Shown piece by piece: positions 1-64,000 of a DNA stretch of 64,000 nt. The stretch's first letter is position 1, and each line of letters begins with the position of its first letter. The position numbers were made by a program, and so were the translations under genes. A model generated the notes under the pieces. That model was not told where the DNA came from, ran no database searches, and worked only from the letters and a program-made list of their open reading frames with translations. Source of the stretch: Chlorokybus atmophyticus (lineage: Eukaryota > Plantae > Mesostigma and Chlorokybus algae); assembly GCA_009103225.1 (NCBI GenBank), contig RHPI01002262.1, positions 350,317 through 414,316 on the forward strand. The letters run 5' to 3'.

Positions 1-319
1 CCCCCCCCCCCTCTCCACCATTTGCACGAGTCGGACTCGACTTGTCTTTGCACATACAGCTTCCAGCGCATTGAAACAGCATGGCATTGCTGCTTCAACT
101 CTGCCAACATCGCCACTCCTCCCAGTGGTAATAATGCGATACAAGTCCACCCAGCTGCAGAGCTTCATCAGCCAGACAAAAAAGGTCACCCTTTGCTTGC
201 CAAGACTTGTCAACAAGTGTCTCTGAAGCGTGTGAAATAGCACTGCCCTCGAGTGCATGTACACTGCACTTTTTCCAAGTCCAACACACCAGCATATACA
301 CACACTCCCTCCCCCTCTC

Positions 320-3301
320 TCACGCCCCGCTTTCTCTCAGCACCTTCCCCATCCTCTCCCTCATCTCCACCATCTGCCCGTCCCCCCCTCTCGCCTCCTC
401 CTCGTCCAGCTGACCGAACAGCCGCTCGAACTCGGCGAAGCGGGACGACGCGGCGGTCAGGTCGCCGCGGAGGGCGAGGGTGATCGAGTAGTTGAGGAGG
501 AAGAGGGGGTCGGACTCGAGGTCGAGGGCCTGAGGTGTGTGCGTGTGTGGGTGGGCGGGTTGTATCTGTGCATGTGCATGTGCGTGCATGCATGCATGCG
601 CGTATGCACTTTGTTGCGCACACGTGCAACCAAGCACATGCACGCAACAACTCACACACACACTCCCACCCACCTTCTCATACGCGGCGCACGCATTCTC
701 GAAATCCTCCATCCTCGCCAGCGCCACCGCCATATACATATACGAGCTCGCGAAGCTCGGCTTCAGCGCTATCGACGCCGACAGGTGCCTGAAAGCCGAC
801 GCGTACTGTCCCGTGCTGAGGTGGACCAAACCCAAGTTGTAGCTGACGATCCACTCGAAGGGGTCCAAGTAGAGAGCGCGCCTCAGGCAGGAAACGGAGG
901 CCAGGAGACGCAGCTTGCCGAAGAAACACATGCCGATGTTGTTCCAGAGCTGGGAGAGGGTGGGGGAGAGGACGGCGGCGACCCTGAGGAGGAGGAGAAT
1001 GGGTGGGTGTGGGTGCGTGGGTGCGTGCGTGCGTGCGTGTCTGTGCGTGCACAGCTATGCTGCGTCGACGAGCGCATGAGCGTCATCGTGCGCATAGCAC
1101 CAGCATACTGAATGCACCCTATAGCAATGCAATGCAACCCCCGCCATCATGTAACCATGCCTGTTGGATTGTGCTTACACTCGGTTACTTGTGTGTGTAG
1201 GGATGGACACATTCTGGTACACACGCGCACTCACACATATGCGCATGATGTAGTGTGATGTGGATTGATGCTTATGCGCGTGTAACATCTCGCACTGCAC
1301 GTACCTGTACTTGACGAGGGCAACGTCCATGTCCGAGTGGTCCTGAATGATGCTTCCAGCAGCGAGTATGGTCTTTGAATTCCTCGGGTCATGCGTCAAG
1401 GAGTTACCTGAGCAGAAGAAGAGAGTGACCAACTGTTGGCATTGCTGTTTGTTGCTCATGTCTGGAAACCCATACACACATGTGTTGGGAGTAATGTGAC
1501 ATCTCTCACCCAAGAAGTCAAAGGCGCGGTAGTTCTCGCCGAGGCGCAGGTACAACAGTCCGATGGTCGTGAGGATGTCGGGGTTCTCAGGGGAACACTC
1601 GAGAGCTTCAACGTACATCTGGCAGGAGGAGAACACGCATACAAGGCCTAGTTATGATTGTGATGCATGGTCGTGCATGCGGATGTGGTGCACTCGAATG
1701 TTGCGTACATGATGGGTCGGACAGCACACGTGCTCATACACGCGCGCGCGCACACGTACACGTACACGCATACGCACATGCACATGTCTTGATGCTAAAT
1801 AAAACACGCATACTGGCACATGCGCACGCACGCGTATTATTACAGCCATGTGCATACGTGTACTTGCTTGTATGCTGTTTGCTGTAGTGTTGAGTTGTGT
1901 TGGGTTGCGTTGCACGTGTCAACCTAGCAGCCCAGCCAGAGCACTCGCACCTCGATGGCCCCCTTGTAGTTCTCCTGCAGGGTGTACAGCTTCCCGAGCT
2001 GCGCGAACGTGGCCTCGTGGCGACGGACCTCGTTCGCACGCTTGAAACACTGCTCCGCCGCGTCATACACCTGTCGGATGTGCGTGCGCGTGGATACGTT
2101 GGTGCGCGCGCGGGCGTGTGTGCTCGCGCACGCATGTGTGCGTGTTGTTTGGTGTTGGCGTACATGCATATGCGTGCGTGCGTGTGTACGCACGGCGTAC
2201 ATGTGTGAGTGTGTGGTGCGCCCGTGTCTATGGGCGGAAACACGTGCTTGTGTGTGCACGTGTGCATATGCAATAGCATAGTGCGAGATCACTTGTAGCG
2301 GCACTTGTTCACAGACCTGCCCCCCCCGCACCCACACCCACACCCACCCACCCCGCCTATCCACCTGCAGGTGCGTGTGGCACAGTCCCTTGCAGTGCCA
2401 GCTCTCCCTGTCATCCTCGTCCAGCGCCAAAGCCTCGTCATACACCGCCAGCGCCGCGCGGTGCTTGCCAAGCAGGTAAAGACTCCTCGCAACCTGACAG
2501 ACGTTTGTCACAGTTGTTGTCGTTGACGATGATGGTGTTACCACACACACACACACACACACACACACCTGTTTGAGGTGTGCCCCCTCTCCCGGTTCGA
2601 CGGCGGCCGCCCGCTGGAACAGCTCGAGGGACTGGCGGACGCGGCCCTGGCGGCGGCGGATGTGGGCCGAGAGGAGGAGCACGGGGACGGAGGGGGGGGA
2701 GGGACCGCACGCCTGGGGTGATTATTGACTGGGTTGTGTTGTGTGTGTGTGTGTGTGTGTGCGCATGGATACGGTGACGAGCACGTGCGGCGACACGACG
2801 CGTGCGGGTGTGGGTGTGGGTGTAGGTGTGGGTGGCTGGCTGGCTGGGTGGCTGGGTGCACGCGCTGTAGAGTCTCGCACTACACTGCTGGATAGCGACG
2901 GACCACAACACCAAAGAAAGCAAGCAAGCGCAGTTGCTGAGAGAGAAGAGAGATCTCGGACAGCCCCGACCAAGCTATGCAGGTTCACTTGCACATTCCG
3001 TATGTGGTGACTGAAACTGAATCAGCTTCTTGAGGGGGGGAGACCACAGCTTGTCAAGCCAACAGAAACCAGCATTCTGTCAATGTCGACGTGAGCAGAT
3101 CGACTAAAATAATCGTATCGGATTCGAGACCACTATCATGAAGCACACAATTCAATCAATGTCAAGCTTGCTCACCTCCTCAATAAGTTTCAGGCATGCG
3201 TCCAGCTCCCCCCTCACATACAACCTGTGCATCTCAGCATACCGCTCCTCCCTCGGTGCGGTAGCAGTAGCCGGCGGGGGGCTAACCGCCACAGCTGCCA
3301 T
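320..3301 (-). CDS. BBS4: Bardet-Biedl syndrome 4 protein (BBSome TPR subunit), 8 exons: 3176-3301, 2569-2712, 2365-2493, 1951-2070, 1510-1618, 1305-1407, 674-983, 320-529
   Basis: GT-AG exons join in frame: [42 protein letters not shown]...QSLELFQ...[16 protein letters not shown]...[17 protein letters not shown]...[38 protein letters not shown]...[12 protein letters not shown]...[15 protein letters not shown]. This matches BBS4 as I know it. The exon 2 acceptor is the least certain boundary. Confidence 0.93.
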
Positions 3302-3391
3302 TCTTCAAGCAGCCGCCGCCGCCGCCGCCGTCACCGCCCCGCCTGGCCCGGCCTGGCCTGGCCTGGCCTGGTCGAGTCTGGCCTGGTGGCT

Positions 3392-3448
3392 GGTATATAC
3401 AGCTGCAAGCAGATATCAGCCACTTGTCTGCTTGCAGCTGTATATACC
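3392..3448. repeat. Perfect 22-bp inverted repeat with 13-nt loop upstream of BBS4
   Basis: GGTATATACAGCTGCAAGCAGA (3392-3413) and TCTGCTTGCAGCTGTATATACC (3427-3448) are exact reverse complements. Confidence 0.9.
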
Positions 3449-4150
3449 TTGGACATTTTCCTAGCGGATATCGATGGCAGTCATCCTCGTTATCAACATA
3501 GGCATTAATGTCACGTTGAGACTGATGTCTGCATCATCGTGATGTCGTCGATATCCAGCATAATGACGCTGGCGCAACGCACGCTGGCTGGAGGTGGCGG
3601 CGGCGTGCTTGACGCTGTCATCCTCGTGGTGGTTATCCTCACCTCTGAGTCAAGAGCTGCTGCGCTGGAATGACCTTTAATCAGCCGGTCTACCCCTTGG
3701 CAGTGGCAAGTTGCCACTGCGTACGCTCTGCTGCAGAGGCCCCTAATGCCTCTGCATCACATGTTGTGTGTGGCTCAATGCGCCGTCTGCATGTGAAGAC
3801 CGCAGTGTGTGTGCGCAGTATACATGTATCCATGCCACCCACAACGTGGTTAGTTGCCACTCAGTTTGCAAGCTACGGATGTATTTGCAATTAAACTTTG
3901 ACTTTGCTTTCCTGCCACTGACTTTGCCTACGCAGTTGCAAGTACGTAGTACAGTACATACTATCATACACATGACTATTTGCACAACGTGTGAATATTT
4001 GACTCACTGACTATGCTCAATATACTAGTGTACGCACCTAACCAATGACATGTTTTTGACATTGCAATTAGCACATACTTATTATGCAAACTGAGTACCA
4101 CCACCAACACCACCAACACAACCAGACAACAAACAAACAAATGCCCTCGC

Positions 4151-7100
4151 TTATGGGCTAGACAGCGGTCTTTGCAATTCGCTCATCCCGTCCAACGAGG
4201 ACGAGCTCGACCCGTGCCTAACTAAGTACGCCCTCCTAGGCGAGGCGGTTTTAGCATTGAGCAACCCGCCGTTCTCAATCCGGTCCACCGTGGTCGAACG
4301 CGGGCCGTGGATCAAAGGGCTGTCGTCGCGCTCCAGCGTCAACTCTGCAAGGGATACAGGACACAGATGTTGGTACTGTGTGCGCATATGCGCGCCTGCT
4401 TATAGCGTGTCTGGACAGGCAAGTTGTCGCACACGTGCACATGTGCCTATGTATGTATACGCGACAGTATGTATACCGCGCACACACGCGCACGCAGACC
4501 GAGGCAGACACACTAACCTGGGCGCATACGCTCGCACGCATGCACACGCACACATACACACACATGCACAGATGTACACACACCGCGCCTGCATTTGTTC
4601 CCTGGTCACTTCGTTCACTTGTTGTAGTAACCACGCACACGCACCGACAACACACACACACACACACACACTCACCTAGTTCTTTCGGCTCCCCCCTCGC
4701 GTTGGCCTCCATCCTCGTGGCCGCCGGCACCGAGTACACGACGTAGACCGCAACGGAGAGCGCGGTCCAGACGGCGAACCGCCAGTAGGACGCGGCGTCG
4801 AGGGTGGCGAGGAGGAAGACGTTGAGGAGCATGGAGGCGGAGGGGAGCCAAGGCATCAGAGGGGTGGCGAAGGAGAGAGGGGTGTAGGCGGGAGGACAGA
4901 AGTACTGGGGAGAGAGTAGGGGATTAGATGTTAGCATAGTTGTCATCCACTGTATAGCGACTACACACACGCGCACACTCACACGCACACACAAACGCAT
5001 GCCCGCGCACGCACACAATAGACAGATGCGCGTGCGCACGCCACGACACGCAGATGCAATGCACTCAACCGCACACGAGGCCACTTGGTGTTGCGCTACG
5101 TTGATGTGTACGCTGTGTGTGTATAGCAGTGTGACCATCACCTGTAGCGATGCGGTCGCCGTGGCCCACGACAAGAAGAACACTACCAACCCGATCCAAT
5201 CGTCCGTGGTCTGGTAATACAACGCCAGGCCTGTGCCCCACAGGAAACCAATGAGTCCACTCAACCACGGTTGCAACCAAACCACAACAACAACAACAAC
5301 ATCAGAACATACCCATTGCGCTGAGTACTATCCACGCAAGGTGTAGAAGTGCCGGTCTCGGGCTCTCCCCGATCCCCGGCGCGTAGTAGCGTCGATACAG
5401 CACGGCCGCGGCCACCATAAAGAACACCAGAAGCGTGCCGATGGAGACCATCTTGCCGAGGACGTCAAGACTAGTGAACAAGGCGATGATGCCTGCGAGG
5501 CGTGGTTAAGGAATGAGTCGAGGCATTATGTGTCGGGGAGCAACGAGTGTGTAGTTGGGAGTGGAGTTATGAGTGTGTGAGACGGTCGCGTGCATTGGAG
5601 AAGTGCGCACTTCTCCAATGCACGCATCCGTGAGTACGTGTGCTTGCGTGTGTCTGCACATGCAACCTCACAGACAAAACAGGCAACACCACGTGCTATT
5701 GCGAAGCTCGAGCATGTACACACGACAAGCACGCGCGCACACTCTGCAAGCACTCACGCACCACACACACTCACCAGACAAACTCGACAGCATCACCGTC
5801 GCCACTACCGGCGTCCCCCGCCGCTCATCAATCCTCGCCACCACGTTTGGTAACAGCCCCGCCCTCCCCACCACGATCAGCACCCTCGCTTGTCCTATCA
5901 ATATCACCAGTAGCGAAGTCACTATCCCCAGCACGGCTCCCAAGGAGACGATGTAAGACGCCCAACGCATCCCGACGGAGGCGAACGCCACGCTGAAGGG
6001 AGCCTGGGTGTTGATGGAGGAGTAGGGAACCATGAGACTGATCACGATGCACATGGAGGCGTAGAGGACGGAAGTGATCAACACGGAACCGATGATGCCG
6101 ATGGGGAGGTCGCGAGAGGGCTTCTGGACCTGCGGGTGTGTGGACATGTGGGCTTGTGTGTGGATGAGACATGCATGAGACAACATGCTTGCTGTTGGCG
6201 TAGTAATGATGGTTGTTTGGTAGGCAGAGTGGCGTGGAGTAGTGGAGTGTATGCGAACGATGCATGTTCTCGTCTGGTACAGTACAGATTGACTTCAGAT
6301 TGACTTGTGACCTTGTCGTCGGGCGTTGAATCAGAATGGTGTAACACAACATCTTGTGCGTGTGTGTCGTAGGCATCCAAGGAATGCTACATGTATTACA
6401 CACGCCTAGGCACATGCGTTTACGCAAGTGCAGGCATGCGCGCGTGTCTGCATGTGTGCATGTGAGTAGCTCGCACCCACCCACACCCACACACGCACGC
6501 ACGCCGTACCTCTTCCGCCATGGTCGCGACCGAATCAAACCCGATGAAGCTGAAGAACACCAGACTCGCCGCATTAAACACCCCTCTCACTCCAAACGGC
6601 GCGAACGGCGTGAAATTCTCCACCTTGGCCTTCGTCATGCCCGCTATCACCACGAACACAATCACCACCACGTTCGATCCAGTGATGATGACATTGAACT
6701 TGGACCCCGTCTTGGTGCTGAGGCAGAGCATGAGGGCGAGGGCGGAGATGAGCAACACGGCGGGGATGTCGAGGGAGAGGAGGGATGTTTGGATGCGGAA
6801 GGAGTTGGAGGATTGACCGCATAAGGTGGCGAAGTAGGAGGTGAAGCTGCGGGCGACAGCGGCGCCGGAGAGGACGTATTCCATCAGGAGGTTGGAGACG
6901 GTGATCCTGAGAGGAAGGAAGTGTTGTTGGAGTGTTGGAGTTGGAGATGCGCACCCGCATGTGCGCATGTACGCGCGTGCGGGTGCGCACGCGGGCGCGC
7001 AAAGTACATGCGAGATGTCCAGCATAGCACGACATGCATTTGGGAGTGCGTGCATCCACATGTGCGAGTGAAACGAGTGAACGCACGTGCGTGTGTCTGT

Positions 7101-8480
7101 GCACGCTCGTGCGCACAGGCACACGGACGCACACGCACGTTGGAAGCAAGTGGAGTGCAGCGACTTTAGTAAGGCTAGCTTCACACAAGTACACAGCAAG
7201 TGAGGGAACACTCACCAGGCCGGGAACTCCCCGAAGGTCACGAGGATGTAAGAGAAGGCGCCGCCGGCGACGGGCATGTCGATGGCAAACTCCGTGTAGC
7301 AGAACGATGACAGAAGCGCGGACAAACCCGCTATGAAGTACGACAAAAGGACGGCCGGGCTGCATGTGTGCGTAAACATGTGTCTGTGTGTGAGTGTGCG
7401 TGCGAGTGCGAGTGCGCATGTGCGCGTGAGCGTGAGCGTGAGCGTGAGCGTGAGCGTGAGCGTGAGCGTGAGCGTGAGCGTGAGCGTGAGCGTGAGCAGC
7501 CACATGAGTGTGGGCGCGCGTGTTCATCTATGTGCATGTGTGCGCAGGCAGTTGCATGCGCCAAGGTGTGACATGATGATGAATGAAGTGCCTTTTTGTC
7601 AAGGATGTGACGAGCGAGTAGTGTCAGGTTCATTGGGTTGCTAGTGTGGGTGGGTGTGGGTGGAGTGGGGGCGAACCATGTGACATGCACACCCACCCAG
7701 CGTATTCTGCGGACGCCACGCCAGTGATGACGAACACGCCGGCGCCAATGATGCCGCCGATGCCGAACCACACCATGTCCACCGCCGTCAGCTCCTGCTT
7801 CATCTCAGCCTGCAGGGATGGGGACACAGCACAGACATGTATGCACGCAGTCACAAGCACCCACACAGACACGTGCGAACACATACACGTGCGCGTCCAT
7901 GCACGCACGCGCTCAAGAAATGCACACTCACGCGACGCACTCTCGCACACACACAAGCTTGCATGCAACCTGCCACGAGCGCACATGCACATGCACACAA
8001 TCTCTGGACAACGTGGTTCTGACCAAAAACAAAAACCCCATAGTAGCAAGTTGCTCACTAGCTTCAAACAACGCCGGTACCAAGCTGACTGCATCGACAT
8101 TTAAGGTGTTGCTGAACTCAACCACTATATCAAAACCCAAACATCACTTGAAGTGACACAAACCACTGAACTGAACCAAGACTAAACCAACACTCACACT
8201 TGCCAGCTTTGAACTCACTAAGTTGTTTCACATCTTAGTGGGTTCAAAAGAGACACACACGTCATGCAAAGCAAGGCAAAGCAAAGCAAGCACAAGTCAA
8301 GTTCACCTTGCTGACGTCTCTTTGGGATGTGAGCTCTGCTTCGACTGTGCTGCGGCGGAACGCCCTGTCGCGCACCAGCCTGGGGATCACGCTTGCCCAT
8401 CTTGACCAGGAGGAGGGCCAGCATGAGGACCACCAGGAGGAGGACGAGGAGGAGGAGCTGGTGGTCGCCGCCGGCTCCAT
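4151..8480 (-). CDS. Cationic amino acid transporter (APC superfamily, plant CAT-like), multi-exon
   Basis: Spliced exons give EMKQELTAVDMVWFGIGGIIGAGVFVITG, GPAVLLSYFIAGLSALLSSFCYTEFAIDMPVAGGAFSY, FFSFIGFDSVATMAEEVQKPSRDLPIGIIGS and the C-terminal PLMPWLPSASMLLNVFLL motif. ATG at 8480; stop at 4151. Confidence 0.93.
7424..7497. repeat. (GCGTGA)n hexamer microsatellite, about 12 copies, in a CAT intron
   Basis: Visible tandem run gagcgtgagcgt... Confidence 0.9.
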
Positions 8481-8749
8481 TAGATGATTTCTGCTTGACT
8501 GAATACACTCTCCAGCTCAAGCATGCGGAGGCGGCATTGCGCAGTGTGTGTTTGTGTGAGCTTACGTCAGAGCACGTAGCAGCGAAACGCTAGTCGTTGT
8601 TTCAGCTGGTTATGCGCCATGCGTGAACACAATGCAGACAACAGAGACGTAACATGACTGTATGTTGATGGCCGGGCCAGCTACCAATGCTGCCTATCAC
8701 TCAACAAGGCGGTGTGCCTTCATTCAGCAGACGCTGGGGTTTAGCTCAG

Positions 8750-9220
8750 TCCAGGCAGTTCTTGATTCAAGTCGACGACCAGGACGACAAGGATCACAGC
8801 TACACGCACGCCGCCGCCGCCGCCGCCGCCGCCCGGTAGGCCAGCGTGCGTTGCGCCAGCGTCATCAAGCTCGATATCGACGACGTCCAGCGCAAAAGCA
8901 TTAAAGCGGATATCCGTTACACGTGATATCCGCAACGCCATCTGCATTAAGGTCAGTAGTGTTATCCACTAAGCAAGTGTTTTTCCAAAGTGACATCAGC
9001 CAGAGTAGCTGATGTCTGCGTACCGGTTGTATATACTAGCCACTAGGCCAGCAGACTCGACCAGGCCGTGCCGGGTGGAGCGGCGGCGGCGGCGGCGGCG
9101 GCAGCAGCGGTCGCCTCTTGCTTGACGACGGCCGTACCGAGGGAGGAGCGGTACGCTGAGATGCACAGGCTGTATTTGAGGGGGGAGCTGGACGCGTGCC
9201 TGAAACTCACTCGTTGAGGT
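8750..9220 (+). pseudogene. Diverged inverted duplicate of BBS4 exon 1 plus about 350 bp of upstream sequence
   Basis: 9135-9207 translates [27 protein letters not shown], against [28 protein letters not shown] in BBS4. There is no ATG and the end is frameshifted. 8750-9070 aligns in reverse to about 3360-3670. Confidence 0.85.
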
Positions 9221-10375
9221 GGGCAACTTGGCAAGTGATGATAATAACCACCATGCAGTCCATGTGCGCAATGCTTATCTGGTTGTAAGGCGGGGGGAGG
9301 GGGGGGACACCAAAGGCGTTGCAAACGGAGTAGAAGTTGACATGGTTATACTTGATTAATCTTGCCTGACTTGCCCCATGCGGTTCGGTTAGCTGTGTGT
9401 GTTACCTTCAATCAGAATTCGCCTACTTGTTGTCTGGTGTTGCTATCTGTGTGCTATTAATATAAGACTCACGCACCCACAATTTCCCCATTTACCCACC
9501 CACAAGCACACACCCACGCACAAACACACGCGCCCGCACGCACAGACCACAGAGCCACACTCACCAGAAGAAATACCATCACCGGTAGTACAACGCAGCT
9601 TGTGTATATATCTATATATACTATATAGACTTCAGTTGCTGAGGCAAGGAAAGGTCCAACAGTATCACATACATTTGCGAGTAAACACCCAAAAACATGC
9701 ACCAGGATGGCAGATTGCACACGACACGTGCATGTATGTACACACACAATGTGGAGATGCATGGCACTCACAAAGTCTGAGGGGACTTGACACTCAACAT
9801 GAGCAATGTAACACATAAAACACAGATGACACGCACGCACTGACGCACGCACGCATGTAATCACATGAGATGCAAGGGGAGTAAGCAAGTGCGACATTCT
9901 TGATGCACACAAGACATGTGAACATACAGGCGTTGTGGGCCACAGTACATGCAATCAAGTCTGCACAAACAGACAAGCGGGTTTGCAACAGGCACACAGA
10001 TCCGAGACAGGTGCGAATCTCAACATGATAGACAAAAAATGGAGGGTCGATTAATCGCATGCATGTATATACACACTCTCTCCAACGCAAGTACCTGTTG
10101 CTACCCGAAAAGGTATTTCAAACACTCTATACACAAGTCAATGCACACATGCATGCAGCGGATGTGTCTGGCTCTCTCACTCTCTCACTCTCTCACTCTC
10201 TTCTTGCACTCTCTTCAACTCACACTCTGCCCACAACAGTCTGCACAACCACACCATCAGTCAGCATCATGACAAGATGTATGTCAACGCAAAGTGGCAC
10301 CCGTACAACGTTTTTGCAGCTGTGTGTAGCAAAAGCGTACCTTTTTTCGTTTTCATCCACACACGCTCAAATTGT

Positions 10376-13342
10376 TTATTCAGTTGAAGAGGCAGGAGCA
10401 GCGGGAGGAGCAGCGGGAGCTCTTGACGGACCCGATGCAGCCGTGCCACCGCTGGGCAACACCTCCTGCACAGTACCCAACAGAAGATAAATCAACACAC
10501 GAATTCTTGTATAATGTACATGTCACTAGTTCAGATGCAACAGTGCCAGACAGCGTGCACGTACCACGTCAACGGCAGGGAAGGTCGGAGGCTTGTACGG
10601 TGTCGGCACAAATGTCGCACCTGCAAGAGCGAGAGAGAGACACATCCCAAATTCAGTCGCAGATAAACACAGACACATCACAGTCAACCCGACACAACTT
10701 CTCGCCACACTTACCACTTGCTCCCGCCGCCGCCCTCTGCCTGTTCCTGCGCCTTCTGCAGCACAAGCACAGCAGCAGTAGTAGCAACAGCGCTCCCACC
10801 ACGGCGCCGATGACGATGCCGGCAATGGCGCCGCCAGAGAGGCCGCCGCCGTTCCCGTTGTTGCTGGGACTGGGAGCTGTGTGTGGGTATGCGTGAGTGA
10901 CATGTTGGGTGAAGGAGATGTGTGTGTGGGAAGGTGAGAGAGGTTGTTGTGGTAACATACCTGGGGCGGGGCTTTCGATCACACTACCGGATTGGGAGAT
11001 GGTGCTTACACCGAGCCCTGGAGAGAAGAGGTGCGTGAGTTTGAGTGTGTCACTGTGCGTGTTGAGACACACACCATCAACTGGCATGTGGGTATGTTGT
11101 TTCTGTACAATAACGCACCTTCGCTGTTGAGAATGCTGATAAATGCACTGTCCGCCGCTCCATTGGGGTCTCCAATGCTATCCAGTCTCGCCGCCACTTC
11201 ATTAGAGTAGTCGCTAAAGGTGGCTACGCCGAAGGTGATGTCCACGCACTCAGGATCCCCCGCCTTCTCCACGTAGTCCTGGACGGTGATATTGGCAGGC
11301 TCGACGGCGTAGTCACCAGCGAGGTTGATGAATGTGGCCACGCCGTCGATGAATTGGCTCTGCTTCGTCGAGTTGAAGGGGATTAGAGAACCAACAGGGC
11401 CGCAGATGGTGTATATGGCTTGAAGGTCCTCAACAGAAGCTGCATACCACACACACAAACATCAGCACATGTATCTCCTCAACAAACAAGTTGCCCACAT
11501 GTTTACAACTTACGTGGTGTCTGTGTTGCTTCAGAGACGAGTTGGATGGAAGTCACATTGAGACCGTTGTTGGCGAGGTAGATTGGAAAATCGCTGTTGG
11601 CGCCTGCGAGCGCATTGATCTCTTGCTCCAGCAGTGTGGCGTTGGCGAAGGTGCCGTTCACGGTAAAGAACAGGTTCACGAAGTCGAGCGTGCGGTTGGC
11701 AACCTCCGTGTAGTTGTTGATGGTGATGTCATCCACACTGACACAACATACCAACATATCAGCAACACATACAGATATCCAACACAACAAAAACCACACA
11801 CCAACATGCTCAATCACTCACCCAACAAGCAGCGCGTCCGCGACAGAGTTGATAAAGTCCTCCTGGCGTGTTGCGTTGAACGGGATGAGTGTCCCGCTCG
11901 GGCCGATGAGAAGGAACCCCGCCGTCACAGATACGAAGTCCTGGTTGGGGGCGGGGGCGGGAGCGGTGTTGTTTGGGGCGGGAAGGCAGCGGGAACGGTC
12001 GAGGTTGAAAGGCTCGTAGTCACAGACTGTGAGAAGAAAACAAAGCGACAGTCAGACATGATGCACCATGTACAACAACACAAGGATACATCTTATGCAA
12101 TTCAGGACATTTCAACATACGCATTGCGACCGACACAACTTATATACACTCGTAAACATACATACCGTAGTAAGGGCAGAACGGTTGTGCGGTGATGTTG
12201 ATCGGTGCAGGTGCCGGCGCTTGCATCAACTTCCTTCCACCAACCCGTGTGGCCACATTGGTATCGCTGTCCACCAGTCTACACAACCTGCACCCGTTGT
12301 GCTCCGTGCACGTCGCCTTGCTCTCGGCGTCGTAGCAGAAGAAGTCAAAGTACTGGTAGGTCACACCCAGGTTGACATTGGGTGAGGCGGTGCGGAGGCA
12401 GAGGGCAATGGCGCCAACGGGGATAGAGGATGGTGTTGGGGCAGGTGCGGGGGCATGAGTAGGGGAGAGGGAAGGAGGGGAGAATGTGGAGGGACTGGGG
12501 GCGCCGGGAGCGAGGATGGGACCGTTGGGGACCTGGAAGGGGAAAGGACCAAGACCGTAGTAATCACGACCTGAAGTGTGAGAAAGGTGTGAGAAGGTTG
12601 GATTGCCACCAACATGCACACGTCAGGTAAGCCAACACGTATGTGCTCTGACACGTATGCAGATAAGCACCGATACAGATGCACACACGCACACATGTAC
12701 AGACACAGATACCACATGTGCACGCGCATACACACGCACTGGATGATGTGAAGTGCAACAACCAAATATCCCACTCACCGTTTCTGTCCAGGCACGCATC
12801 CGCTGTGTAGTACGAGCTGCAGACGCACCCGGGGCATATCGGCAGATCCACACTCGCCAATGCATAGGGACTCTTGCAGCTCCTGCACCCTTTGGTGTCG
12901 ACGCACTTGGTGGTCCCGACGGTGTTGTTGCACAGGGGGGTGAAGTACTGGTAGCCGATGCCGTCCTGGTTGTTGACTTGGGCTGAGGCGAAGCACTCGG
13001 CGTTGATGGAGCAGTCCTGCTGCTGGGGGGCGGGAGGGATGGAAGGGGAGGGAGGGGTGCGGGGAGGGGGAGGGAGCTTCTGACCCTGAACGAGAGGGAG
13101 AGTTTGTAGTTGAGTACAAACACAACAACAGCAAGAAAACATGCACAATCTCACGTTTTTTTCTTGAAAACACAAGCCACACACGCTACCAAGTGCAAGC
13201 ACACACTGTTGTGTAATACACAAGCACACTTACGCAGACATGCTTGCACACCTCCAACTCTACCTAACAACTCTACTCTCACTCTCTCACACACTCTCCC
13301 ACACACACACTCTCCCACGCACTCTCTCTCTCTCTCTCTCTG

Positions 13343-13379
<37 letters not shown>

Positions 13380-13826
13380 CACACTCTTCCCTACCTGGCA
13401 TCCGTACGCATCCGGGAACTCCTGGCACACGCACAGCGGGCATATGGGGTAGTCTTCGTTCGTATCCGCCGCGTACTGCGTCTTGCACCGTCTGCATCCG
13501 CTCCCCGGATCGAGGCAGAATGCCGTGCCCGCGTTCACGAGGGTGCAGAGCTGGTCGTAGAACAGGAAACCGATGCCCGTCACGGGGTTGGCGGGTTGGG
13601 AGGTACGGGTGAGGTTGAAACACTTGGAGTGGATGAGGCAAGCGCCGGGGGAGCCAACGGGCTGCAGGAGATACGTGACTGTTAGTAGTATTGAATACAA
13701 GCGGTGGATAAAGACACGTGCGGTTTGAGAGATGATACTTGCCTGAGCAGAGGAGGAGGAGGTGGAGGAGAAGAGGATGAGCAGTGCCACTGCAGTTGAC
13801 GCTGCAGCGAGGCGAGAGCTCGCCAT
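10376..13826 (-). CDS. Uncharacterised secreted type I membrane glycoprotein: signal peptide, 3 Cys-rich repeats, Pro/Ala linkers, 2 repeated ~100-aa domains, TM helix, short tail (about 11 exons)
   Basis: Starts MASSRLAAASTAVALLILFSSTSSSSAQ. Repeats of type GIGxxY...C...C...GCRxCK...PICPxCVC, then two GPxGxLIPFNxTxQxxFIxxVA domains, then TM GAIAGIVIGAVVGALLLLLLLCLCCRRRR. The last exons splice in frame to ...APASSTE* at 10376. Confidence 0.8.
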
Positions 13827-15693
13827 GGTGAGGAGAGCAGAGAGGTGTGCGCCTCCTTGCTTCAACTCTGCAGCCAGGAAAAAAGGGAAGATCGGCGATG
13901 AGCAAGCCGTCGAGCAACATGTGCCCTTGCAATTGTGCAAGGTGCATGTAATGCAGGACAGCGGCTGCATGCATGCACACACATCTCACTGCACTCACCG
14001 GCAGAGGAGCGAAGATCAAAGCGAAGGGGAAGACTGATCTCGTCTGAGACAGCTGGCGAGCAGAGAGCTAGCAGCAGTAATCAGCTATGCCGCCACCGCT
14101 ACCAGCAACACTGCCGCCGCCTGCCCCTCAGAGACACACTCTACAGCACACAATGCACAATGATGTGCTCTGCAGACTACCAGAGCGCTTTTATATCCTG
14201 GCGTGTTACTCGGGTAACGCACTCTGCGCCGTCGATATCCGCGCAAGACACCACGGTTACGCAGCGGAGCTCAACGGCTAGCGCATCTATGGCTGAGTAT
14301 GAAAGTGGGCGCGTTACGATGAGGCTTTCCGACCGTTTGGAGCTTCAGCCGCGATATAACTGCCGAGTCGAGGCGTAACCGCGGCCTGAAAGGGACGGGC
14401 CAGCTGATTGTCACGCGTCATGTCGTGCCGTTGGCAGGTTTAGGCCTACCAATGATGGGTCATCACGCGTCACTTGGGTAAGTCAAGTTGGGTGATCCAA
14501 GTGACAGCCAATGATCTCATATTCCATACTGTCACACTGATGAATGCAAAGGATCACAAGGTAGTGCTAATGTAACTAAACTGATAAATTAGACGGAATT
14601 GTGTTATGTGCAACATTGTAAGACTCAGATTGTAATGATACATACTTTTGACATAAATGCTCGTGGCATAAATACTCGTGAAATCTGTAGTAGCATAGCT
14701 TCAACAGCATGAAGGATGTTGTCATTGATTGTTACTATTAACTACATAGTTGACATATAATGCTTGTGGAAAAAAAGGATGGCCACAAATGAAACTATTA
14801 CCACACCTTTATAAGTGTGCACAACATACAACCAACAACCAAGTAATTTGTTGTGTATGTGCATTAATTATCAGTTTAAACCCCATGGGCATGCAGACTA
14901 TAAACACGTGCAAGACTGTAACAATCAGTGTGTATCCAAACAACATGACACTTGATAGCATTAAACAAAACATGCATTTTTTAAGATTTCACCAATGTGT
15001 GTACCGCCGCGCTAGCCTTTAGGCCCTGCTTGGCTACATGCAAATTGCGGATGGAGGCTTCGCAGATGTATGCAAACGTTGCGCATTGTGTGCTTTGTAC
15101 GACGTAAACCCTGTGCATGCAGTGCGCAGAACATGAACTTGCACAACTTCGTGCATCGCATAACATACATATAAAGCAGCACACATAGAGGCTAACACAA
15201 CGAGGTTTTATGCAACATCAATTGCAGCACTCATACACTCGTTGTCAAGGACATTTTCGACAAAAGTGTGGGCCAGCTCATGTGCTTGTCTGCTTGTCTG
15301 CACTTATACAAACAATGCGAGACGGAAACATCCGTAAACTCGTATGCAACTTACATCATGCAAGCCTCAGGTCATGAGGTGCATGACACAACATGTCATG
15401 AGCAGATCTTACGCGCAGCCGCAGACATTAATAATGTTGCACAGTCAGTTGCATTGCTGGACACCACTACACATTTTACTGCCAAGTGCAACTTGGGTGC
15501 AGTGCTAAGCAGTGGACTGCCATATGCAACAAACTATTCAAGTACGCTAATACAAGGCATGTGGTCAAAGATCCCATATCACGAAGTATATGGCACACAT
15601 TCCCCTGGCACTGGGAACCTGCATTACGAACTTGGAGCTGATGGAGATTGCTAATTACACAACTACAAATGACTCCTACTCTCACTCGTACCC

Positions 15694-17341
15694 TCATTCG
15701 CTCTTCTGGCCAAACCTGGACTGGATTGCCTTTGCAATGCTCGTGCGTGCGGTGAAGTGCCTACGAGCAAATGATGGTGACACAGCAACATCGGACTTGA
15801 CTTGGCTGCTGGCGGCATCCTCGGATGGCATCTCAGCAGGCAAGGCAGCTGCTGCATTGGTGAACACGTTCAACACAAAGAATGCCGCAATAGGGGACAG
15901 ATCCAGGTTGCCGAGGGGAGGGACGATGCCCCGGAACAGGCGCAGGTAAGGGTCGCACAGCGTGCTGTTTGGGTGTAAGAAAGCACTTGATCAACAAGAC
16001 CGCAACAGAAAAGACATAGCAAGCTTTGTGACCGGTGCTCAAGCTCACACAACTCACCTCAACGGGCTGACAATGAACTCTGGAGGGTTGGGGAACCATG
16101 TGAGGATGAGGCGTGCAACCAGTAGTGACGAGTAGATGTTGAGGAAGTTCAGCGTTCCACTGCAACACGACATCTATCAGTCACAGGCAACCTTGGCCAA
16201 AAGAAAAACACAAAAGTTTAACATGCAGTTGAACGGGACACAATTTGCAATGCAACTGTGTTGTCAGTTGAGGATACAATGCATGTGCCCTGCGCAAGGC
16301 ATGAGAGAGCTCACAGCACTGCTGCACCTTGCAACAACAGCGGTTGCAATGTTGTCTGGTCCGCCAGGGATGATTGCCGCGAAGGGAGCCAGTTGCAACG
16401 GAGAAGCGCCGGCAGCAGAGCGCACAATGCCGAAGCGGGCGCTTGCGCTTCCGTCCAGCCCGGCGACAACGGTAGGTGGCGATGGATGCAGCAGACCTGC
16501 CCTGCTTGCGGCAGATGTGATCGCACGCAAAGCGGAGTGCTGGACTTCTTGCACCTTACTGCGCAGTGCTTGCACCTACAAACATGGCCCAGCGACACCA
16601 TAAACACTCTAGGTGGGAACCTAACCGTAACGCCAATAACGCCAATGAGGCCAATGCAGCCGATGACAAAATGTGACGCTTCTTGGTGACAACTGCAACC
16701 CTGAAAGACTAAAACTGCGTGTGGACGTGCAATGTCAGTTGTATGCTAAGCTTTCAGACCTAACATACTGACACTGTGCGTTCTGCTTCAAGCAGCTTAG
16801 TTTTGTCTTCAACCGTCTCACGGGCATGCACAAAACAAAGACACACCCGCTGGGTGAGAGCATGCCACGAGCCAAGCTGTGGTGATGAGCAATGGCATGC
16901 AGATCACCGCAATGCATCGAGCATGAAGCACAGGCTTGAATTACATATACGCACGAGTGCGGCATGGTGTTCGGTGAAGCTGCGGCGGACCGCAGGAGCG
17001 CTCCTGGTCTCCGGCACGAGCGTGGGCAGCAGCAGGGGCCCCTGGGAGGCGACCGACGGCAAGAACGACACCACCCCAAGCGGCATGACGGCTGCTGCCG
17101 CTAGCGCCACGTGGCATGACCGCCGGTGATCCATGGCGCCCTCCTCCGCCGCCGCCGCCGCCGCCCTCTTCCTCTCAACCAACGAGTGCCACGTGGACTG
17201 CCTGACGTTGTGAGCCAGTAGGGTTTCGCAAGAGGGGATCAAGTCGATTCCAGCATGCAGGTGCGCTGTTGCAGACTGCAAGGTGCAGGAGCCTGCAAGC
17301 CTTGACATAGAGAAATCAGAGGATGCCAAATTGGCAGTCAT
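15694..17341 (-). CDS. YLMG2: YGGT/YlmG-family plastid membrane protein (YLMG2-like); start codon uncertain (17341 or 17134)
   Basis: Spliced FAAIIPGGPDNIATAVVAS|GTLNFLNIYSSLLVARLILTWFPNPPEFIVSPLS|TLCDPYLRLFRGIVPPLGNLDLSPIAAFFVLNVFTNAAAALPAEMP matches plant YLMG2. The N-terminus looks like a transit peptide. Confidence 0.88.
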
Positions 17342-17799
17342 CAATTCTTCCTTGCTCTATGTGCAGTCTATCATACTTTGTCTATGTGTCTTACCGCGCA
17401 TGCATCCGATGCAAGTTTCAAGGACTCTAACTCATAAACTATCGTCATAAACTGTTGTACGATTGATAATGTATGGACATGTAAAGCAGTGCTCGGTTGC
17501 ATTAGCTAGTTAACATACAACAAAGCTTTGGGTGGTTAGCCTTACATTGGTTACGGAGCCTGGTTCGTGTGCATATGCATAGCATAGTTTTGCTACTGCA
17601 CAGATTGTAGCTAGTGAACGTGCTAACGCGGTGTTGTGTTGCTGCACCCACTTGTTGGTCTTGTCACATTGGCAGTGCTTCGTGCTGTGCGTCACACTTC
17701 TATGGTGCAGCGGAATCGACGGTTACTGTCCCTGGCTACTGTACGCGCTGAAATGGAAGCTATGCAAGCTTATTAAGCGGAGGAGGAGCTTGCCACATT

Positions 17800-19400
17800 G
17801 GCAACCACTACGTCAACTTGCAGCCACGTCTGGAATGTTGTTCCAACTCTGCTAATCGCAAACACAAGGACATTGGCAAGCAGTTGCGTGGCTGGCTATT
17901 CAACAGCAAGCCTGCTCCTTGTATGAGCGGTATGTTGCCCGCCAACGAAGTAGGTGCAATGACTCGGTTGTCATCATATATATACCAGCACCGGGGAGGA
18001 TGCTCAGCATCCTCCCCCGTGGCGATTAACAGTAACTAAGACTGTCTCCATACCTGAGACCTGATCGTTGCTCTCCGCAAGCCTCCCAACAATGGCATTA
18101 TTGGGGTTCTGCTCCCTTTTTGAGGGTACACACTTGCAAACATCCCGCATGCCTGCGTCATCTGCCAACAACAGTGGCGAGCGGCTCAGAGGATCTGCCA
18201 TGTTCACTCTTCCAGGCATGTACACCAAAGTGATGTTAAAGCGAGATAGAAACTTTGCCCACCTAGCCTATTTTCATGACAAAGTTGGTTGGGTCTGGAA
18301 AAAAGTGAAGGGGTTGTGGTCGGTTATCACCGTGAAGCCGCATTCCACCCCCTTCGAGTCGCATCGCCACTCCGTGAGCGCATGCACCACTCCCAAGAGC
18401 TCTTGCTATGTGGTATTATAATTCTTCTCTGGTTAAGAACATTTTTTGCTCAGACATGCAAGAGGGTGACCAGTCTGCAACAACACTGCTCCAGTGCCAG
18501 TTACCGATGCATTACTCACAACTTCACAAGGCTGGTTAAAGTCAGGCAACCTTAACACAGGCGCTTGCATAAAAGTCTTTTGTACTGACACAAAGGTTAC
18601 TTGTTGCCTTTATGTCCATGCCCACTTAATCATGTCCTTGGTCATATCAGTAAGAGAGGCTTCTCCACCAAAGTACCCCAGTATAAATTTGCGAAAGTAA
18701 TTGCACAGCCTAAGGAGCGAACGTAAGTCATGACATTCACAGGCACATGTCAGTCTTGACTGCACATATATACCTTTCTGAGATCAACACCAATGCCATC
18801 CTTGCTGATTACTAGACTCAGGAGTGCCAACTCATACCTCCCAAACTCACATTTCTTCATAATATCGTGGAACTTGTGCTGTCGCAGTGTTTGCAACACC
18901 TCGCGCACATGCGTTACATGCAACGCCTCGTCCTTTCTGAATACAAAGATGTCATCCAAGTACACAAGCACTGACTTACTAATCAGCTTCGAGAACACCT
19001 GGTTCATCTTTGCTTGAGAGGTGGCTGGTGCATTTGTTAACCCAAACAGTAACACTTTGTATTGAGTGGCCAACAGGTGTTGTAACCGCTCTTTAGCACA
19101 TCCTCCGATGTTGTCCAAATCTGATGGTAACCCGACACAAGATACAAGAAGCACAGTTGCACCTTTCAATTGATCTAATACATCATCTATCCTCGGCAAT
19201 GGGTACCTGTTTTTGATGGTAAGCTTGTTCAATGCTCGATAGTCCACACACATGCGGAGCTTGCCATGATTCTTTGGTACAAAAAACAAGGGTGCATCAA
19301 AGGAAGAGCTACTCTCTTGAATCAACCCCTTTGTGAGCACTGCTTGGTTTGTCCTTCCATGTCCGCATGCACGGCGCGATTGTCAAGTCACGTGCATGGG
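17800..19400 (-). mobile_element. Degenerate Ty3/Gypsy pol remnant (RT, RNase H, trace of integrase start)
   Basis: KLRMCVDYRALNKLTIKNRYPLPRIDD and YLDD in ORF 18750-19340. RNase H/connector VYMPGRVNMADPLSR at about 18190-18230. Many stops and frameshifts. Confidence 0.85.
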
Positions 19401-20895
19401 CCACCACTGCCAATGTTCAAGGTGGACCACTGCTAGTGCGTCGGAAAATAAACCTTACTTGAAGCAGGCTACACCTACAATTATCAGCCATTTGGTACAT
19501 GCCGATTAGCACCCACCACAAAGTCATTCGTGTCATGACTTAGTCATTGAGTGTCATGACTTGATGATGGGAGCTACCATTGGCTGATAGCATATGTCTG
19601 AAAGATCATGTATTCATTGTGGTGTTGAACTGTCCTTGCGCAAAGGCTGAGTGTTAAATGTAGCCATCTTCTCTTCTTATTATTGATTTAAGCCCATCGC
19701 AGGGTGGGCAGTGACTACATTCGAAAATCGCACCGTGTATGGTGCGACTATCAACTCACGTGCATGGGCTCCGAATACCATGGTCTGTGCAATAGAGTTT
19801 TAGCGCTCATGAGTTGGCGGCGGCGGTGTCCTTGGTGGCACACTACTGATGCGATATCAATGGCCAGCAAGAAAGCTGTTAAGTTTGACACGGACATTAG
19901 TCCTAAGCTAAACCTCAACTTGCAACCAGCTAATAAGAGGAACACTGCGCAGAACCAACACCGTCGCAGCCAACAAAATTCCCTACCCTTTTTGGAGCAG
20001 GCGGCAGATGTCCAGCACGATGTTGTTAACCCAAAGCCTGTCTATGAAGTTGAGTCCATGTACGACCAGCTTAATGGCGAGATCAGCCAGCAGCACGAGC
20101 TATAAGTTCACTTGCATGCTTACCTTACTTGCTTCTCTGCGTTGGTCACGTGGCCTGATGTGCATGCCATCTACGATGCTTGCTGTGAGAGCCTTTGCCA
20201 TGTTAGTACATTGTTGAAGAACGGTGCACTAGTTGCCTTGCTGTGTATTGCTGTCATTTGAGTTCCCGATGCATGTGGCTTAATGGTAAGAATTTTGTAG
20301 GCCTCACGTAGATCGACATCCATCTGTCCATATGGCCGGCACCACCACCATGGAGTGGCAGCCACACCTCACCCATAGCAACAGTCAGGACAGCCGACTA
20401 ATGATGTTGCCAACATCAAGAGTGCCGCAATAGCTCCACTGCATATCAATGGACAACCGATTGTCTACATGGCCAGCACCAGCACCGCCGCAACAGCTCT
20501 AGTTCAACAGCAGTCTGATCCACAGCCTGCTGTTAACATGGCCGGCAGCAGTGCTTCCCCCTCTTAACCAATATGGCAACAATTACACCTGGAAGGCATG
20601 CCAACTGTTGGCTTGCATGCGCTGAATAGTGATGATGAGGCTGTTGTGCCTGCCATGGTTGAGGGTCATGCCGTCTCGGGCACACTGCAGACGAGCGCCC
20701 ATGTCGTGGGCATGCTAGTGCTACGCGCAGCATTAGAGCAACACAAACAAAGAGGGATGAACCTATGTCAGGATCAGGGATGAACCTATGTGAGGATTTG
20801 ATTAGTATTCGAGCTAGTGACGCTCTCTTCCTTACTGTACCCACCGTGCAGTAGTACACACAACAAGTCAACAAGCCACTACAAACAGGTAGCGC

Positions 20896-21729
20896 TGTAT
20901 ACACAGTTCTTTGCATGAGTGGATGATGTGTTACACTGTTAAGTGAGGTGAATGATCAAGCAACTCAAAGTTGCTATGTCCTGACTGATGCACCAAACAC
21001 ACCACCGCCAAGCTCACAGCAATGACAAGCACAGCTCACAAGAGCATACACTGTGTCTCACGCAATACTACTTGGTACGGCAGTCCTTGGCAACTGGGAC
21101 AATGTGCTTTCAGTTTAAGTCGCTTCACAAGCTCTTAAAGTTGGAGTCTCTACTCTTAGTACTCACTCAAATTGTCACCAGCGAGTCTAGTGACATGATA
21201 TCCTATTTATATATGTCAAATCATGACTGTGTAGTGCCATGCGGGCACTAGGCCAAGGGTCACATCGAGGCCGTATGCTATTACGAAAATCCCTTAGGAC
21301 TCAATATAGCATATGAGCTGATAACAGATTCCTAACTAATCAGCTACGCGCGGTTCCTACACAGAGGCCTATAGAGTAGCCCTAGCTACATGCTACATGA
21401 AGTACACAGTAGCTAGCAGTAGGCTGGGGCGCGCGCGGTCTTCATGCTGATAGCCCGGGCTTGGGGCTGGATGTAGGCATGCTCGAGGAGGACTGTGTCG
21501 GGTCGAGGAGAGTCGAGGGTCACACTGTCTCGGGCCGCTGCAGGGAAAGATATGCTTGTTGGCCCTGTCGCTGCAACATGTTATAACATGTAGAAAAAGT
21601 AAAAGATAACCCAGCTCGTATGGCGAGGAGTGCTTGGTGGAGCTGCTCCGCTGTCGCTGTATCACACGGACGTGTGGAGGCGGTGTCCTCCTTAGTGTAC
21701 ATGCTGTGCTGTAGGACACACAGTCAACA
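20896..21729 (-). repeat. Downstream LTR (~834 bp) of the DNMT-Gypsy element
   Basis: On minus it starts TGTTGAC after the G-rich PPT and ends ...TGTGTATACA. Shows segmental similarity to 47151-48567. Confidence 0.65.
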
Positions 21730-21778
21730 AGCCACCCCCCCTGAGCTTTGGGGAGGTTCCAGCTCCGGAGCTCAGCTA

Positions 21779-23088
21779 TTAACGCAAGTCAGGAGGACCG
21801 TTGGTGCGGCAATCGTCGCACCAGTACTCCTCCATGGGTATTGCGTCCAATGGGGGCTCCAGACAGTAACAATGCAGGCCCTTGTTGCAGCCATTGCAGA
21901 GCATGATGAGTGCGTCGTCGCCAGCACTGCCGCAGCGTTCACAGCGTGTGCTGCGGGCAGGGCGAGGGTGCTGGATGCGCGAGAAGCCCGCTATGTAAGG
22001 AAGGTGACATGGCGCGCAGTTCACCATGTTATCTTCAACCTCTTGCCGTTCTGACCAAGGTCTAGCACTCCTGTGGGGTACACCTTAAGTACCTTGTAGA
22101 CAGTGCGGCCCATGGAAGTGTCAAGCGAGTCTTTGGTGGCTGCCATGCGGTAGGCAAAGTCCCCTGCTTGAAACCGCCGTTGGCACTCCTTGTGCAAGCC
22201 GCTCCGCACGCGCTCGTAGCGCAGGGTGTCGCGGTGCTGTGCGATGCGCAGGTTGTTGAAGGCCATCGGGACAGTGTGCTTGAACAGTGTGGCGCGTGTG
22301 GTAATGTTGTGGTGCATACAGTCGGGATCGTCGAGGTTCACCACACGGTCTACTTCTTGCTGTGCACGAAAGGGAAGCAATGGCGGACGCCTGAACAACA
22401 TGTAGTATGTGTTGTACTCGCGCAGAGCCGCCTGCTTTAATAATCGATATCAAAGAGCCACTCACAGAAGGTGGTCGTCCCAGGTGTTCTTATCATACTC
22501 CAGCACGTACTTGCGGAGTGCCTTTTTGATGGTCTGTACTGTCCGCTCGGCGAGACTGTCGGCTTGAGGGTGGTCACGCGAAGTGCGGCGATGATCGATG
22601 TAGCATTTGTTCAGCAGGGTGTCGAACTCCCCTCTGAACTCAGTGCCCTGGTCGGTGACGACCTCAGCGCAGCTGCCCAACCGCCTGAGGATATGGGAAA
22701 GGAAGGCTTGAGACACCCCCCTGCTGCTCTTGTCGGGTAGTGGCACCAGCTCCACCCATTTGAGGAAGTGCTTGATGATGACCAGGATGTAACGGTTGCC
22801 ACGTGCCGAGGGTGCCAAGTCTCCTCAGATGTCGAGTCCTCAGCGATAGAAAAGACCGGAGATGGGGAGAGGGTGCAAGGTGGCGTTGCGTGTGTTGAGG
22901 CTGGCGCGTACCATGTCACACTGTTGGCAGCAACTGACGAACCCCTGCACATGTTTGGACAGCCCATACCACCAATATGCGCCCTTACCAGGCTGACGGT
23001 ACGCTTGACACCGAAGTGTCCAAGCTTAGTGTGGAGGGCAGCGATCATGCCCTCGCGTGTGGCTGATGTAAGCACCTCCTTGTCCTCG
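21779..23088 (-). pseudogene. Gypsy integrase (HHCC, DDE core) with C-terminal PHD finger (21806-21946)
   Basis: HTKLGHFGVKRT; VVTDQGTEF...HPQADSLAERTVQTIK; then CERCGSAGDDALIMLCNGCNKGLHCYCLEPPLDAIPMEEYWCDDC, a C4HC3 PHD pattern. Confidence 0.88.
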
Positions 23089-23093
23089 TTATG

Positions 23094-26000
23094 TGTTGAA
23101 GGACTAGCATGCACATGTAGCTGAGGCAAGCATGGATGCACAGAGACAGAGCTACCGCCACCAGAGCATACACAAGTCACATCACATTCACCTATTACAA
23201 GTTGTCCGCTGGTTCTTATACCAGCCAGTTACATACACGTCTACATTTGCAAGCACTGCGTAACCTATACTCCGCCTTTTAACGCGCTGTAAGCTGCGTT
23301 GTCTTTTTTACAACCAGAGCTTTCCAACAAGCTCTCACACGTCTAACATGAGTAAGTATACGGGGAGATACGAAGCAGTTAGTAAGGCTCTAGTCTGGAG
23401 TCTGGAGTCCGGAGTCTGGACCGACGACGCCATCTTGCTAAGTCCGGACCTAGTGCTCGTCCTTACGACCTTCTACTCCTGTGTGGAGGGTCGATGCTGA
23501 TTGTATGTAGGAATGACTCTCAACATTATGGACGCGGCGATACACCTTGTCATCCGCCCACCGATAGTGGCGAGTGCGTTGACTGACACAATCTTTCTCT
23601 CGTGCACTTATATTGGAGGGAAGCTGGCCACTTTGCAGCAAGGAGAGTGATGGCTGGTCCAGCCATATGTCGTGCCTGGTGTCGGTGGGTGCCAGCTCGA
23701 TGTCGTCGACTTCAATGTCGACCGTGTCGACGTCCCCTTAGGGGTGTGGTCACTGTGGGGTCGGTAGGCTCAAGAGCAGGAAACTCTTCCGTTGAGGTGG
23801 CGGTGATGTTGATCTGGCTCCCTGATCGTAATGCGACAACAGCAAATATGGCCGCCACAGTGGGAGCTGCTGCTGCAGGGCCGAGCTCGTGCCGAGCTCC
23901 AGTTGCATCGTTGGTACTGCGGTGAGGGTTGCGACTGAGGCCATCGGCGTCCTGGTTGGTGAGGCCGGCGCGGTGGTCGACCTCGAAGTCATACTCCTGC
24001 AACAACAGGGCCCAGCGAGCAAGTTTCCCTGTCAGGTGTAGATAGGTCATCAACCATTTGAGTGGCTGGTGATCGGTGATCACCTGGAATTGCCGATCAA
24101 AGAGGAAAGGTCTGAAGAAGGAGATAGCCCACATTGCAGCGAGGCACTCCCCGTCGTAGCTGCTATAGTTGGCCTCAGCGCTGTTGTTGCTTCGGCTGGC
24201 GTACGACACCACCCGCTCCTTCTTATTCTCATCGTGTTGTACCAGCACAGCCCCCATCCCAAGCTTGCTCCAGTCGGTGTGGAGGATGAAGGGCTTGTTG
24301 TAGTCAGGGCGTTGCAGGATGGGAGCGATGGTGAGCCTGCCCTTTAGCTCCTCAAACGTCTGCTGTTGTGGCTCCTTCCATGCAAACACCACCTCCTTCT
24401 TCAGAAGCTCGTTGAGGGGTCATGCAATCTTTGCGAAGTCCTTTACGAACCGACGATAGTAGTTGGCAAGGCCCAAAAAGGCGCGCAGGCGCGTAAGGTC
24501 TGTTGGAGCAGGGATAGCCGCCAAGGCCTCCACCTTTGCCTGCTGTACGTACACACCGTGGGGCACAATCATGTGCCCTAGGTAGGGTACCTTGCGAGCG
24601 AAGAAGATGCACTTGTCGGGGTGCACCGTCATCCCCACCCCCTTTCATCTCTCCAGTACATCCTGAATGTGCTGTAGGTGCTTTTCGTTGCTGCGGCCGA
24701 AGATAAGGATGTCGTCAATATAGCAGCGCACGAAGTCCAGCCCCTTTAAGGCTTTGTCCATGACGCGCTGAAACTTGGCAGGAGTATTCTTCAGTCGTCC
24801 GATGGGCATGACCTTCCACTGGTACAGCTGCCGGTTGCCCCAAAAGAGGTCTTGTGCTTGTCCTCCTCCTTGATGCAGTGAAAGCGACATGTTTCTCCTT
24901 GTGTTGGTGCTCGTTGCCGCTGCTGCTGGTGCTTGCTCTAGATTGCCCCTATTGTTTCTTCTTACATTCCTTCACAATGTGCCCCTTCCTTCCACACCAG
25001 TCACTGAGGCATGTGAGGTCTTTGTGACGAGGATTGCCCGGCTTGTTGCCCTTGTTCTTCTCTTCATGGTTGCTCTTCTTCCCGTGCTTGTTGGTGTAGA
25101 AGGCCACGGCATCAGCTTGCTCGTCCTTCTTCACAACCCTCTGCTCCACAGTGAGCAGCTTCGGTAGCACATCGTCCAAAGTCAACTCTGATGATTACGT
25201 CTCCAGCAGGGTTGCGACGACCTCGTACTCTGCTGGTAGCCCTGCAACAATGGCCAGCATTACCTCCGTCTGCCCCATGTTGTGGCCGACGTTGATGAGG
25301 TCTGCCCATAGCTCTCTTGCACGTGCAACATACTTCGTAATGGGTTCTGCTGCCTCCTTCCTGAGTGCGCTGAGCTGCTTGCGTAGATGCAACTTTCTAG
25401 CATTGTTCTTGGCTCTGAACACGGCTGATAGCTTTTCCCAAGCTTGTCTACCATCTTCACATGCAGTAAACAGGGAAAGTGATGCGGTGTGCTGTTCAAC
25501 ACAAGCAAAGAGTGCGCTTCTGCTGAATGCTTTGACCACACAGTGTTTGCTCCTGGTGTTGGTGGTGGTGCTTTGGGATCAACGTACTTCCACACCTTCT
25601 TGTGGATGAGCAAGGCCTTCATCTCCACGCACCATGTGTTGTAGTTGTCGGTGTCCAGCTTTGCAATCTGCCCCTTGTCGTAGGTCGCCTTCATCTTTGT
25701 CGTGCCTGCCTTTACTTGCAGCTGACATCCAATGCTCTGCTACCAACAAGCTACCGTAGTGTATAACTACTATGCACACAAGCTAGTCTCACACTCCTCA
25801 AGCGTAGTGTGGGCCCATAACCTGTTGAAGGACTAGCATGCACATGTAGCTGAGGCAAGCATGAATGCACAGGGAGCTACCGCCACCAGAGCATACACAA
25901 GTCACATCACATTCACCTATTCCAAGTTGTCCGCTGGTTCTTATACCAGCCAGTTACATACACGTCTACATTTGCAAGCACTGCGTAACCTATACTCCGC

Positions 26001-29000
26001 CTTTTAACGCGCTGTAAGCTGCGTTGTCTTTTTTACAACCAGAGCTTTCCAACAAGCTCTCACACGTCTAACATGAGTAAGTATACGGGGAGATACGAAG
26101 CAGTTAGTAAGGCTCTAGTCTGGAGTCTGGAGTCCGGAGTCTGGACCGACGACGCCATCTTGCTAAGTCCGGACCTAGTGCTCGTCCTTACGACCTTCTA
26201 CTCCTGTGTGGAGGGTCGATGCTGATTGTATGTAGGAATGACTCTCAACATTATGGACGCGGCGATACACCTTGTCATCCGCCCACCGATAGTGGCGAGT
26301 GCGTTGACTGACACGATCTTTCTCTCGTGCACTTATATTGGAGGGAAGCTGGCCACTTTGCAGCAAGGAGAGTGATGGCTAGTCCAGCCATATGTCGTGC
26401 CTGGTGTCGGTGGGTGCCAGCTCGATGTCGTCGACTTCAACGTCGACCGTGTCGACGTCCCCTTAGGGGTGTGGTCACTGTGGGGTCGGTAGGCTCAAGA
26501 GCAGGAAACTCTTCCGTTGAGGTGGCGGTGATGTTGATCTGGCTCCCTGATCGTAATGCGACATCAGCAAATATGGCCGCCACAGTGGGAGCTGCTGCTG
26601 CAGGGCCGAGCTCGTGCCGAGCTCCAGTTGCATCGTTGGTACTGCGGTGAGGGTTGCGACTGAGGCCATCGGCGTCCTGGTTGGTGAGGCCGGCGCGGTG
26701 GTCGATCTCGAAGTCATACTCCTGCAACAACAGGGCCCAGCGAGCAAGTTTCCCTGTCAGGTGTAGATAGGTCATCAACCATTTGAGTGGCTGGTGATCG
26801 GTGATCACCTGGAATTGCCGATCAAAGAGGAAAGGTCTGAAGAAGGAGATAGCCCACATTGCAGCGAGGCACTCCCCGTCGTAGCTGCTATAGTTGGCCT
26901 CAGCGCTGTTGTTGCTTCGGCTGGCGTACGACACCACCCGCTCCTTCTTATTCTCATCGTGTTGTACCAGCACAGCCCCCATCCCAAGCTTGCTCCAGTC
27001 GGTGTGGAGGATGAAGGGCTTGTTGTAGTCAGGGCGTTGCAGGATGGGAGCGATGGTGAGCCTGCCCTTTAGCTCCTCAAACGTCTGCTGTTGTGGCTCC
27101 TTCCATGCAAACACCACCTCCTTCTTCAGAAGCTCGTTGAGGGGTCGTGCAATCTTTGCGAAGTCCTTTACGAACCGACGATAGTAGTTGGCAAGGCCCA
27201 AAAAGGCGCGCAGGCGCGTAAGGTCTGTTGGAGCAGGGATAGCCGCCAAGGCCTCCACCTTTGCCTGCTGTACGTACACACCGTGGGGCACAATCATGTG
27301 CCCTAGGTAGGGTACCTTGCGAGCGAAGAAGATGCACTTGTCGGGGTGCACCGTCATCCCCACCCCCTTTAGTCTCTCCAGTACATCCTCAATGTGCTGT
27401 AGGTGCTTTTCGTTGCTGCGGCCGAAGATAAGGATGTCGTCAATATAGCAGCGCACGAAGTCCAGCCCCTTTAAGGCTTTGTCCATGACGCGCTGAAACT
27501 TGGCAGGAGTATTCTTCAGTCGTCCGATGGGCATGACCTTCCACTGGTACAGCTGCCGGTTGCCCCAAAAGAGGTCTTGTGCTTGTCCTCCTCCTTGATG
27601 CAGTGAAAGCGACATGTTTCTCCTTGTGTTGGTGCTCGTTGCCGCTGCTGCTGGTGCTTGCTCTAGATTGCCCCTATTGTTTCTTCTTACATTCCTTCAC
27701 AATGTGCCCCTTCCTTCCACACCAGTCACTGAGGCATGTGAGGTCTTTGTGACGAGGATTGCCCGGCTTGTTGCCCTTGTTCTTCTCTTCATGGTTGCTC
27801 TTCTTCCCGTGCTTGTTGGTGTAGAAGGCCACGGCATCAGCTTGCTCGTCCTTCTTCACAACCCTCTGCTCCACAGTGAGCAGCTTCGGTAGCACATCGT
27901 CCAAAGTCAACTCTGATGATTACGTCTCCAGCAGGGTTGCGACGACCTCGTACTCTGCTGGTAGCCCTGCAACAATGGCCAGCATTACCTCCGTCTGCCC
28001 CATGTTGTGGCCGACGTTGATGAGGTCTGCCCATAGCTCTCTTGCACGTGCAACATACTTCGTAATGGGTTCTGCTGCCTCCTTCCTGAGTGCGCTGAGC
28101 TGCTTGCGTAGATGCAACTTTCTAGCATTGTTCTTGGCTCTGAACACGGCTGATAGCTTTTCCCAAGCTTGTCTACCATCTTCACATGCAGTAAACAGGG
28201 AAAGTGATGCGGTGTGCTGTTCAACACAAGCAAAGAGTGCGCTTCTGCTGAATGCTTTGACCACACAGTGTTTGCTCCTGGTGTTGGTGGTGGTGCTTTG
28301 GGATCAACGTACTTCCACACCTTCTTGTGGATGAGCAAGGCCTTCATCTCCACGCACCATGTGTTGTAGTTGTCGGTGTCCAGCTTTGCAATCTGCCCCT
28401 TGTCGTAGGTCGCCTTCATCTTTGTCGTGCCTGCCTTTACTTGCAGCTGACATCCAATGCTCTGCTACCAACAAGCTACCGTAGTGTATAACTACTATGC
28501 ACACAAGCTAGTCTCACACTCCTCAAGCGTAGTGTGGGCCCATAACCTGTTGAAGGACTAGCATGCACATGTAGCTGAGGCAAGCATGAATGCACAGGGA
28601 GCTACCGCCACCAGAGCATACACAAGTCACATCACATTCACCTATTCCAAGTTGTCCGCTGGTTCTTATACCAGCCAGTTACATACACGTCTACATTTGC
28701 AAGCACTGCGTAACCTATACTCCGCCTTTTAACGCGCTGTAAGCTGCGTTGTCTTTTTTACAACCAGAGCTTTCCAACAAGCTCTCACACGTCTAACATG
28801 AGTAAGTATACGGGGAGATACAAAGCAGTTAGTAAGGCTCTAGTCTGGAGTCTGGAGTCCGGAGTCTGGACCGACGACGCCATCTTGCTAAGTCCGGACC
28901 TAGTGCTCGTCCTTACGACCTTCTACTCCTGTGTGGAGGGTCGATGCTGATTGTATGTAGGAATGACTCTCAACATTATGGACGCGGCGATACACCTTGT

Positions 29001-30129
29001 CATCCGCCCACCGATAGTGGCGAGTGCGTTGACTGACACGATCTTTCTCTCGTGCACTTATATTGGAGGGAAGCTGGCCACTTTGCAGCAAGGAGAGTGA
29101 TGGCTAGTCCAGCCATATGTCGTGCCTGGTGTCGGTGGGTGCCAGCTCGATGTCGTCGACTTCAACGTCGACCGTGTCGACGTCCCCTTAGGGGTGTGGT
29201 CACTGTGGGGTCGGTAGGCTCAAGAGCAGGAAACTCTTCCGTTGAGGTGGCGGTGATGTTGATCTGGCTCCCTGATCGTAATGCGACATCAGCAAATATG
29301 GCCGCCACAGTGGGAGCTGCTGCTGCAGGGCCGAGCTCGTGCCGAGCTCCAGTTGCATCGTTGGTACTGCGGTGAGGGTTGCGACTGAGGCCATCGGCGT
29401 CCTGGTTGGTGAGGCCGGCGCGGTGGTCGATCTCGAAGTCATACTCCTGCAACAACAGGGCCCAGCGAGCAAGTTTCCCTGTCAGGTGTAGATAGGTCAT
29501 CAACCATTTGAGTGGCTGGTGATCGGTGATCACCTGGAATTGCCGATCAAAGAGGAAAGGTCTGAAAAAGGAGATAGCCCACACTGCAGCGAGGCACTCC
29601 CCGTCGTAGCTGCTATAGTTGGCCTCAGCGCTGTTGTTGCTTCGGCTGGCGTACGACACCACCCGCTCCTTCTTATTCTCATCGTGTTGTACCAGCACAG
29701 CCCCCATCCCAAGCTTGCTCCAGTCGGTGTGGAGGATGAAGGGCTTGTTGTAGTCAGGGCGTTGCAGGATGGGAGCGATGGTGAGCCTGCCCTTTAGCTC
29801 CTCAAACGTCTGATGTTGTGGCTCCTTCCATGCAAACACCACCTCCTTCTTCAGAAGCTCGTTGAGGGGTTGTGCAATCTTTGCGAAGTCCTTTACGAAC
29901 CGACGATAGTAGTTGGCAAGGCCCAAAAAGGCGCGCAGGCGCGTAAGGTCTGTTGGAGCAGGGATAGCCGCCAAGGCCTCCACCTTTGCCTGCTGTACGT
30001 ACACACCGTGGGGCACAATCATGTGCCCTAGGTAGGGTACCTTGCGAGCGAAGAAGATGCACTTGTCGGGGTGCACCGTCATCCCCACCCCCTTTAGTCT
30101 CTCCAGTACATCCTCAATGTGCTGTAGGT
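23094..30129 (-). repeat. Tandem array, period 2725 bp: Copia LTR + Gypsy RT/RNaseH fragment + Copia gag fragment. LTRs at 23094-23525, 25823-26250, 28548-28975
   Basis: Equivalent ORFs recur at +2725 (23450/26175/28900). LTRs are TGTTG...CAACA. TTATG lies left of 23094 and right of every LTR. PBS at 25810-25822 and 28535-28547. Confidence 0.92.
26437..27612 (-). pseudogene. Gypsy RT C-half (YIDD) and RNase H; best preserved of three copies
   Basis: VRCYIDDILIF, FLGLANYYRRFVKDFA, FILHTDWSKLGMGAVL, YDGECLAAMWAI, ITDHQPLKWL. Confidence 0.9.
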
Positions 30130-30236
30130 TTGATGGCAATCTGGTTGTACTCTTATCACATGTCTAGGATGCTGAAGACGGTACAGTCTCCTACATCATC
30201 AAAGATATCCTCTGCAGTAGGCATCGGTTCCCTGTT

Positions 30237-30480
30237 TTAAATGGTTTTGTTGTAGAGGGGGCGATAGTCGCCGCACATACGCCGGTCTGTCCAGTTGCCT
30301 GCTGAATCCTTCTTCGGAGGCATGACGGTCGCGGCCGCAAAGTCCGATGTGGACTCCTCAATCAGGCCAGCATCTAGCAGAGCCTTGCACCTCTGCTCCA
30401 CCAAGTCTTCTTCCAACTTGGAGTCAGTACTGTCGTCGAAACACCGGTTCGGTGTCCACCAACTCAATGTCCATCTGGTA
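30237..30480 (-). pseudogene. Gypsy RT N-terminal part
   Basis: LLDAGLIEESTSDFAAATVMPPKKD...DRRMCGDYRPL. Confidence 0.85.
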
Positions 30481-30789
30481 AACTGAGCAAATGCCTAGTT
30501 CCTTCATGCTGAAGCTGAACTAACTCCTCCACTTGTTGAGGAGAGCCTCAAGTTGTTCTCGCATTTGGTCTGTAGCCACTGGTCTCATGGCATGGGACCA
30601 AGAGGTAGCGTTGGCGACTACCGGGATGTTCTCCACAGTGACTGCTGCCTGCTCCTCCATAGGGGCGGTGTGTGCCGCTTTGGTCTCTTGCACGCAATCA
30701 GCCCCCCCCNGTGTTCAAGACCCTGGAAGGACACATGGCGGTCCTGGAGAGGAAAGCATATTTCCAATAACCATACCATGCTGTTCTTG

Positions 30790-32240
30790 TCCACGACGCG
30801 TCCCAACAGCTGACATTACTGACTGTCGGTCAGCATGGACCCTGTGATACTGCCTAGAGAGAATCCCATGGCGCGTTCGCGCTCACATGCGTTGGGTTCC
30901 TCCAGTTGGCCTGTGTTGGAATCCAACACCATGCCTTCCCCGTAGTTGCGGAAGGCGTATGATTCTGGGTAAGATACCAGAGTGGGGAGCACACGATGTG
31001 GTTGACCAGGCTGGTTGCACTGGTAGAAGTGCTGGTAATCGTGTCGGGTGATTGGTTGTGCTTTGCGCCAAGGGTTCAGGATAGCGTTAACGATGAGATC
31101 GCACGAATGACTGCTATGCAAAAATGCAGCAGCGAAGAGATCCTCGACTGTAGCCAGGTTGGTCCACTTTGTGCGGACGCAATGAGCACGAGAGCCATGC
31201 CGCGCTGCGTTGATTTTGAGAGGATGTCCTGTTGAGATGGACGATGAGAAGCCTACACATACACATGTGTACACGCCAACATCAACACCAACATGAGGAA
31301 ACCATGCACTACAGGACCTTAGCATATGCACATGCTACATCGTGACTAGTGACTCTACACCAACAAGAGTGTTTCAGAGTGTACAAGTCCGGGCTTTTAT
31401 ACCCGCCAGCTACACATGCTTCTACTCTAGAAGCTACTGCGTCTAGCACACTCAACCTTAACCTGCGCTCTAAGTGCTCCACGTAGCTAACTTCAAGAGC
31501 TTTCCAACATGCCGCCATACGTGCCATATGGCCAAGTAACCACCGAGCTGTCATCATTCTTCTAACCACGCCTGAGTCTTCCAAATTCATGTCCGCGACG
31601 CGCCTGGAACCTTCTCTCAACTCATGTCCGCGCCTGGATATTCTCAAGTCTTCGCCTGGAACCTTCTGGCGGCTATTCCTATGTAGAGGGCAAGCTGACC
31701 GACTGACCTGAATGTAGGAATATCTTCAACATGTCCCAGCAAGGAACACACCTACCGAAAACTGTTGGCCGTGTGTTGGCGCTTATCGTCCTTAGAGTGC
31801 ACATTTCCGATGATGTATCCCGGAGGCCTGGACAGCTGGTTGCTTTGCAGGATTTTGAGTTTAATGATACGCATCAGTTTTGAGAACAGATTCGAGCGAG
31901 GATCCGCGAGTCCTTGGCCTTTGCTTGCTCTGGAGTGTCCTTGACACTGCCATCCTGCTCTCAGCAGGTCGATGTTGCCCACCGCCAAGAGGTGATCTGT
32001 CGTGATTAACCGGATGTCCTGTGGCAGTGCCTTCAGACTGCCTTGCAGTGCCGATAGCGGCAGTCGCTGCGGGTAGCATTTGTGTAGGTGGCGCAGGTAA
32101 TGGCTCAGCGTAACCTGTGCGTGTGGCTCAGGGTCACAGTAGAAGTACTTGGTGACCGTCGCGCCGGTGTTGAGGACAGCGGCGAGGCCACTGCCTATTC
32201 CTCCAAATAGTTCCAACACAGTGATGCCTTGTTGTCGACG
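30790..32240 (-). pseudogene. C5-cytosine DNA methyltransferase domain (Dnmt3-like) inside Gypsy pol, split by a solo LTR
   Basis: Motif I ITVLELFGGIGSG; motif IV IDLLRAGWQCQGHS; GLADPRSNLF; motif VI-like YIIGNV; motif VIII GHPLKINAARHGSRAHCVRTKWTNL after LTR removal; motif IX/X ERERAMGF...LLGRVVD. Confidence 0.88.
31230..31731 (-). mobile_element. Copia-type solo LTR (502 bp) with 5-bp TSD TGTCC
   Basis: TGTTG...CAACA termini. TGTCC at 31225-31229 and 31732-31736. Shares the AGAAGGTTCCAGGCGCG motif with the 34.5-44.4 kb Copia LTRs. Confidence 0.88.
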
Positions 32241-32605
32241 GAATACGTGAAACTCCACTACTCCAGTAGCCACCTGGTGTTGCTCCTGGATTGCAGCTTG
32301 GTCCTTGTAGGGAGTGAACCGTGAAGTGAGCTTTAGTTCAGTCAGTACTAGATGTGCGACCACATGTGCGCGCCAGCGGTGTTCCGCTGGTTTCGGGTGG
32401 GCCACTTCTTCAAGGGCATCTTCCTGAGACTCGTTGTATGGGATAGGAGAGTCTTGGTCAGAGTTGTGGGTGACCACCGCAGATGATCTGTCAATGGTTG
32501 TCGAACCCGACCTGTGGGTGGCTGTCGCAGCTGATCTGTTAGTGGTTGTTGACAACAACCTGTAGGTGGCTGTTGCAGCTGACCTTCGGTGAGAGCGAGT
32601 GCGAG

Positions 32606-33034
32606 CTACCAGCTCGAGAGGCAGATATCCTTGAACCTCTCCATCCTCTTCATCCCAATGAGGACGAAACCATGCCTTCTCTGTCCAGCAGTCCCCATGC
32701 CAATAGGGAAGTTGAAGTCCTGTCTCAGCAACAGGTCGAAGAATCCTGCGTCGGTGACCACACACTTCTGTATGACCTCGGTGCTGTGGGAAGGGTCCAC
32801 TCCTGTCAAGCGAATGCAGAGGGCTTGCTTGATGATGCCAATCACCTTGTCACGGCTGTCGGTTGCTGTGTCGAGTACGTATGGGCACGACATCAGCTCA
32901 GCGCTGGTGATGCCAAGGTCACGCGCGAGGTACCCGGGCCGTCCAATAATGACAGGCTGGGCTCCGGAGTCTAGCATCACCCGCTTGGGTGCTCGTCCAT
33001 TGATAGTGACATGCTTGCCTTGGTTGGCGATCAT
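32606..33034 (-). pseudogene. Retroviral-type aspartic protease of the DNMT-Gypsy
   Basis: RVMLDSGAQPVIIG (DSG) and the distal FDLLLRQDF flap-like motif. Confidence 0.8.
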
Positions 33035-36000
33035 GGCTGCGTTGGTGTGGATGCGCAGCCGCTTGAAGCGTTGATAGCGTGTGCGTGGGGTGTCTGCTGC
33101 TGCAGTCTCCTCCAGTGGTGTCGAGCGCAGTGCGGCAAGTGCCCCTCGACCAGCTAGGTCTTGAGCACCTCCTTGACCGCGGCCTGGCCCGAACCATCCT
33201 TGTCTTGGCTGTTAATAAACACGTTGTGGCCTGCGTGCTTGAGGTGCTGCCTGTGGCTGCTTTGGTTGTGGCGCAAAGGGGATTGCGTCTCCGTGTGGCC
33301 GGGGTCATTCATGGCGGCGTAGCTAGTGGCTGTTGGGGAAACCCTGGAGGACCGGGTGTTTGTGGGCCCGCCTCCCGTGCAGCCTGCTCTTCCACACAAG
33401 TCTAGCGTACTGCATGAGCTGCCTCCCTGATCAGTGTACCTTCCCGTGTGGCTGTTAGGTTGTTGACCACGTCACTCCAGCGGTGATTCTGAGGCATGGG
33501 CTGGAGTTACACTGCGCGCAAGAGTTGCGCTCTTATGTCGTGGGTGATGGTAGGAATCTTAGGATCCCTGCCATGTAGGCATCCCATCTGCCATTAACCA
33601 CCCCCACTTCCAGCACCGTTGTTGCTCGTGCCCGCACAGTGAGGTAAATCTTTGGCTGTTGAACATGCTGCTCATAAGCAGCTGCGATGCGTCTGCGTTG
33701 CCGCGCTCCTTCCACCCCTGACAACCTCAGTATGGCCTCTTGCGCTCCTTTTAAGGCATTAGTGGCTGCCGAGGCAACATCGTCATAGGCTTGCCGTAGC
33801 GAGCGTAGGAAGGCGTCCAACCAAAACAATTTGGTGCCGAATGCAAACAGGGGTCCGCGCGGTGATTGGCAACTAGCCAAGTCACTAGTCGTGCTCGAGC
33901 TGCATTACCACCTTCTCGCATCCCCAACATCCGTCTCAGGCCGATGCCTTCTTGTCGGTGCAGCATGGTTGCTTGTCGCAACGGGGCAGTGCGAAGTTGC
34001 TGTTCTCCAATTGAACCTGCTCCATCTCGTTGTGTCCACCCTTGCGGTGTGAGGTAGCCTCTTCCTGAATCCCGCTGATCGTCAGGCAAGTCTTCCAACA
34101 AGGCGGGTAGCAGCGGGGCGATCACCCCCCTGTTTTGTTGGGCCAGCGCCCTTGTCTAATGAATGTCGGGCCCACCGACGAGGGGTGTCGTGCTGGATGA
34201 TGGGCCGGCGATTGTGGGTTGAAGAACGCCAGCGCGAGCATTGGCAAGGGCGCTCGTGCATTGATTGCTGCCGCTTGGTCCTGCCGCCAGGTGAACGCCT
34301 GTTGCAGCGCGGTGTAGCGCTCATGAAGTCGAACGGTATTGAGGGGCCTCATGCTGCGTTGTCACCTAGAGGCATGTCGGCTGTATCAGCGACGTGCTGC
34401 TGTATATTGGGTTGCCGGTCCCAATACGTGTCCAGCGGGCTTGGCTTAAAGGGTGCTTGACGGACTGGTGCGGGCTGTCGTGGCGCAGTCTTGATGTTGT
34501 TATGCAAAGTCCAAAACAGCTGTAGTGCCAACTCCAGCACAGCAGGTGTTTTGTGTTGAGGATATTTCTATATCCGGTCAGCCTTGCCCTTCACATAGGC
34601 ATAGGCGTCAACTCCAAAGGTTTGGCCGCCAGAAGGTTCCAGGCGCGATTTCCAGGCGCGTAGAAGAACACTCATAACTCGGTTATTGCACCGATTGGCG
34701 CGTGGCTTAGCTTGTTAGAAAGGTCTTGAAGTTAGCTACGTCATGCGCTTAAGTTCATGATGATAGGTGACGTGTAGCGTACACAGTTGCTTCTAAATTA
34801 GACAGGTGTATCTGCAGCGGGTATAAAAGCCCATGCTTGAGTTGTGATCAAGTAAAAGTGTTGCTCCTGTGTATGCTCTCGCGGCTGTAGAGTTGTGTGT
34901 GTGCATGTCCAGCATCAGCCTTAGCTACATGTGTTGCTAGCTTCTTCAACAGTTATGGGCCCACACCACGTGTTAAGGGTGATAGAAGCAGACATTTGTA
35001 GTACTACACCACGGTAGCTTGTGAGTAGCAGAGTCTTAGGTGCCAACTGCCAGAGAGGAGCAGGCGCGGCAAAGATGGAGACTAGCTACGACAAGGGGTT
35101 GATCGCAAAGTTGGACATCGCCAACTACAGCACATGGTGTGTGGAGATGAAGGCGCTTCTCATCCACAAGAAGATGTGGAAGTACGTGGATCCGATGGCA
35201 CCACTACTGATACTAGGGGAGAATACTGTGTGGTCTGAGCGTTCAGCAGAAGCACACGCTTTGCTTGTGTTGAATTGCAAACCGCATCACTTTCCCATGC
35301 TCACCGCATGTGAAGATAGGAGGCAGGCTTGGGAGAAGCTTGCATCCGTGTTCCAGGCCAAGAACAACGCCAGAAAGCTTACGCTTCGCAAGCAGCTGAG
35401 TGCGCTCAAGAAGGAGGGTGGCGAACCCATCACCAAGTATGTTGCGCGTGCAAGAGAGCTGTGGGCGGACCTCAACAACGTCGGCCATCAGATGGGAGAG
35501 ACGGAGGTCGTATTAACTATCATGGCAGGACTACCAGCAGAGTTTGAAGTCGTCACCACTCTGCTAGAGACATCGTCATCGGAGCTAACCCTGGACAATG
35601 TGTTGCCCAAGTTACTGAGTGTGGAGCAACGTGTGATGAAGAAGGACGAGCACGCCGACGCTGTCGCCTTCTACACGAACAAGAAGAAACCCTACAACTA
35701 TGAAGAGAAGAACAAAGGCAGAGGTGGCAACCTCAACAGGCATAAGAACCTCACGTGCAACTACTGTGGCTTCAAGGGTCACATCTTAAAAGACTGTCGC
35801 AAGCGCCAACGAGAGCAAGGAGCGAACACCAGCACCACCAGCAATGGCAACGACCAACGCAAGAAGAAGAACGTTGCCTTCATTGCATCAAGGGAGATGT
35901 CTACCACATCATGGGCGATAGACTCTGGATGCAACCAGCACCTGACACCACACATGGAGGTCATGGAGAACTACAGGAAGCTGCAAACCACAAGGAAGGT

Positions 36001-37221
36001 GGACGGCTTCAGTGGTCATATGCTGGAGGCTGTAGGCGTGGGTGAATTGCGGCTCAATTGCAAGGTCGGTGATGGTGTAAGAGAGGTCTTGCTGAGACAA
36101 GTTCTGCACGTTCCTAGGGCTGCTGCTAGTCTATTCTCTGTGAGGGTTGCTGAGCGCGTGGGAGCTAAGATCATCATCCGGGAGGGTCGATGCTCTGTGC
36201 TCATGGATGGGGTCGTGCATATGGTTGGCATCGCGCAAGGAGGGCTCTACATCGTGGAGCAGCCTCATAGCATCAAGGCCAACGTGGTGACGGAGGAGGA
36301 AACGGCTGAACTTTGGCATAGGAGGTTCGGGCATCTTGGCTACAACAACCTCACACGCCTGGTGGCTGAAGACATGGTCAAGGGCATCCACGTCAGCAAG
36401 GAAGACTTTCAGGCGTCTTCAGGTGTACTGTGTGAACCCTGTGTCATGGCCAAGCAGCATAAGATGCCATTCCCGTCATCTTCTTCTAGCAGTCAACATC
36501 CAGGCGAGTTGGTACACATGGATGTTTGCGGGCCTATGCGCGTTGTGGCGGAGGGAGGGGTAAGGTACTTTGCAACTTTCCTCGACAACCACAGCAAGCT
36601 GTCCATCATCTACCCTTTTTCTCTGAAGTCGGAAGTTGAAGGAGCTGTGCGCAACGTCGTGGCATTGCTAGAGACACAATCAGGCAAGAAGATGAAGGCA
36701 ATGCGCAGTGATTGAGGAAGGGAGTACTTCAACGCCCAGCTCAAGGACTTTTTCGCCAGCAAAGGCATAAGGCATGAGACAACGGCGCCCTACACTCCAC
36801 AGCAAAACGGAGCGGCTGAACGCCTTAACCGGACCTTGTTGGAGCGTGTGCGGGCTATGCTCAACGATTGCAAGATGGAGGACTCTTTGTGGAAGGAGGC
36901 AGTCCTCACTGCCAACTACATCCGCAATCGGTCACCTGTGAGCTCTGATCAGAAGACACCGTGGGAGCTCTTCTATGGAGCTGCACCAGATGTGAGTGGT
37001 ATGCGTGTGTTTGGTTGCACAGCATACGCACTAGTGTCAAAGCAGCTACGGCACAAGTTGGAGCCAGTCAGCAAGAAGGGAGTCTTTGTTGGCTACAAAC
37101 CAGGCTCAAAGGCGTACAGGGTCTTGATGGACGAGAACCACAAGGTCAGCGTCAGTAGAGAGGTGGTGTTCCACGAGGGGTCACTACCAGAAGCGGGCTT
37201 CTTTCCAAAGGATGAAGATGA

Positions 37222-40200
37222 TGTTGAGGATATTTTCTATATCCGGTCAGCCTTGCCCTCCATATAGGCATAGGCGTCAACTCCGAAGGTTTGGCCGCCA
37301 GAAGGTTCCAGGCGCGGACACCATTCGAGAAGGTACTAGGCGGAGACTCCAGTCGAAGAGAAGGTTCCAGGCGCGACTTTCAGGCGCGCACAAGAACAGT
37401 CATAACTTGGTGAAAACGTCACCGTTTGGCGCGTGGCTTAGCTTGTTAGAAAGGTCTTGAAGTTAGCTACGTCATGCAGTTGAGTTCATGATGAAAGATG
37501 ACGTGTAGCGTACACAGTTGCTTCTAGAGTAGACAGGTGTACAAGCAGCGGGTATAAAAACCCATGACTGAATTGTAATCAAGTGAAAGTGTTGCTCTTG
37601 TGTATGCTCTCGCAGCTGTAGAGTTGTGTGTGTGCATGTCAGGCATCAGCCTTAGCTACATGTGTTGCTAGCTTCTTCAATAGGTTATGGGCCCACACCA
37701 CGTGTCAAGGGTGTGATAGAAGCAGACACTAGTAGTTACCACACTACGGTAGCTTGTGTAGCAAAGTCTTGGGTGCCAACTGCCAAAGAGGAGCAGGCGC
37801 GGCAAAGATGGAGACTAGCTACGACAAGGGGTTGATTGCGAAATTGGACATCGACAACTACAGCACATGGTGTGTGGAGATGAAGGCGCTTCTCATCCAC
37901 AAGAAGATGTGGAAGTACGTGGATCCGAAGGCACCACCACCAATACCAGGGGAGAATACTGTGTGGTCTGAGCGTTCAGCAGAAGCACACTCTTTGCTTG
38001 TGTTGAATTGCAAACCGCATCACTTTCCCATGCTCACCGCATGTGAAGATGGGAGGCAGGCTTGGGAGAAGCTTGCATCCGTGTTCCAGGCCAAGAACAA
38101 CGCCAGAAAGCTTACGCTTCGCAAGCAGCTGAGTGCGCTCAAGAAGGAGGGTGGCGAGCCCATCACCAAGTACGTTGCGCGTGCAAGAGAGCTGTGGGCG
38201 GACCTCAACAACGTCGGCCACAATATGGGAGAGACGGAGGTCGTATTGGCTATTATGGCAGGACTACCAGCAGAGTATGAAGTCGTCACCACTCTGCTAG
38301 AGACATCGTCATCGGAGCTGACCCTGGACGATGTGTTGCCCAAGTTACTGACTGTGGAGCAACGTGTGGTGAAGAAGGACGAGCACGCCGACGCTGTCGC
38401 CTTCTACACAAACAAGAAGAAACCCTACAACCATGAAGAGAAGAACAAAGGCAGAGGTGGCAACCTCAACAAACACAAGAACCTTACGTGCAACTACTGT
38501 GGCTTCAAGGGTCACATCTTGAGAGACTGTCGCAAGCGCCAACGAGAACAAGGAGCCAGCACCAGCACCAACAGCAACGGCAACGACCAACGCAAGGAGA
38601 AGAACGTTGCCTTCACTGCATCAAGGGAGATGTCTACCACATCATGGGCGATAGACTCTGGATGCAACCAGCACCTGACACCACACATGGAGGTCATGGA
38701 GAACTACAGGAAGCTGCAAACCACAAAGAAGGTGGAGGGCTTCAGTGGTCACATGCTGGAGGCTGTAGGCGTGGGTGAAGTGCGGCTCAACTGCAAGGTT
38801 GGTGATAGTGTGAGAGAGGTCTTGTTGACAGAGGTTCTGCACGTTCCTGGAGCTGCTGCTAGTCTATTCTCTGTGAGGGTTGCTGAGCGCGTGGGAGGTG
38901 AGATCATCATCCGGGAGGGTCAATGCTCTGTGCTCATGGATGGGGTCGTGCATATGGTTGGCATCGCGCAAGGAGGGCTCTACATCGTGGAGCAGCCTCA
39001 TAGCATCAAGGCCAACGTGGTGAAGGAGAAGGAAACGGCTGAACTTTGGCATAGGAGGTTCGGGCATCTTGGCTACAACAACCTCACACGCCTGGTGGCT
39101 GAAGACATGGTCAAGGGCATCCACATCAGCAAGGAAGACTTTCAGGCGTCTTCAGGAGTGCTGTGTGAACCCTGTGTCATGGCCAAGCAGCATAGGATGC
39201 CGTTCCCGTCATCTTCTTCTAGCAGTCAACATTCAGGCGAGTTGGTGCACATGGATGTTTGCGGGCCTATGCGCGTTGTGGCGAAGGGAGGGGTAAGGTA
39301 CTTTGCAACTTTCCTCGACGACTACAGCAAGCTGTCTATCATCTATCCGCTATCTCTGAAGTCGGAAGTTGAAGGAGCTGTGCGCAACGTCGTGGCATTG
39401 CTGGAGACACAATCAGGCAAGAAGATGAAGGCAATGCGCAGTGATCGAGGAGGGGAGTACATCAACGCCCAGCTCAAGGACTTCTTCGCCAGCAAAGGCA
39501 TAAGGCATGAGACAACGGCGCCCTACACTCCACAGCAAAACGGAGCGGCTGAACGCCTGAACCGGACCCTGTTGGAGCGCGTGCGGGCTATGCTCAACGA
39601 TTGCAAGTTGGAGGACTCTCTGTGGAAGGAGGCCGTCCTTACCGCCAACTACATCCGCAATCGGTCACCTGTGAGCTCTGATCAGAAGACACCGTGGGAG
39701 CTCTTCTATGGAGCTGCACCAGATGTGAGTGGTATGCGTGTGTTTGGTTGCACGGCATATGCACTAGTGCCAAAGCAACTACGGCACAAGTTGGAGCCAG
39801 TCAGCAAGAAGGGAGTCTTTGTTGGCTACGAACCAGGCTCAAAGGCGTACAGGATCTTGCTGGAGGAAAGCCACAAGATCATCGCCAGCAGAGAGGTGGT
39901 GTTCCACGAGGGGTCACTACCAGAAGCGGGCTTCTTTCCAAAAGATGAAGATGAGGCACAGCCACAAGCCGTTCCTGAGAGAGTGGAGGCTTTAGGCGAG
40001 GCAGACATCATCACAGAGGACTTTCAGGCGCCGCCTGAAAGGTCTTCAGGCGAGCAGCAGCAAGCGCCTGTTCGTCGCTATCCTGAGAGAGAAAGAAAGC
40101 GTCCTGACTTCTACCACAAGGCACTTGCAGGCGTGTGCCAAGAAGGAGACAGCACAGAGGAGCCAAGTACATACCAGGAGGCACTACAAGCACCTTATGC

Positions 40201-42204
40201 AGAGCAGTGGCAGCAAGCCATGGACGAGGAGATCGCGTCACTCCATGCCAACCAGACCTGGGTACTAGAGAAGCTACCTTTAGGCGAGAAACCAATCCCT
40301 GTCAAGTGGGTCTTCAAGGTGAAGAGAGACGGTCAAGGCAACATAGAGCGCTACAAGGCAAGGCTGGTGGCAAAGGGCTTCTTGCAACAAGAAGGCGTGG
40401 ACTTCAACGAGGTCTTCGCGCCTGCAAGTAAGCATGCCACATTCCGCACATTGCTTGCCATGGTTGCGGCTGAAGACTTGGAGCTTCACCACCTTGACGT
40501 GAAGACTGCCTTCCTCTACGGAGAGCTTGAGGAAGAGATCTACATCCAACAACCACCAGGATATGAAGAAGGGGAGCCAGGCACTGTTTGCAAGCTCATC
40601 AAGGCGTTGTATGGGCTGAGACAGGCACCACGCATGTGGCACATCCGCCTCACCAAGGAGTTGGAGGCACTTGGCTTTCAGGCGTCCTTAGCAGACCCTG
40701 GACTCTTCTTCCACTCTGAGAAGAAGGTGTACCTGTTGGTGTACGTGGATGACATCATCATGACCGCCAAGCACATGAAGGACTTGGAAGAGACAAAGAA
40801 GGCACTGCAGCAGGCGTTCTCAGTGCGTGATCTTGGAGAGGCCAAGTGGTTCCTTGGCATGGTGATTGAGCGCGACAGAACGGCGCGCACCATCAAGATC
40901 AGTCAAGAGCAGATGGTGAAGAAACTTGTCACCAAGTTCGGGCTCAAGGAGGCAAAGACCAAGTCTACTCCACTTGCACTCGGCACCCACCTCGTCAAGG
41001 CAAAGGATGAGGAGGTTCTTGACAAGGCCAAGTACCCCTACGGTGAACTGGTAGGCAGCATGCTCTATCTAGCAGTGTGCACACGTCCAGACATTGCACA
41101 TGCTGTTGGAGTCCTTGCTCGCTACATGTCTGCACCGAGCATGGAGCATTGGAAGGCTGCAAAGGGTGTACTTCGCTATGTTGCTGGGAGTGCAACTATT
41201 GGCATCAAGTTTGGGAACGGGAGCTCAGAGTTGGAGGGCTACTGCGATTCAGACTTTGCAGGCGACCTCGACAGCAGGAGGTCCACCACTGGCTATGTCT
41301 TCAAGTTGAACGGAGGCATTGTGAGCTGGAACAGCAGGCTGCAGCCAACTACAGCGGCATCCACTTCAGAGGCTGAGTACATGGCAGCAGCAGCAGCTAC
41401 AAAGGAGGCATTATGGCTTCGCAAGCTGATGGCAGATCTGAAGCACCCAAAGGCGTGCATTCCAATCCACTGCGACAACCAAGGCGCCATCAAGTTGCTG
41501 AAGCATCCCATCGCCTCAGCAAGGACAAAGCACATTGATGTCATGCATCACTTTGTCCGTGACAGAGTCACAAGGAAGGAGGCCGTATTCCACTATTGCA
41601 ACACCGAGGCCATGCTTGCGGACTTCATGACAAAGGCGTTGTCACCGACCAAGTTTCAGGCATGTTGTGCAGGACTTGGCATTTGCATGTGATCATGCAG
41701 GAGCAGAGACTTCAGGCTTGAGGACAAGCTGCCCGCGTGGGAGTGTTGAGGATATTTTCTATATCCGGTCAGCCTTGCCCTCCATATAGGCATAGGCGTC
41801 AACTCCGAAGGTTTGGCCGCCAGAAGGTTCCAGGCGCGGACACCATTCGAGAAGGTACTAGGCGGAGACTCCAGTCGAAGAGAAGGTTCCAGGCGCGACT
41901 TTCAGGCGCGCACAAGAACAGTCATAACTTGGTGAAAACGTCACCGTTTGGCGCGTGGCTTAGCTTGTTAGAAAGGTCTTGAAGTTAGCTACGTCATGCA
42001 GTTGAGTTCATGATGAAAGATGACGTGTAGCGTACACAGTTGCTTCTAGAGTAGACAGGTGTACAAGCAGCGGGTATAAAAACCCATGACTGAATTGTAA
42101 TCAAGTGAAAGTGTTGCTCTTGTGTATGCTCTCGCAGCTGTAGAGTTGTGTGTGTGCATGTCAGGCATCAGCCTTAGCTACATGTGTTGCTAGCTTCTTC
42201 AATA
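37222..42204 (+). mobile_element. Intact young Ty1/Copia element: two 461-bp LTRs (37222-37682, 41744-42204), TSD GATGA
   Basis: The LTRs look identical by eye. PBS GGTTATGGGCCCA at 37683-37695; purine-rich tract before 41744; GATGA at 37217-37221 and 42205-42209. Confidence 0.95.
37808..41692 (+). CDS. Copia gag-pol polyprotein, uninterrupted
   Basis: CNYCGFKGHILRDC zinc knuckle, WAIDSGC protease, WHRRFGH, DVCG...RSDRGGE...AERLNRTL integrase, LLVYVDD RT, YCDSDFAGD RNase H. Confidence 0.95.
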   Translation: METSYDKGLIAKLDIDNYSTWCVEMKALLIHKKMWKYVDPKAPPPIPGENTVWSERSAEAHSLLVLNCKPHHFPMLTACEDGRQAWEKLASVFQAKNNARKLTLRKQLSALKKEGGEPITKYVARARELWADLNNVGHNMGETEVVLAIMAGLPAEYEVVTTLLETSSSELTLDDVLPKLLTVEQRVVKKDEHADAVAFYTNKKKPYNHEEKNKGRGGNLNKHKNLTCNYCGFKGHILRDCRKRQREQGASTSTNSNGNDQRKEKNVAFTASREMSTTSWAIDSGCNQHLTPHMEVMENYRKLQTTKKVEGFSGHMLEAVGVGEVRLNCKVGDSVREVLLTEVLHVPGAAASLFSVRVAERVGGEIIIREGQCSVLMDGVVHMVGIAQGGLYIVEQPHSIKANVVKEKETAELWHRRFGHLGYNNLTRLVAEDMVKGIHISKEDFQASSGVLCEPCVMAKQHRMPFPSSSSSSQHSGELVHMDVCGPMRVVAKGGVRYFATFLDDYSKLSIIYPLSLKSEVEGAVRNVVALLETQSGKKMKAMRSDRGGEYINAQLKDFFASKGIRHETTAPYTPQQNGAAERLNRTLLERVRAMLNDCKLEDSLWKEAVLTANYIRNRSPVSSDQKTPWELFYGAAPDVSGMRVFGCTAYALVPKQLRHKLEPVSKKGVFVGYEPGSKAYRILLEESHKIIASREVVFHEGSLPEAGFFPKDEDEAQPQAVPERVEALGEADIITEDFQAPPERSSGEQQQAPVRRYPERERKRPDFYHKALAGVCQEGDSTEEPSTYQEALQAPYAEQWQQAMDEEIASLHANQTWVLEKLPLGEKPIPVKWVFKVKRDGQGNIERYKARLVAKGFLQQEGVDFNEVFAPASKHATFRTLLAMVAAEDLELHHLDVKTAFLYGELEEEIYIQQPPGYEEGEPGTVCKLIKALYGLRQAPRMWHIRLTKELEALGFQASLADPGLFFHSEKKVYLLVYVDDIIMTAKHMKDLEETKKALQQAFSVRDLGEAKWFLGMVIERDRTARTIKISQEQMVKKLVTKFGLKEAKTKSTPLALGTHLVKAKDEEVLDKAKYPYGELVGSMLYLAVCTRPDIAHAVGVLARYMSAPSMEHWKAAKGVLRYVAGSATIGIKFGNGSSELEGYCDSDFAGDLDSRRSTTGYVFKLNGGIVSWNSRLQPTTAASTSEAEYMAAAAATKEALWLRKLMADLKHPKACIPIHCDNQGAIKLLKHPIASARTKHIDVMHHFVRDRVTRKEAVFHYCNTEAMLADFMTKALSPTKFQACCAGLGICM

Positions 42205-44401
42205 GATGAAGCACAGCCACAAGCCGTTTCTGAGAGAGTGGAGGCTTCAGGCGAGGCAGACATAATCACAAAGGACTTTCAGGCGCCCCCTGAAAGGTTT
42301 TCAGGCGAGCAGCAGCAGGCGCCTGTTCATCGCTACCCTGAGAGGGAGAGAAAGCGCCCAGACTTCTACCACAAGGCACTTGCAGGCGTGTGCCAAGCGG
42401 GAGACAGCACAGAGGAGCCAAGTACATACCAAGAAGCACTGCACATTCCTGATGGGTACTTGAGCAGCTACCTTCAGGCGAGAAAACCAATCCCTGTAAA
42501 GTGGGTCTTTAAGGTGAAGAGAGATGGTCAAGGCAACATAGAGCGCTACAAGGCAAGGCTCGTGACAAAGGGCTTCTTGCAACAAAAAGGCGTGGACTTC
42601 AATGAGGTCTTCGCGCCTGCAAATAAGCATGCCACATTCCGCACATTGCTAGGCATGGTTGCGGCTGAAGACTTGGAGCTTCACCACCTTGACGTGAAGA
42701 CTGCCTTCCTCTACGAAAAGCTTGAGGAAGAGGTCTACATCCAACAACCACCGGGATACGAAGATTGGGAGCCAGGCACTGTTTGCAAGCTCATCAAGGT
42801 GTTGTATGGGCTGAGACAAGCACCACGCATGTGGCACATCCGCCTCACCAAGGAGTTGGAAGCACTTGGCTTACAGGCGTCCTCAGCACACCCTGGACTC
42901 TTCTTCCACCCTGAGAAAAAGGTGTACCTGTAGGTGTACGTGGATGACATCGTTATGACCGCCAAGCACATGAAAGACTTGGAGGAGACGAAGAAGGCAC
43001 TGCAACAGGCGTTCTCAATGCGTGATCTTGGAGAGGCCAAGTGGTTTCTTGGCATGGTGATTGAGCGCGACAGAGCGGCGCACACCATCAAGATCAGTCA
43101 GGAGCAGATGGTGAAGAGACTTGTCACCAAGTTCGGGCTCAAGGAGGCAAAGACTAAGTCTACTCCACTTGCACTCGGCACCCACCTCGTCAAGGCAAAG
43201 GATGAGGAGATTCTTGACAAGGTCAAGTACCCCTACGGTGAACTGGTAGGCAGCATGCTCTATCTAGCAGTGTGCACACGTCCAGACATTGCACATGCTG
43301 TTGGAGTCCTTGCTCGCTACATGTCTGCACCGAGCATGGAGCATTGGAAGGCTGCAAAGGGTGTACTTCGCTATGTTGCTGGAAGTGCAACTATTGGCAT
43401 CAAGTTTAGGAGCGGGAGCTCGGAGTTGGAGGGCTACTGCGACTCAGACTTTGCAGGAGACCTCGACAGCAGAAGGTCCACCACCGGCTATGTCTTCAAG
43501 TTGAATGAAGGCATCGTGAGCTGGAACAATAGGCTGCAGCCAACTACAGCGGCATCCACTTCAGAGGCTGAGTACATGGCAGCGGCAGCAGCTACAAAGG
43601 AGGCATTATGGCTTCGCAAGCTGATGGCAGATCTAGAGCACTCAATGGCATGCATCACAATCCGCTGCGACAAGCAAGGCGCCATCAAGTTGCTGAAGCA
43701 TCCCATCGCCTCAGCAAGGACAAAGCACATTGATGTTATGCATCACTTTGTCTGTGACAGAGTCACAAGGAAGGAGGTCGAGTTCCAGTATGCAACACCG
43801 AGGCCATGCTTGCGGACTTCATAACAAAGGCGTTGTCACCAAGCAAGTTTCAGGCGTGTTGTTCGGGACTTGGCACTTGCATGTGATCATGCAGGAGCAG
43901 AGACTCAAGGATTAGGACAAGCTGCCCGCGTGCGAGTGTTGAAGATATTTCTATATCCGGTCAGCCTTGCCCTTTATATAGGCATAGGCGTCAACTCCGA
44001 AGGTTTGGCCGTCATGAGGTTCCAGGCGCGGACTCCATTCAAGAAGGTTCTAGGCGGAGACTCTAGTCGAAGAGAAGGTTCCAGGCGCGATTTCCAGGCG
44101 CGTAGAAGAACACTCATAACTCGGTTATTGCACCGATTGGCGCGTGGCTTAGCTTGTTCGAAAGGTCTTAAAGTTAGCTACGCTATGCACTTAAGTTCAT
44201 GATGATAGGTAACGTTTAGCGTACACAGTTGCTTCTAGAGTAGACAGGTGTATCTGCAGCGGGTATAAAAGCCCATGCTTGAGTTGTGTCAATCAAGTAA
44301 AAGTGTTGCTCTTGTGTATGCTCTCGCGGCTGTAGAGTTGTGTGTGTGCATGTCCAGCATCAGCCTTAGCGACATGTGTTGCTAGCTTCTTCAACATTCT
44401 G

Positions 44402-46900
44402 ACCACAAAGACACGATCTCGCGTGGGAGGAGCCATGCCATGAGGATTTCATCCTCCAGTTGCCGCTAAGTCTGTTCTGGCAGCGTGTGATATTCAGGCA
44501 GTGGGAACACTCGGTCACTGCGTTCAACGCGTGTTGTGTGCTCCCCTCCGCACCCAAAAGCAATGGTAGTGGAATCCGCTCCACGCATGGTCTTCCATGC
44601 ACGCTTAGCTTGCTGACCTCGCGGGACAGCTTCAGTGACGTCGAGGGCGGGCAATGTAGTTGCGCCTGTCGCTGCAGTGGCAGCAGGCTCGACGATGGCA
44701 TAGCCGGTGGTTGCGAGAGTGCCGCTCAGTGGCGCGAGAGTGGTCTCAACGCTTGCTGACATAGGTGGTCTTGCAGTTGGAGTGGGACCGGTGCGACCTA
44801 CTGCTGCAGGGTCGGTGACAGCAGAGGCTGTTGCCAGTGTGCTCACTAGTGTTGGCGGCACGATGCCCACTGATGCACCAACTCTTGGTGCAAATGGAGT
44901 AGTTGCTGCTGACATTGATGAAGTCAACTTCGTAGCCGGTGTGGCTGCTGATGCAGCGCCATTGGTGGCTTCAGAGGAGGTGGCTGCTGACAATGTTGCG
45001 GCTTCCCCTCGAACCCGTTGGGATGGTTGAATACGTGACGGAGTAATGGTGTCTCTTGTGCGCTTTTAAGCCATCAGTGCCCACCGGGTAAAGTAGCATG
45101 CGCGGTAGTCCTGCTTCTTGTCTTCCTTTAAGCGTGCCATACGCGCCATGAGGGCAGCCATATGGTCATCAGCTGGCGGGTTGGCTGGAGCCTTGGCGGC
45201 AACAGCAGCAGCGCGCGGACGTCTTTCCAGTCCCTTGCGCTGAGGAGGGCAATTCTTACCCTTGAAGCCTTGCTCTTTCTTGCGAGCGTTGGCGTAGTTG
45301 TTGGTATTGTTATGGCCTCCGGTGTGATTGCTGTTGTAGCCACCAGAGTTGTTGCCGGTGTGGCCTCCAGTGTTGTTGCTGTTGTAGCCATCAGAGTTGT
45401 TGCCGTTGTGGCCTCCGCTGTTGTTGCTGTTGTAGCCACCAGAGTTGTTGCCGTTATAGCTGTTGACGGGTCTTGTAACAATTGGGGCCCGACCACTAGG
45501 CTATGGTAGTAAAAGACACTACCATAAGTGAGGTCTGTCACAATCTATCCCAATCCGTGACATTCCTCCCCAATTTAACCCATGAGTTCCTCATAATCCA
45601 ATGAGGCACTAGCCCACGTCGCCGTTTTCGCCGCCGTACCACAATCGGTCTGCCCGCGGCCTGATGGATTCGGCCCACAAACGGTCCTGACCGACCGAAC
45701 GGCCATCCTCACCGCGCGACCTGCCATCGCAGCGCGACCGCTCACGCGGCCTTACGTTGAACTGGCTCGGCGCGCAGGTCGTGATCCCGCGCCCAGCCTA
45801 GGGCAAGCCGCCCCAAATGTTTTTGTTTTTGCCTTGGATCTGCCTCAGTCCCCTACGGGAATTGAACCTGAGACGTCAAGCTCCGAAACCATTGTAACAA
45901 TTGGGGCCCGACCACTAGGCTATGGTAGTAAAAGACACTACCATGAGTGAGGTCTGTCACAATTTATCCCAATCTGTGACAGGTCTCAACTCAGGGAATT
46001 TGAGCCAGCAGACTGATTCCAAGTGGCCTGTCTTGTGACAGTATTTGCAGACTAGATTTGAGTGCTCTTCGGTGCACTCCTTTTGGTAGTGCCCATGCCG
46101 TCCGCAGCGATGACACAGCATAGGGGCAGGCCAAGCAGTATGCGCTGACCGTTTCCCTTTGTCGTGTGCTGGTGGAGTGTCTCGGCCATGTTCGCGGCGA
46201 GGAGGCTCGACAGTTGTGCTGGCTACAGGCCGTGAGGCGCTACGGTTGGTGTCCAGCACTGCCTTCTCATACACACACTAGCGCTTATGCATGGCTTTTG
46301 CAGTCTTGATCTCAATTTCTGCAGGGGTCGGGTTGACGATCACCAACTCAGGTTCCTCTTCCTTTGCTCTGTCAATGGCTGTCGATATGGACAACCCGGT
46401 GATTGCAGCGGGAGTGGAAGGTGGAAAGACGGCTGCTGGACTGTGCAGTGACACAGATGCTATGGTACCGGCGAGCTCGCCATAGCCATCAACTCGATGC
46501 AGTGCAGCAACAGACTTCCAAACATCATGTGCTTCATGGTCCGGATACTGAGCAGCAATGTGAAAAGAAATCTCATCTGACCAGCCTTTGTTTTTCAGTG
46601 CCTGCTGTCGCATATTGGAATGAAATTTAATAATGACTCCGTTCAGCGAGGTAGTGGCAGCACGTCCGGAAAAGCGCAGGGACGTGGTTGAGCAGGAAGA
46701 CTCCATCTCGTAGTCGTCACTATCGGATGAGAGTGGGGAAACTCGATGTCGAGGAGTGGACAGGAACGGAGTGAAGTCGGAGACAAAACGCGAGCCTCTG
46801 CTGCTACGATCGTTGCTCCCGTCGCTGGTCCGCTCGTAGGTGAGATTGGAGGGCTCCAGCTGCTGAGGTCACCCTTGTCTATTGGAGAGAACGGGGTGGG
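44402..46900 (-). pseudogene. gag region of the DNMT-Gypsy: two CCHC knuckles, Asn/Gly octapeptide repeats, Ala/Thr-rich tract
   Basis: CHRCGRHGHYQKEC and CKYCHKTGHLESVC. Removing the TRIM restores ELRP|VNSYNGNNSGGYNSNN in frame. Linking it to 33.1-34.5 kb across the Copia nest is inferred. Confidence 0.7.
45474..45981 (-). mobile_element. TRIM (miniature non-autonomous LTR element): 89-bp LTRs 45474-45562 and 45893-45981, TSD GGTCT
   Basis: LTRs TGTCAC...GTTACA. PBS-like TGGTTTCGGAGC one base after the 5' LTR; PPT GGGGAGGAA before the 3' LTR; GGTCT at 45469-45473 and 45982-45986. Confidence 0.9.
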
Positions 46901-47150
46901 CCTTCTCATACACCTAGTCAAAAAGTGGAAGTGTATGCAGGGTAGAGTGTTTGTGCTCTACTGCCTGTCTTGATGCCGCTACCACTCACCACACCAGTGC
47001 TTGTGTGCGGACTATGTTATGACAGTGATAACGAATGCACAGGGATGTGTCCCCACATACAGACTGCACTATCTGATGCAGAATGCGACGCACTCACTTG
47101 AGCAAAGAGGGTCACACTCTGAGTCAACAAGCCACTACTATAGGTAGTGC

Positions 47151-48567
47151 TGTTACACAGTTCTTTGCATGAGCAGAAAATGTGTTGCACTGTGAAGTGA
47201 GGTGGATGAGCAAGCAACGCGTGGAGACTATGCCCTGACTGATGCCAACAAACACACTGCAACCAGGCACACCAAGCTCGCAGCAATGACGAGCACGATG
47301 CACACACGAGCATGCACAGGCTCTCACACAGTGAGGGGGTTCTTGGTAATCCGGATGGCGTGTTTGCAGTTCAAGTCGTTTCACAAGCGCTTAGCTTTCT
47401 CACTCACAGTGTCACCAGCTGATCCGGTGAACACTGTGACTACTTATGCAAGTCAAATCATGACTGTTTAGAACATAAGCTAACGATCATATAAAGGCTA
47501 TTTTCACAGCGATTGTCACTCAATGTAGAACGCAACTTATAACTGAACTCACAACTGAACGGCTACGCGCGGTGCCTATGTAGGCTATGGTCGTGAGCTA
47601 CTCCGGAGTCATGACTTAGCTACTGGTTAGCGACGCACGTGCGCCAGTATACTGGTAGGCCGGGCGATGGTTTCAATGCAGGCATGCTTGATGAAGGCTG
47701 GTATGCGCGGGCAATAGGCATGACAACTAGCATGCGAGGGTAATTTGCAGGACAGCTGTCGTGCCTGCCATGGTCGAGGGTCACGCCGACCTAGGCACAC
47801 TGCAGACGAGCGCCCATGCCGGGGACATGCTGGTGCCATAGTTACAAAGTACGCTGTACGCGTATTAGTACGTGGTATGCAAAGTATGCGTGTTTTTACG
47901 TACTTTTTCCACAGCATGTCGGCGAGTACGTTTTGCATATCTTATACATACGTATTATTGATACATTATGGTAATGTATGTGATGCGTTATGTGTGCTAA
48001 CAAGTGATGGGCAACTCATTGTACATTATAATCATCACACAGTGTTTGATTCCACCAAAGATATGATGTAATCAAAGTCATTATCAATGGTAATACTTTT
48101 GCATAACATGTTACAATATAACATCATCATAACACTTTTTAAAAGATGCTTTATTACTTGCAATGCCGATAGGTGAGGTGGGTCGCACGGCGCTGCCGCG
48201 ACCTACCCGCCGCGTGACAGGTGGCGCGCGCGGCACGTCACCAAAGGACATTTGCTGCGCTATCCGCGGTCATTTTTGAAGAATGACCTATTGTAGCCCA
48301 ATAACGTACAACTTCACGTACTTTCATTGTATTATCAAAACAGCTTGATATACGCGTACTATTGCGTATTCTTTTGCTAAAAGTCGCGTACTTTGTTACT
48401 ATGGCTGGTGCTACGTGCAGCATTTGAGCAACACAAACAAATACCCCCCCCCCCCCCAGGCATAGGCATATGCTCAGGGATGAACCTATGTGAGGATCTG
48501 ATCAGTAGTAGAGTTGGTGACGCTCTCCTCCTTACTGTACCTACTGTGCTGTAGTACACAGTTGACA
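47151..48567 (-). repeat. Upstream LTR of the DNMT-Gypsy (~840 bp after removing the MITE); also the downstream LTR of the 53.6-54.8 kb copy
   Basis: Homologous segments match 20.62-21.73 kb. TG...CA ends. The PPT is restored at its right end once the Copia at 48572-53566 is removed. Confidence 0.65.
47837..48403. mobile_element. MITE, 567 bp, 18-bp TIRs, 8-bp TSD GCTGGTGC (P-element-like or hAT-like)
   Basis: TIRs CATAGTTACAAAGTACGC / GCGTACTTTGTTACTATG match at 17/18. TSD at 47829-47836 and 48404-48411. An empty-site paralog lies near 20710-20740. Confidence 0.88.
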
Positions 48568-48571
48568 AGCC

Positions 48572-51500
48572 TATTGTGGGGAAGCTCGTGGACACATGCA
48601 GCAGGGCAGGGCATGACACATACAACACAACAGCCGCCAAGGCTTGGGCTAAAAGCAATCACTATTCCATTCAAGCAAGTGTAGTCCGCTAGCTTATATA
48701 CTTAGCCAGACTACACACCTCTACTCTAGAAGATTCTGCGCCTTCTACAAGCGTCCTATCGAGGTGCTCTAAGTTGCTCCACCTAGCCAGCTTCAAGACC
48801 TTTCCAACAAGCTATGCCACGTTCCTTGCAACTAAGCCACGAAGTTCTGCAACTTCTACCGAAGCTCTGGCCTGTCGCCAGACTCTTCCAGATGCTCCCA
48901 AGTCCGGAGTCTTCAAGTGTCCGCCAGCAGTCTGTACCGATATCAAGCTCTAGACTCACAACTGCTCGATATCAGTCCTCGTATTGCAAGTGCGACGTGC
49001 ACAAGGACTTAGCCATTTCTAACACTCAATGCCTTAGTCTATGGGAGTCAGGCTGACTGGATGTCGTCCGTCAACACTCCCATGCAGGCAGCTTGACTCA
49101 AGCTCCTGCTCAGACACAAATTCCAAGACCAACACAACATGCCTTGAACTTCACCGGTGACAATGGCTTGGTCATAAAGTCTGCGAGCATGTCTTCACTG
49201 TTGCAGTATTGAAAGGCAATCTCCTTCCTGGTGACTCTGTCTCGCACAAAATGATGCATAACATCAATGTGCTTCGTGCGTGAAGACGCAATGGGGTGCT
49301 TCAGCAACTTGATGGCGCCCTGATTATAGCAGTTGATCATGATGCATGCCATGGGATGCTCAAAATCTGCCATCAGCTTGTGAAGCCACAATGCCTCCTT
49401 CACTGCTGCTGCTACTGCCATGTACTCCGCCTCAGATGTGGATGCCGCCGTCGTTGGCTGTAGCCTGCTGTTCCAGCTCACAACTCCTCCGTTGAGCATG
49501 AACACATAGCCCGTAGTAGACCTTCGGCTATTAAGGTCCCCAGCAAAGTCAGAGTCGCAATATCCCATCAACTCCATATTACCGCGACCAAAGTTGATGC
49601 CAACAGGAGCGCTCCCAGCCACATAGCGTAGCACTGCCTTTGCAGCCTTCCAGTGCTCAAGCGATGGTGCAGACATGTAGCGAGCAAGAACTCCAACAGC
49701 ATGTGCAATATCCGGCCGTGTGCACACTGCCAAGTAGAGCATGCTGCCTACAAGCTCACCGTATGGATATTGAGCCTTGTTGAGTACCTCCCCGTCCTTT
49801 GCCTTGATGAGGCTTGTACCAACCGCCAGAGGTGTAGACTTGGTCTTTGCCTCAATCATCCCAAACTTGGCTGTGAGTCTTTTCACCATCTGCTCCTGGC
49901 TGATCTTAATTGTACGCGCAGCCTGTCCCTCTCGATCACCATGCCAAGGAACCACTTGGCCTCCCCGAGATCACGAACAGAAAATGCTTGCTGCAGCGCT
50001 AGCTTTGTTTCTTGCAGGTTCTCCACCCGCCTGGCAGTGACGATGATGTCGTCCACATACACGAGTAACCACACCTTTTTCTCATCATGGAAGAAGAGCC
50101 CCGGATCAGCAGTAGATGCCTTGAAGCCTTGTGACTCAAGCTCTTCAGTCAACTTGACGTGCCACATACGGGGTGCTTGTCGTAGCCCATATAACGCCTT
50201 AATCAGCTTGCAGGCCGTACCGCGCATGCCTTCTTCATAGCCAGGTGGTTGCTCAATGTAGATCTCCTCCTCCAGCTCTCCGTAGAGGAATGCAGTCTTC
50301 ACATCGAGGTGATGCATCTCTAGATCCTCCGCAGTAACCATAGCCAACAATGCCCGAAAGGTGACATGCTTACTTGCAGGCTCGAAGACTTCAATAAAGT
50401 CCACTCCCTCTTGCTGCATAAAGCCCTTTGCCACCTTGCTTTGTATCGCTCGATGTTGCCTTGACCATCACGCTTCACCTTGAAGACCCATTTAACAGGG
50501 ATAGCTTTCGCACCTGCAGGAAGCTTCTCCACCACCCAAGTGTTGTTGGCATGGGGTGACGCAATCTCCTCGTCCATTTCTCGCTGCCATTGCTCTGCAT
50601 CTGGTGCCCGCAATGCCTCCAAGTAGGTGCTTGGCTCTTCACTGTCCTCATGCACTTTTGCTGCAAGTGCCTTGTGGAAGAAGTCTGGCTCGTTTCTCTC
50701 CCTCTCAGGATACCTCCGAGATGACTGATGCTGATGCCGCTCTTCATTGCTAGCCATAGCCAAGTCCTTCTCCTTCGCACCCATGTCGATGACAGCCGCG
50801 CTTCTTTGAGTCTCCACACACTTAAAAGACTCTTGCGCCTGTGCTTCATCTTCATCTTTGGGATAGAAACCCGCTTCTCTCTGTGATGAACCCTCGTGGA
50901 ACACCACATCTCTGCTTACAATGACCTTTTGCTCTTTCTCCAGCATGATCCAGTATATAAAGGCTTACGTAAGCCTTGGAACCCGGCTCATAGCCAACAA
51001 AAACGCCTTTCTGGCTAACTGGCTCCAATTTGTGCCTTAAAGCTTTGGGCACCAGTGCATATGCTATGCACCCGAACACACGCATGCCACTCACATCTGG
51101 TGCAGTGCCGTAGAAGAGCTCCCACGGTGTCTTCTGCTCAGAACTCACAGGTGACCGATTGCGTATATAGTTGGCGGTAAGGACAGCTTCACTCCACAAA
51201 CTGTCTTCCAGCTAATTGTCGTTGAGCATGGCTCGTACTCGCTCCATCAGGGTCCGGTTCAGACGCTCAGCAGCTCCATTCTGCTGCGGGGTGTAGGGTG
51301 CCGTTGTCTCGTGGCGTATGCCTTTGCTGGCGAAGTACTCCTTCAACTCGTTATTGATGTACTCCCCTCCTCGATCACTCCGCATTGCTTTCACCTTCTT
51401 GCCACCTTGTGTCTCTAGCAATGCCACGACCGTACGCACAGCTCCAGCAACTTCAGACTTCACCTTTAATGGGAAGATGATGGAAAGCTTGCTGTAGTTG

Positions 51501-53566
51501 TCGAGGAATGTCGCAAAGTACCTTACCCCTCCCTTCGCCACAACGCGCATAGGCTCGCAAACATCCATATGCACAAGCTCTCCAGGATGCTGACTATGCG
51601 ATGAAGATGACGGGAAAGGCACATGCGATGCTGCTTCGCCAACACACATGGTTCACAGTGCACACCTGATGCGGTTTCAAAGTCTTCTTTCTTCAGGTTG
51701 ATGCCAACAACCATGTCTTTTGAGACCAACCGAGTGAGATTGCCGTAGCCCAAGTGCCCGAACCTTCTATGCCAGAGCTCCGCAGTCTCTTTCTCCTTCA
51801 CCACCAAGGCTTGCATATGACAAGGTTGTCGTACCAGGTAGAGCCCTCCATGCTTAGCGCCCTCCATGCACACGACCCCATCCAGCTTCACTTCACAACG
51901 TCCATTCCTGAACATGACCTCAGCTCCCACGCGCTCAGCAGTCGCTACACTAAATAGACTCGCAGCAGCACCAGGAACGTGCAACACCTCCCTACAAGAC
52001 CTTATGAACAGTGTCACCGACCTGGGTATGAAGCTTCACGCTCCCAACCCCAATGCCCTCCAGCACATGACCATTGAAGCCCTCCACTTTTACAGGATGA
52101 GTCAGCTTCGTGTAGTCCTCCAACAGCTCCACATGTGGCGTGAGATGCCTCTTGCATCCAGAGTCGATCACCCAACTTCCATGGTGTCTTCCCCCAATGA
52201 TGCAGCAAATGCAAACGCCTTCTCTTTGCCGCTGGTGCTTGCGCCTCCATCTTGATAACGCTTGGGACAATTTCTGCTGATGTGTCCAACCACTCCACAG
52301 GTATGACATCTCAGCTTGGCATGTCGTTTACCAGTACTGCTTCCAGTTTTGTTGTCACGGTTGCCAGTCCGTAGCTGCTTGTCGTGTCCTCCAGGCCTTC
52401 TATACTTGTTGTAGAAAACCACAGCATCTGCATGGTCGTCCTTCTTTGTTGTCTTCTGCTCTACGGTGAGTAGCTTGGGCAGCACGTCGTCCAGGGTAAG
52501 AACCGATGACGATGTCTCCAGTAGAGTAGTGACAACCTCATACTCAGATGGTAGCCCGTTCAGCACAGCCAGCACAACGTCCTCCTCCTCCATCAGCTTC
52601 CTTCTTGATGGAGTTCAGCTGCTTCTTCAGTGACAGCTTCCTTGCGTTGTTCTTGGCTTGAAACACGGACTCAAGTTTCTCCCAAGCTTGTTTACCATCC
52701 TCACATGCAGATAGCATGGGAAAGTGATACGACTTGCAGTTCAACACAATCAAGGCAAGTCCCTGTTGCGAGCTCTCAAGCCATACAGACCTCTCTCCAA
52801 CAGGTGGTGGTGTCGCCTTCGGATCCACATGCTTCCATAGCCTCTTGTGTATCAGCAAGGCCTTCATCTCCACACACCAGGTACTGTAGTTGTCAGTGTC
52901 CAGCTTTGCAATCTGCCCCTTGTCGTAGCTAGACTCCATCTTGGTTGAACGCGCCTCTCTCCAGCCAGTCAACACCCAAGACTATGCTACCAGTTAGCTA
53001 CCTGTGTACCACGCTTTCACTAACTCGCACTCCTCACGCGTAGAGTGGGCCCATAACCTATTGTGGGGAAGCTAGTGGACACATGCAGCAGGGCAGGGCA
53101 TAACACATACAACACAACAGCCGCCAAGGCTTGGGCTAAAAGCAATCACTATTCCATTCAAGCAAGTGTAGTCCGCTAGCTTATATACTTAGCCAGACTA
53201 CACACCTCTACTCTAGAAGATTCTGCGCCTTCTACAAGCGTCTTATCGAGGTGCTCTAAGTTGCTCCACCTAGCCAGCTTCAAGACCTTTCCAACAAGCT
53301 ATGCCACGTTCCTTGCAACTAAGTAGCCACAAAGTTCTGCAACTTCTACCGAAGCTCTGGCCTGTCGCCAGACTCTTCCAGATGCTCCCAAGTCCGGAGT
53401 CTTCGAGTGTCCGCCAGCAGTCTGTACCGATATCGAGCTCTAGACTCACAACTGCTCGATATCAGTCCTCGTATTGCAAGTGCGACGTGCACAAGGACTT
53501 TGCCATTTCTAACACTCAATGCCTTAGTCTATGGGAGTCAGGCTGACTGGATGTCGTCCGTCAACA
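48572..53566 (-). mobile_element. Ty1/Copia element, full length but frameshifted; LTRs 48572-49076 and 53059-53566; TSD AAGCC
   Basis: gag MESSYDKGQIAKLD, CHTCGVVGHISRNC, WVIDSGC, integrase RSDRGGE, RT LLVYVDD, RNase H YCDSDFAG. PBS at 53046-53058. AAGCC at 48567-48571 and 53567-53571. Confidence 0.93.
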
Positions 53567-53571
53567 AAGCC

Positions 53572-54762
53572 ACCCCCCGAGGTTCTGGGGTAGCCTCCTG
53601 CTTCAGGACTGAGCTTTTACCGATTGTGTGAGAGACTGTTGATGCGGCAGTTATCGCACCAATACTCCCACAGCGGCACCTTGTCCAATGGAGGGTTAAG
53701 GCAGTAACATTGCATGCCTTAGTTGCAGCCTTTGCATAACAGCATCACCGGGTCGTCGTTGGCACTGCCACATTTTTTGTAGCGGGTGCTTCGCAGCAGT
53801 CGCGGATGCTGGATCTTGTCGAAGCCAGCAACGTGGGGAAGATATTTGAGCGCGCAGTTCACCATGTTGTCCATCATGCGCTCGCCTTGTTGTCCCAGAA
53901 GGTCTGGTACCCCTGTGGGATACACCTTCAATACCTTATAGACAGCGAACCCGACGGAGGTGTCGAGGGTGTCGTGGGTGGTCGCCATGCGATAGATGAA
54001 GTCTCTTGGCTGGAAGCGGCATTCTCGCTACTTGTAGAAACCGCTCCGCACCCGCTCGTAGCGAAGCGTGTCGCGGTGTGTTGAGCAATGCGCAGGTTGT
54101 TGAAGGCCATGGGGACAGTGTGCTCGAATAGCGCGCTGCGCACTGTCATATTATGCATCATCTCGTTGGGGTTGTCGAGGTTGTCCACCACTCTGTCAAC
54201 CTCCTGCTGTGCGTGGAAAGGGAGCAATGGCTGCCTTTCAAACAGCAAATAGTATGGGCTGTACTCCCGCAGTGCTGCCTGCTTGGACAGCCGGTATCCC
54301 AGAGCTACCCATGGGAGGTGGTCATCCCACGTGCTCTTCTCGTAGTCGAAGTAGTATTTGCGCAAAGCCTTCTTGATGGTTTGCACGGTACGCTCAGCGA
54401 GACTATCGGCTTGAGGATGGTTGCGTGTGCGGCGATGGTCGATGAAGCATCTGTCCATGAGCTTGTCGAAGGCTCTTGTGAACTCCGTACCTTGGGCGGT
54501 GATGACTTCAGCACAGCTGCCGAAGCGTCCGAGTACATGGGAGAGGAAAGCCTGGGCTACTCCCTCGCTGCTCTTGTCGAGCAAAGGCATCAGCTCCAAC
54601 CACTTGGAGACGTCCTTGATCATGACGAGGATGTAGCGGTTGCCTCGTGCGGAAGGCGATAGTCCCGAGCATGTCCAGTCCCCAGCGGTAGACCAGTCCC
54701 GAGATGGGCAGGGGTGCAAGGTGGCATTGCGCGTGTTGAAGCTCCCGCGGACCATGTCACAA
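53572..54762 (-). pseudogene. Second Gypsy integrase-PHD fragment (same family as 21.8-23.1 kb), 5'-truncated
   Basis: SARGNRYILVMIK...HPQADSLAERTVQTIKKALRKY; degenerate PHD KCGSANDDPVMLLCKGCN*GMQCYCLNPPLDKVPLWEYWCDNC; PPT GGGGGGTGGCT. Confidence 0.88.
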
Positions 54763-57700
54763 AAAAGCAGTTCCAGGCGTGTCCAGCTTAGGCGTGATCC
54801 GAATGCTTTAAGGAAAGACTCAAATAAGCCTGTTACCAAGTACTTTGCAAGGGCAAGAGAGCTTCAGAAGGACCTTTTAAGCGTGGGCTGCCAGTTGCAG
54901 GGAGCTGAGCTTGTTTGGGCTATATTTTCTAGACTTCCAGACCTGCCAGAGTTTGACACCTTGATTACGGTGTTAGAAGGTCTTGACATTGATCCTACGT
55001 TGGATGAGGTGATGCCAAGGCTACTTCAAGTTGAGCGAAGGCTCAAGAAGAAGGAGGAGGCTTCAGATGCAGTCGCTTTTGCTGTTTACAAGCATGGTTA
55101 AAGCTCCAGACCCAGTTTAGGGGCTGGTTCTTCAGGCCAGAGCGGTTCTTCAGGGCAGGCGGTCACAAAAAGAAGAAACGCAAGTGCAGCTATTGTGGCA
55201 AGCTTGGGCATGATGTGGAGAAATGTTGGAAGAAGCATGGCAAGCCAGGAGAGGGGCAAAACAAGGAGAAACCCGTGGCTTTCACTACCAGTGCTTCAAT
55301 CCCTGTTCAGACCTGGGCTTTAGACTCGGGGGCTACTTCTCATATGACTGCTGACAGGTCTGCCTTTGTCACCTTCCAGACCCTGGACAAGCCCATGTTC
55401 GTGGGGTGCGCATTGAAGGGAAGCGTGATGGCTGCTTCTAGTCGGGGCAATGTCATCCTTGATTGCCAAGTTGAGGGGTCAACAAGGCAAGTCTAGCTCA
55501 AGGATTTTTTTTTTTGTGCTCGAGGTTGCTGCAAGTCTTCTCTCGGTCAAGGCTGCTGCTCGTGCTGGTGCTAAGATTGAGAGAATGTCTGCTCAGCTTT
55601 GACATAGGAGGTTTGGGCATTTACACTTTAATAATCTAGCGCGCTTGGTGAAGGAAGACATGGTGGAAGGGAGCAACCTCAGTTCTGAAGACTTCCAGGC
55701 TAAGAAAAGGTGTCCTATGCAGTCCTTGTGTCCCAGGAAAGCAGACCAGACCGCCTTTTCCTACCTCTTCTCACGTCAGTACGCGTTGCTTGGAGCTGGT
55801 CCATACGGATGTGTGCGGTCCCATGCCGGTGACATCTAAGGGCGGGAGCTTCAAATACTTTGTCACTTTCTTGGCCCCAAAAAGTCCGACTTTCTTATAC
55901 TATCATGGCTATCATAGTAAAGTCATCTAGGATGACTTCGGTAAATTGTCCGTGGTCGTGCCCTTAGCCTTGAAGTCAGATGCAGCTAAGACAGTTTTAG
56001 AGGTTTTTAAGCTTATAGAGACCCAGACAGGTCTGAAGGTTGCTGCAGTGCGCTTAGACCGTGGTGGGGAATTTGTCAACACTCTGCTGATGGACTATTA
56101 CGCCAAGAGAGGGATTAGGCATGAGATTACAGCACCCTACACTCCGGAGCAGAACGGGAAGGCGGAGAGGCTTAATCGCACGCTCTTGGAGAAGGTTCGG
56201 GCCATGTTGACTGATGCCAACATGGAGGACTGCATGTGGACGGACGCGTCGCTGGCTGCAAACTTTGTGCGCAACCGTTCCCCCGTGCGTTCTGAAGCCA
56301 AGACTCCGTGGGAGCTCTTCACGGGCGTAAGGCCTAATGTGAGCATGCTGAGGGTCTTTGGTTCTACTGCCTTTGTCCACGTACTCAAGCAGCAACGACA
56401 CAAGCTGGACAAAGTTAACCGGCGCGGCGTGTTCGTGGGGTATGAGACTGGTTTCCAGGCGCGGAGGGTCTTGCTGGATGACACTATGAAGGTTGTGGTG
56501 AGTCGTGACGTGACTTTTGCTGAGGGAGGAGTAGGAGCTGGAGTTTTAAGCGTTGACAACACCGTAGATGGCGCTGAGCCTTCGGGACCGAGTTTAGACC
56601 AGGTTCCTGGCAGTGTTTCAGACCAGGTCTTAAGGTCTTCAAGCCAGTTTTCTCCAGCCCAAAGTAACAAAAGCACTTCAGCTCCTGTCACCACAAAAGA
56701 CCAACACCAGCACTAAAAGTCTCAAGAGCAGGGGAGGAGGTGTCCTTTGCGTGAGAGGCGGGAGCCGAAAAGATTGATCAACTAAGCCATGGCTGCATCG
56801 GAGGCACTTAGGGCTTCAAGGAGCCTAGCACCTATGAGAAGGCACTTGCAGGTGCTGATGCAAATCTCTGAAAAAAGGCAATTGATGAGGAGATTGCTTC
56901 TTCGGAGGCTGAAGACTCTCGTCCCGGCTGACATTAGACCCATCTCGGTCAAGTGGGTTTACAAAATCAAGAAGGATGGGCAAGGTAACATTGAGCGCTA
57001 CAAGGTGAGGCTTGCCGCGAAGGGCTTTCTCCAGCAAGAGGGCATTAACTTTAATGAGGTCTTTGCTCCAGCTAGCAAGCACACACCATTTCGCACCATG
57101 CTGGCATTGGTGGTTGCTCAAGACCTAGAGCTGCACCGTCTTGATGTTAAGACCGCGTTCCTCCACGGCGAGCTCGAAGAGGACATGTTTATGCAACAAC
57201 CCAAGGGCTACCATGAGGGAGGTCCAGATGTGGCATGCAAGTTGTGAAGGCCTTGTATGGTCTTAAGCAAGCGCTCAGGGTTTGGCACATCCGCTTAAGC
57301 AAGGAGCTTGAGCTGCTGGGTTTTAGCCCCAGTACTTCAGACCCATAATTCTTTATCCATGGAGAGCTACACATTCTGTATGAAGGTGGAGTCATCGGAT
57401 GGAGCAGCAAGCTTCAGCCCACTGTCGCAGTGTCTACTGCAGAGTCGGAGTACATGGCTGCATCCTAGACAGTCAAGGAGGGGCTTTGGTTGCGCAAGCT
57501 GGTTGCAGACCTGGGTCTAGACCAGATTGTCGTTCCCGTGCACTGCGACAATCAAGGGGCTATTCGGCTCCTGAAGCACCCCATTGCTTCTAGTTGAGTC
57601 TAAGCATATTGATGTCATGCATCACTTTGTGCGGGAGCATGTGGCGCGTGGAGAGGTGGAGTTCATCTACTACAAGACCGAAAACATGCTTGCAGACTTT

Positions 57701-57921
57701 ATGACGAAGGTTTTGACCCCTGCCAAGTTTAATACCTGCTGCATGGGTTTAGGCATCTACTAAGCTGCCTGCGTGGGAGTGTTGGAGTTTAGGACCAGGT
57801 TTAGCCGTCCTTAGACTTCAGTCAGCTCGGTCTAGCTAAGGACCCCTGACTTTGTACTTAGTAGACTCCAGACCTGACCGTTTCGTTGGAAACCGTCAGT
57901 CCTAACAGTTTAGACCGTTTA
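54763..57921 (+). mobile_element. Degenerate 5'-truncated Ty1/Copia; 3' LTR starts at 57780 and is interrupted by the chromovirus
   Basis: gag PVTKYFARAREL, CSYCGKLGHDVEKC, WALDSGATSH, integrase RLDRGGE...AERLNRTL, partial RT, PPT GCGTGGGAG followed by TGTTGG. Confidence 0.88.
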
Positions 57922-58579
57922 TGTAACGATGCTCGTGCTCACATACACAGCACACAAGTCATACAACACATGTGTGCAGCTGAGCACAATCTTCACACCG
58001 GAACCTTGCCTTCACTCGCGCACGCACGCACGCGTCGAGCGCGCCCACGCACACGAACACTACTTCTCACGCCAAGCAAGAACGCAGCAGTGTGCCTTGG
58101 ACCACAACTCCCTCAAGCATGCACCAGCATACTCACAGCAGAGAGCAGAAAACAAAGTTGGTTGCCTTACACAGGTTTTTTCTATTTATACAAGCACTAG
58201 GAAGAAATAGCCTAATTAACAGGCATTTCATTATTCACTACCAAAACTAAAGGCAGGTCCAAGTGCAGGCTCCCCGCCACGCGCGTTGGGCCTTCGGCGG
58301 CTGTGTGACTGTGCAGTCCGCGTCACCTGGCACTGCACAGCGCATGTCCAGTCAGCGGCTGTGTCACAACCGCGTGGCAGGTGGGTCACGTCGCCGATTA
58401 GCTGCTGTCGAGCAGGTCGCAGGCGAGTCGCGCGCGGCAGCAGGGGCAGGCGCCACATGGGCTTAATAAAGCTCATAAAAGCCCTCATCAAGCCAGCAAA
58501 AAAGGCAAAATAAGTACTTTATGTACAATAAAATACAAAAAATGCCCCAGGCTGTTACACCCCTTCCCCCCCGGGGGAG

Positions 58580-61500
58580 CTTCGTCCTCGAAGCTGACGA
58601 CTGCCTCCTCTGGCCTTGTAGTCTTGCAAGACCTGTTTGGCATTGGTAAAGCTCTCCTCGGGCTCGTATGTCGCCTCGTGCATTGGATAGCCACGCCACT
58701 TCACTCAATACTTGCGCACGCCTCGGATCAGCTTGTCCGTGACAATTGCTTCCACTTCCCACTCAGCCTCACCTTCACGAACCACATCTGGAGGCGGACG
58801 AGCTGGTGGCTCCCCTCGATAACCTTTAAGAAGCGAGACATGAAAAACAGGGTGCACATGCATGGTATTGGGCAGCTCCAGCTTGTAGGCCACCTTCGAG
58901 ATGACCTTGATCACTTTAAAGGGCCCAAACCATCGCTCACTCAGCTTGCGCACCCCCGTGACCAGCTGCACATGCTTGGTTGAAAGCATTACAAGGTCAC
59001 CCTCCTCGAACACAACATCCTTGCGACGCGCATCGGCGTATTGCTTTTGCCGGTTTTGCGCCACAAGCGGAGCCTCTCAAGCTGCCTTGGTAATGTCGGC
59101 ACACCTTTCAAGAAAGCCGTCCACGGCCTCCACATCTGAACTTTGCATGCTAGGCACCCACGCCGTCAATGGCGTCAATGGATGTTGCCCATAGTTCATA
59201 AGGAAAGGTGTCACGCCCGTGCTTGCACTCTTGTGGTTGTTAATGGTGAACTCAATCAGCTCCAGCATGTCTCCCCAATTGTCTTGGCGGCTGTTCACAT
59301 AGCACCGTAGCATGTCTTCGATGACGCGGTTGGCGCGCTCCGTTTGGCCGTCCGTTTCAGGGTGGTACGCGGTGCTGAACTTCAAGCTCGTGCCTAGAGT
59401 TGCGTGGAGAGCTCTCCAAAAGTTGCCAGTAAACCGCGGGTCTCTATCACTGATAATGCTTCTGGAAAGGCCATGAGAGCGCACCACATGCTTGATGAAC
59501 AACTTGGCAGCCTCGGGAGCTGTGCAAGTCTCCGTACATGGCGCCAATCGCACCATTTTGCTAGTCTTGTCCACAAACACCAAGATAGCATCATGCCCTT
59601 CACGTGTCCGTGGCAGCCCCGTGATGAAGTCAAGAGTAACTTGCTCCCACTTCGTCAAAGGTATCGGCAATGGTTGGAGCAGCCCACTGGCGCGTTGATT
59701 GCTCGCCTTCACCCTTTGACAAGTGTCGCACAATGCCACATAGTCCTTAACGTCACGATGCATCTCCGACCAGAAAAATTTCTGTTTCAACAAGGCTAGT
59801 GTCCGTTCCAGCCCTTGATGACCAGCCATTGGCACATCATGCGCTTCCTTCATCAATGCCACGCGCATGTGCGCAATGTTGGGTATGTACATGCGATCGC
59901 CATGCCATAGCAGCCCGTCCTTCAATGCCCAAAGGCCGCTATGTTCAGTCCCATTCTCCAACGCCTCAATGGTCTTCTCCCCCACCGCGTCCTCATGCAA
60001 TAAGGCACGGATCTGGTCAAGCCACTTGGGCTGCACTTGCACCACCGTTTCAAGCGCGTTGAGTTGACGGCTTAATGCGTCCGCAACCTTATTTGAAGAG
60101 CCCGGCTTGTACTTCACTTCAAAGTCGAAGAGTTGGAAGAACTCGAGCCAACGAGCTTGCCGCCGTGAGAGGTGAGGCTGCGCTTGAAGGTACCTTAATG
60201 GCGAGTGGTCCGTCTCAAGTGTGAACCGCTTGCCTTCAAGGAAACAACGCCATTGCTGTAGCGCTAGCACCTGCGCCAGCAATTCCTTCTCATGAACGGG
60301 GTAGTTGAGCGCAGCCCCGCTCATCTTCTTGCTGAAATAGGCCACCGGTTGCAAGCCGTTGCCGTGATCCTGCTGCAAAACAGCCCCAATAGCCTTGTCG
60401 GACGCATCACACGCCACCACAAAGGGCAATTGCATGTTGGGATGCAGCAGCACGGGAGCCGATGTCAGGGCCTCTTTCAAGTCGGAAAATGCCTTTGTTG
60501 CAGCCTCCGACCAGCTCCAAGCCACCCCCTTCCTCAACAATGCCGTCAATGGTGCCGCCAAGTGCGAAAAGCCCTTTACAAACTTACGATAGTAGCCGGC
60601 AAGCCCTAGGAACGACATGACACCCTTCACGTCCTTCGGGGCAGCCCAATCGCGCACCGCGGCAAGCTTGCTTGGATCTGCCTTGATTCCTTGCTTGGAT
60701 ACAATGTGGCCAAGGTATTCTACCTCTTCAAGCAAGAAGCGGCACTTGTTGAGCTGAGCAAACAACTTGTGTGTACGTAAACGCTGCATCACCTCGTGTA
60801 GCAATGCCACGTGCTCTCTCTTGCTCTTTGTGTACACAAAGATGTCGTCGAGGTACACTAGCACGCCCTTGCCAATCAGATCAGCAAAGACCTCATTCAT
60901 CAAGGTTTGAAAGGTTGCCGGAGCGTTTGTCATGCCAAAGGACATCACCAACCACTCATAGTGGCCATAGCGAGTGTTGAAAGCCGTCTTCTCAACGTCT
61001 TCGGGCGCAACACGGATCTGATGGTAGCCACCAGCTAGGTCCAAGCTTGAGAAGAACTCAGCACCCTCGAGCTGCTCCAACAACTCATCAATGCGTGGCA
61101 AAGGGAACACATTCTTCTTGGTGATGTTGTTGAGTGGCCGATAGTCGATGCACATGCGCAAGGCTCCGCTCTTCTTACGTACAAATAGGATAGGTGCACC
61201 GTAAGGAGACTTGTTGTGCCTGATGTACCCACGTTGTAGAAGGTCCTTGACTTGGCTCCTCGCCTCTTCGAGTTCAGCCGGAGACAACTTGTACACCGGT
61301 CGGTACGGCGGCTTGTGCACGCCCTCTATCAGTTCCACACGGTGATCAACACTTCGCGTGGGTGGCAGACCAGCTGGTAGCCCATCCACCATGACGTCTT
61401 TGAACTCTTCAAGCAACCTCTGCACCTCGGGGTCCTTCGAACTCTCCGAACCAGTGCCGACCAGCTCCAAGTCCGACTTGGGAGGTGTCTCACGCACCAT

Positions 61501-62283
61501 GCACAGCCATGCATCCTTCACATTGTTCCCGGACCAGATCTGCTCCATCTTGGTCTTAGAAACTTGTGACACCAGCTCTGGAACCCCTCCCCTTGAGCTA
61601 GAAGCATGTTGTGGTGCAGCTTGCTGGCGCGCCGTCGTGTCGTGCGCGTCACGCGCATGCAGCACATTGCTAGCAGCCTCGACGCAGCTCACACGCTCTT
61701 GAACCACACACGCGCCTTGCATTGAAGCATTGAAGCACATCAAAACCTCACCACCAGCTTCCGGGGTAGTGAGCACCCGCTTCCTCCAATCAATGGCGGG
61801 GTTATGTGACCAAAGCCAAGGCAGCCCCAAAATGCCATCAAAGCCGTTGTTCAGCTCGATGCAGCAAAACCGTAGGCGATCCTTCATCATCCCCACGTGC
61901 ATTTCAAGCTCTTTGCTTTGCTTGGAAGCTCCTCCTGCTGGCGCATAGCCGTCCGCTAGAGCCACCGAGCCGGCATTTGCCCATGACAACCACTTGTGCC
62001 GACGCGCAACCTCACGACTCATGAAATTGCTGTTCGCGCCGCAATCCACCAGCATCTTGCACTCCATCCATGGCCCATTGCCCTCACGGATCAGAGCCAT
62101 GACTCCCAACAGCTGCCTCGCCTTGTCGGGCACTCGAACCATACCGCTTTGCGTTGCCGTTGCGCACATGCCGCCAACCGTCAACAACGCTTCCACGCCA
62201 GCCGCTGGACATTCAACATCATAGTGAGGCTGCATCACCACCTCAGCAGGAGCCTCTCCAGCTACTGAGGTGAGCCGTTTCCC
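58580..62283 (-). pseudogene. Chromovirus pol (protease DCG, RT YLDD, RNase H, integrase, chromodomain) with two late in-frame stops
   Basis: Open for 1054 aa to a TGA at 59077. Continues in frame AQNRQKQYAD...EWEVEAIVTDKLIRGVRKY*VKWRGYPMHEATYEPEESF. Confidence 0.9.
62210..62283 (-). promoter_or_regulatory. Predicted -1 ribosomal frameshift signal: G GGA AAC plus downstream H-type pseudoknot
   Basis: Heptamer at 62277-62283 is in gag phase and pol is open in the -1 frame. Stem CCTCAGTAG/CTGCTGAGG starts 6 nt downstream; loop GAGGCT is complementary to a downstream AGCCTC. Confidence 0.78.
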
Positions 62284-63308
62284 GGCTGCAACATCTCCTC
62301 CTCCACCATGTTCACGCGTCCACCGCTGCGAGCGTTGCGGGCATGTGCAGCAGACTTTGCCTTATAGATAGGGCAGTTGGAGCGCACGTGATCAGCAGAA
62401 GAGCACTCCCAGCACTTCCGAACAGCCTTGGCAGCCTCCCGACCCTTTGGGGCCTTCATAGCAACATGGAGCGCACCCAATTCCATTAGAGTTGGTCCAA
62501 AGCCAGCCCCCTGAGCTGCTGCAGCTCCCGAACCAGCCCCAACAGATGCGTATGAGCGATACGAACCTCCACGGAAGTGATTGTAATGTCCACGGTCAGT
62601 GTTTTTGGCAGCCCCCTTGAAGTACAACACGTCCGTGCGCTCAGCAATGCGAATGGCCTCCGCGAGAGTCTTGGCGTCACGAAGCTCAACTTCCTTGCGA
62701 CAAAGAGTCTTCAACCCGCGCGTGTAGCGGTCCAGCTGCTCCTCCTCAGTCATGTTCGGTACAGAGAGCACAAGACGCTGAAACGCAGAGGTATAGGCCA
62801 TCACGGACTGCGTTTGCACAAGCGTAGAGAGCTGGTCGCGTGCCGTCTTCACACTCTCCACCGGTACGAACTGTTTCTTCACCTCAGCAGCCAGCTCAGC
62901 CACGGTAGTGAAAGGAACCTCAAGACCAGCTTCCACACGAGCACAACGATGACGCCACCACACAAGTGCAGCTCCCTCAAAGAAAGTAGCAGCCACATCG
63001 ACACGGAGATGTATAGGTACCTCGGTGAGCTTTAACCATGTCGAAACGGCAAACACCCACTCCTCCACACAGTCACCGTCCCTCTGACCCTTGAATGGCT
63101 TTGGTTTTGGTAGCTTCACATGACGAGAGGCTGATGGGGCAACCACAGGAGCTGTAACGGGCGTGGACGCGCGCGCTTGCGCCATGGCTTGTTGAAATTG
63201 TGCCACTTGAGCTTGGGCAGATGCTTGGACACGTTGCAGCTCCTCATGAGCAGCTACCAGCACTTGCTGAAGCTCCACAACACGTGCATCATCCATGGTA
63301 GCGTCCAT
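62262..63308 (-). CDS. Chromovirus gag
   Basis: KLPKPKPFKG...VEEW...AATFFEGAALVWW retrotransposon-gag pattern; CWECSSADHVRSNC knuckle. Confidence 0.9.
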   Translation of the reverse strand: MDATMDDARVVELQQVLVAAHEELQRVQASAQAQVAQFQQAMAQARASTPVTAPVVAPSASRHVKLPKPKPFKGQRDGDCVEEWVFAVSTWLKLTEVPIHLRVDVAATFFEGAALVWWRHRCARVEAGLEVPFTTVAELAAEVKKQFVPVESVKTARDQLSTLVQTQSVMAYTSAFQRLVLSVPNMTEEEQLDRYTRGLKTLCRKEVELRDAKTLAEAIRIAERTDVLYFKGAAKNTDRGHYNHFRGGSYRSYASVGAGSGAAAAQGAGFGPTLMELGALHVAMKAPKGREAAKAVRKCWECSSADHVRSNCPIYKAKSAAHARNARSGGRVNMVEEEMLQPGNGSPQ

Positions 63309-64000
63309 AAACAGAAAAATACCTCACACACTAAAAAGATAGTTAATATCCCCTTAAAACAAGAAACCCAACCCCTCCAAGGGCTCCGATACCACTGTAA
63401 CGATGCTCGTGCTCACATACACAGCACACAAGTCATGCAACACATGTGTGCAGCTGAGCACAATCTTCACACCGGAACCTTGCCTTCACTCGCGCACGCA
63501 CGCACGCGTCGAGCGCGCCAACGCACACGAACACTACTACTTCTCACGCCAAGCAAAAACGCAGCAGTGTGCCTTGGACCACAACTCCCTCAAGTATGCA
63601 CCAGCATACTCACAGCAGAGAGCAAAAAACAAAGTTGGTTGCCTTACACAGGTTTTTTCTATTTATACAAGCACTAGGAAGAAATAGCCTAATTAACAGG
63701 CATTTCATTATTCACTACCAAATCTAAAGGCAGGTCCAAGTGCAGGTTCCCCGCCACGCGCGTTGGGCCTCCGGCGGCTGTGTGACTATGCAGTCCGCGT
63801 CACCTGGCACTGCACAGCGCGTGTCCAGTCAGCGGCTGTGTCACAACCGCGTGGCAGGTGGGTCACGTCGCCGAATTAGCTGCTGTCGAGCAGGTCGCAG
63901 GCGAGTCGCGCGCGGCAGTAGGGGCAGGCGCCACATGGGCTTAATAAAGCTCATATAAGCCCTCATCAAGCCAGCAAAAAAGGCAAAATAAGTACTTTAT

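Follow-up and report, generated by a model that had tools for sequence, protein, structure and literature searches.

A dead Chlorokybus copy of a Gypsy-DNMT3 retrotransposon with a DNMT3-like methyltransferase, a PHD finger, and split repeats that suggest integration of permuted cDNA

The locus studied here raises the question of whether a cytosine methyltransferase that lies among retrotransposon genes is an integral part of the retrotransposon and, if so, what such an enzyme might do in the life cycle of an element with split end repeats. A first-pass annotation of the window (the whole 64-kb stretch of DNA analysed, from the early-branching green alga Chlorokybus atmophyticus) had described a dead Ty3/Gypsy element with gag, protease, methyltransferase, reverse transcriptase (RT), RNase H, integrase, and PHD finger on the minus strand, and both a Pfam scan and tblastn bear out this order for what we call element 1 (about 20594-47611, minus strand). 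Its coding parts are as follows:

44397..46868, minus strand: gag region carrying two CCHC knuckles (~45990-46120) and interrupted by stops and a TRIM-like insertion; zf-CCHC match in ORF 45960-46277
32696..33025, minus strand: aspartic protease with a DSG motif (~32963-32971); match to Asp_protease_2 under the cut-off (E 3e-4); tblastn matches with P0026 and P0192
31737..32240, minus strand: N-terminal half of the DNMT3-like methyltransferase (DNMT) with motif I, motif IV (WQCQ, Cys kept), and motif VI without its Glu (GNV); a stop follows
30741..31229, minus strand: C-terminal half of the DNMT with motif VIII lacking its first Arg (AHCVR), motifs IX/X, and one stop
28981..30561, minus strand: RT and RNase H, first unit, with stops and frameshifts; middle of RT deleted at ~30130
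22033..23093, minus strand: integrase (H2C2 and core) that retains D, D, and E but has four stops and one frameshift
21788..21958, minus strand: PHD finger of C4HC3 type, the last domain of pol; PF00628 and PDB matches

The DNA_methylase match by which the methyltransferase could be checked is present (31.5 bits, cut-off 22), and PHD (PF00628; 37.8 bits, cut-off 24), zf-CCHC (22 bits, cut-off 20.8), RVT_1, and RT_RNaseH likewise score above their Pfam cut-offs, whereas the protease (21.7 bits versus 24.3), rve (29.3 versus 32.6), and H2C2 (17.5 versus 25.5) fall below them and had their positions fixed by tblastn. The Marchantia protein P0026 is colinear with element 1 from protease through RNase H in tblastn. 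The pol order PR-RT-RH-INT with a DDE integrase that retains D, D, and E is of the Ty3/Gypsy type; no tyrosine recombinase, the mark of DIRS, PAT, and Ngaro elements, was matched in 19 frames scanned with Pfam, and the frames scanned gave no match to DAM or a chromodomain (marks of EpiLTRs and chromoviruses), the place of which is occupied by the PHD finger. It is nearly certain in our view that element 1 is a dead Chlorokybus copy of a retrotransposon family that we call Gypsy-DNMT3, and its death, already noted before, is evident from the stops, a solo LTR in the DNMT, and the loss of the motif VI Glu. Once five nested inserts bounded by target site duplications (TSDs) are subtracted, the pieces outside them sum to 10,449 bp, matching an earlier reconstruction of about 10-10.5 kb. 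The nested insertions include the following:

45474..45981, no strand assigned: small LTR element resembling a TRIM, with terminal repeats of 90 bp; TSD GGTCT
34554..44396, plus strand: Copia cluster; TSD TTTTG/TTCTG (4/5 match)
31230..31731, minus strand: Copia solo LTR (502 bp) within the DNMT; TSD TGTCC; absent from other copies
23094..28980, no strand assigned: Copia LTR and tandem array; LTR 23094-23525 (TSD TTATG) at the start of the integrase

The array at 23094-28980 is built of 2725-bp tandem units composed of Gypsy RT-RH, a Copia LTR, and Copia gag, and an ORF within it (26437-27696) has a YIDD motif and an open RNase H. ARAGORN found no tRNA genes in the 64-kb window.

At a locus so full of nested inserts, the methyltransferase could itself be an independent insert or a captured host-gene fragment confined to element 1. 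The alignment with P0026 argues against this, since its match to the N-terminal half of the DNMT runs up to query residue 542 (window 31734) and resumes in the C-terminal half at the same residue (window 31229), and the intervening solo LTR is skipped by 3 contigs in run X1 and 1 in run X2. Many other copies in these two runs cover protease and DNMT; the domain sits in the same position and frame, ahead of RT, in Marchantia, Closterium, Tetraselmis, and metagenome proteins; and the segment shows no intron and lies within the Pol ORF, as in KnitGypsy-Dnmt3. The DNMT is also upstream of RT at 23 of 27 loci bearing the family repeats, a count from a scan that used a DNMT motif as one of two patterns and thus favours DNMT-bearing loci. 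Relatives, repeat-bearing loci, and the colinear alignment together refute the idea of a lone insert, which we consider extremely improbable, and support the previous view that the Dnmt3-like domain is an integral part of a Ty3/Gypsy Pol, located after protease and before RT. Because none of the contigs listed spans 30720-34550, the evidence that protease, DNMT, and RT are linked in other host copies comes from these relatives.

A profile of 15 relatives scored best with DNMT3A (83 bits), ahead of DRM (45), HhaI (37), and DNMT2 (21), and an AF2 model of the natural relative P0155 aligned better to DNMT3A (Z 21.0, rmsd 2.8, 240 aligned) than to HhaI (Z 16.3). Judged by these profile and fold rankings, the methyltransferase belongs to the Dnmt3 family. 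A word search with the degenerate N-terminal half found P0001 as its sole match, and an ESM Atlas search returned generic DNA_methylase clusters. The Gypsy-DNMT3 family comprises 771 clusters at 50% identity, including Marchantia, Closterium, Tetraselmis, and Scenedesmus, and has a second domain order in which the DNMT follows RNase H and precedes integrase. Among the best 120 RT relatives, 21 carry the DNMT ahead of RT and 85 are without one in the called protein, though many of the latter start just before RT so that loss and truncation are indistinguishable. In an RT tree of 47 of 141 rows, the window RT falls into a 98/97 clade with P0002, P0019, and Marchantia P0026, apart from chromodomain-bearing RTs; the Klebsormidium RTs P0033 and P0068, with no DNMT in the called ORF, are among the relatives near this clade but outside it. 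A DNMT tree (FastTree, 82 rows, midpoint root, without cellular outgroup, and hence silent on the order of events) places the after-RNase-H type in a group of its own (0.97) that does not contain P0222. Our scan found no relatives in viral contigs. That the family occurs in records of Chlorokybus, liverworts, desmids, and chlorophytes suggests an ancient clade of wide distribution.

Element 1 keeps the catalytic Cys of its DNMT and has lost the Glu and one Arg, and with stops and a solo LTR inside, the frame is not open. The first-pass annotation had counted a change from PC to QC in motif IV among the lesions, which misreads the family: the motif reads EC in 84 of 180 DNMT-bearing relatives and PC in 50 (8 SC, 14 other, 24 unmatched), so mostly ECQ or PCQ, a Glu codon precedes the Cys in other copies of runs X1 and X2 as well, and the Cys itself is retained in element 1. 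EC in place of the usual PC may reduce methyltransferase activity. Across 34 relatives, conservation of the catalytic Cys and Glu reaches 90% or more, and Cys, Gln, Glu, and RxR persist among relatives that are only 20-40% identical. Catalysis by a live enzyme on the element's own DNA is a prediction to which we give an even chance. A self-methylation hypothesis had already been proposed by de Mendoza et al. 2018 (PMC5890265), the precedent that the first-pass annotation had rightly cited.

It is less likely, though worth weighing, that the DNMT has been retained as a module that binds DNA or has weak activity, or that it acts on genomic copies (by self-restraint or silencing of rivals) and not on new cDNA. 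The frequent replacement of PC in relatives would agree with this, as would a locus (L015) that keeps the family repeats without gag-PR-DNMT. The element has a CpG o/e of 0.68-0.78 compared with 0.57-0.58 in neighbouring DNMT-less Copias and hence shows no extra CpG loss, and in the accessible text on the Klebsormidium domain, no methylation was seen in yeast, a result that its authors call inconclusive (PMC5890265). On the other side stand the conservation of catalytic residues at such low overall identity, the CG methylation in yeast by related SymbioDIRS-Dnmt3 domains (PMC5890265, accessible text), and the position of the DNMT inside Pol, by which it would be packaged with cDNA.

The PHD finger matches PDB entries of the UHRF1/2, ATXR5, BAZ2A/B, KDM5, AIRE, and PHF21A types, the ligand of which we take to be unmodified H3. 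It resembles readers of unmodified H3, and such binding is predicted. Sitting on the integrase, it may bind unmodified H3 tails in the manner of the ADD domain of DNMT3 and could thereby steer both insertion and methylation to H3K4-unmethylated chromatin.

The element's ends differ from the ordinary LTR ends that had been implied before: two full direct LTRs around the coding region, typical of Ty3/Gypsy elements, are absent, and split direct repeats take their place, together with those of a second family copy:

47122..47611, minus strand: repeat A1, with which element 1 begins on its 5' side; 74% identity with A2 in 564 aligned columns; left edge exact, right edge approximate
47402..47416, minus strand: predicted self-primer in A1, equal to the predicted first ~15 nt of the transcript; 13/15 positions pair with the primer-binding site (PBS)
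47110..47124, minus strand: predicted PBS directly after A1; not tRNA-type; paired with the self-primer in MFE and centroid folds
21735..21741, minus strand: polypurine tract (PPT; G run) directly before B1, seen in sequence and at the same place in relatives
21392..21734, minus strand: repeat B1; left edge approximate
20879..21391, minus strand: repeat A2; TATA box at 21204-21213, followed after ~30 nt by the copy of the self-primer (21165-21179)
20594..20878, minus strand: repeat B2; nearer the second copy's B (82-86%) than B1 (69%)
47612..48571, minus strand: B repeat of the second copy; holds a hAT-like MITE at 47837-48403 (TIRs, 8-bp TSD GCTGGTGC)
48572..53566, minus strand: Copia element inserted where the B repeat of the second copy begins; TSD AAGCC; 98.6% identity between its LTRs
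53572..54863, minus strand: integrase and PHD of the second copy; 73% identical to element 1; 5' part cut off by another Copia

The previously proposed boundaries do not hold, since 47612-48571 is the B repeat of the second copy, and an LTR pair 20896-21720 / 47151-48567 was rejected because its right half belongs to that copy. An ordinary element inserted into a solo LTR was also rejected, as it would yield B-[BA..BA]-A. The repeat order A-coding-B-A-B is shared by element 1 and 6 related loci, B precedes the coding region at none of 27 loci, and the order A-B-A-coding-B was not seen among related loci. TG...CA occurs only at the outer ends and at an internal junction, where all 9 loci matching a CA-nn-TG pattern that allowed spacers of 0-4 nt have exactly 2 nt; in the window copy, this junction is not clearly readable. 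Of 7 relatives that could be scored, 5 have 4-bp flanks that agree at 3-4 positions (chance 5-6% each), with a 2/4 match at L010 and no TSD at L038. The evidence for a 4-bp TSD comes from these relatives, as the window copy sits within another copy's repeats and its own TSD is unreadable.

A PBS after the 5' repeat and a PPT before the 3' repeat are present as in other Ty3/Gypsy elements, but the PBS is predicted to be self-priming; a tRNA-type site was rejected since no TGG follows A1. Primer and PBS pair better than all 40 shuffles in 6 of 13 loci (at another place in one of these, L018) and fail to do so in the other 7, and the pair covaries, with three different sequences in three subfamilies. 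The window copy's pairing is weak when taken alone (2/40 shuffles equal it; fold z -1.7). In 6 of 7 loci, the self-primer is preceded at ~30 nt by a TATA box; TATA box and self-primer lie 165-205 nt inside A.

This anatomy suggests a route of insertion via permuted DNA that would be unusual for this class of retrotransposons. Transcription would start in A, ~30 nt past the TATA box; the RNA 5' end would pair with the PBS behind A1 and prime the minus strand, as in Tf1; and the plus strand would begin at the PPT preceding B. With this start, self-primer, and PPT, ordinary LTR-type reverse transcription would yield BA-coding-BA, the ends of which might then be joined in a covalent circle or by a third strand jump. 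Integrase cutting the internal CA-nn-TG junction between B and A would generate A-coding-B-A-B with a 4-bp TSD. We rate self-priming with BA-coding-BA cDNA and subsequent integration via a circle or internal junction as slightly favoured. If the circle has two junctions, A-B-A-coding-B would be expected as well, but this order is unseen, and the model does not account for the bias in repeat order. The missing order would be accounted for if the split repeats arose as in PAT or Ngaro elements, with the whole A-coding-B-A-B transcribed, linear cDNA rebuilt by template switches, and integrase acting on the TG...CA ends without any circle or internal cut. The repeat order is indeed that of DIRS-type elements and the outer ends are TG...CA with 4-bp TSDs; however, a start 165-205 nt inside A leaves the beginning of A1 outside the RNA so that it must come from A2, the PPT sits before B1, and the internal spacer is fixed at 2 nt, and we find this route rather unlikely. 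The reading that we prefer as a whole, and consider probable, is a dead Gypsy-DNMT3 copy, with live copies in which the released enzyme would likely methylate the element's own cDNA or fresh insertion and which likely integrate circularly permuted cDNA.

Capture of a DNMT by Gypsy elements is already known, in the literature searched from Klebsormidium only. The accessible text on KnitGypsy-Dnmt3 of Klebsormidium nitens (PMC5890265) describes, as here, a Gypsy Pol with an intronless Dnmt3-related domain in a streptophyte alga and, in the legend of Fig. 4c, Gypsy domains combined with repeats in DIRS-like order, albeit in a host other than Chlorokybus; that text contains no "PHD", though Fig. 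4c may draw one, and gives no domain order, EC motif, self-priming, or att-junction model. SymbioDIRS-Dnmt3 of Symbiodinium shares Dnmt3 in Pol, A-coding-B-A-B, two domain orders, and no CpG depletion, but has a tyrosine recombinase instead of a DDE integrase and, according to the same text, CG methylation shown in yeast (PMC5890265). EpiLTRs of Cymbomonas and Euglena are, in the part of the preprint available, LTR elements that combine a C5 methyltransferase with a histone-reader domain (bioRxiv 10.64898/2026.05.21.726589), so that the writer-plus-reader concept is already in print. Their DNMT, however, is a DNMT4 sister accompanied by DAM and a chromodomain, and in Cymbomonas it forms the 3' part of pol, while that of element 1 is DNMT3-like and internal, with a PHD finger and without DAM. 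Tf1/Sushi and Tcn1 likewise have a PBS complementary to the predicted RNA 5' end and no tRNA site but are chromoviruses with ordinary LTRs, unlike the Gypsy-DNMT3 family with its PHD finger and split repeats (PMC4600332, PMC6317226, accessible parts). The mobile elements CR1 and Rehavkus of Chlamydomonas also bear a PHD, here as an accessory domain of algal retrotransposons, beside which the accessible text reports no DNMT (PMC8557442).

Our literature search, with most subscription journals, Repbase, and theses outside its scope, found nothing beyond these papers on a PHD-DNMT3-Gypsy pairing, a Chlorokybus record, or a split-repeat or circle model for Gypsy elements. Relative to this literature, we did not find in print the family size, second domain order, PHD likeness, TATA/self-primer/PBS arrangement, PPT, CA-nn-TG junction, or 4-bp TSDs. 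More tentatively, and at somewhat less than even chances, these features may define a green-lineage-wide Ty3/Gypsy clade (Chlorokybus, Klebsormidium, Closterium, liverworts, and chlorophytes) with Tf1-like self-priming, mid-LTR integrase sites, a permuted two-LTR circle used via DDE integrase, the DNMT3-plus-unmodified-H3-reader logic of animal DNMT3 in one polyprotein, and an active EC-type motif. LTR circles are usually regarded as dead ends, and the repeat anatomy would offer a concrete route by which a DDE-integrase retrotransposon could use a circle junction as substrate. The family also supplies many natural enzymes with open frames as an alternative to a single inconclusive yeast test. 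Since LTR finders need two full LTRs, elements with split repeats escape them, and when plant genomes are annotated, Gypsy-DNMT3 elements raise the apparent number of DNMT3s, MARPO_0091s0058 being one example.

On the minus strand, in order of falling coordinate, Pfam searches of 19 frames recovered zf-CCHC, aspartic protease, DNA_methylase, RVT_1, RT_RNaseH, H2C2, rve and PHD, and natural relatives align by tblastn, so that the Ty3/Gypsy element with a DNA methyltransferase (DNMT) and a PHD finger proposed by the first-pass annotation is real. DNA_methylase scored 31.5 bits (cut-off 22) and PHD 37.8 (cut-off 24), with the aspartic protease, H2C2 and rve below their cut-offs; all pieces of this copy (element 1, about 20594-47611) were located by tblastn alignment of nine natural relatives. 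From protease to RNase H it is colinear with Marchantia protein P0026, whose alignment is interrupted at residue 542, precisely where a Copia solo LTR sits that is missing from contigs of other host copies (3 in sequencing run X1, 1 in X2). The pieces outside the inserts total 10,449 bp.

Insertions in element 1 and the adjoining second copy (window positions)
23094-28980: Copia LTR at the integrase start plus 2725-bp tandem units; TSD present
31230-31731: Copia solo LTR inside the DNMT, 502 bp; TSD TGTCC
34554-44396: nested Copia cluster; TSD present
45474-45981: nested TRIM; TSD present
47837-48403: hAT-like MITE in the repeat of the second copy (same family, integrase-PHD at 53572-54863); TSD present

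Element 1 is a dead copy: stops and frameshifts break it, and the motif VI Glu and one motif VIII Arg are gone. Three tandem units of 2725 bp at 23094-30129 (98.7-99.5% identical, each with Gypsy RT-RNase H, a Copia LTR and gag) are due either to recent duplication or to misassembly. About 1.4 kb separating gag from protease (33100-34548) is multi-copy in X1 and X2 and gave no Pfam match in the three frames scanned.

The Chlorokybus element is a further member of the already known Gypsy-DNMT3 retrotransposons. Searching with the DNMT portion preceding the solo LTR (31737-32240) returned 771 clusters at 50% identity, 316 of them with E <= 1e-10, and the RT search gave 541 matches. Among the best 120 of these RT matches, the DNMT precedes RT in 21 (6 with PHD) and follows RNase H in 14 (5 with PHD); in the other 85 the called protein lacks a DNMT (PHD present in 40), and many of these begin just before RT. 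The 150 listed representatives carry the DNMT before RT (7), after protease only (8), before integrase (60), alone (74) or not at all (1). Among named proteins, the window's order is found in Marchantia P0026 and P0028, Closterium P0029 and P0057 and Tetraselmis P0081, and the second order, with the DNMT after RNase H, in Scenedesmus P0202 and the partial Haematococcus protein P0067. An IQ-TREE phylogeny of RT-RNase H (47 rows) placed the window's RT in a 98/97 clade with P0002, P0004, P0005, P0019, Calypogeia P0012 and Marchantia P0026 and united 13 of 14 second-order rows in a 100/98 clade, with weak deeper forks; a single DNMT capture followed by domain relocation appears likely. The same DNMT type occurs in P0162, P0260, P0235 and P0237, accompanied by RT and Dam, by an endonuclease, RT and a PCIF1-like domain, or by Copia-type RT, and seems to move between retroelement classes. 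P0118, a related Gypsy Pol, lacks a DNMT and carries its PHD between RNase H and integrase.

In PDB, a profile built from the window's two DNMT halves and relative P0001 ranked DNMT3A, 3C and 3B above HhaI and DRM2, and a 15-relative profile scored DNMT3A at 83 bits, DRM at 45, HhaI at 37 and DNMT2 at 21. The AF2 model of natural relative P0155 (236 residues at pLDDT >= 90) matched DNMT3A at Z 21.0 (rmsd 2.8, 240 residues); a bacterial CpG methylase reached Z 18.4 and HhaI 16.3. Pattern-based counts among 180 DNMT-bearing relatives, many of them partial, gave EC (84), PC (50), SC (8), other (14) or unmatched (24) at motif IV, EN at motif VI in 110 (59 unmatched) and RxR at motif VIII in 105 (57 unmatched). 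Since EC is the commonest form and most relatives have EC or PC, and since Glu precedes the motif IV Cys in other host copies (8 X1 contigs and 2 X2 contigs), the proposed PC-to-QC change should not be counted as the lesion that was assumed.

With the DNMT built into Pol and its catalytic residues retained, methylation of the element's own cDNA is predicted as its most likely role. Against this, CpG observed/expected ratios were 0.68-0.78 for the element, 0.57-0.58 for the Copias and 0.86 for host genes, with no extra CpG loss in the element; the Klebsormidium DNMT domain gave no methylation in yeast (PMC5890265). The PHD had 51 PDB matches, led by the KMT2D/MLL3, UHRF1/2, ATXR5, WSTF, BAZ2A/B and KDM5 fingers, with AIRE and PHF21A among the rest. 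Most of these we take to be readers of unmodified H3 tails, a function that would parallel the ADD domain of DNMT3. PHDs are described as common among algal mobile elements in the available part of PMC8557442.

The terminal repeats are split into direct repeats A and B and permuted, their minus-strand order being second-copy integrase-PHD, B, A, element 1 coding region, B, A, B. A metagenome scan with two patterns, one a DNMT motif, kept 77 loci from the best 80 of at least 568 confirmed (L008/L009 and L019/L020 are probable duplicates). Family repeats occurred in 27 of the 77, with the DNMT before RT in 23; three others have no room for a DNMT, and L015 lacks gag-PR-DNMT. Six loci show A-coding-B-A-B, seven more a 3' B-A-B and three A-coding-B, and B precedes the coding region in none of the repeat-bearing metagenome loci. 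TG...CA forms the outer ends, and 4-bp flanks match at 4/4 in L020 and L018 (a T run), 3/4 in L012, L013 and L041, 2/4 in L010 and 0/4 in L038; L015 and L047 are truncated. A G run lies just before B1, the first B after the coding region, and the joint to the following A2 reads CA-nn-TG, with a 2-base spacer in all 9 matching loci. As the window's last B is nearer to the second copy's B (82-86%) than to element 1's own (69%), it is likely that the A-coding-B unit of element 1 joined the B-A-B array of the second copy in the fashion of a recombining circle. The A-coding-B forms (L018, L041 and L047; TSD-like 4-bp flanks in two) have two candidate origins, deletion of B by B or a one-LTR circle that integrated.

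Bases following A1, the 5' repeat, are complementary to a site 165-205 nt inside A (14/14 in L038 and L013), and in 6 of 13 loci this pairing is better than in any of 40 shuffles; the L038 fold has z = -3.9, and a TATA box lies about 30 nt before the self-primer site in 6 of 7 loci. This arrangement recurs in the window with a different sequence (13/15 pairs, a score reached by 2 of 40 shuffles), with primer and PBS paired in both MFE and centroid folds (z -1.7) and a TATA in A2, and L032 carries a third primer sequence. Such predicted self-priming matches that described for Tf1 and Tj1 in the available accounts. Given the TATA, primer, PBS and PPT-like G run, the replicative LTR would be B-A. 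Standard reverse transcription would yield BA-coding-BA, with ends lacking TG...CA, and joining of these ends followed by a cut at the internal CA-nn-TG junction would reproduce the integrated form exactly, with a TSD of the DDE type; we infer this as the integration route. Such a circle-type route would not by itself account for the use of only one of two junctions, and a linear route via template switches is a possible alternative. The interest of the family lies mainly in its breadth and in the testable route by end joining and internal-junction cutting.

DNMT capture and the repeat order are already in print for KnitGypsy-Dnmt3 of Klebsormidium nitens (de Mendoza et al. 2018, PMC5890265), whose repeats the Fig. 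4c legend calls DIRS-like, as is a DNMT with a histone reader for the EpiLTRs (bioRxiv 10.64898/2026.05.21.726589), both as judged from the available parts of these sources. The Chlorokybus copy, PHD pairing, EC motif, second order and self-priming/internal-junction model were not found in the literature searched; Fig. 4c or the main supplement of PMC5890265 may show some of them.

Among other features of the window, a near-intact Copia at 37222-42205 is a very recent insertion: its 1318-aa polyprotein is open and its LTRs are 100% identical across 462 bp; its PBS, GGTTATGGGCCC, is presumably of the half-tRNA type. Two other minus-strand Gypsy elements (57922-64000, with 600-bp repeats 97% identical, and 18175-19409) are about 30% identical to the Gypsy-DNMT3 family. 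A host exon at 674-982 (minus strand) matches the record jgi/Chlat1/3218/Chrsp22S03499, taken to be from Chlorokybus, an early-branching streptophyte alga, at 100% identity across 103 aa; the remaining 119 of 120 listed matches reach 66-77%. Host genes encode ciliary BBS4 (210-2974) and an amino-acid permease (4275-8100), with TG-rich introns.
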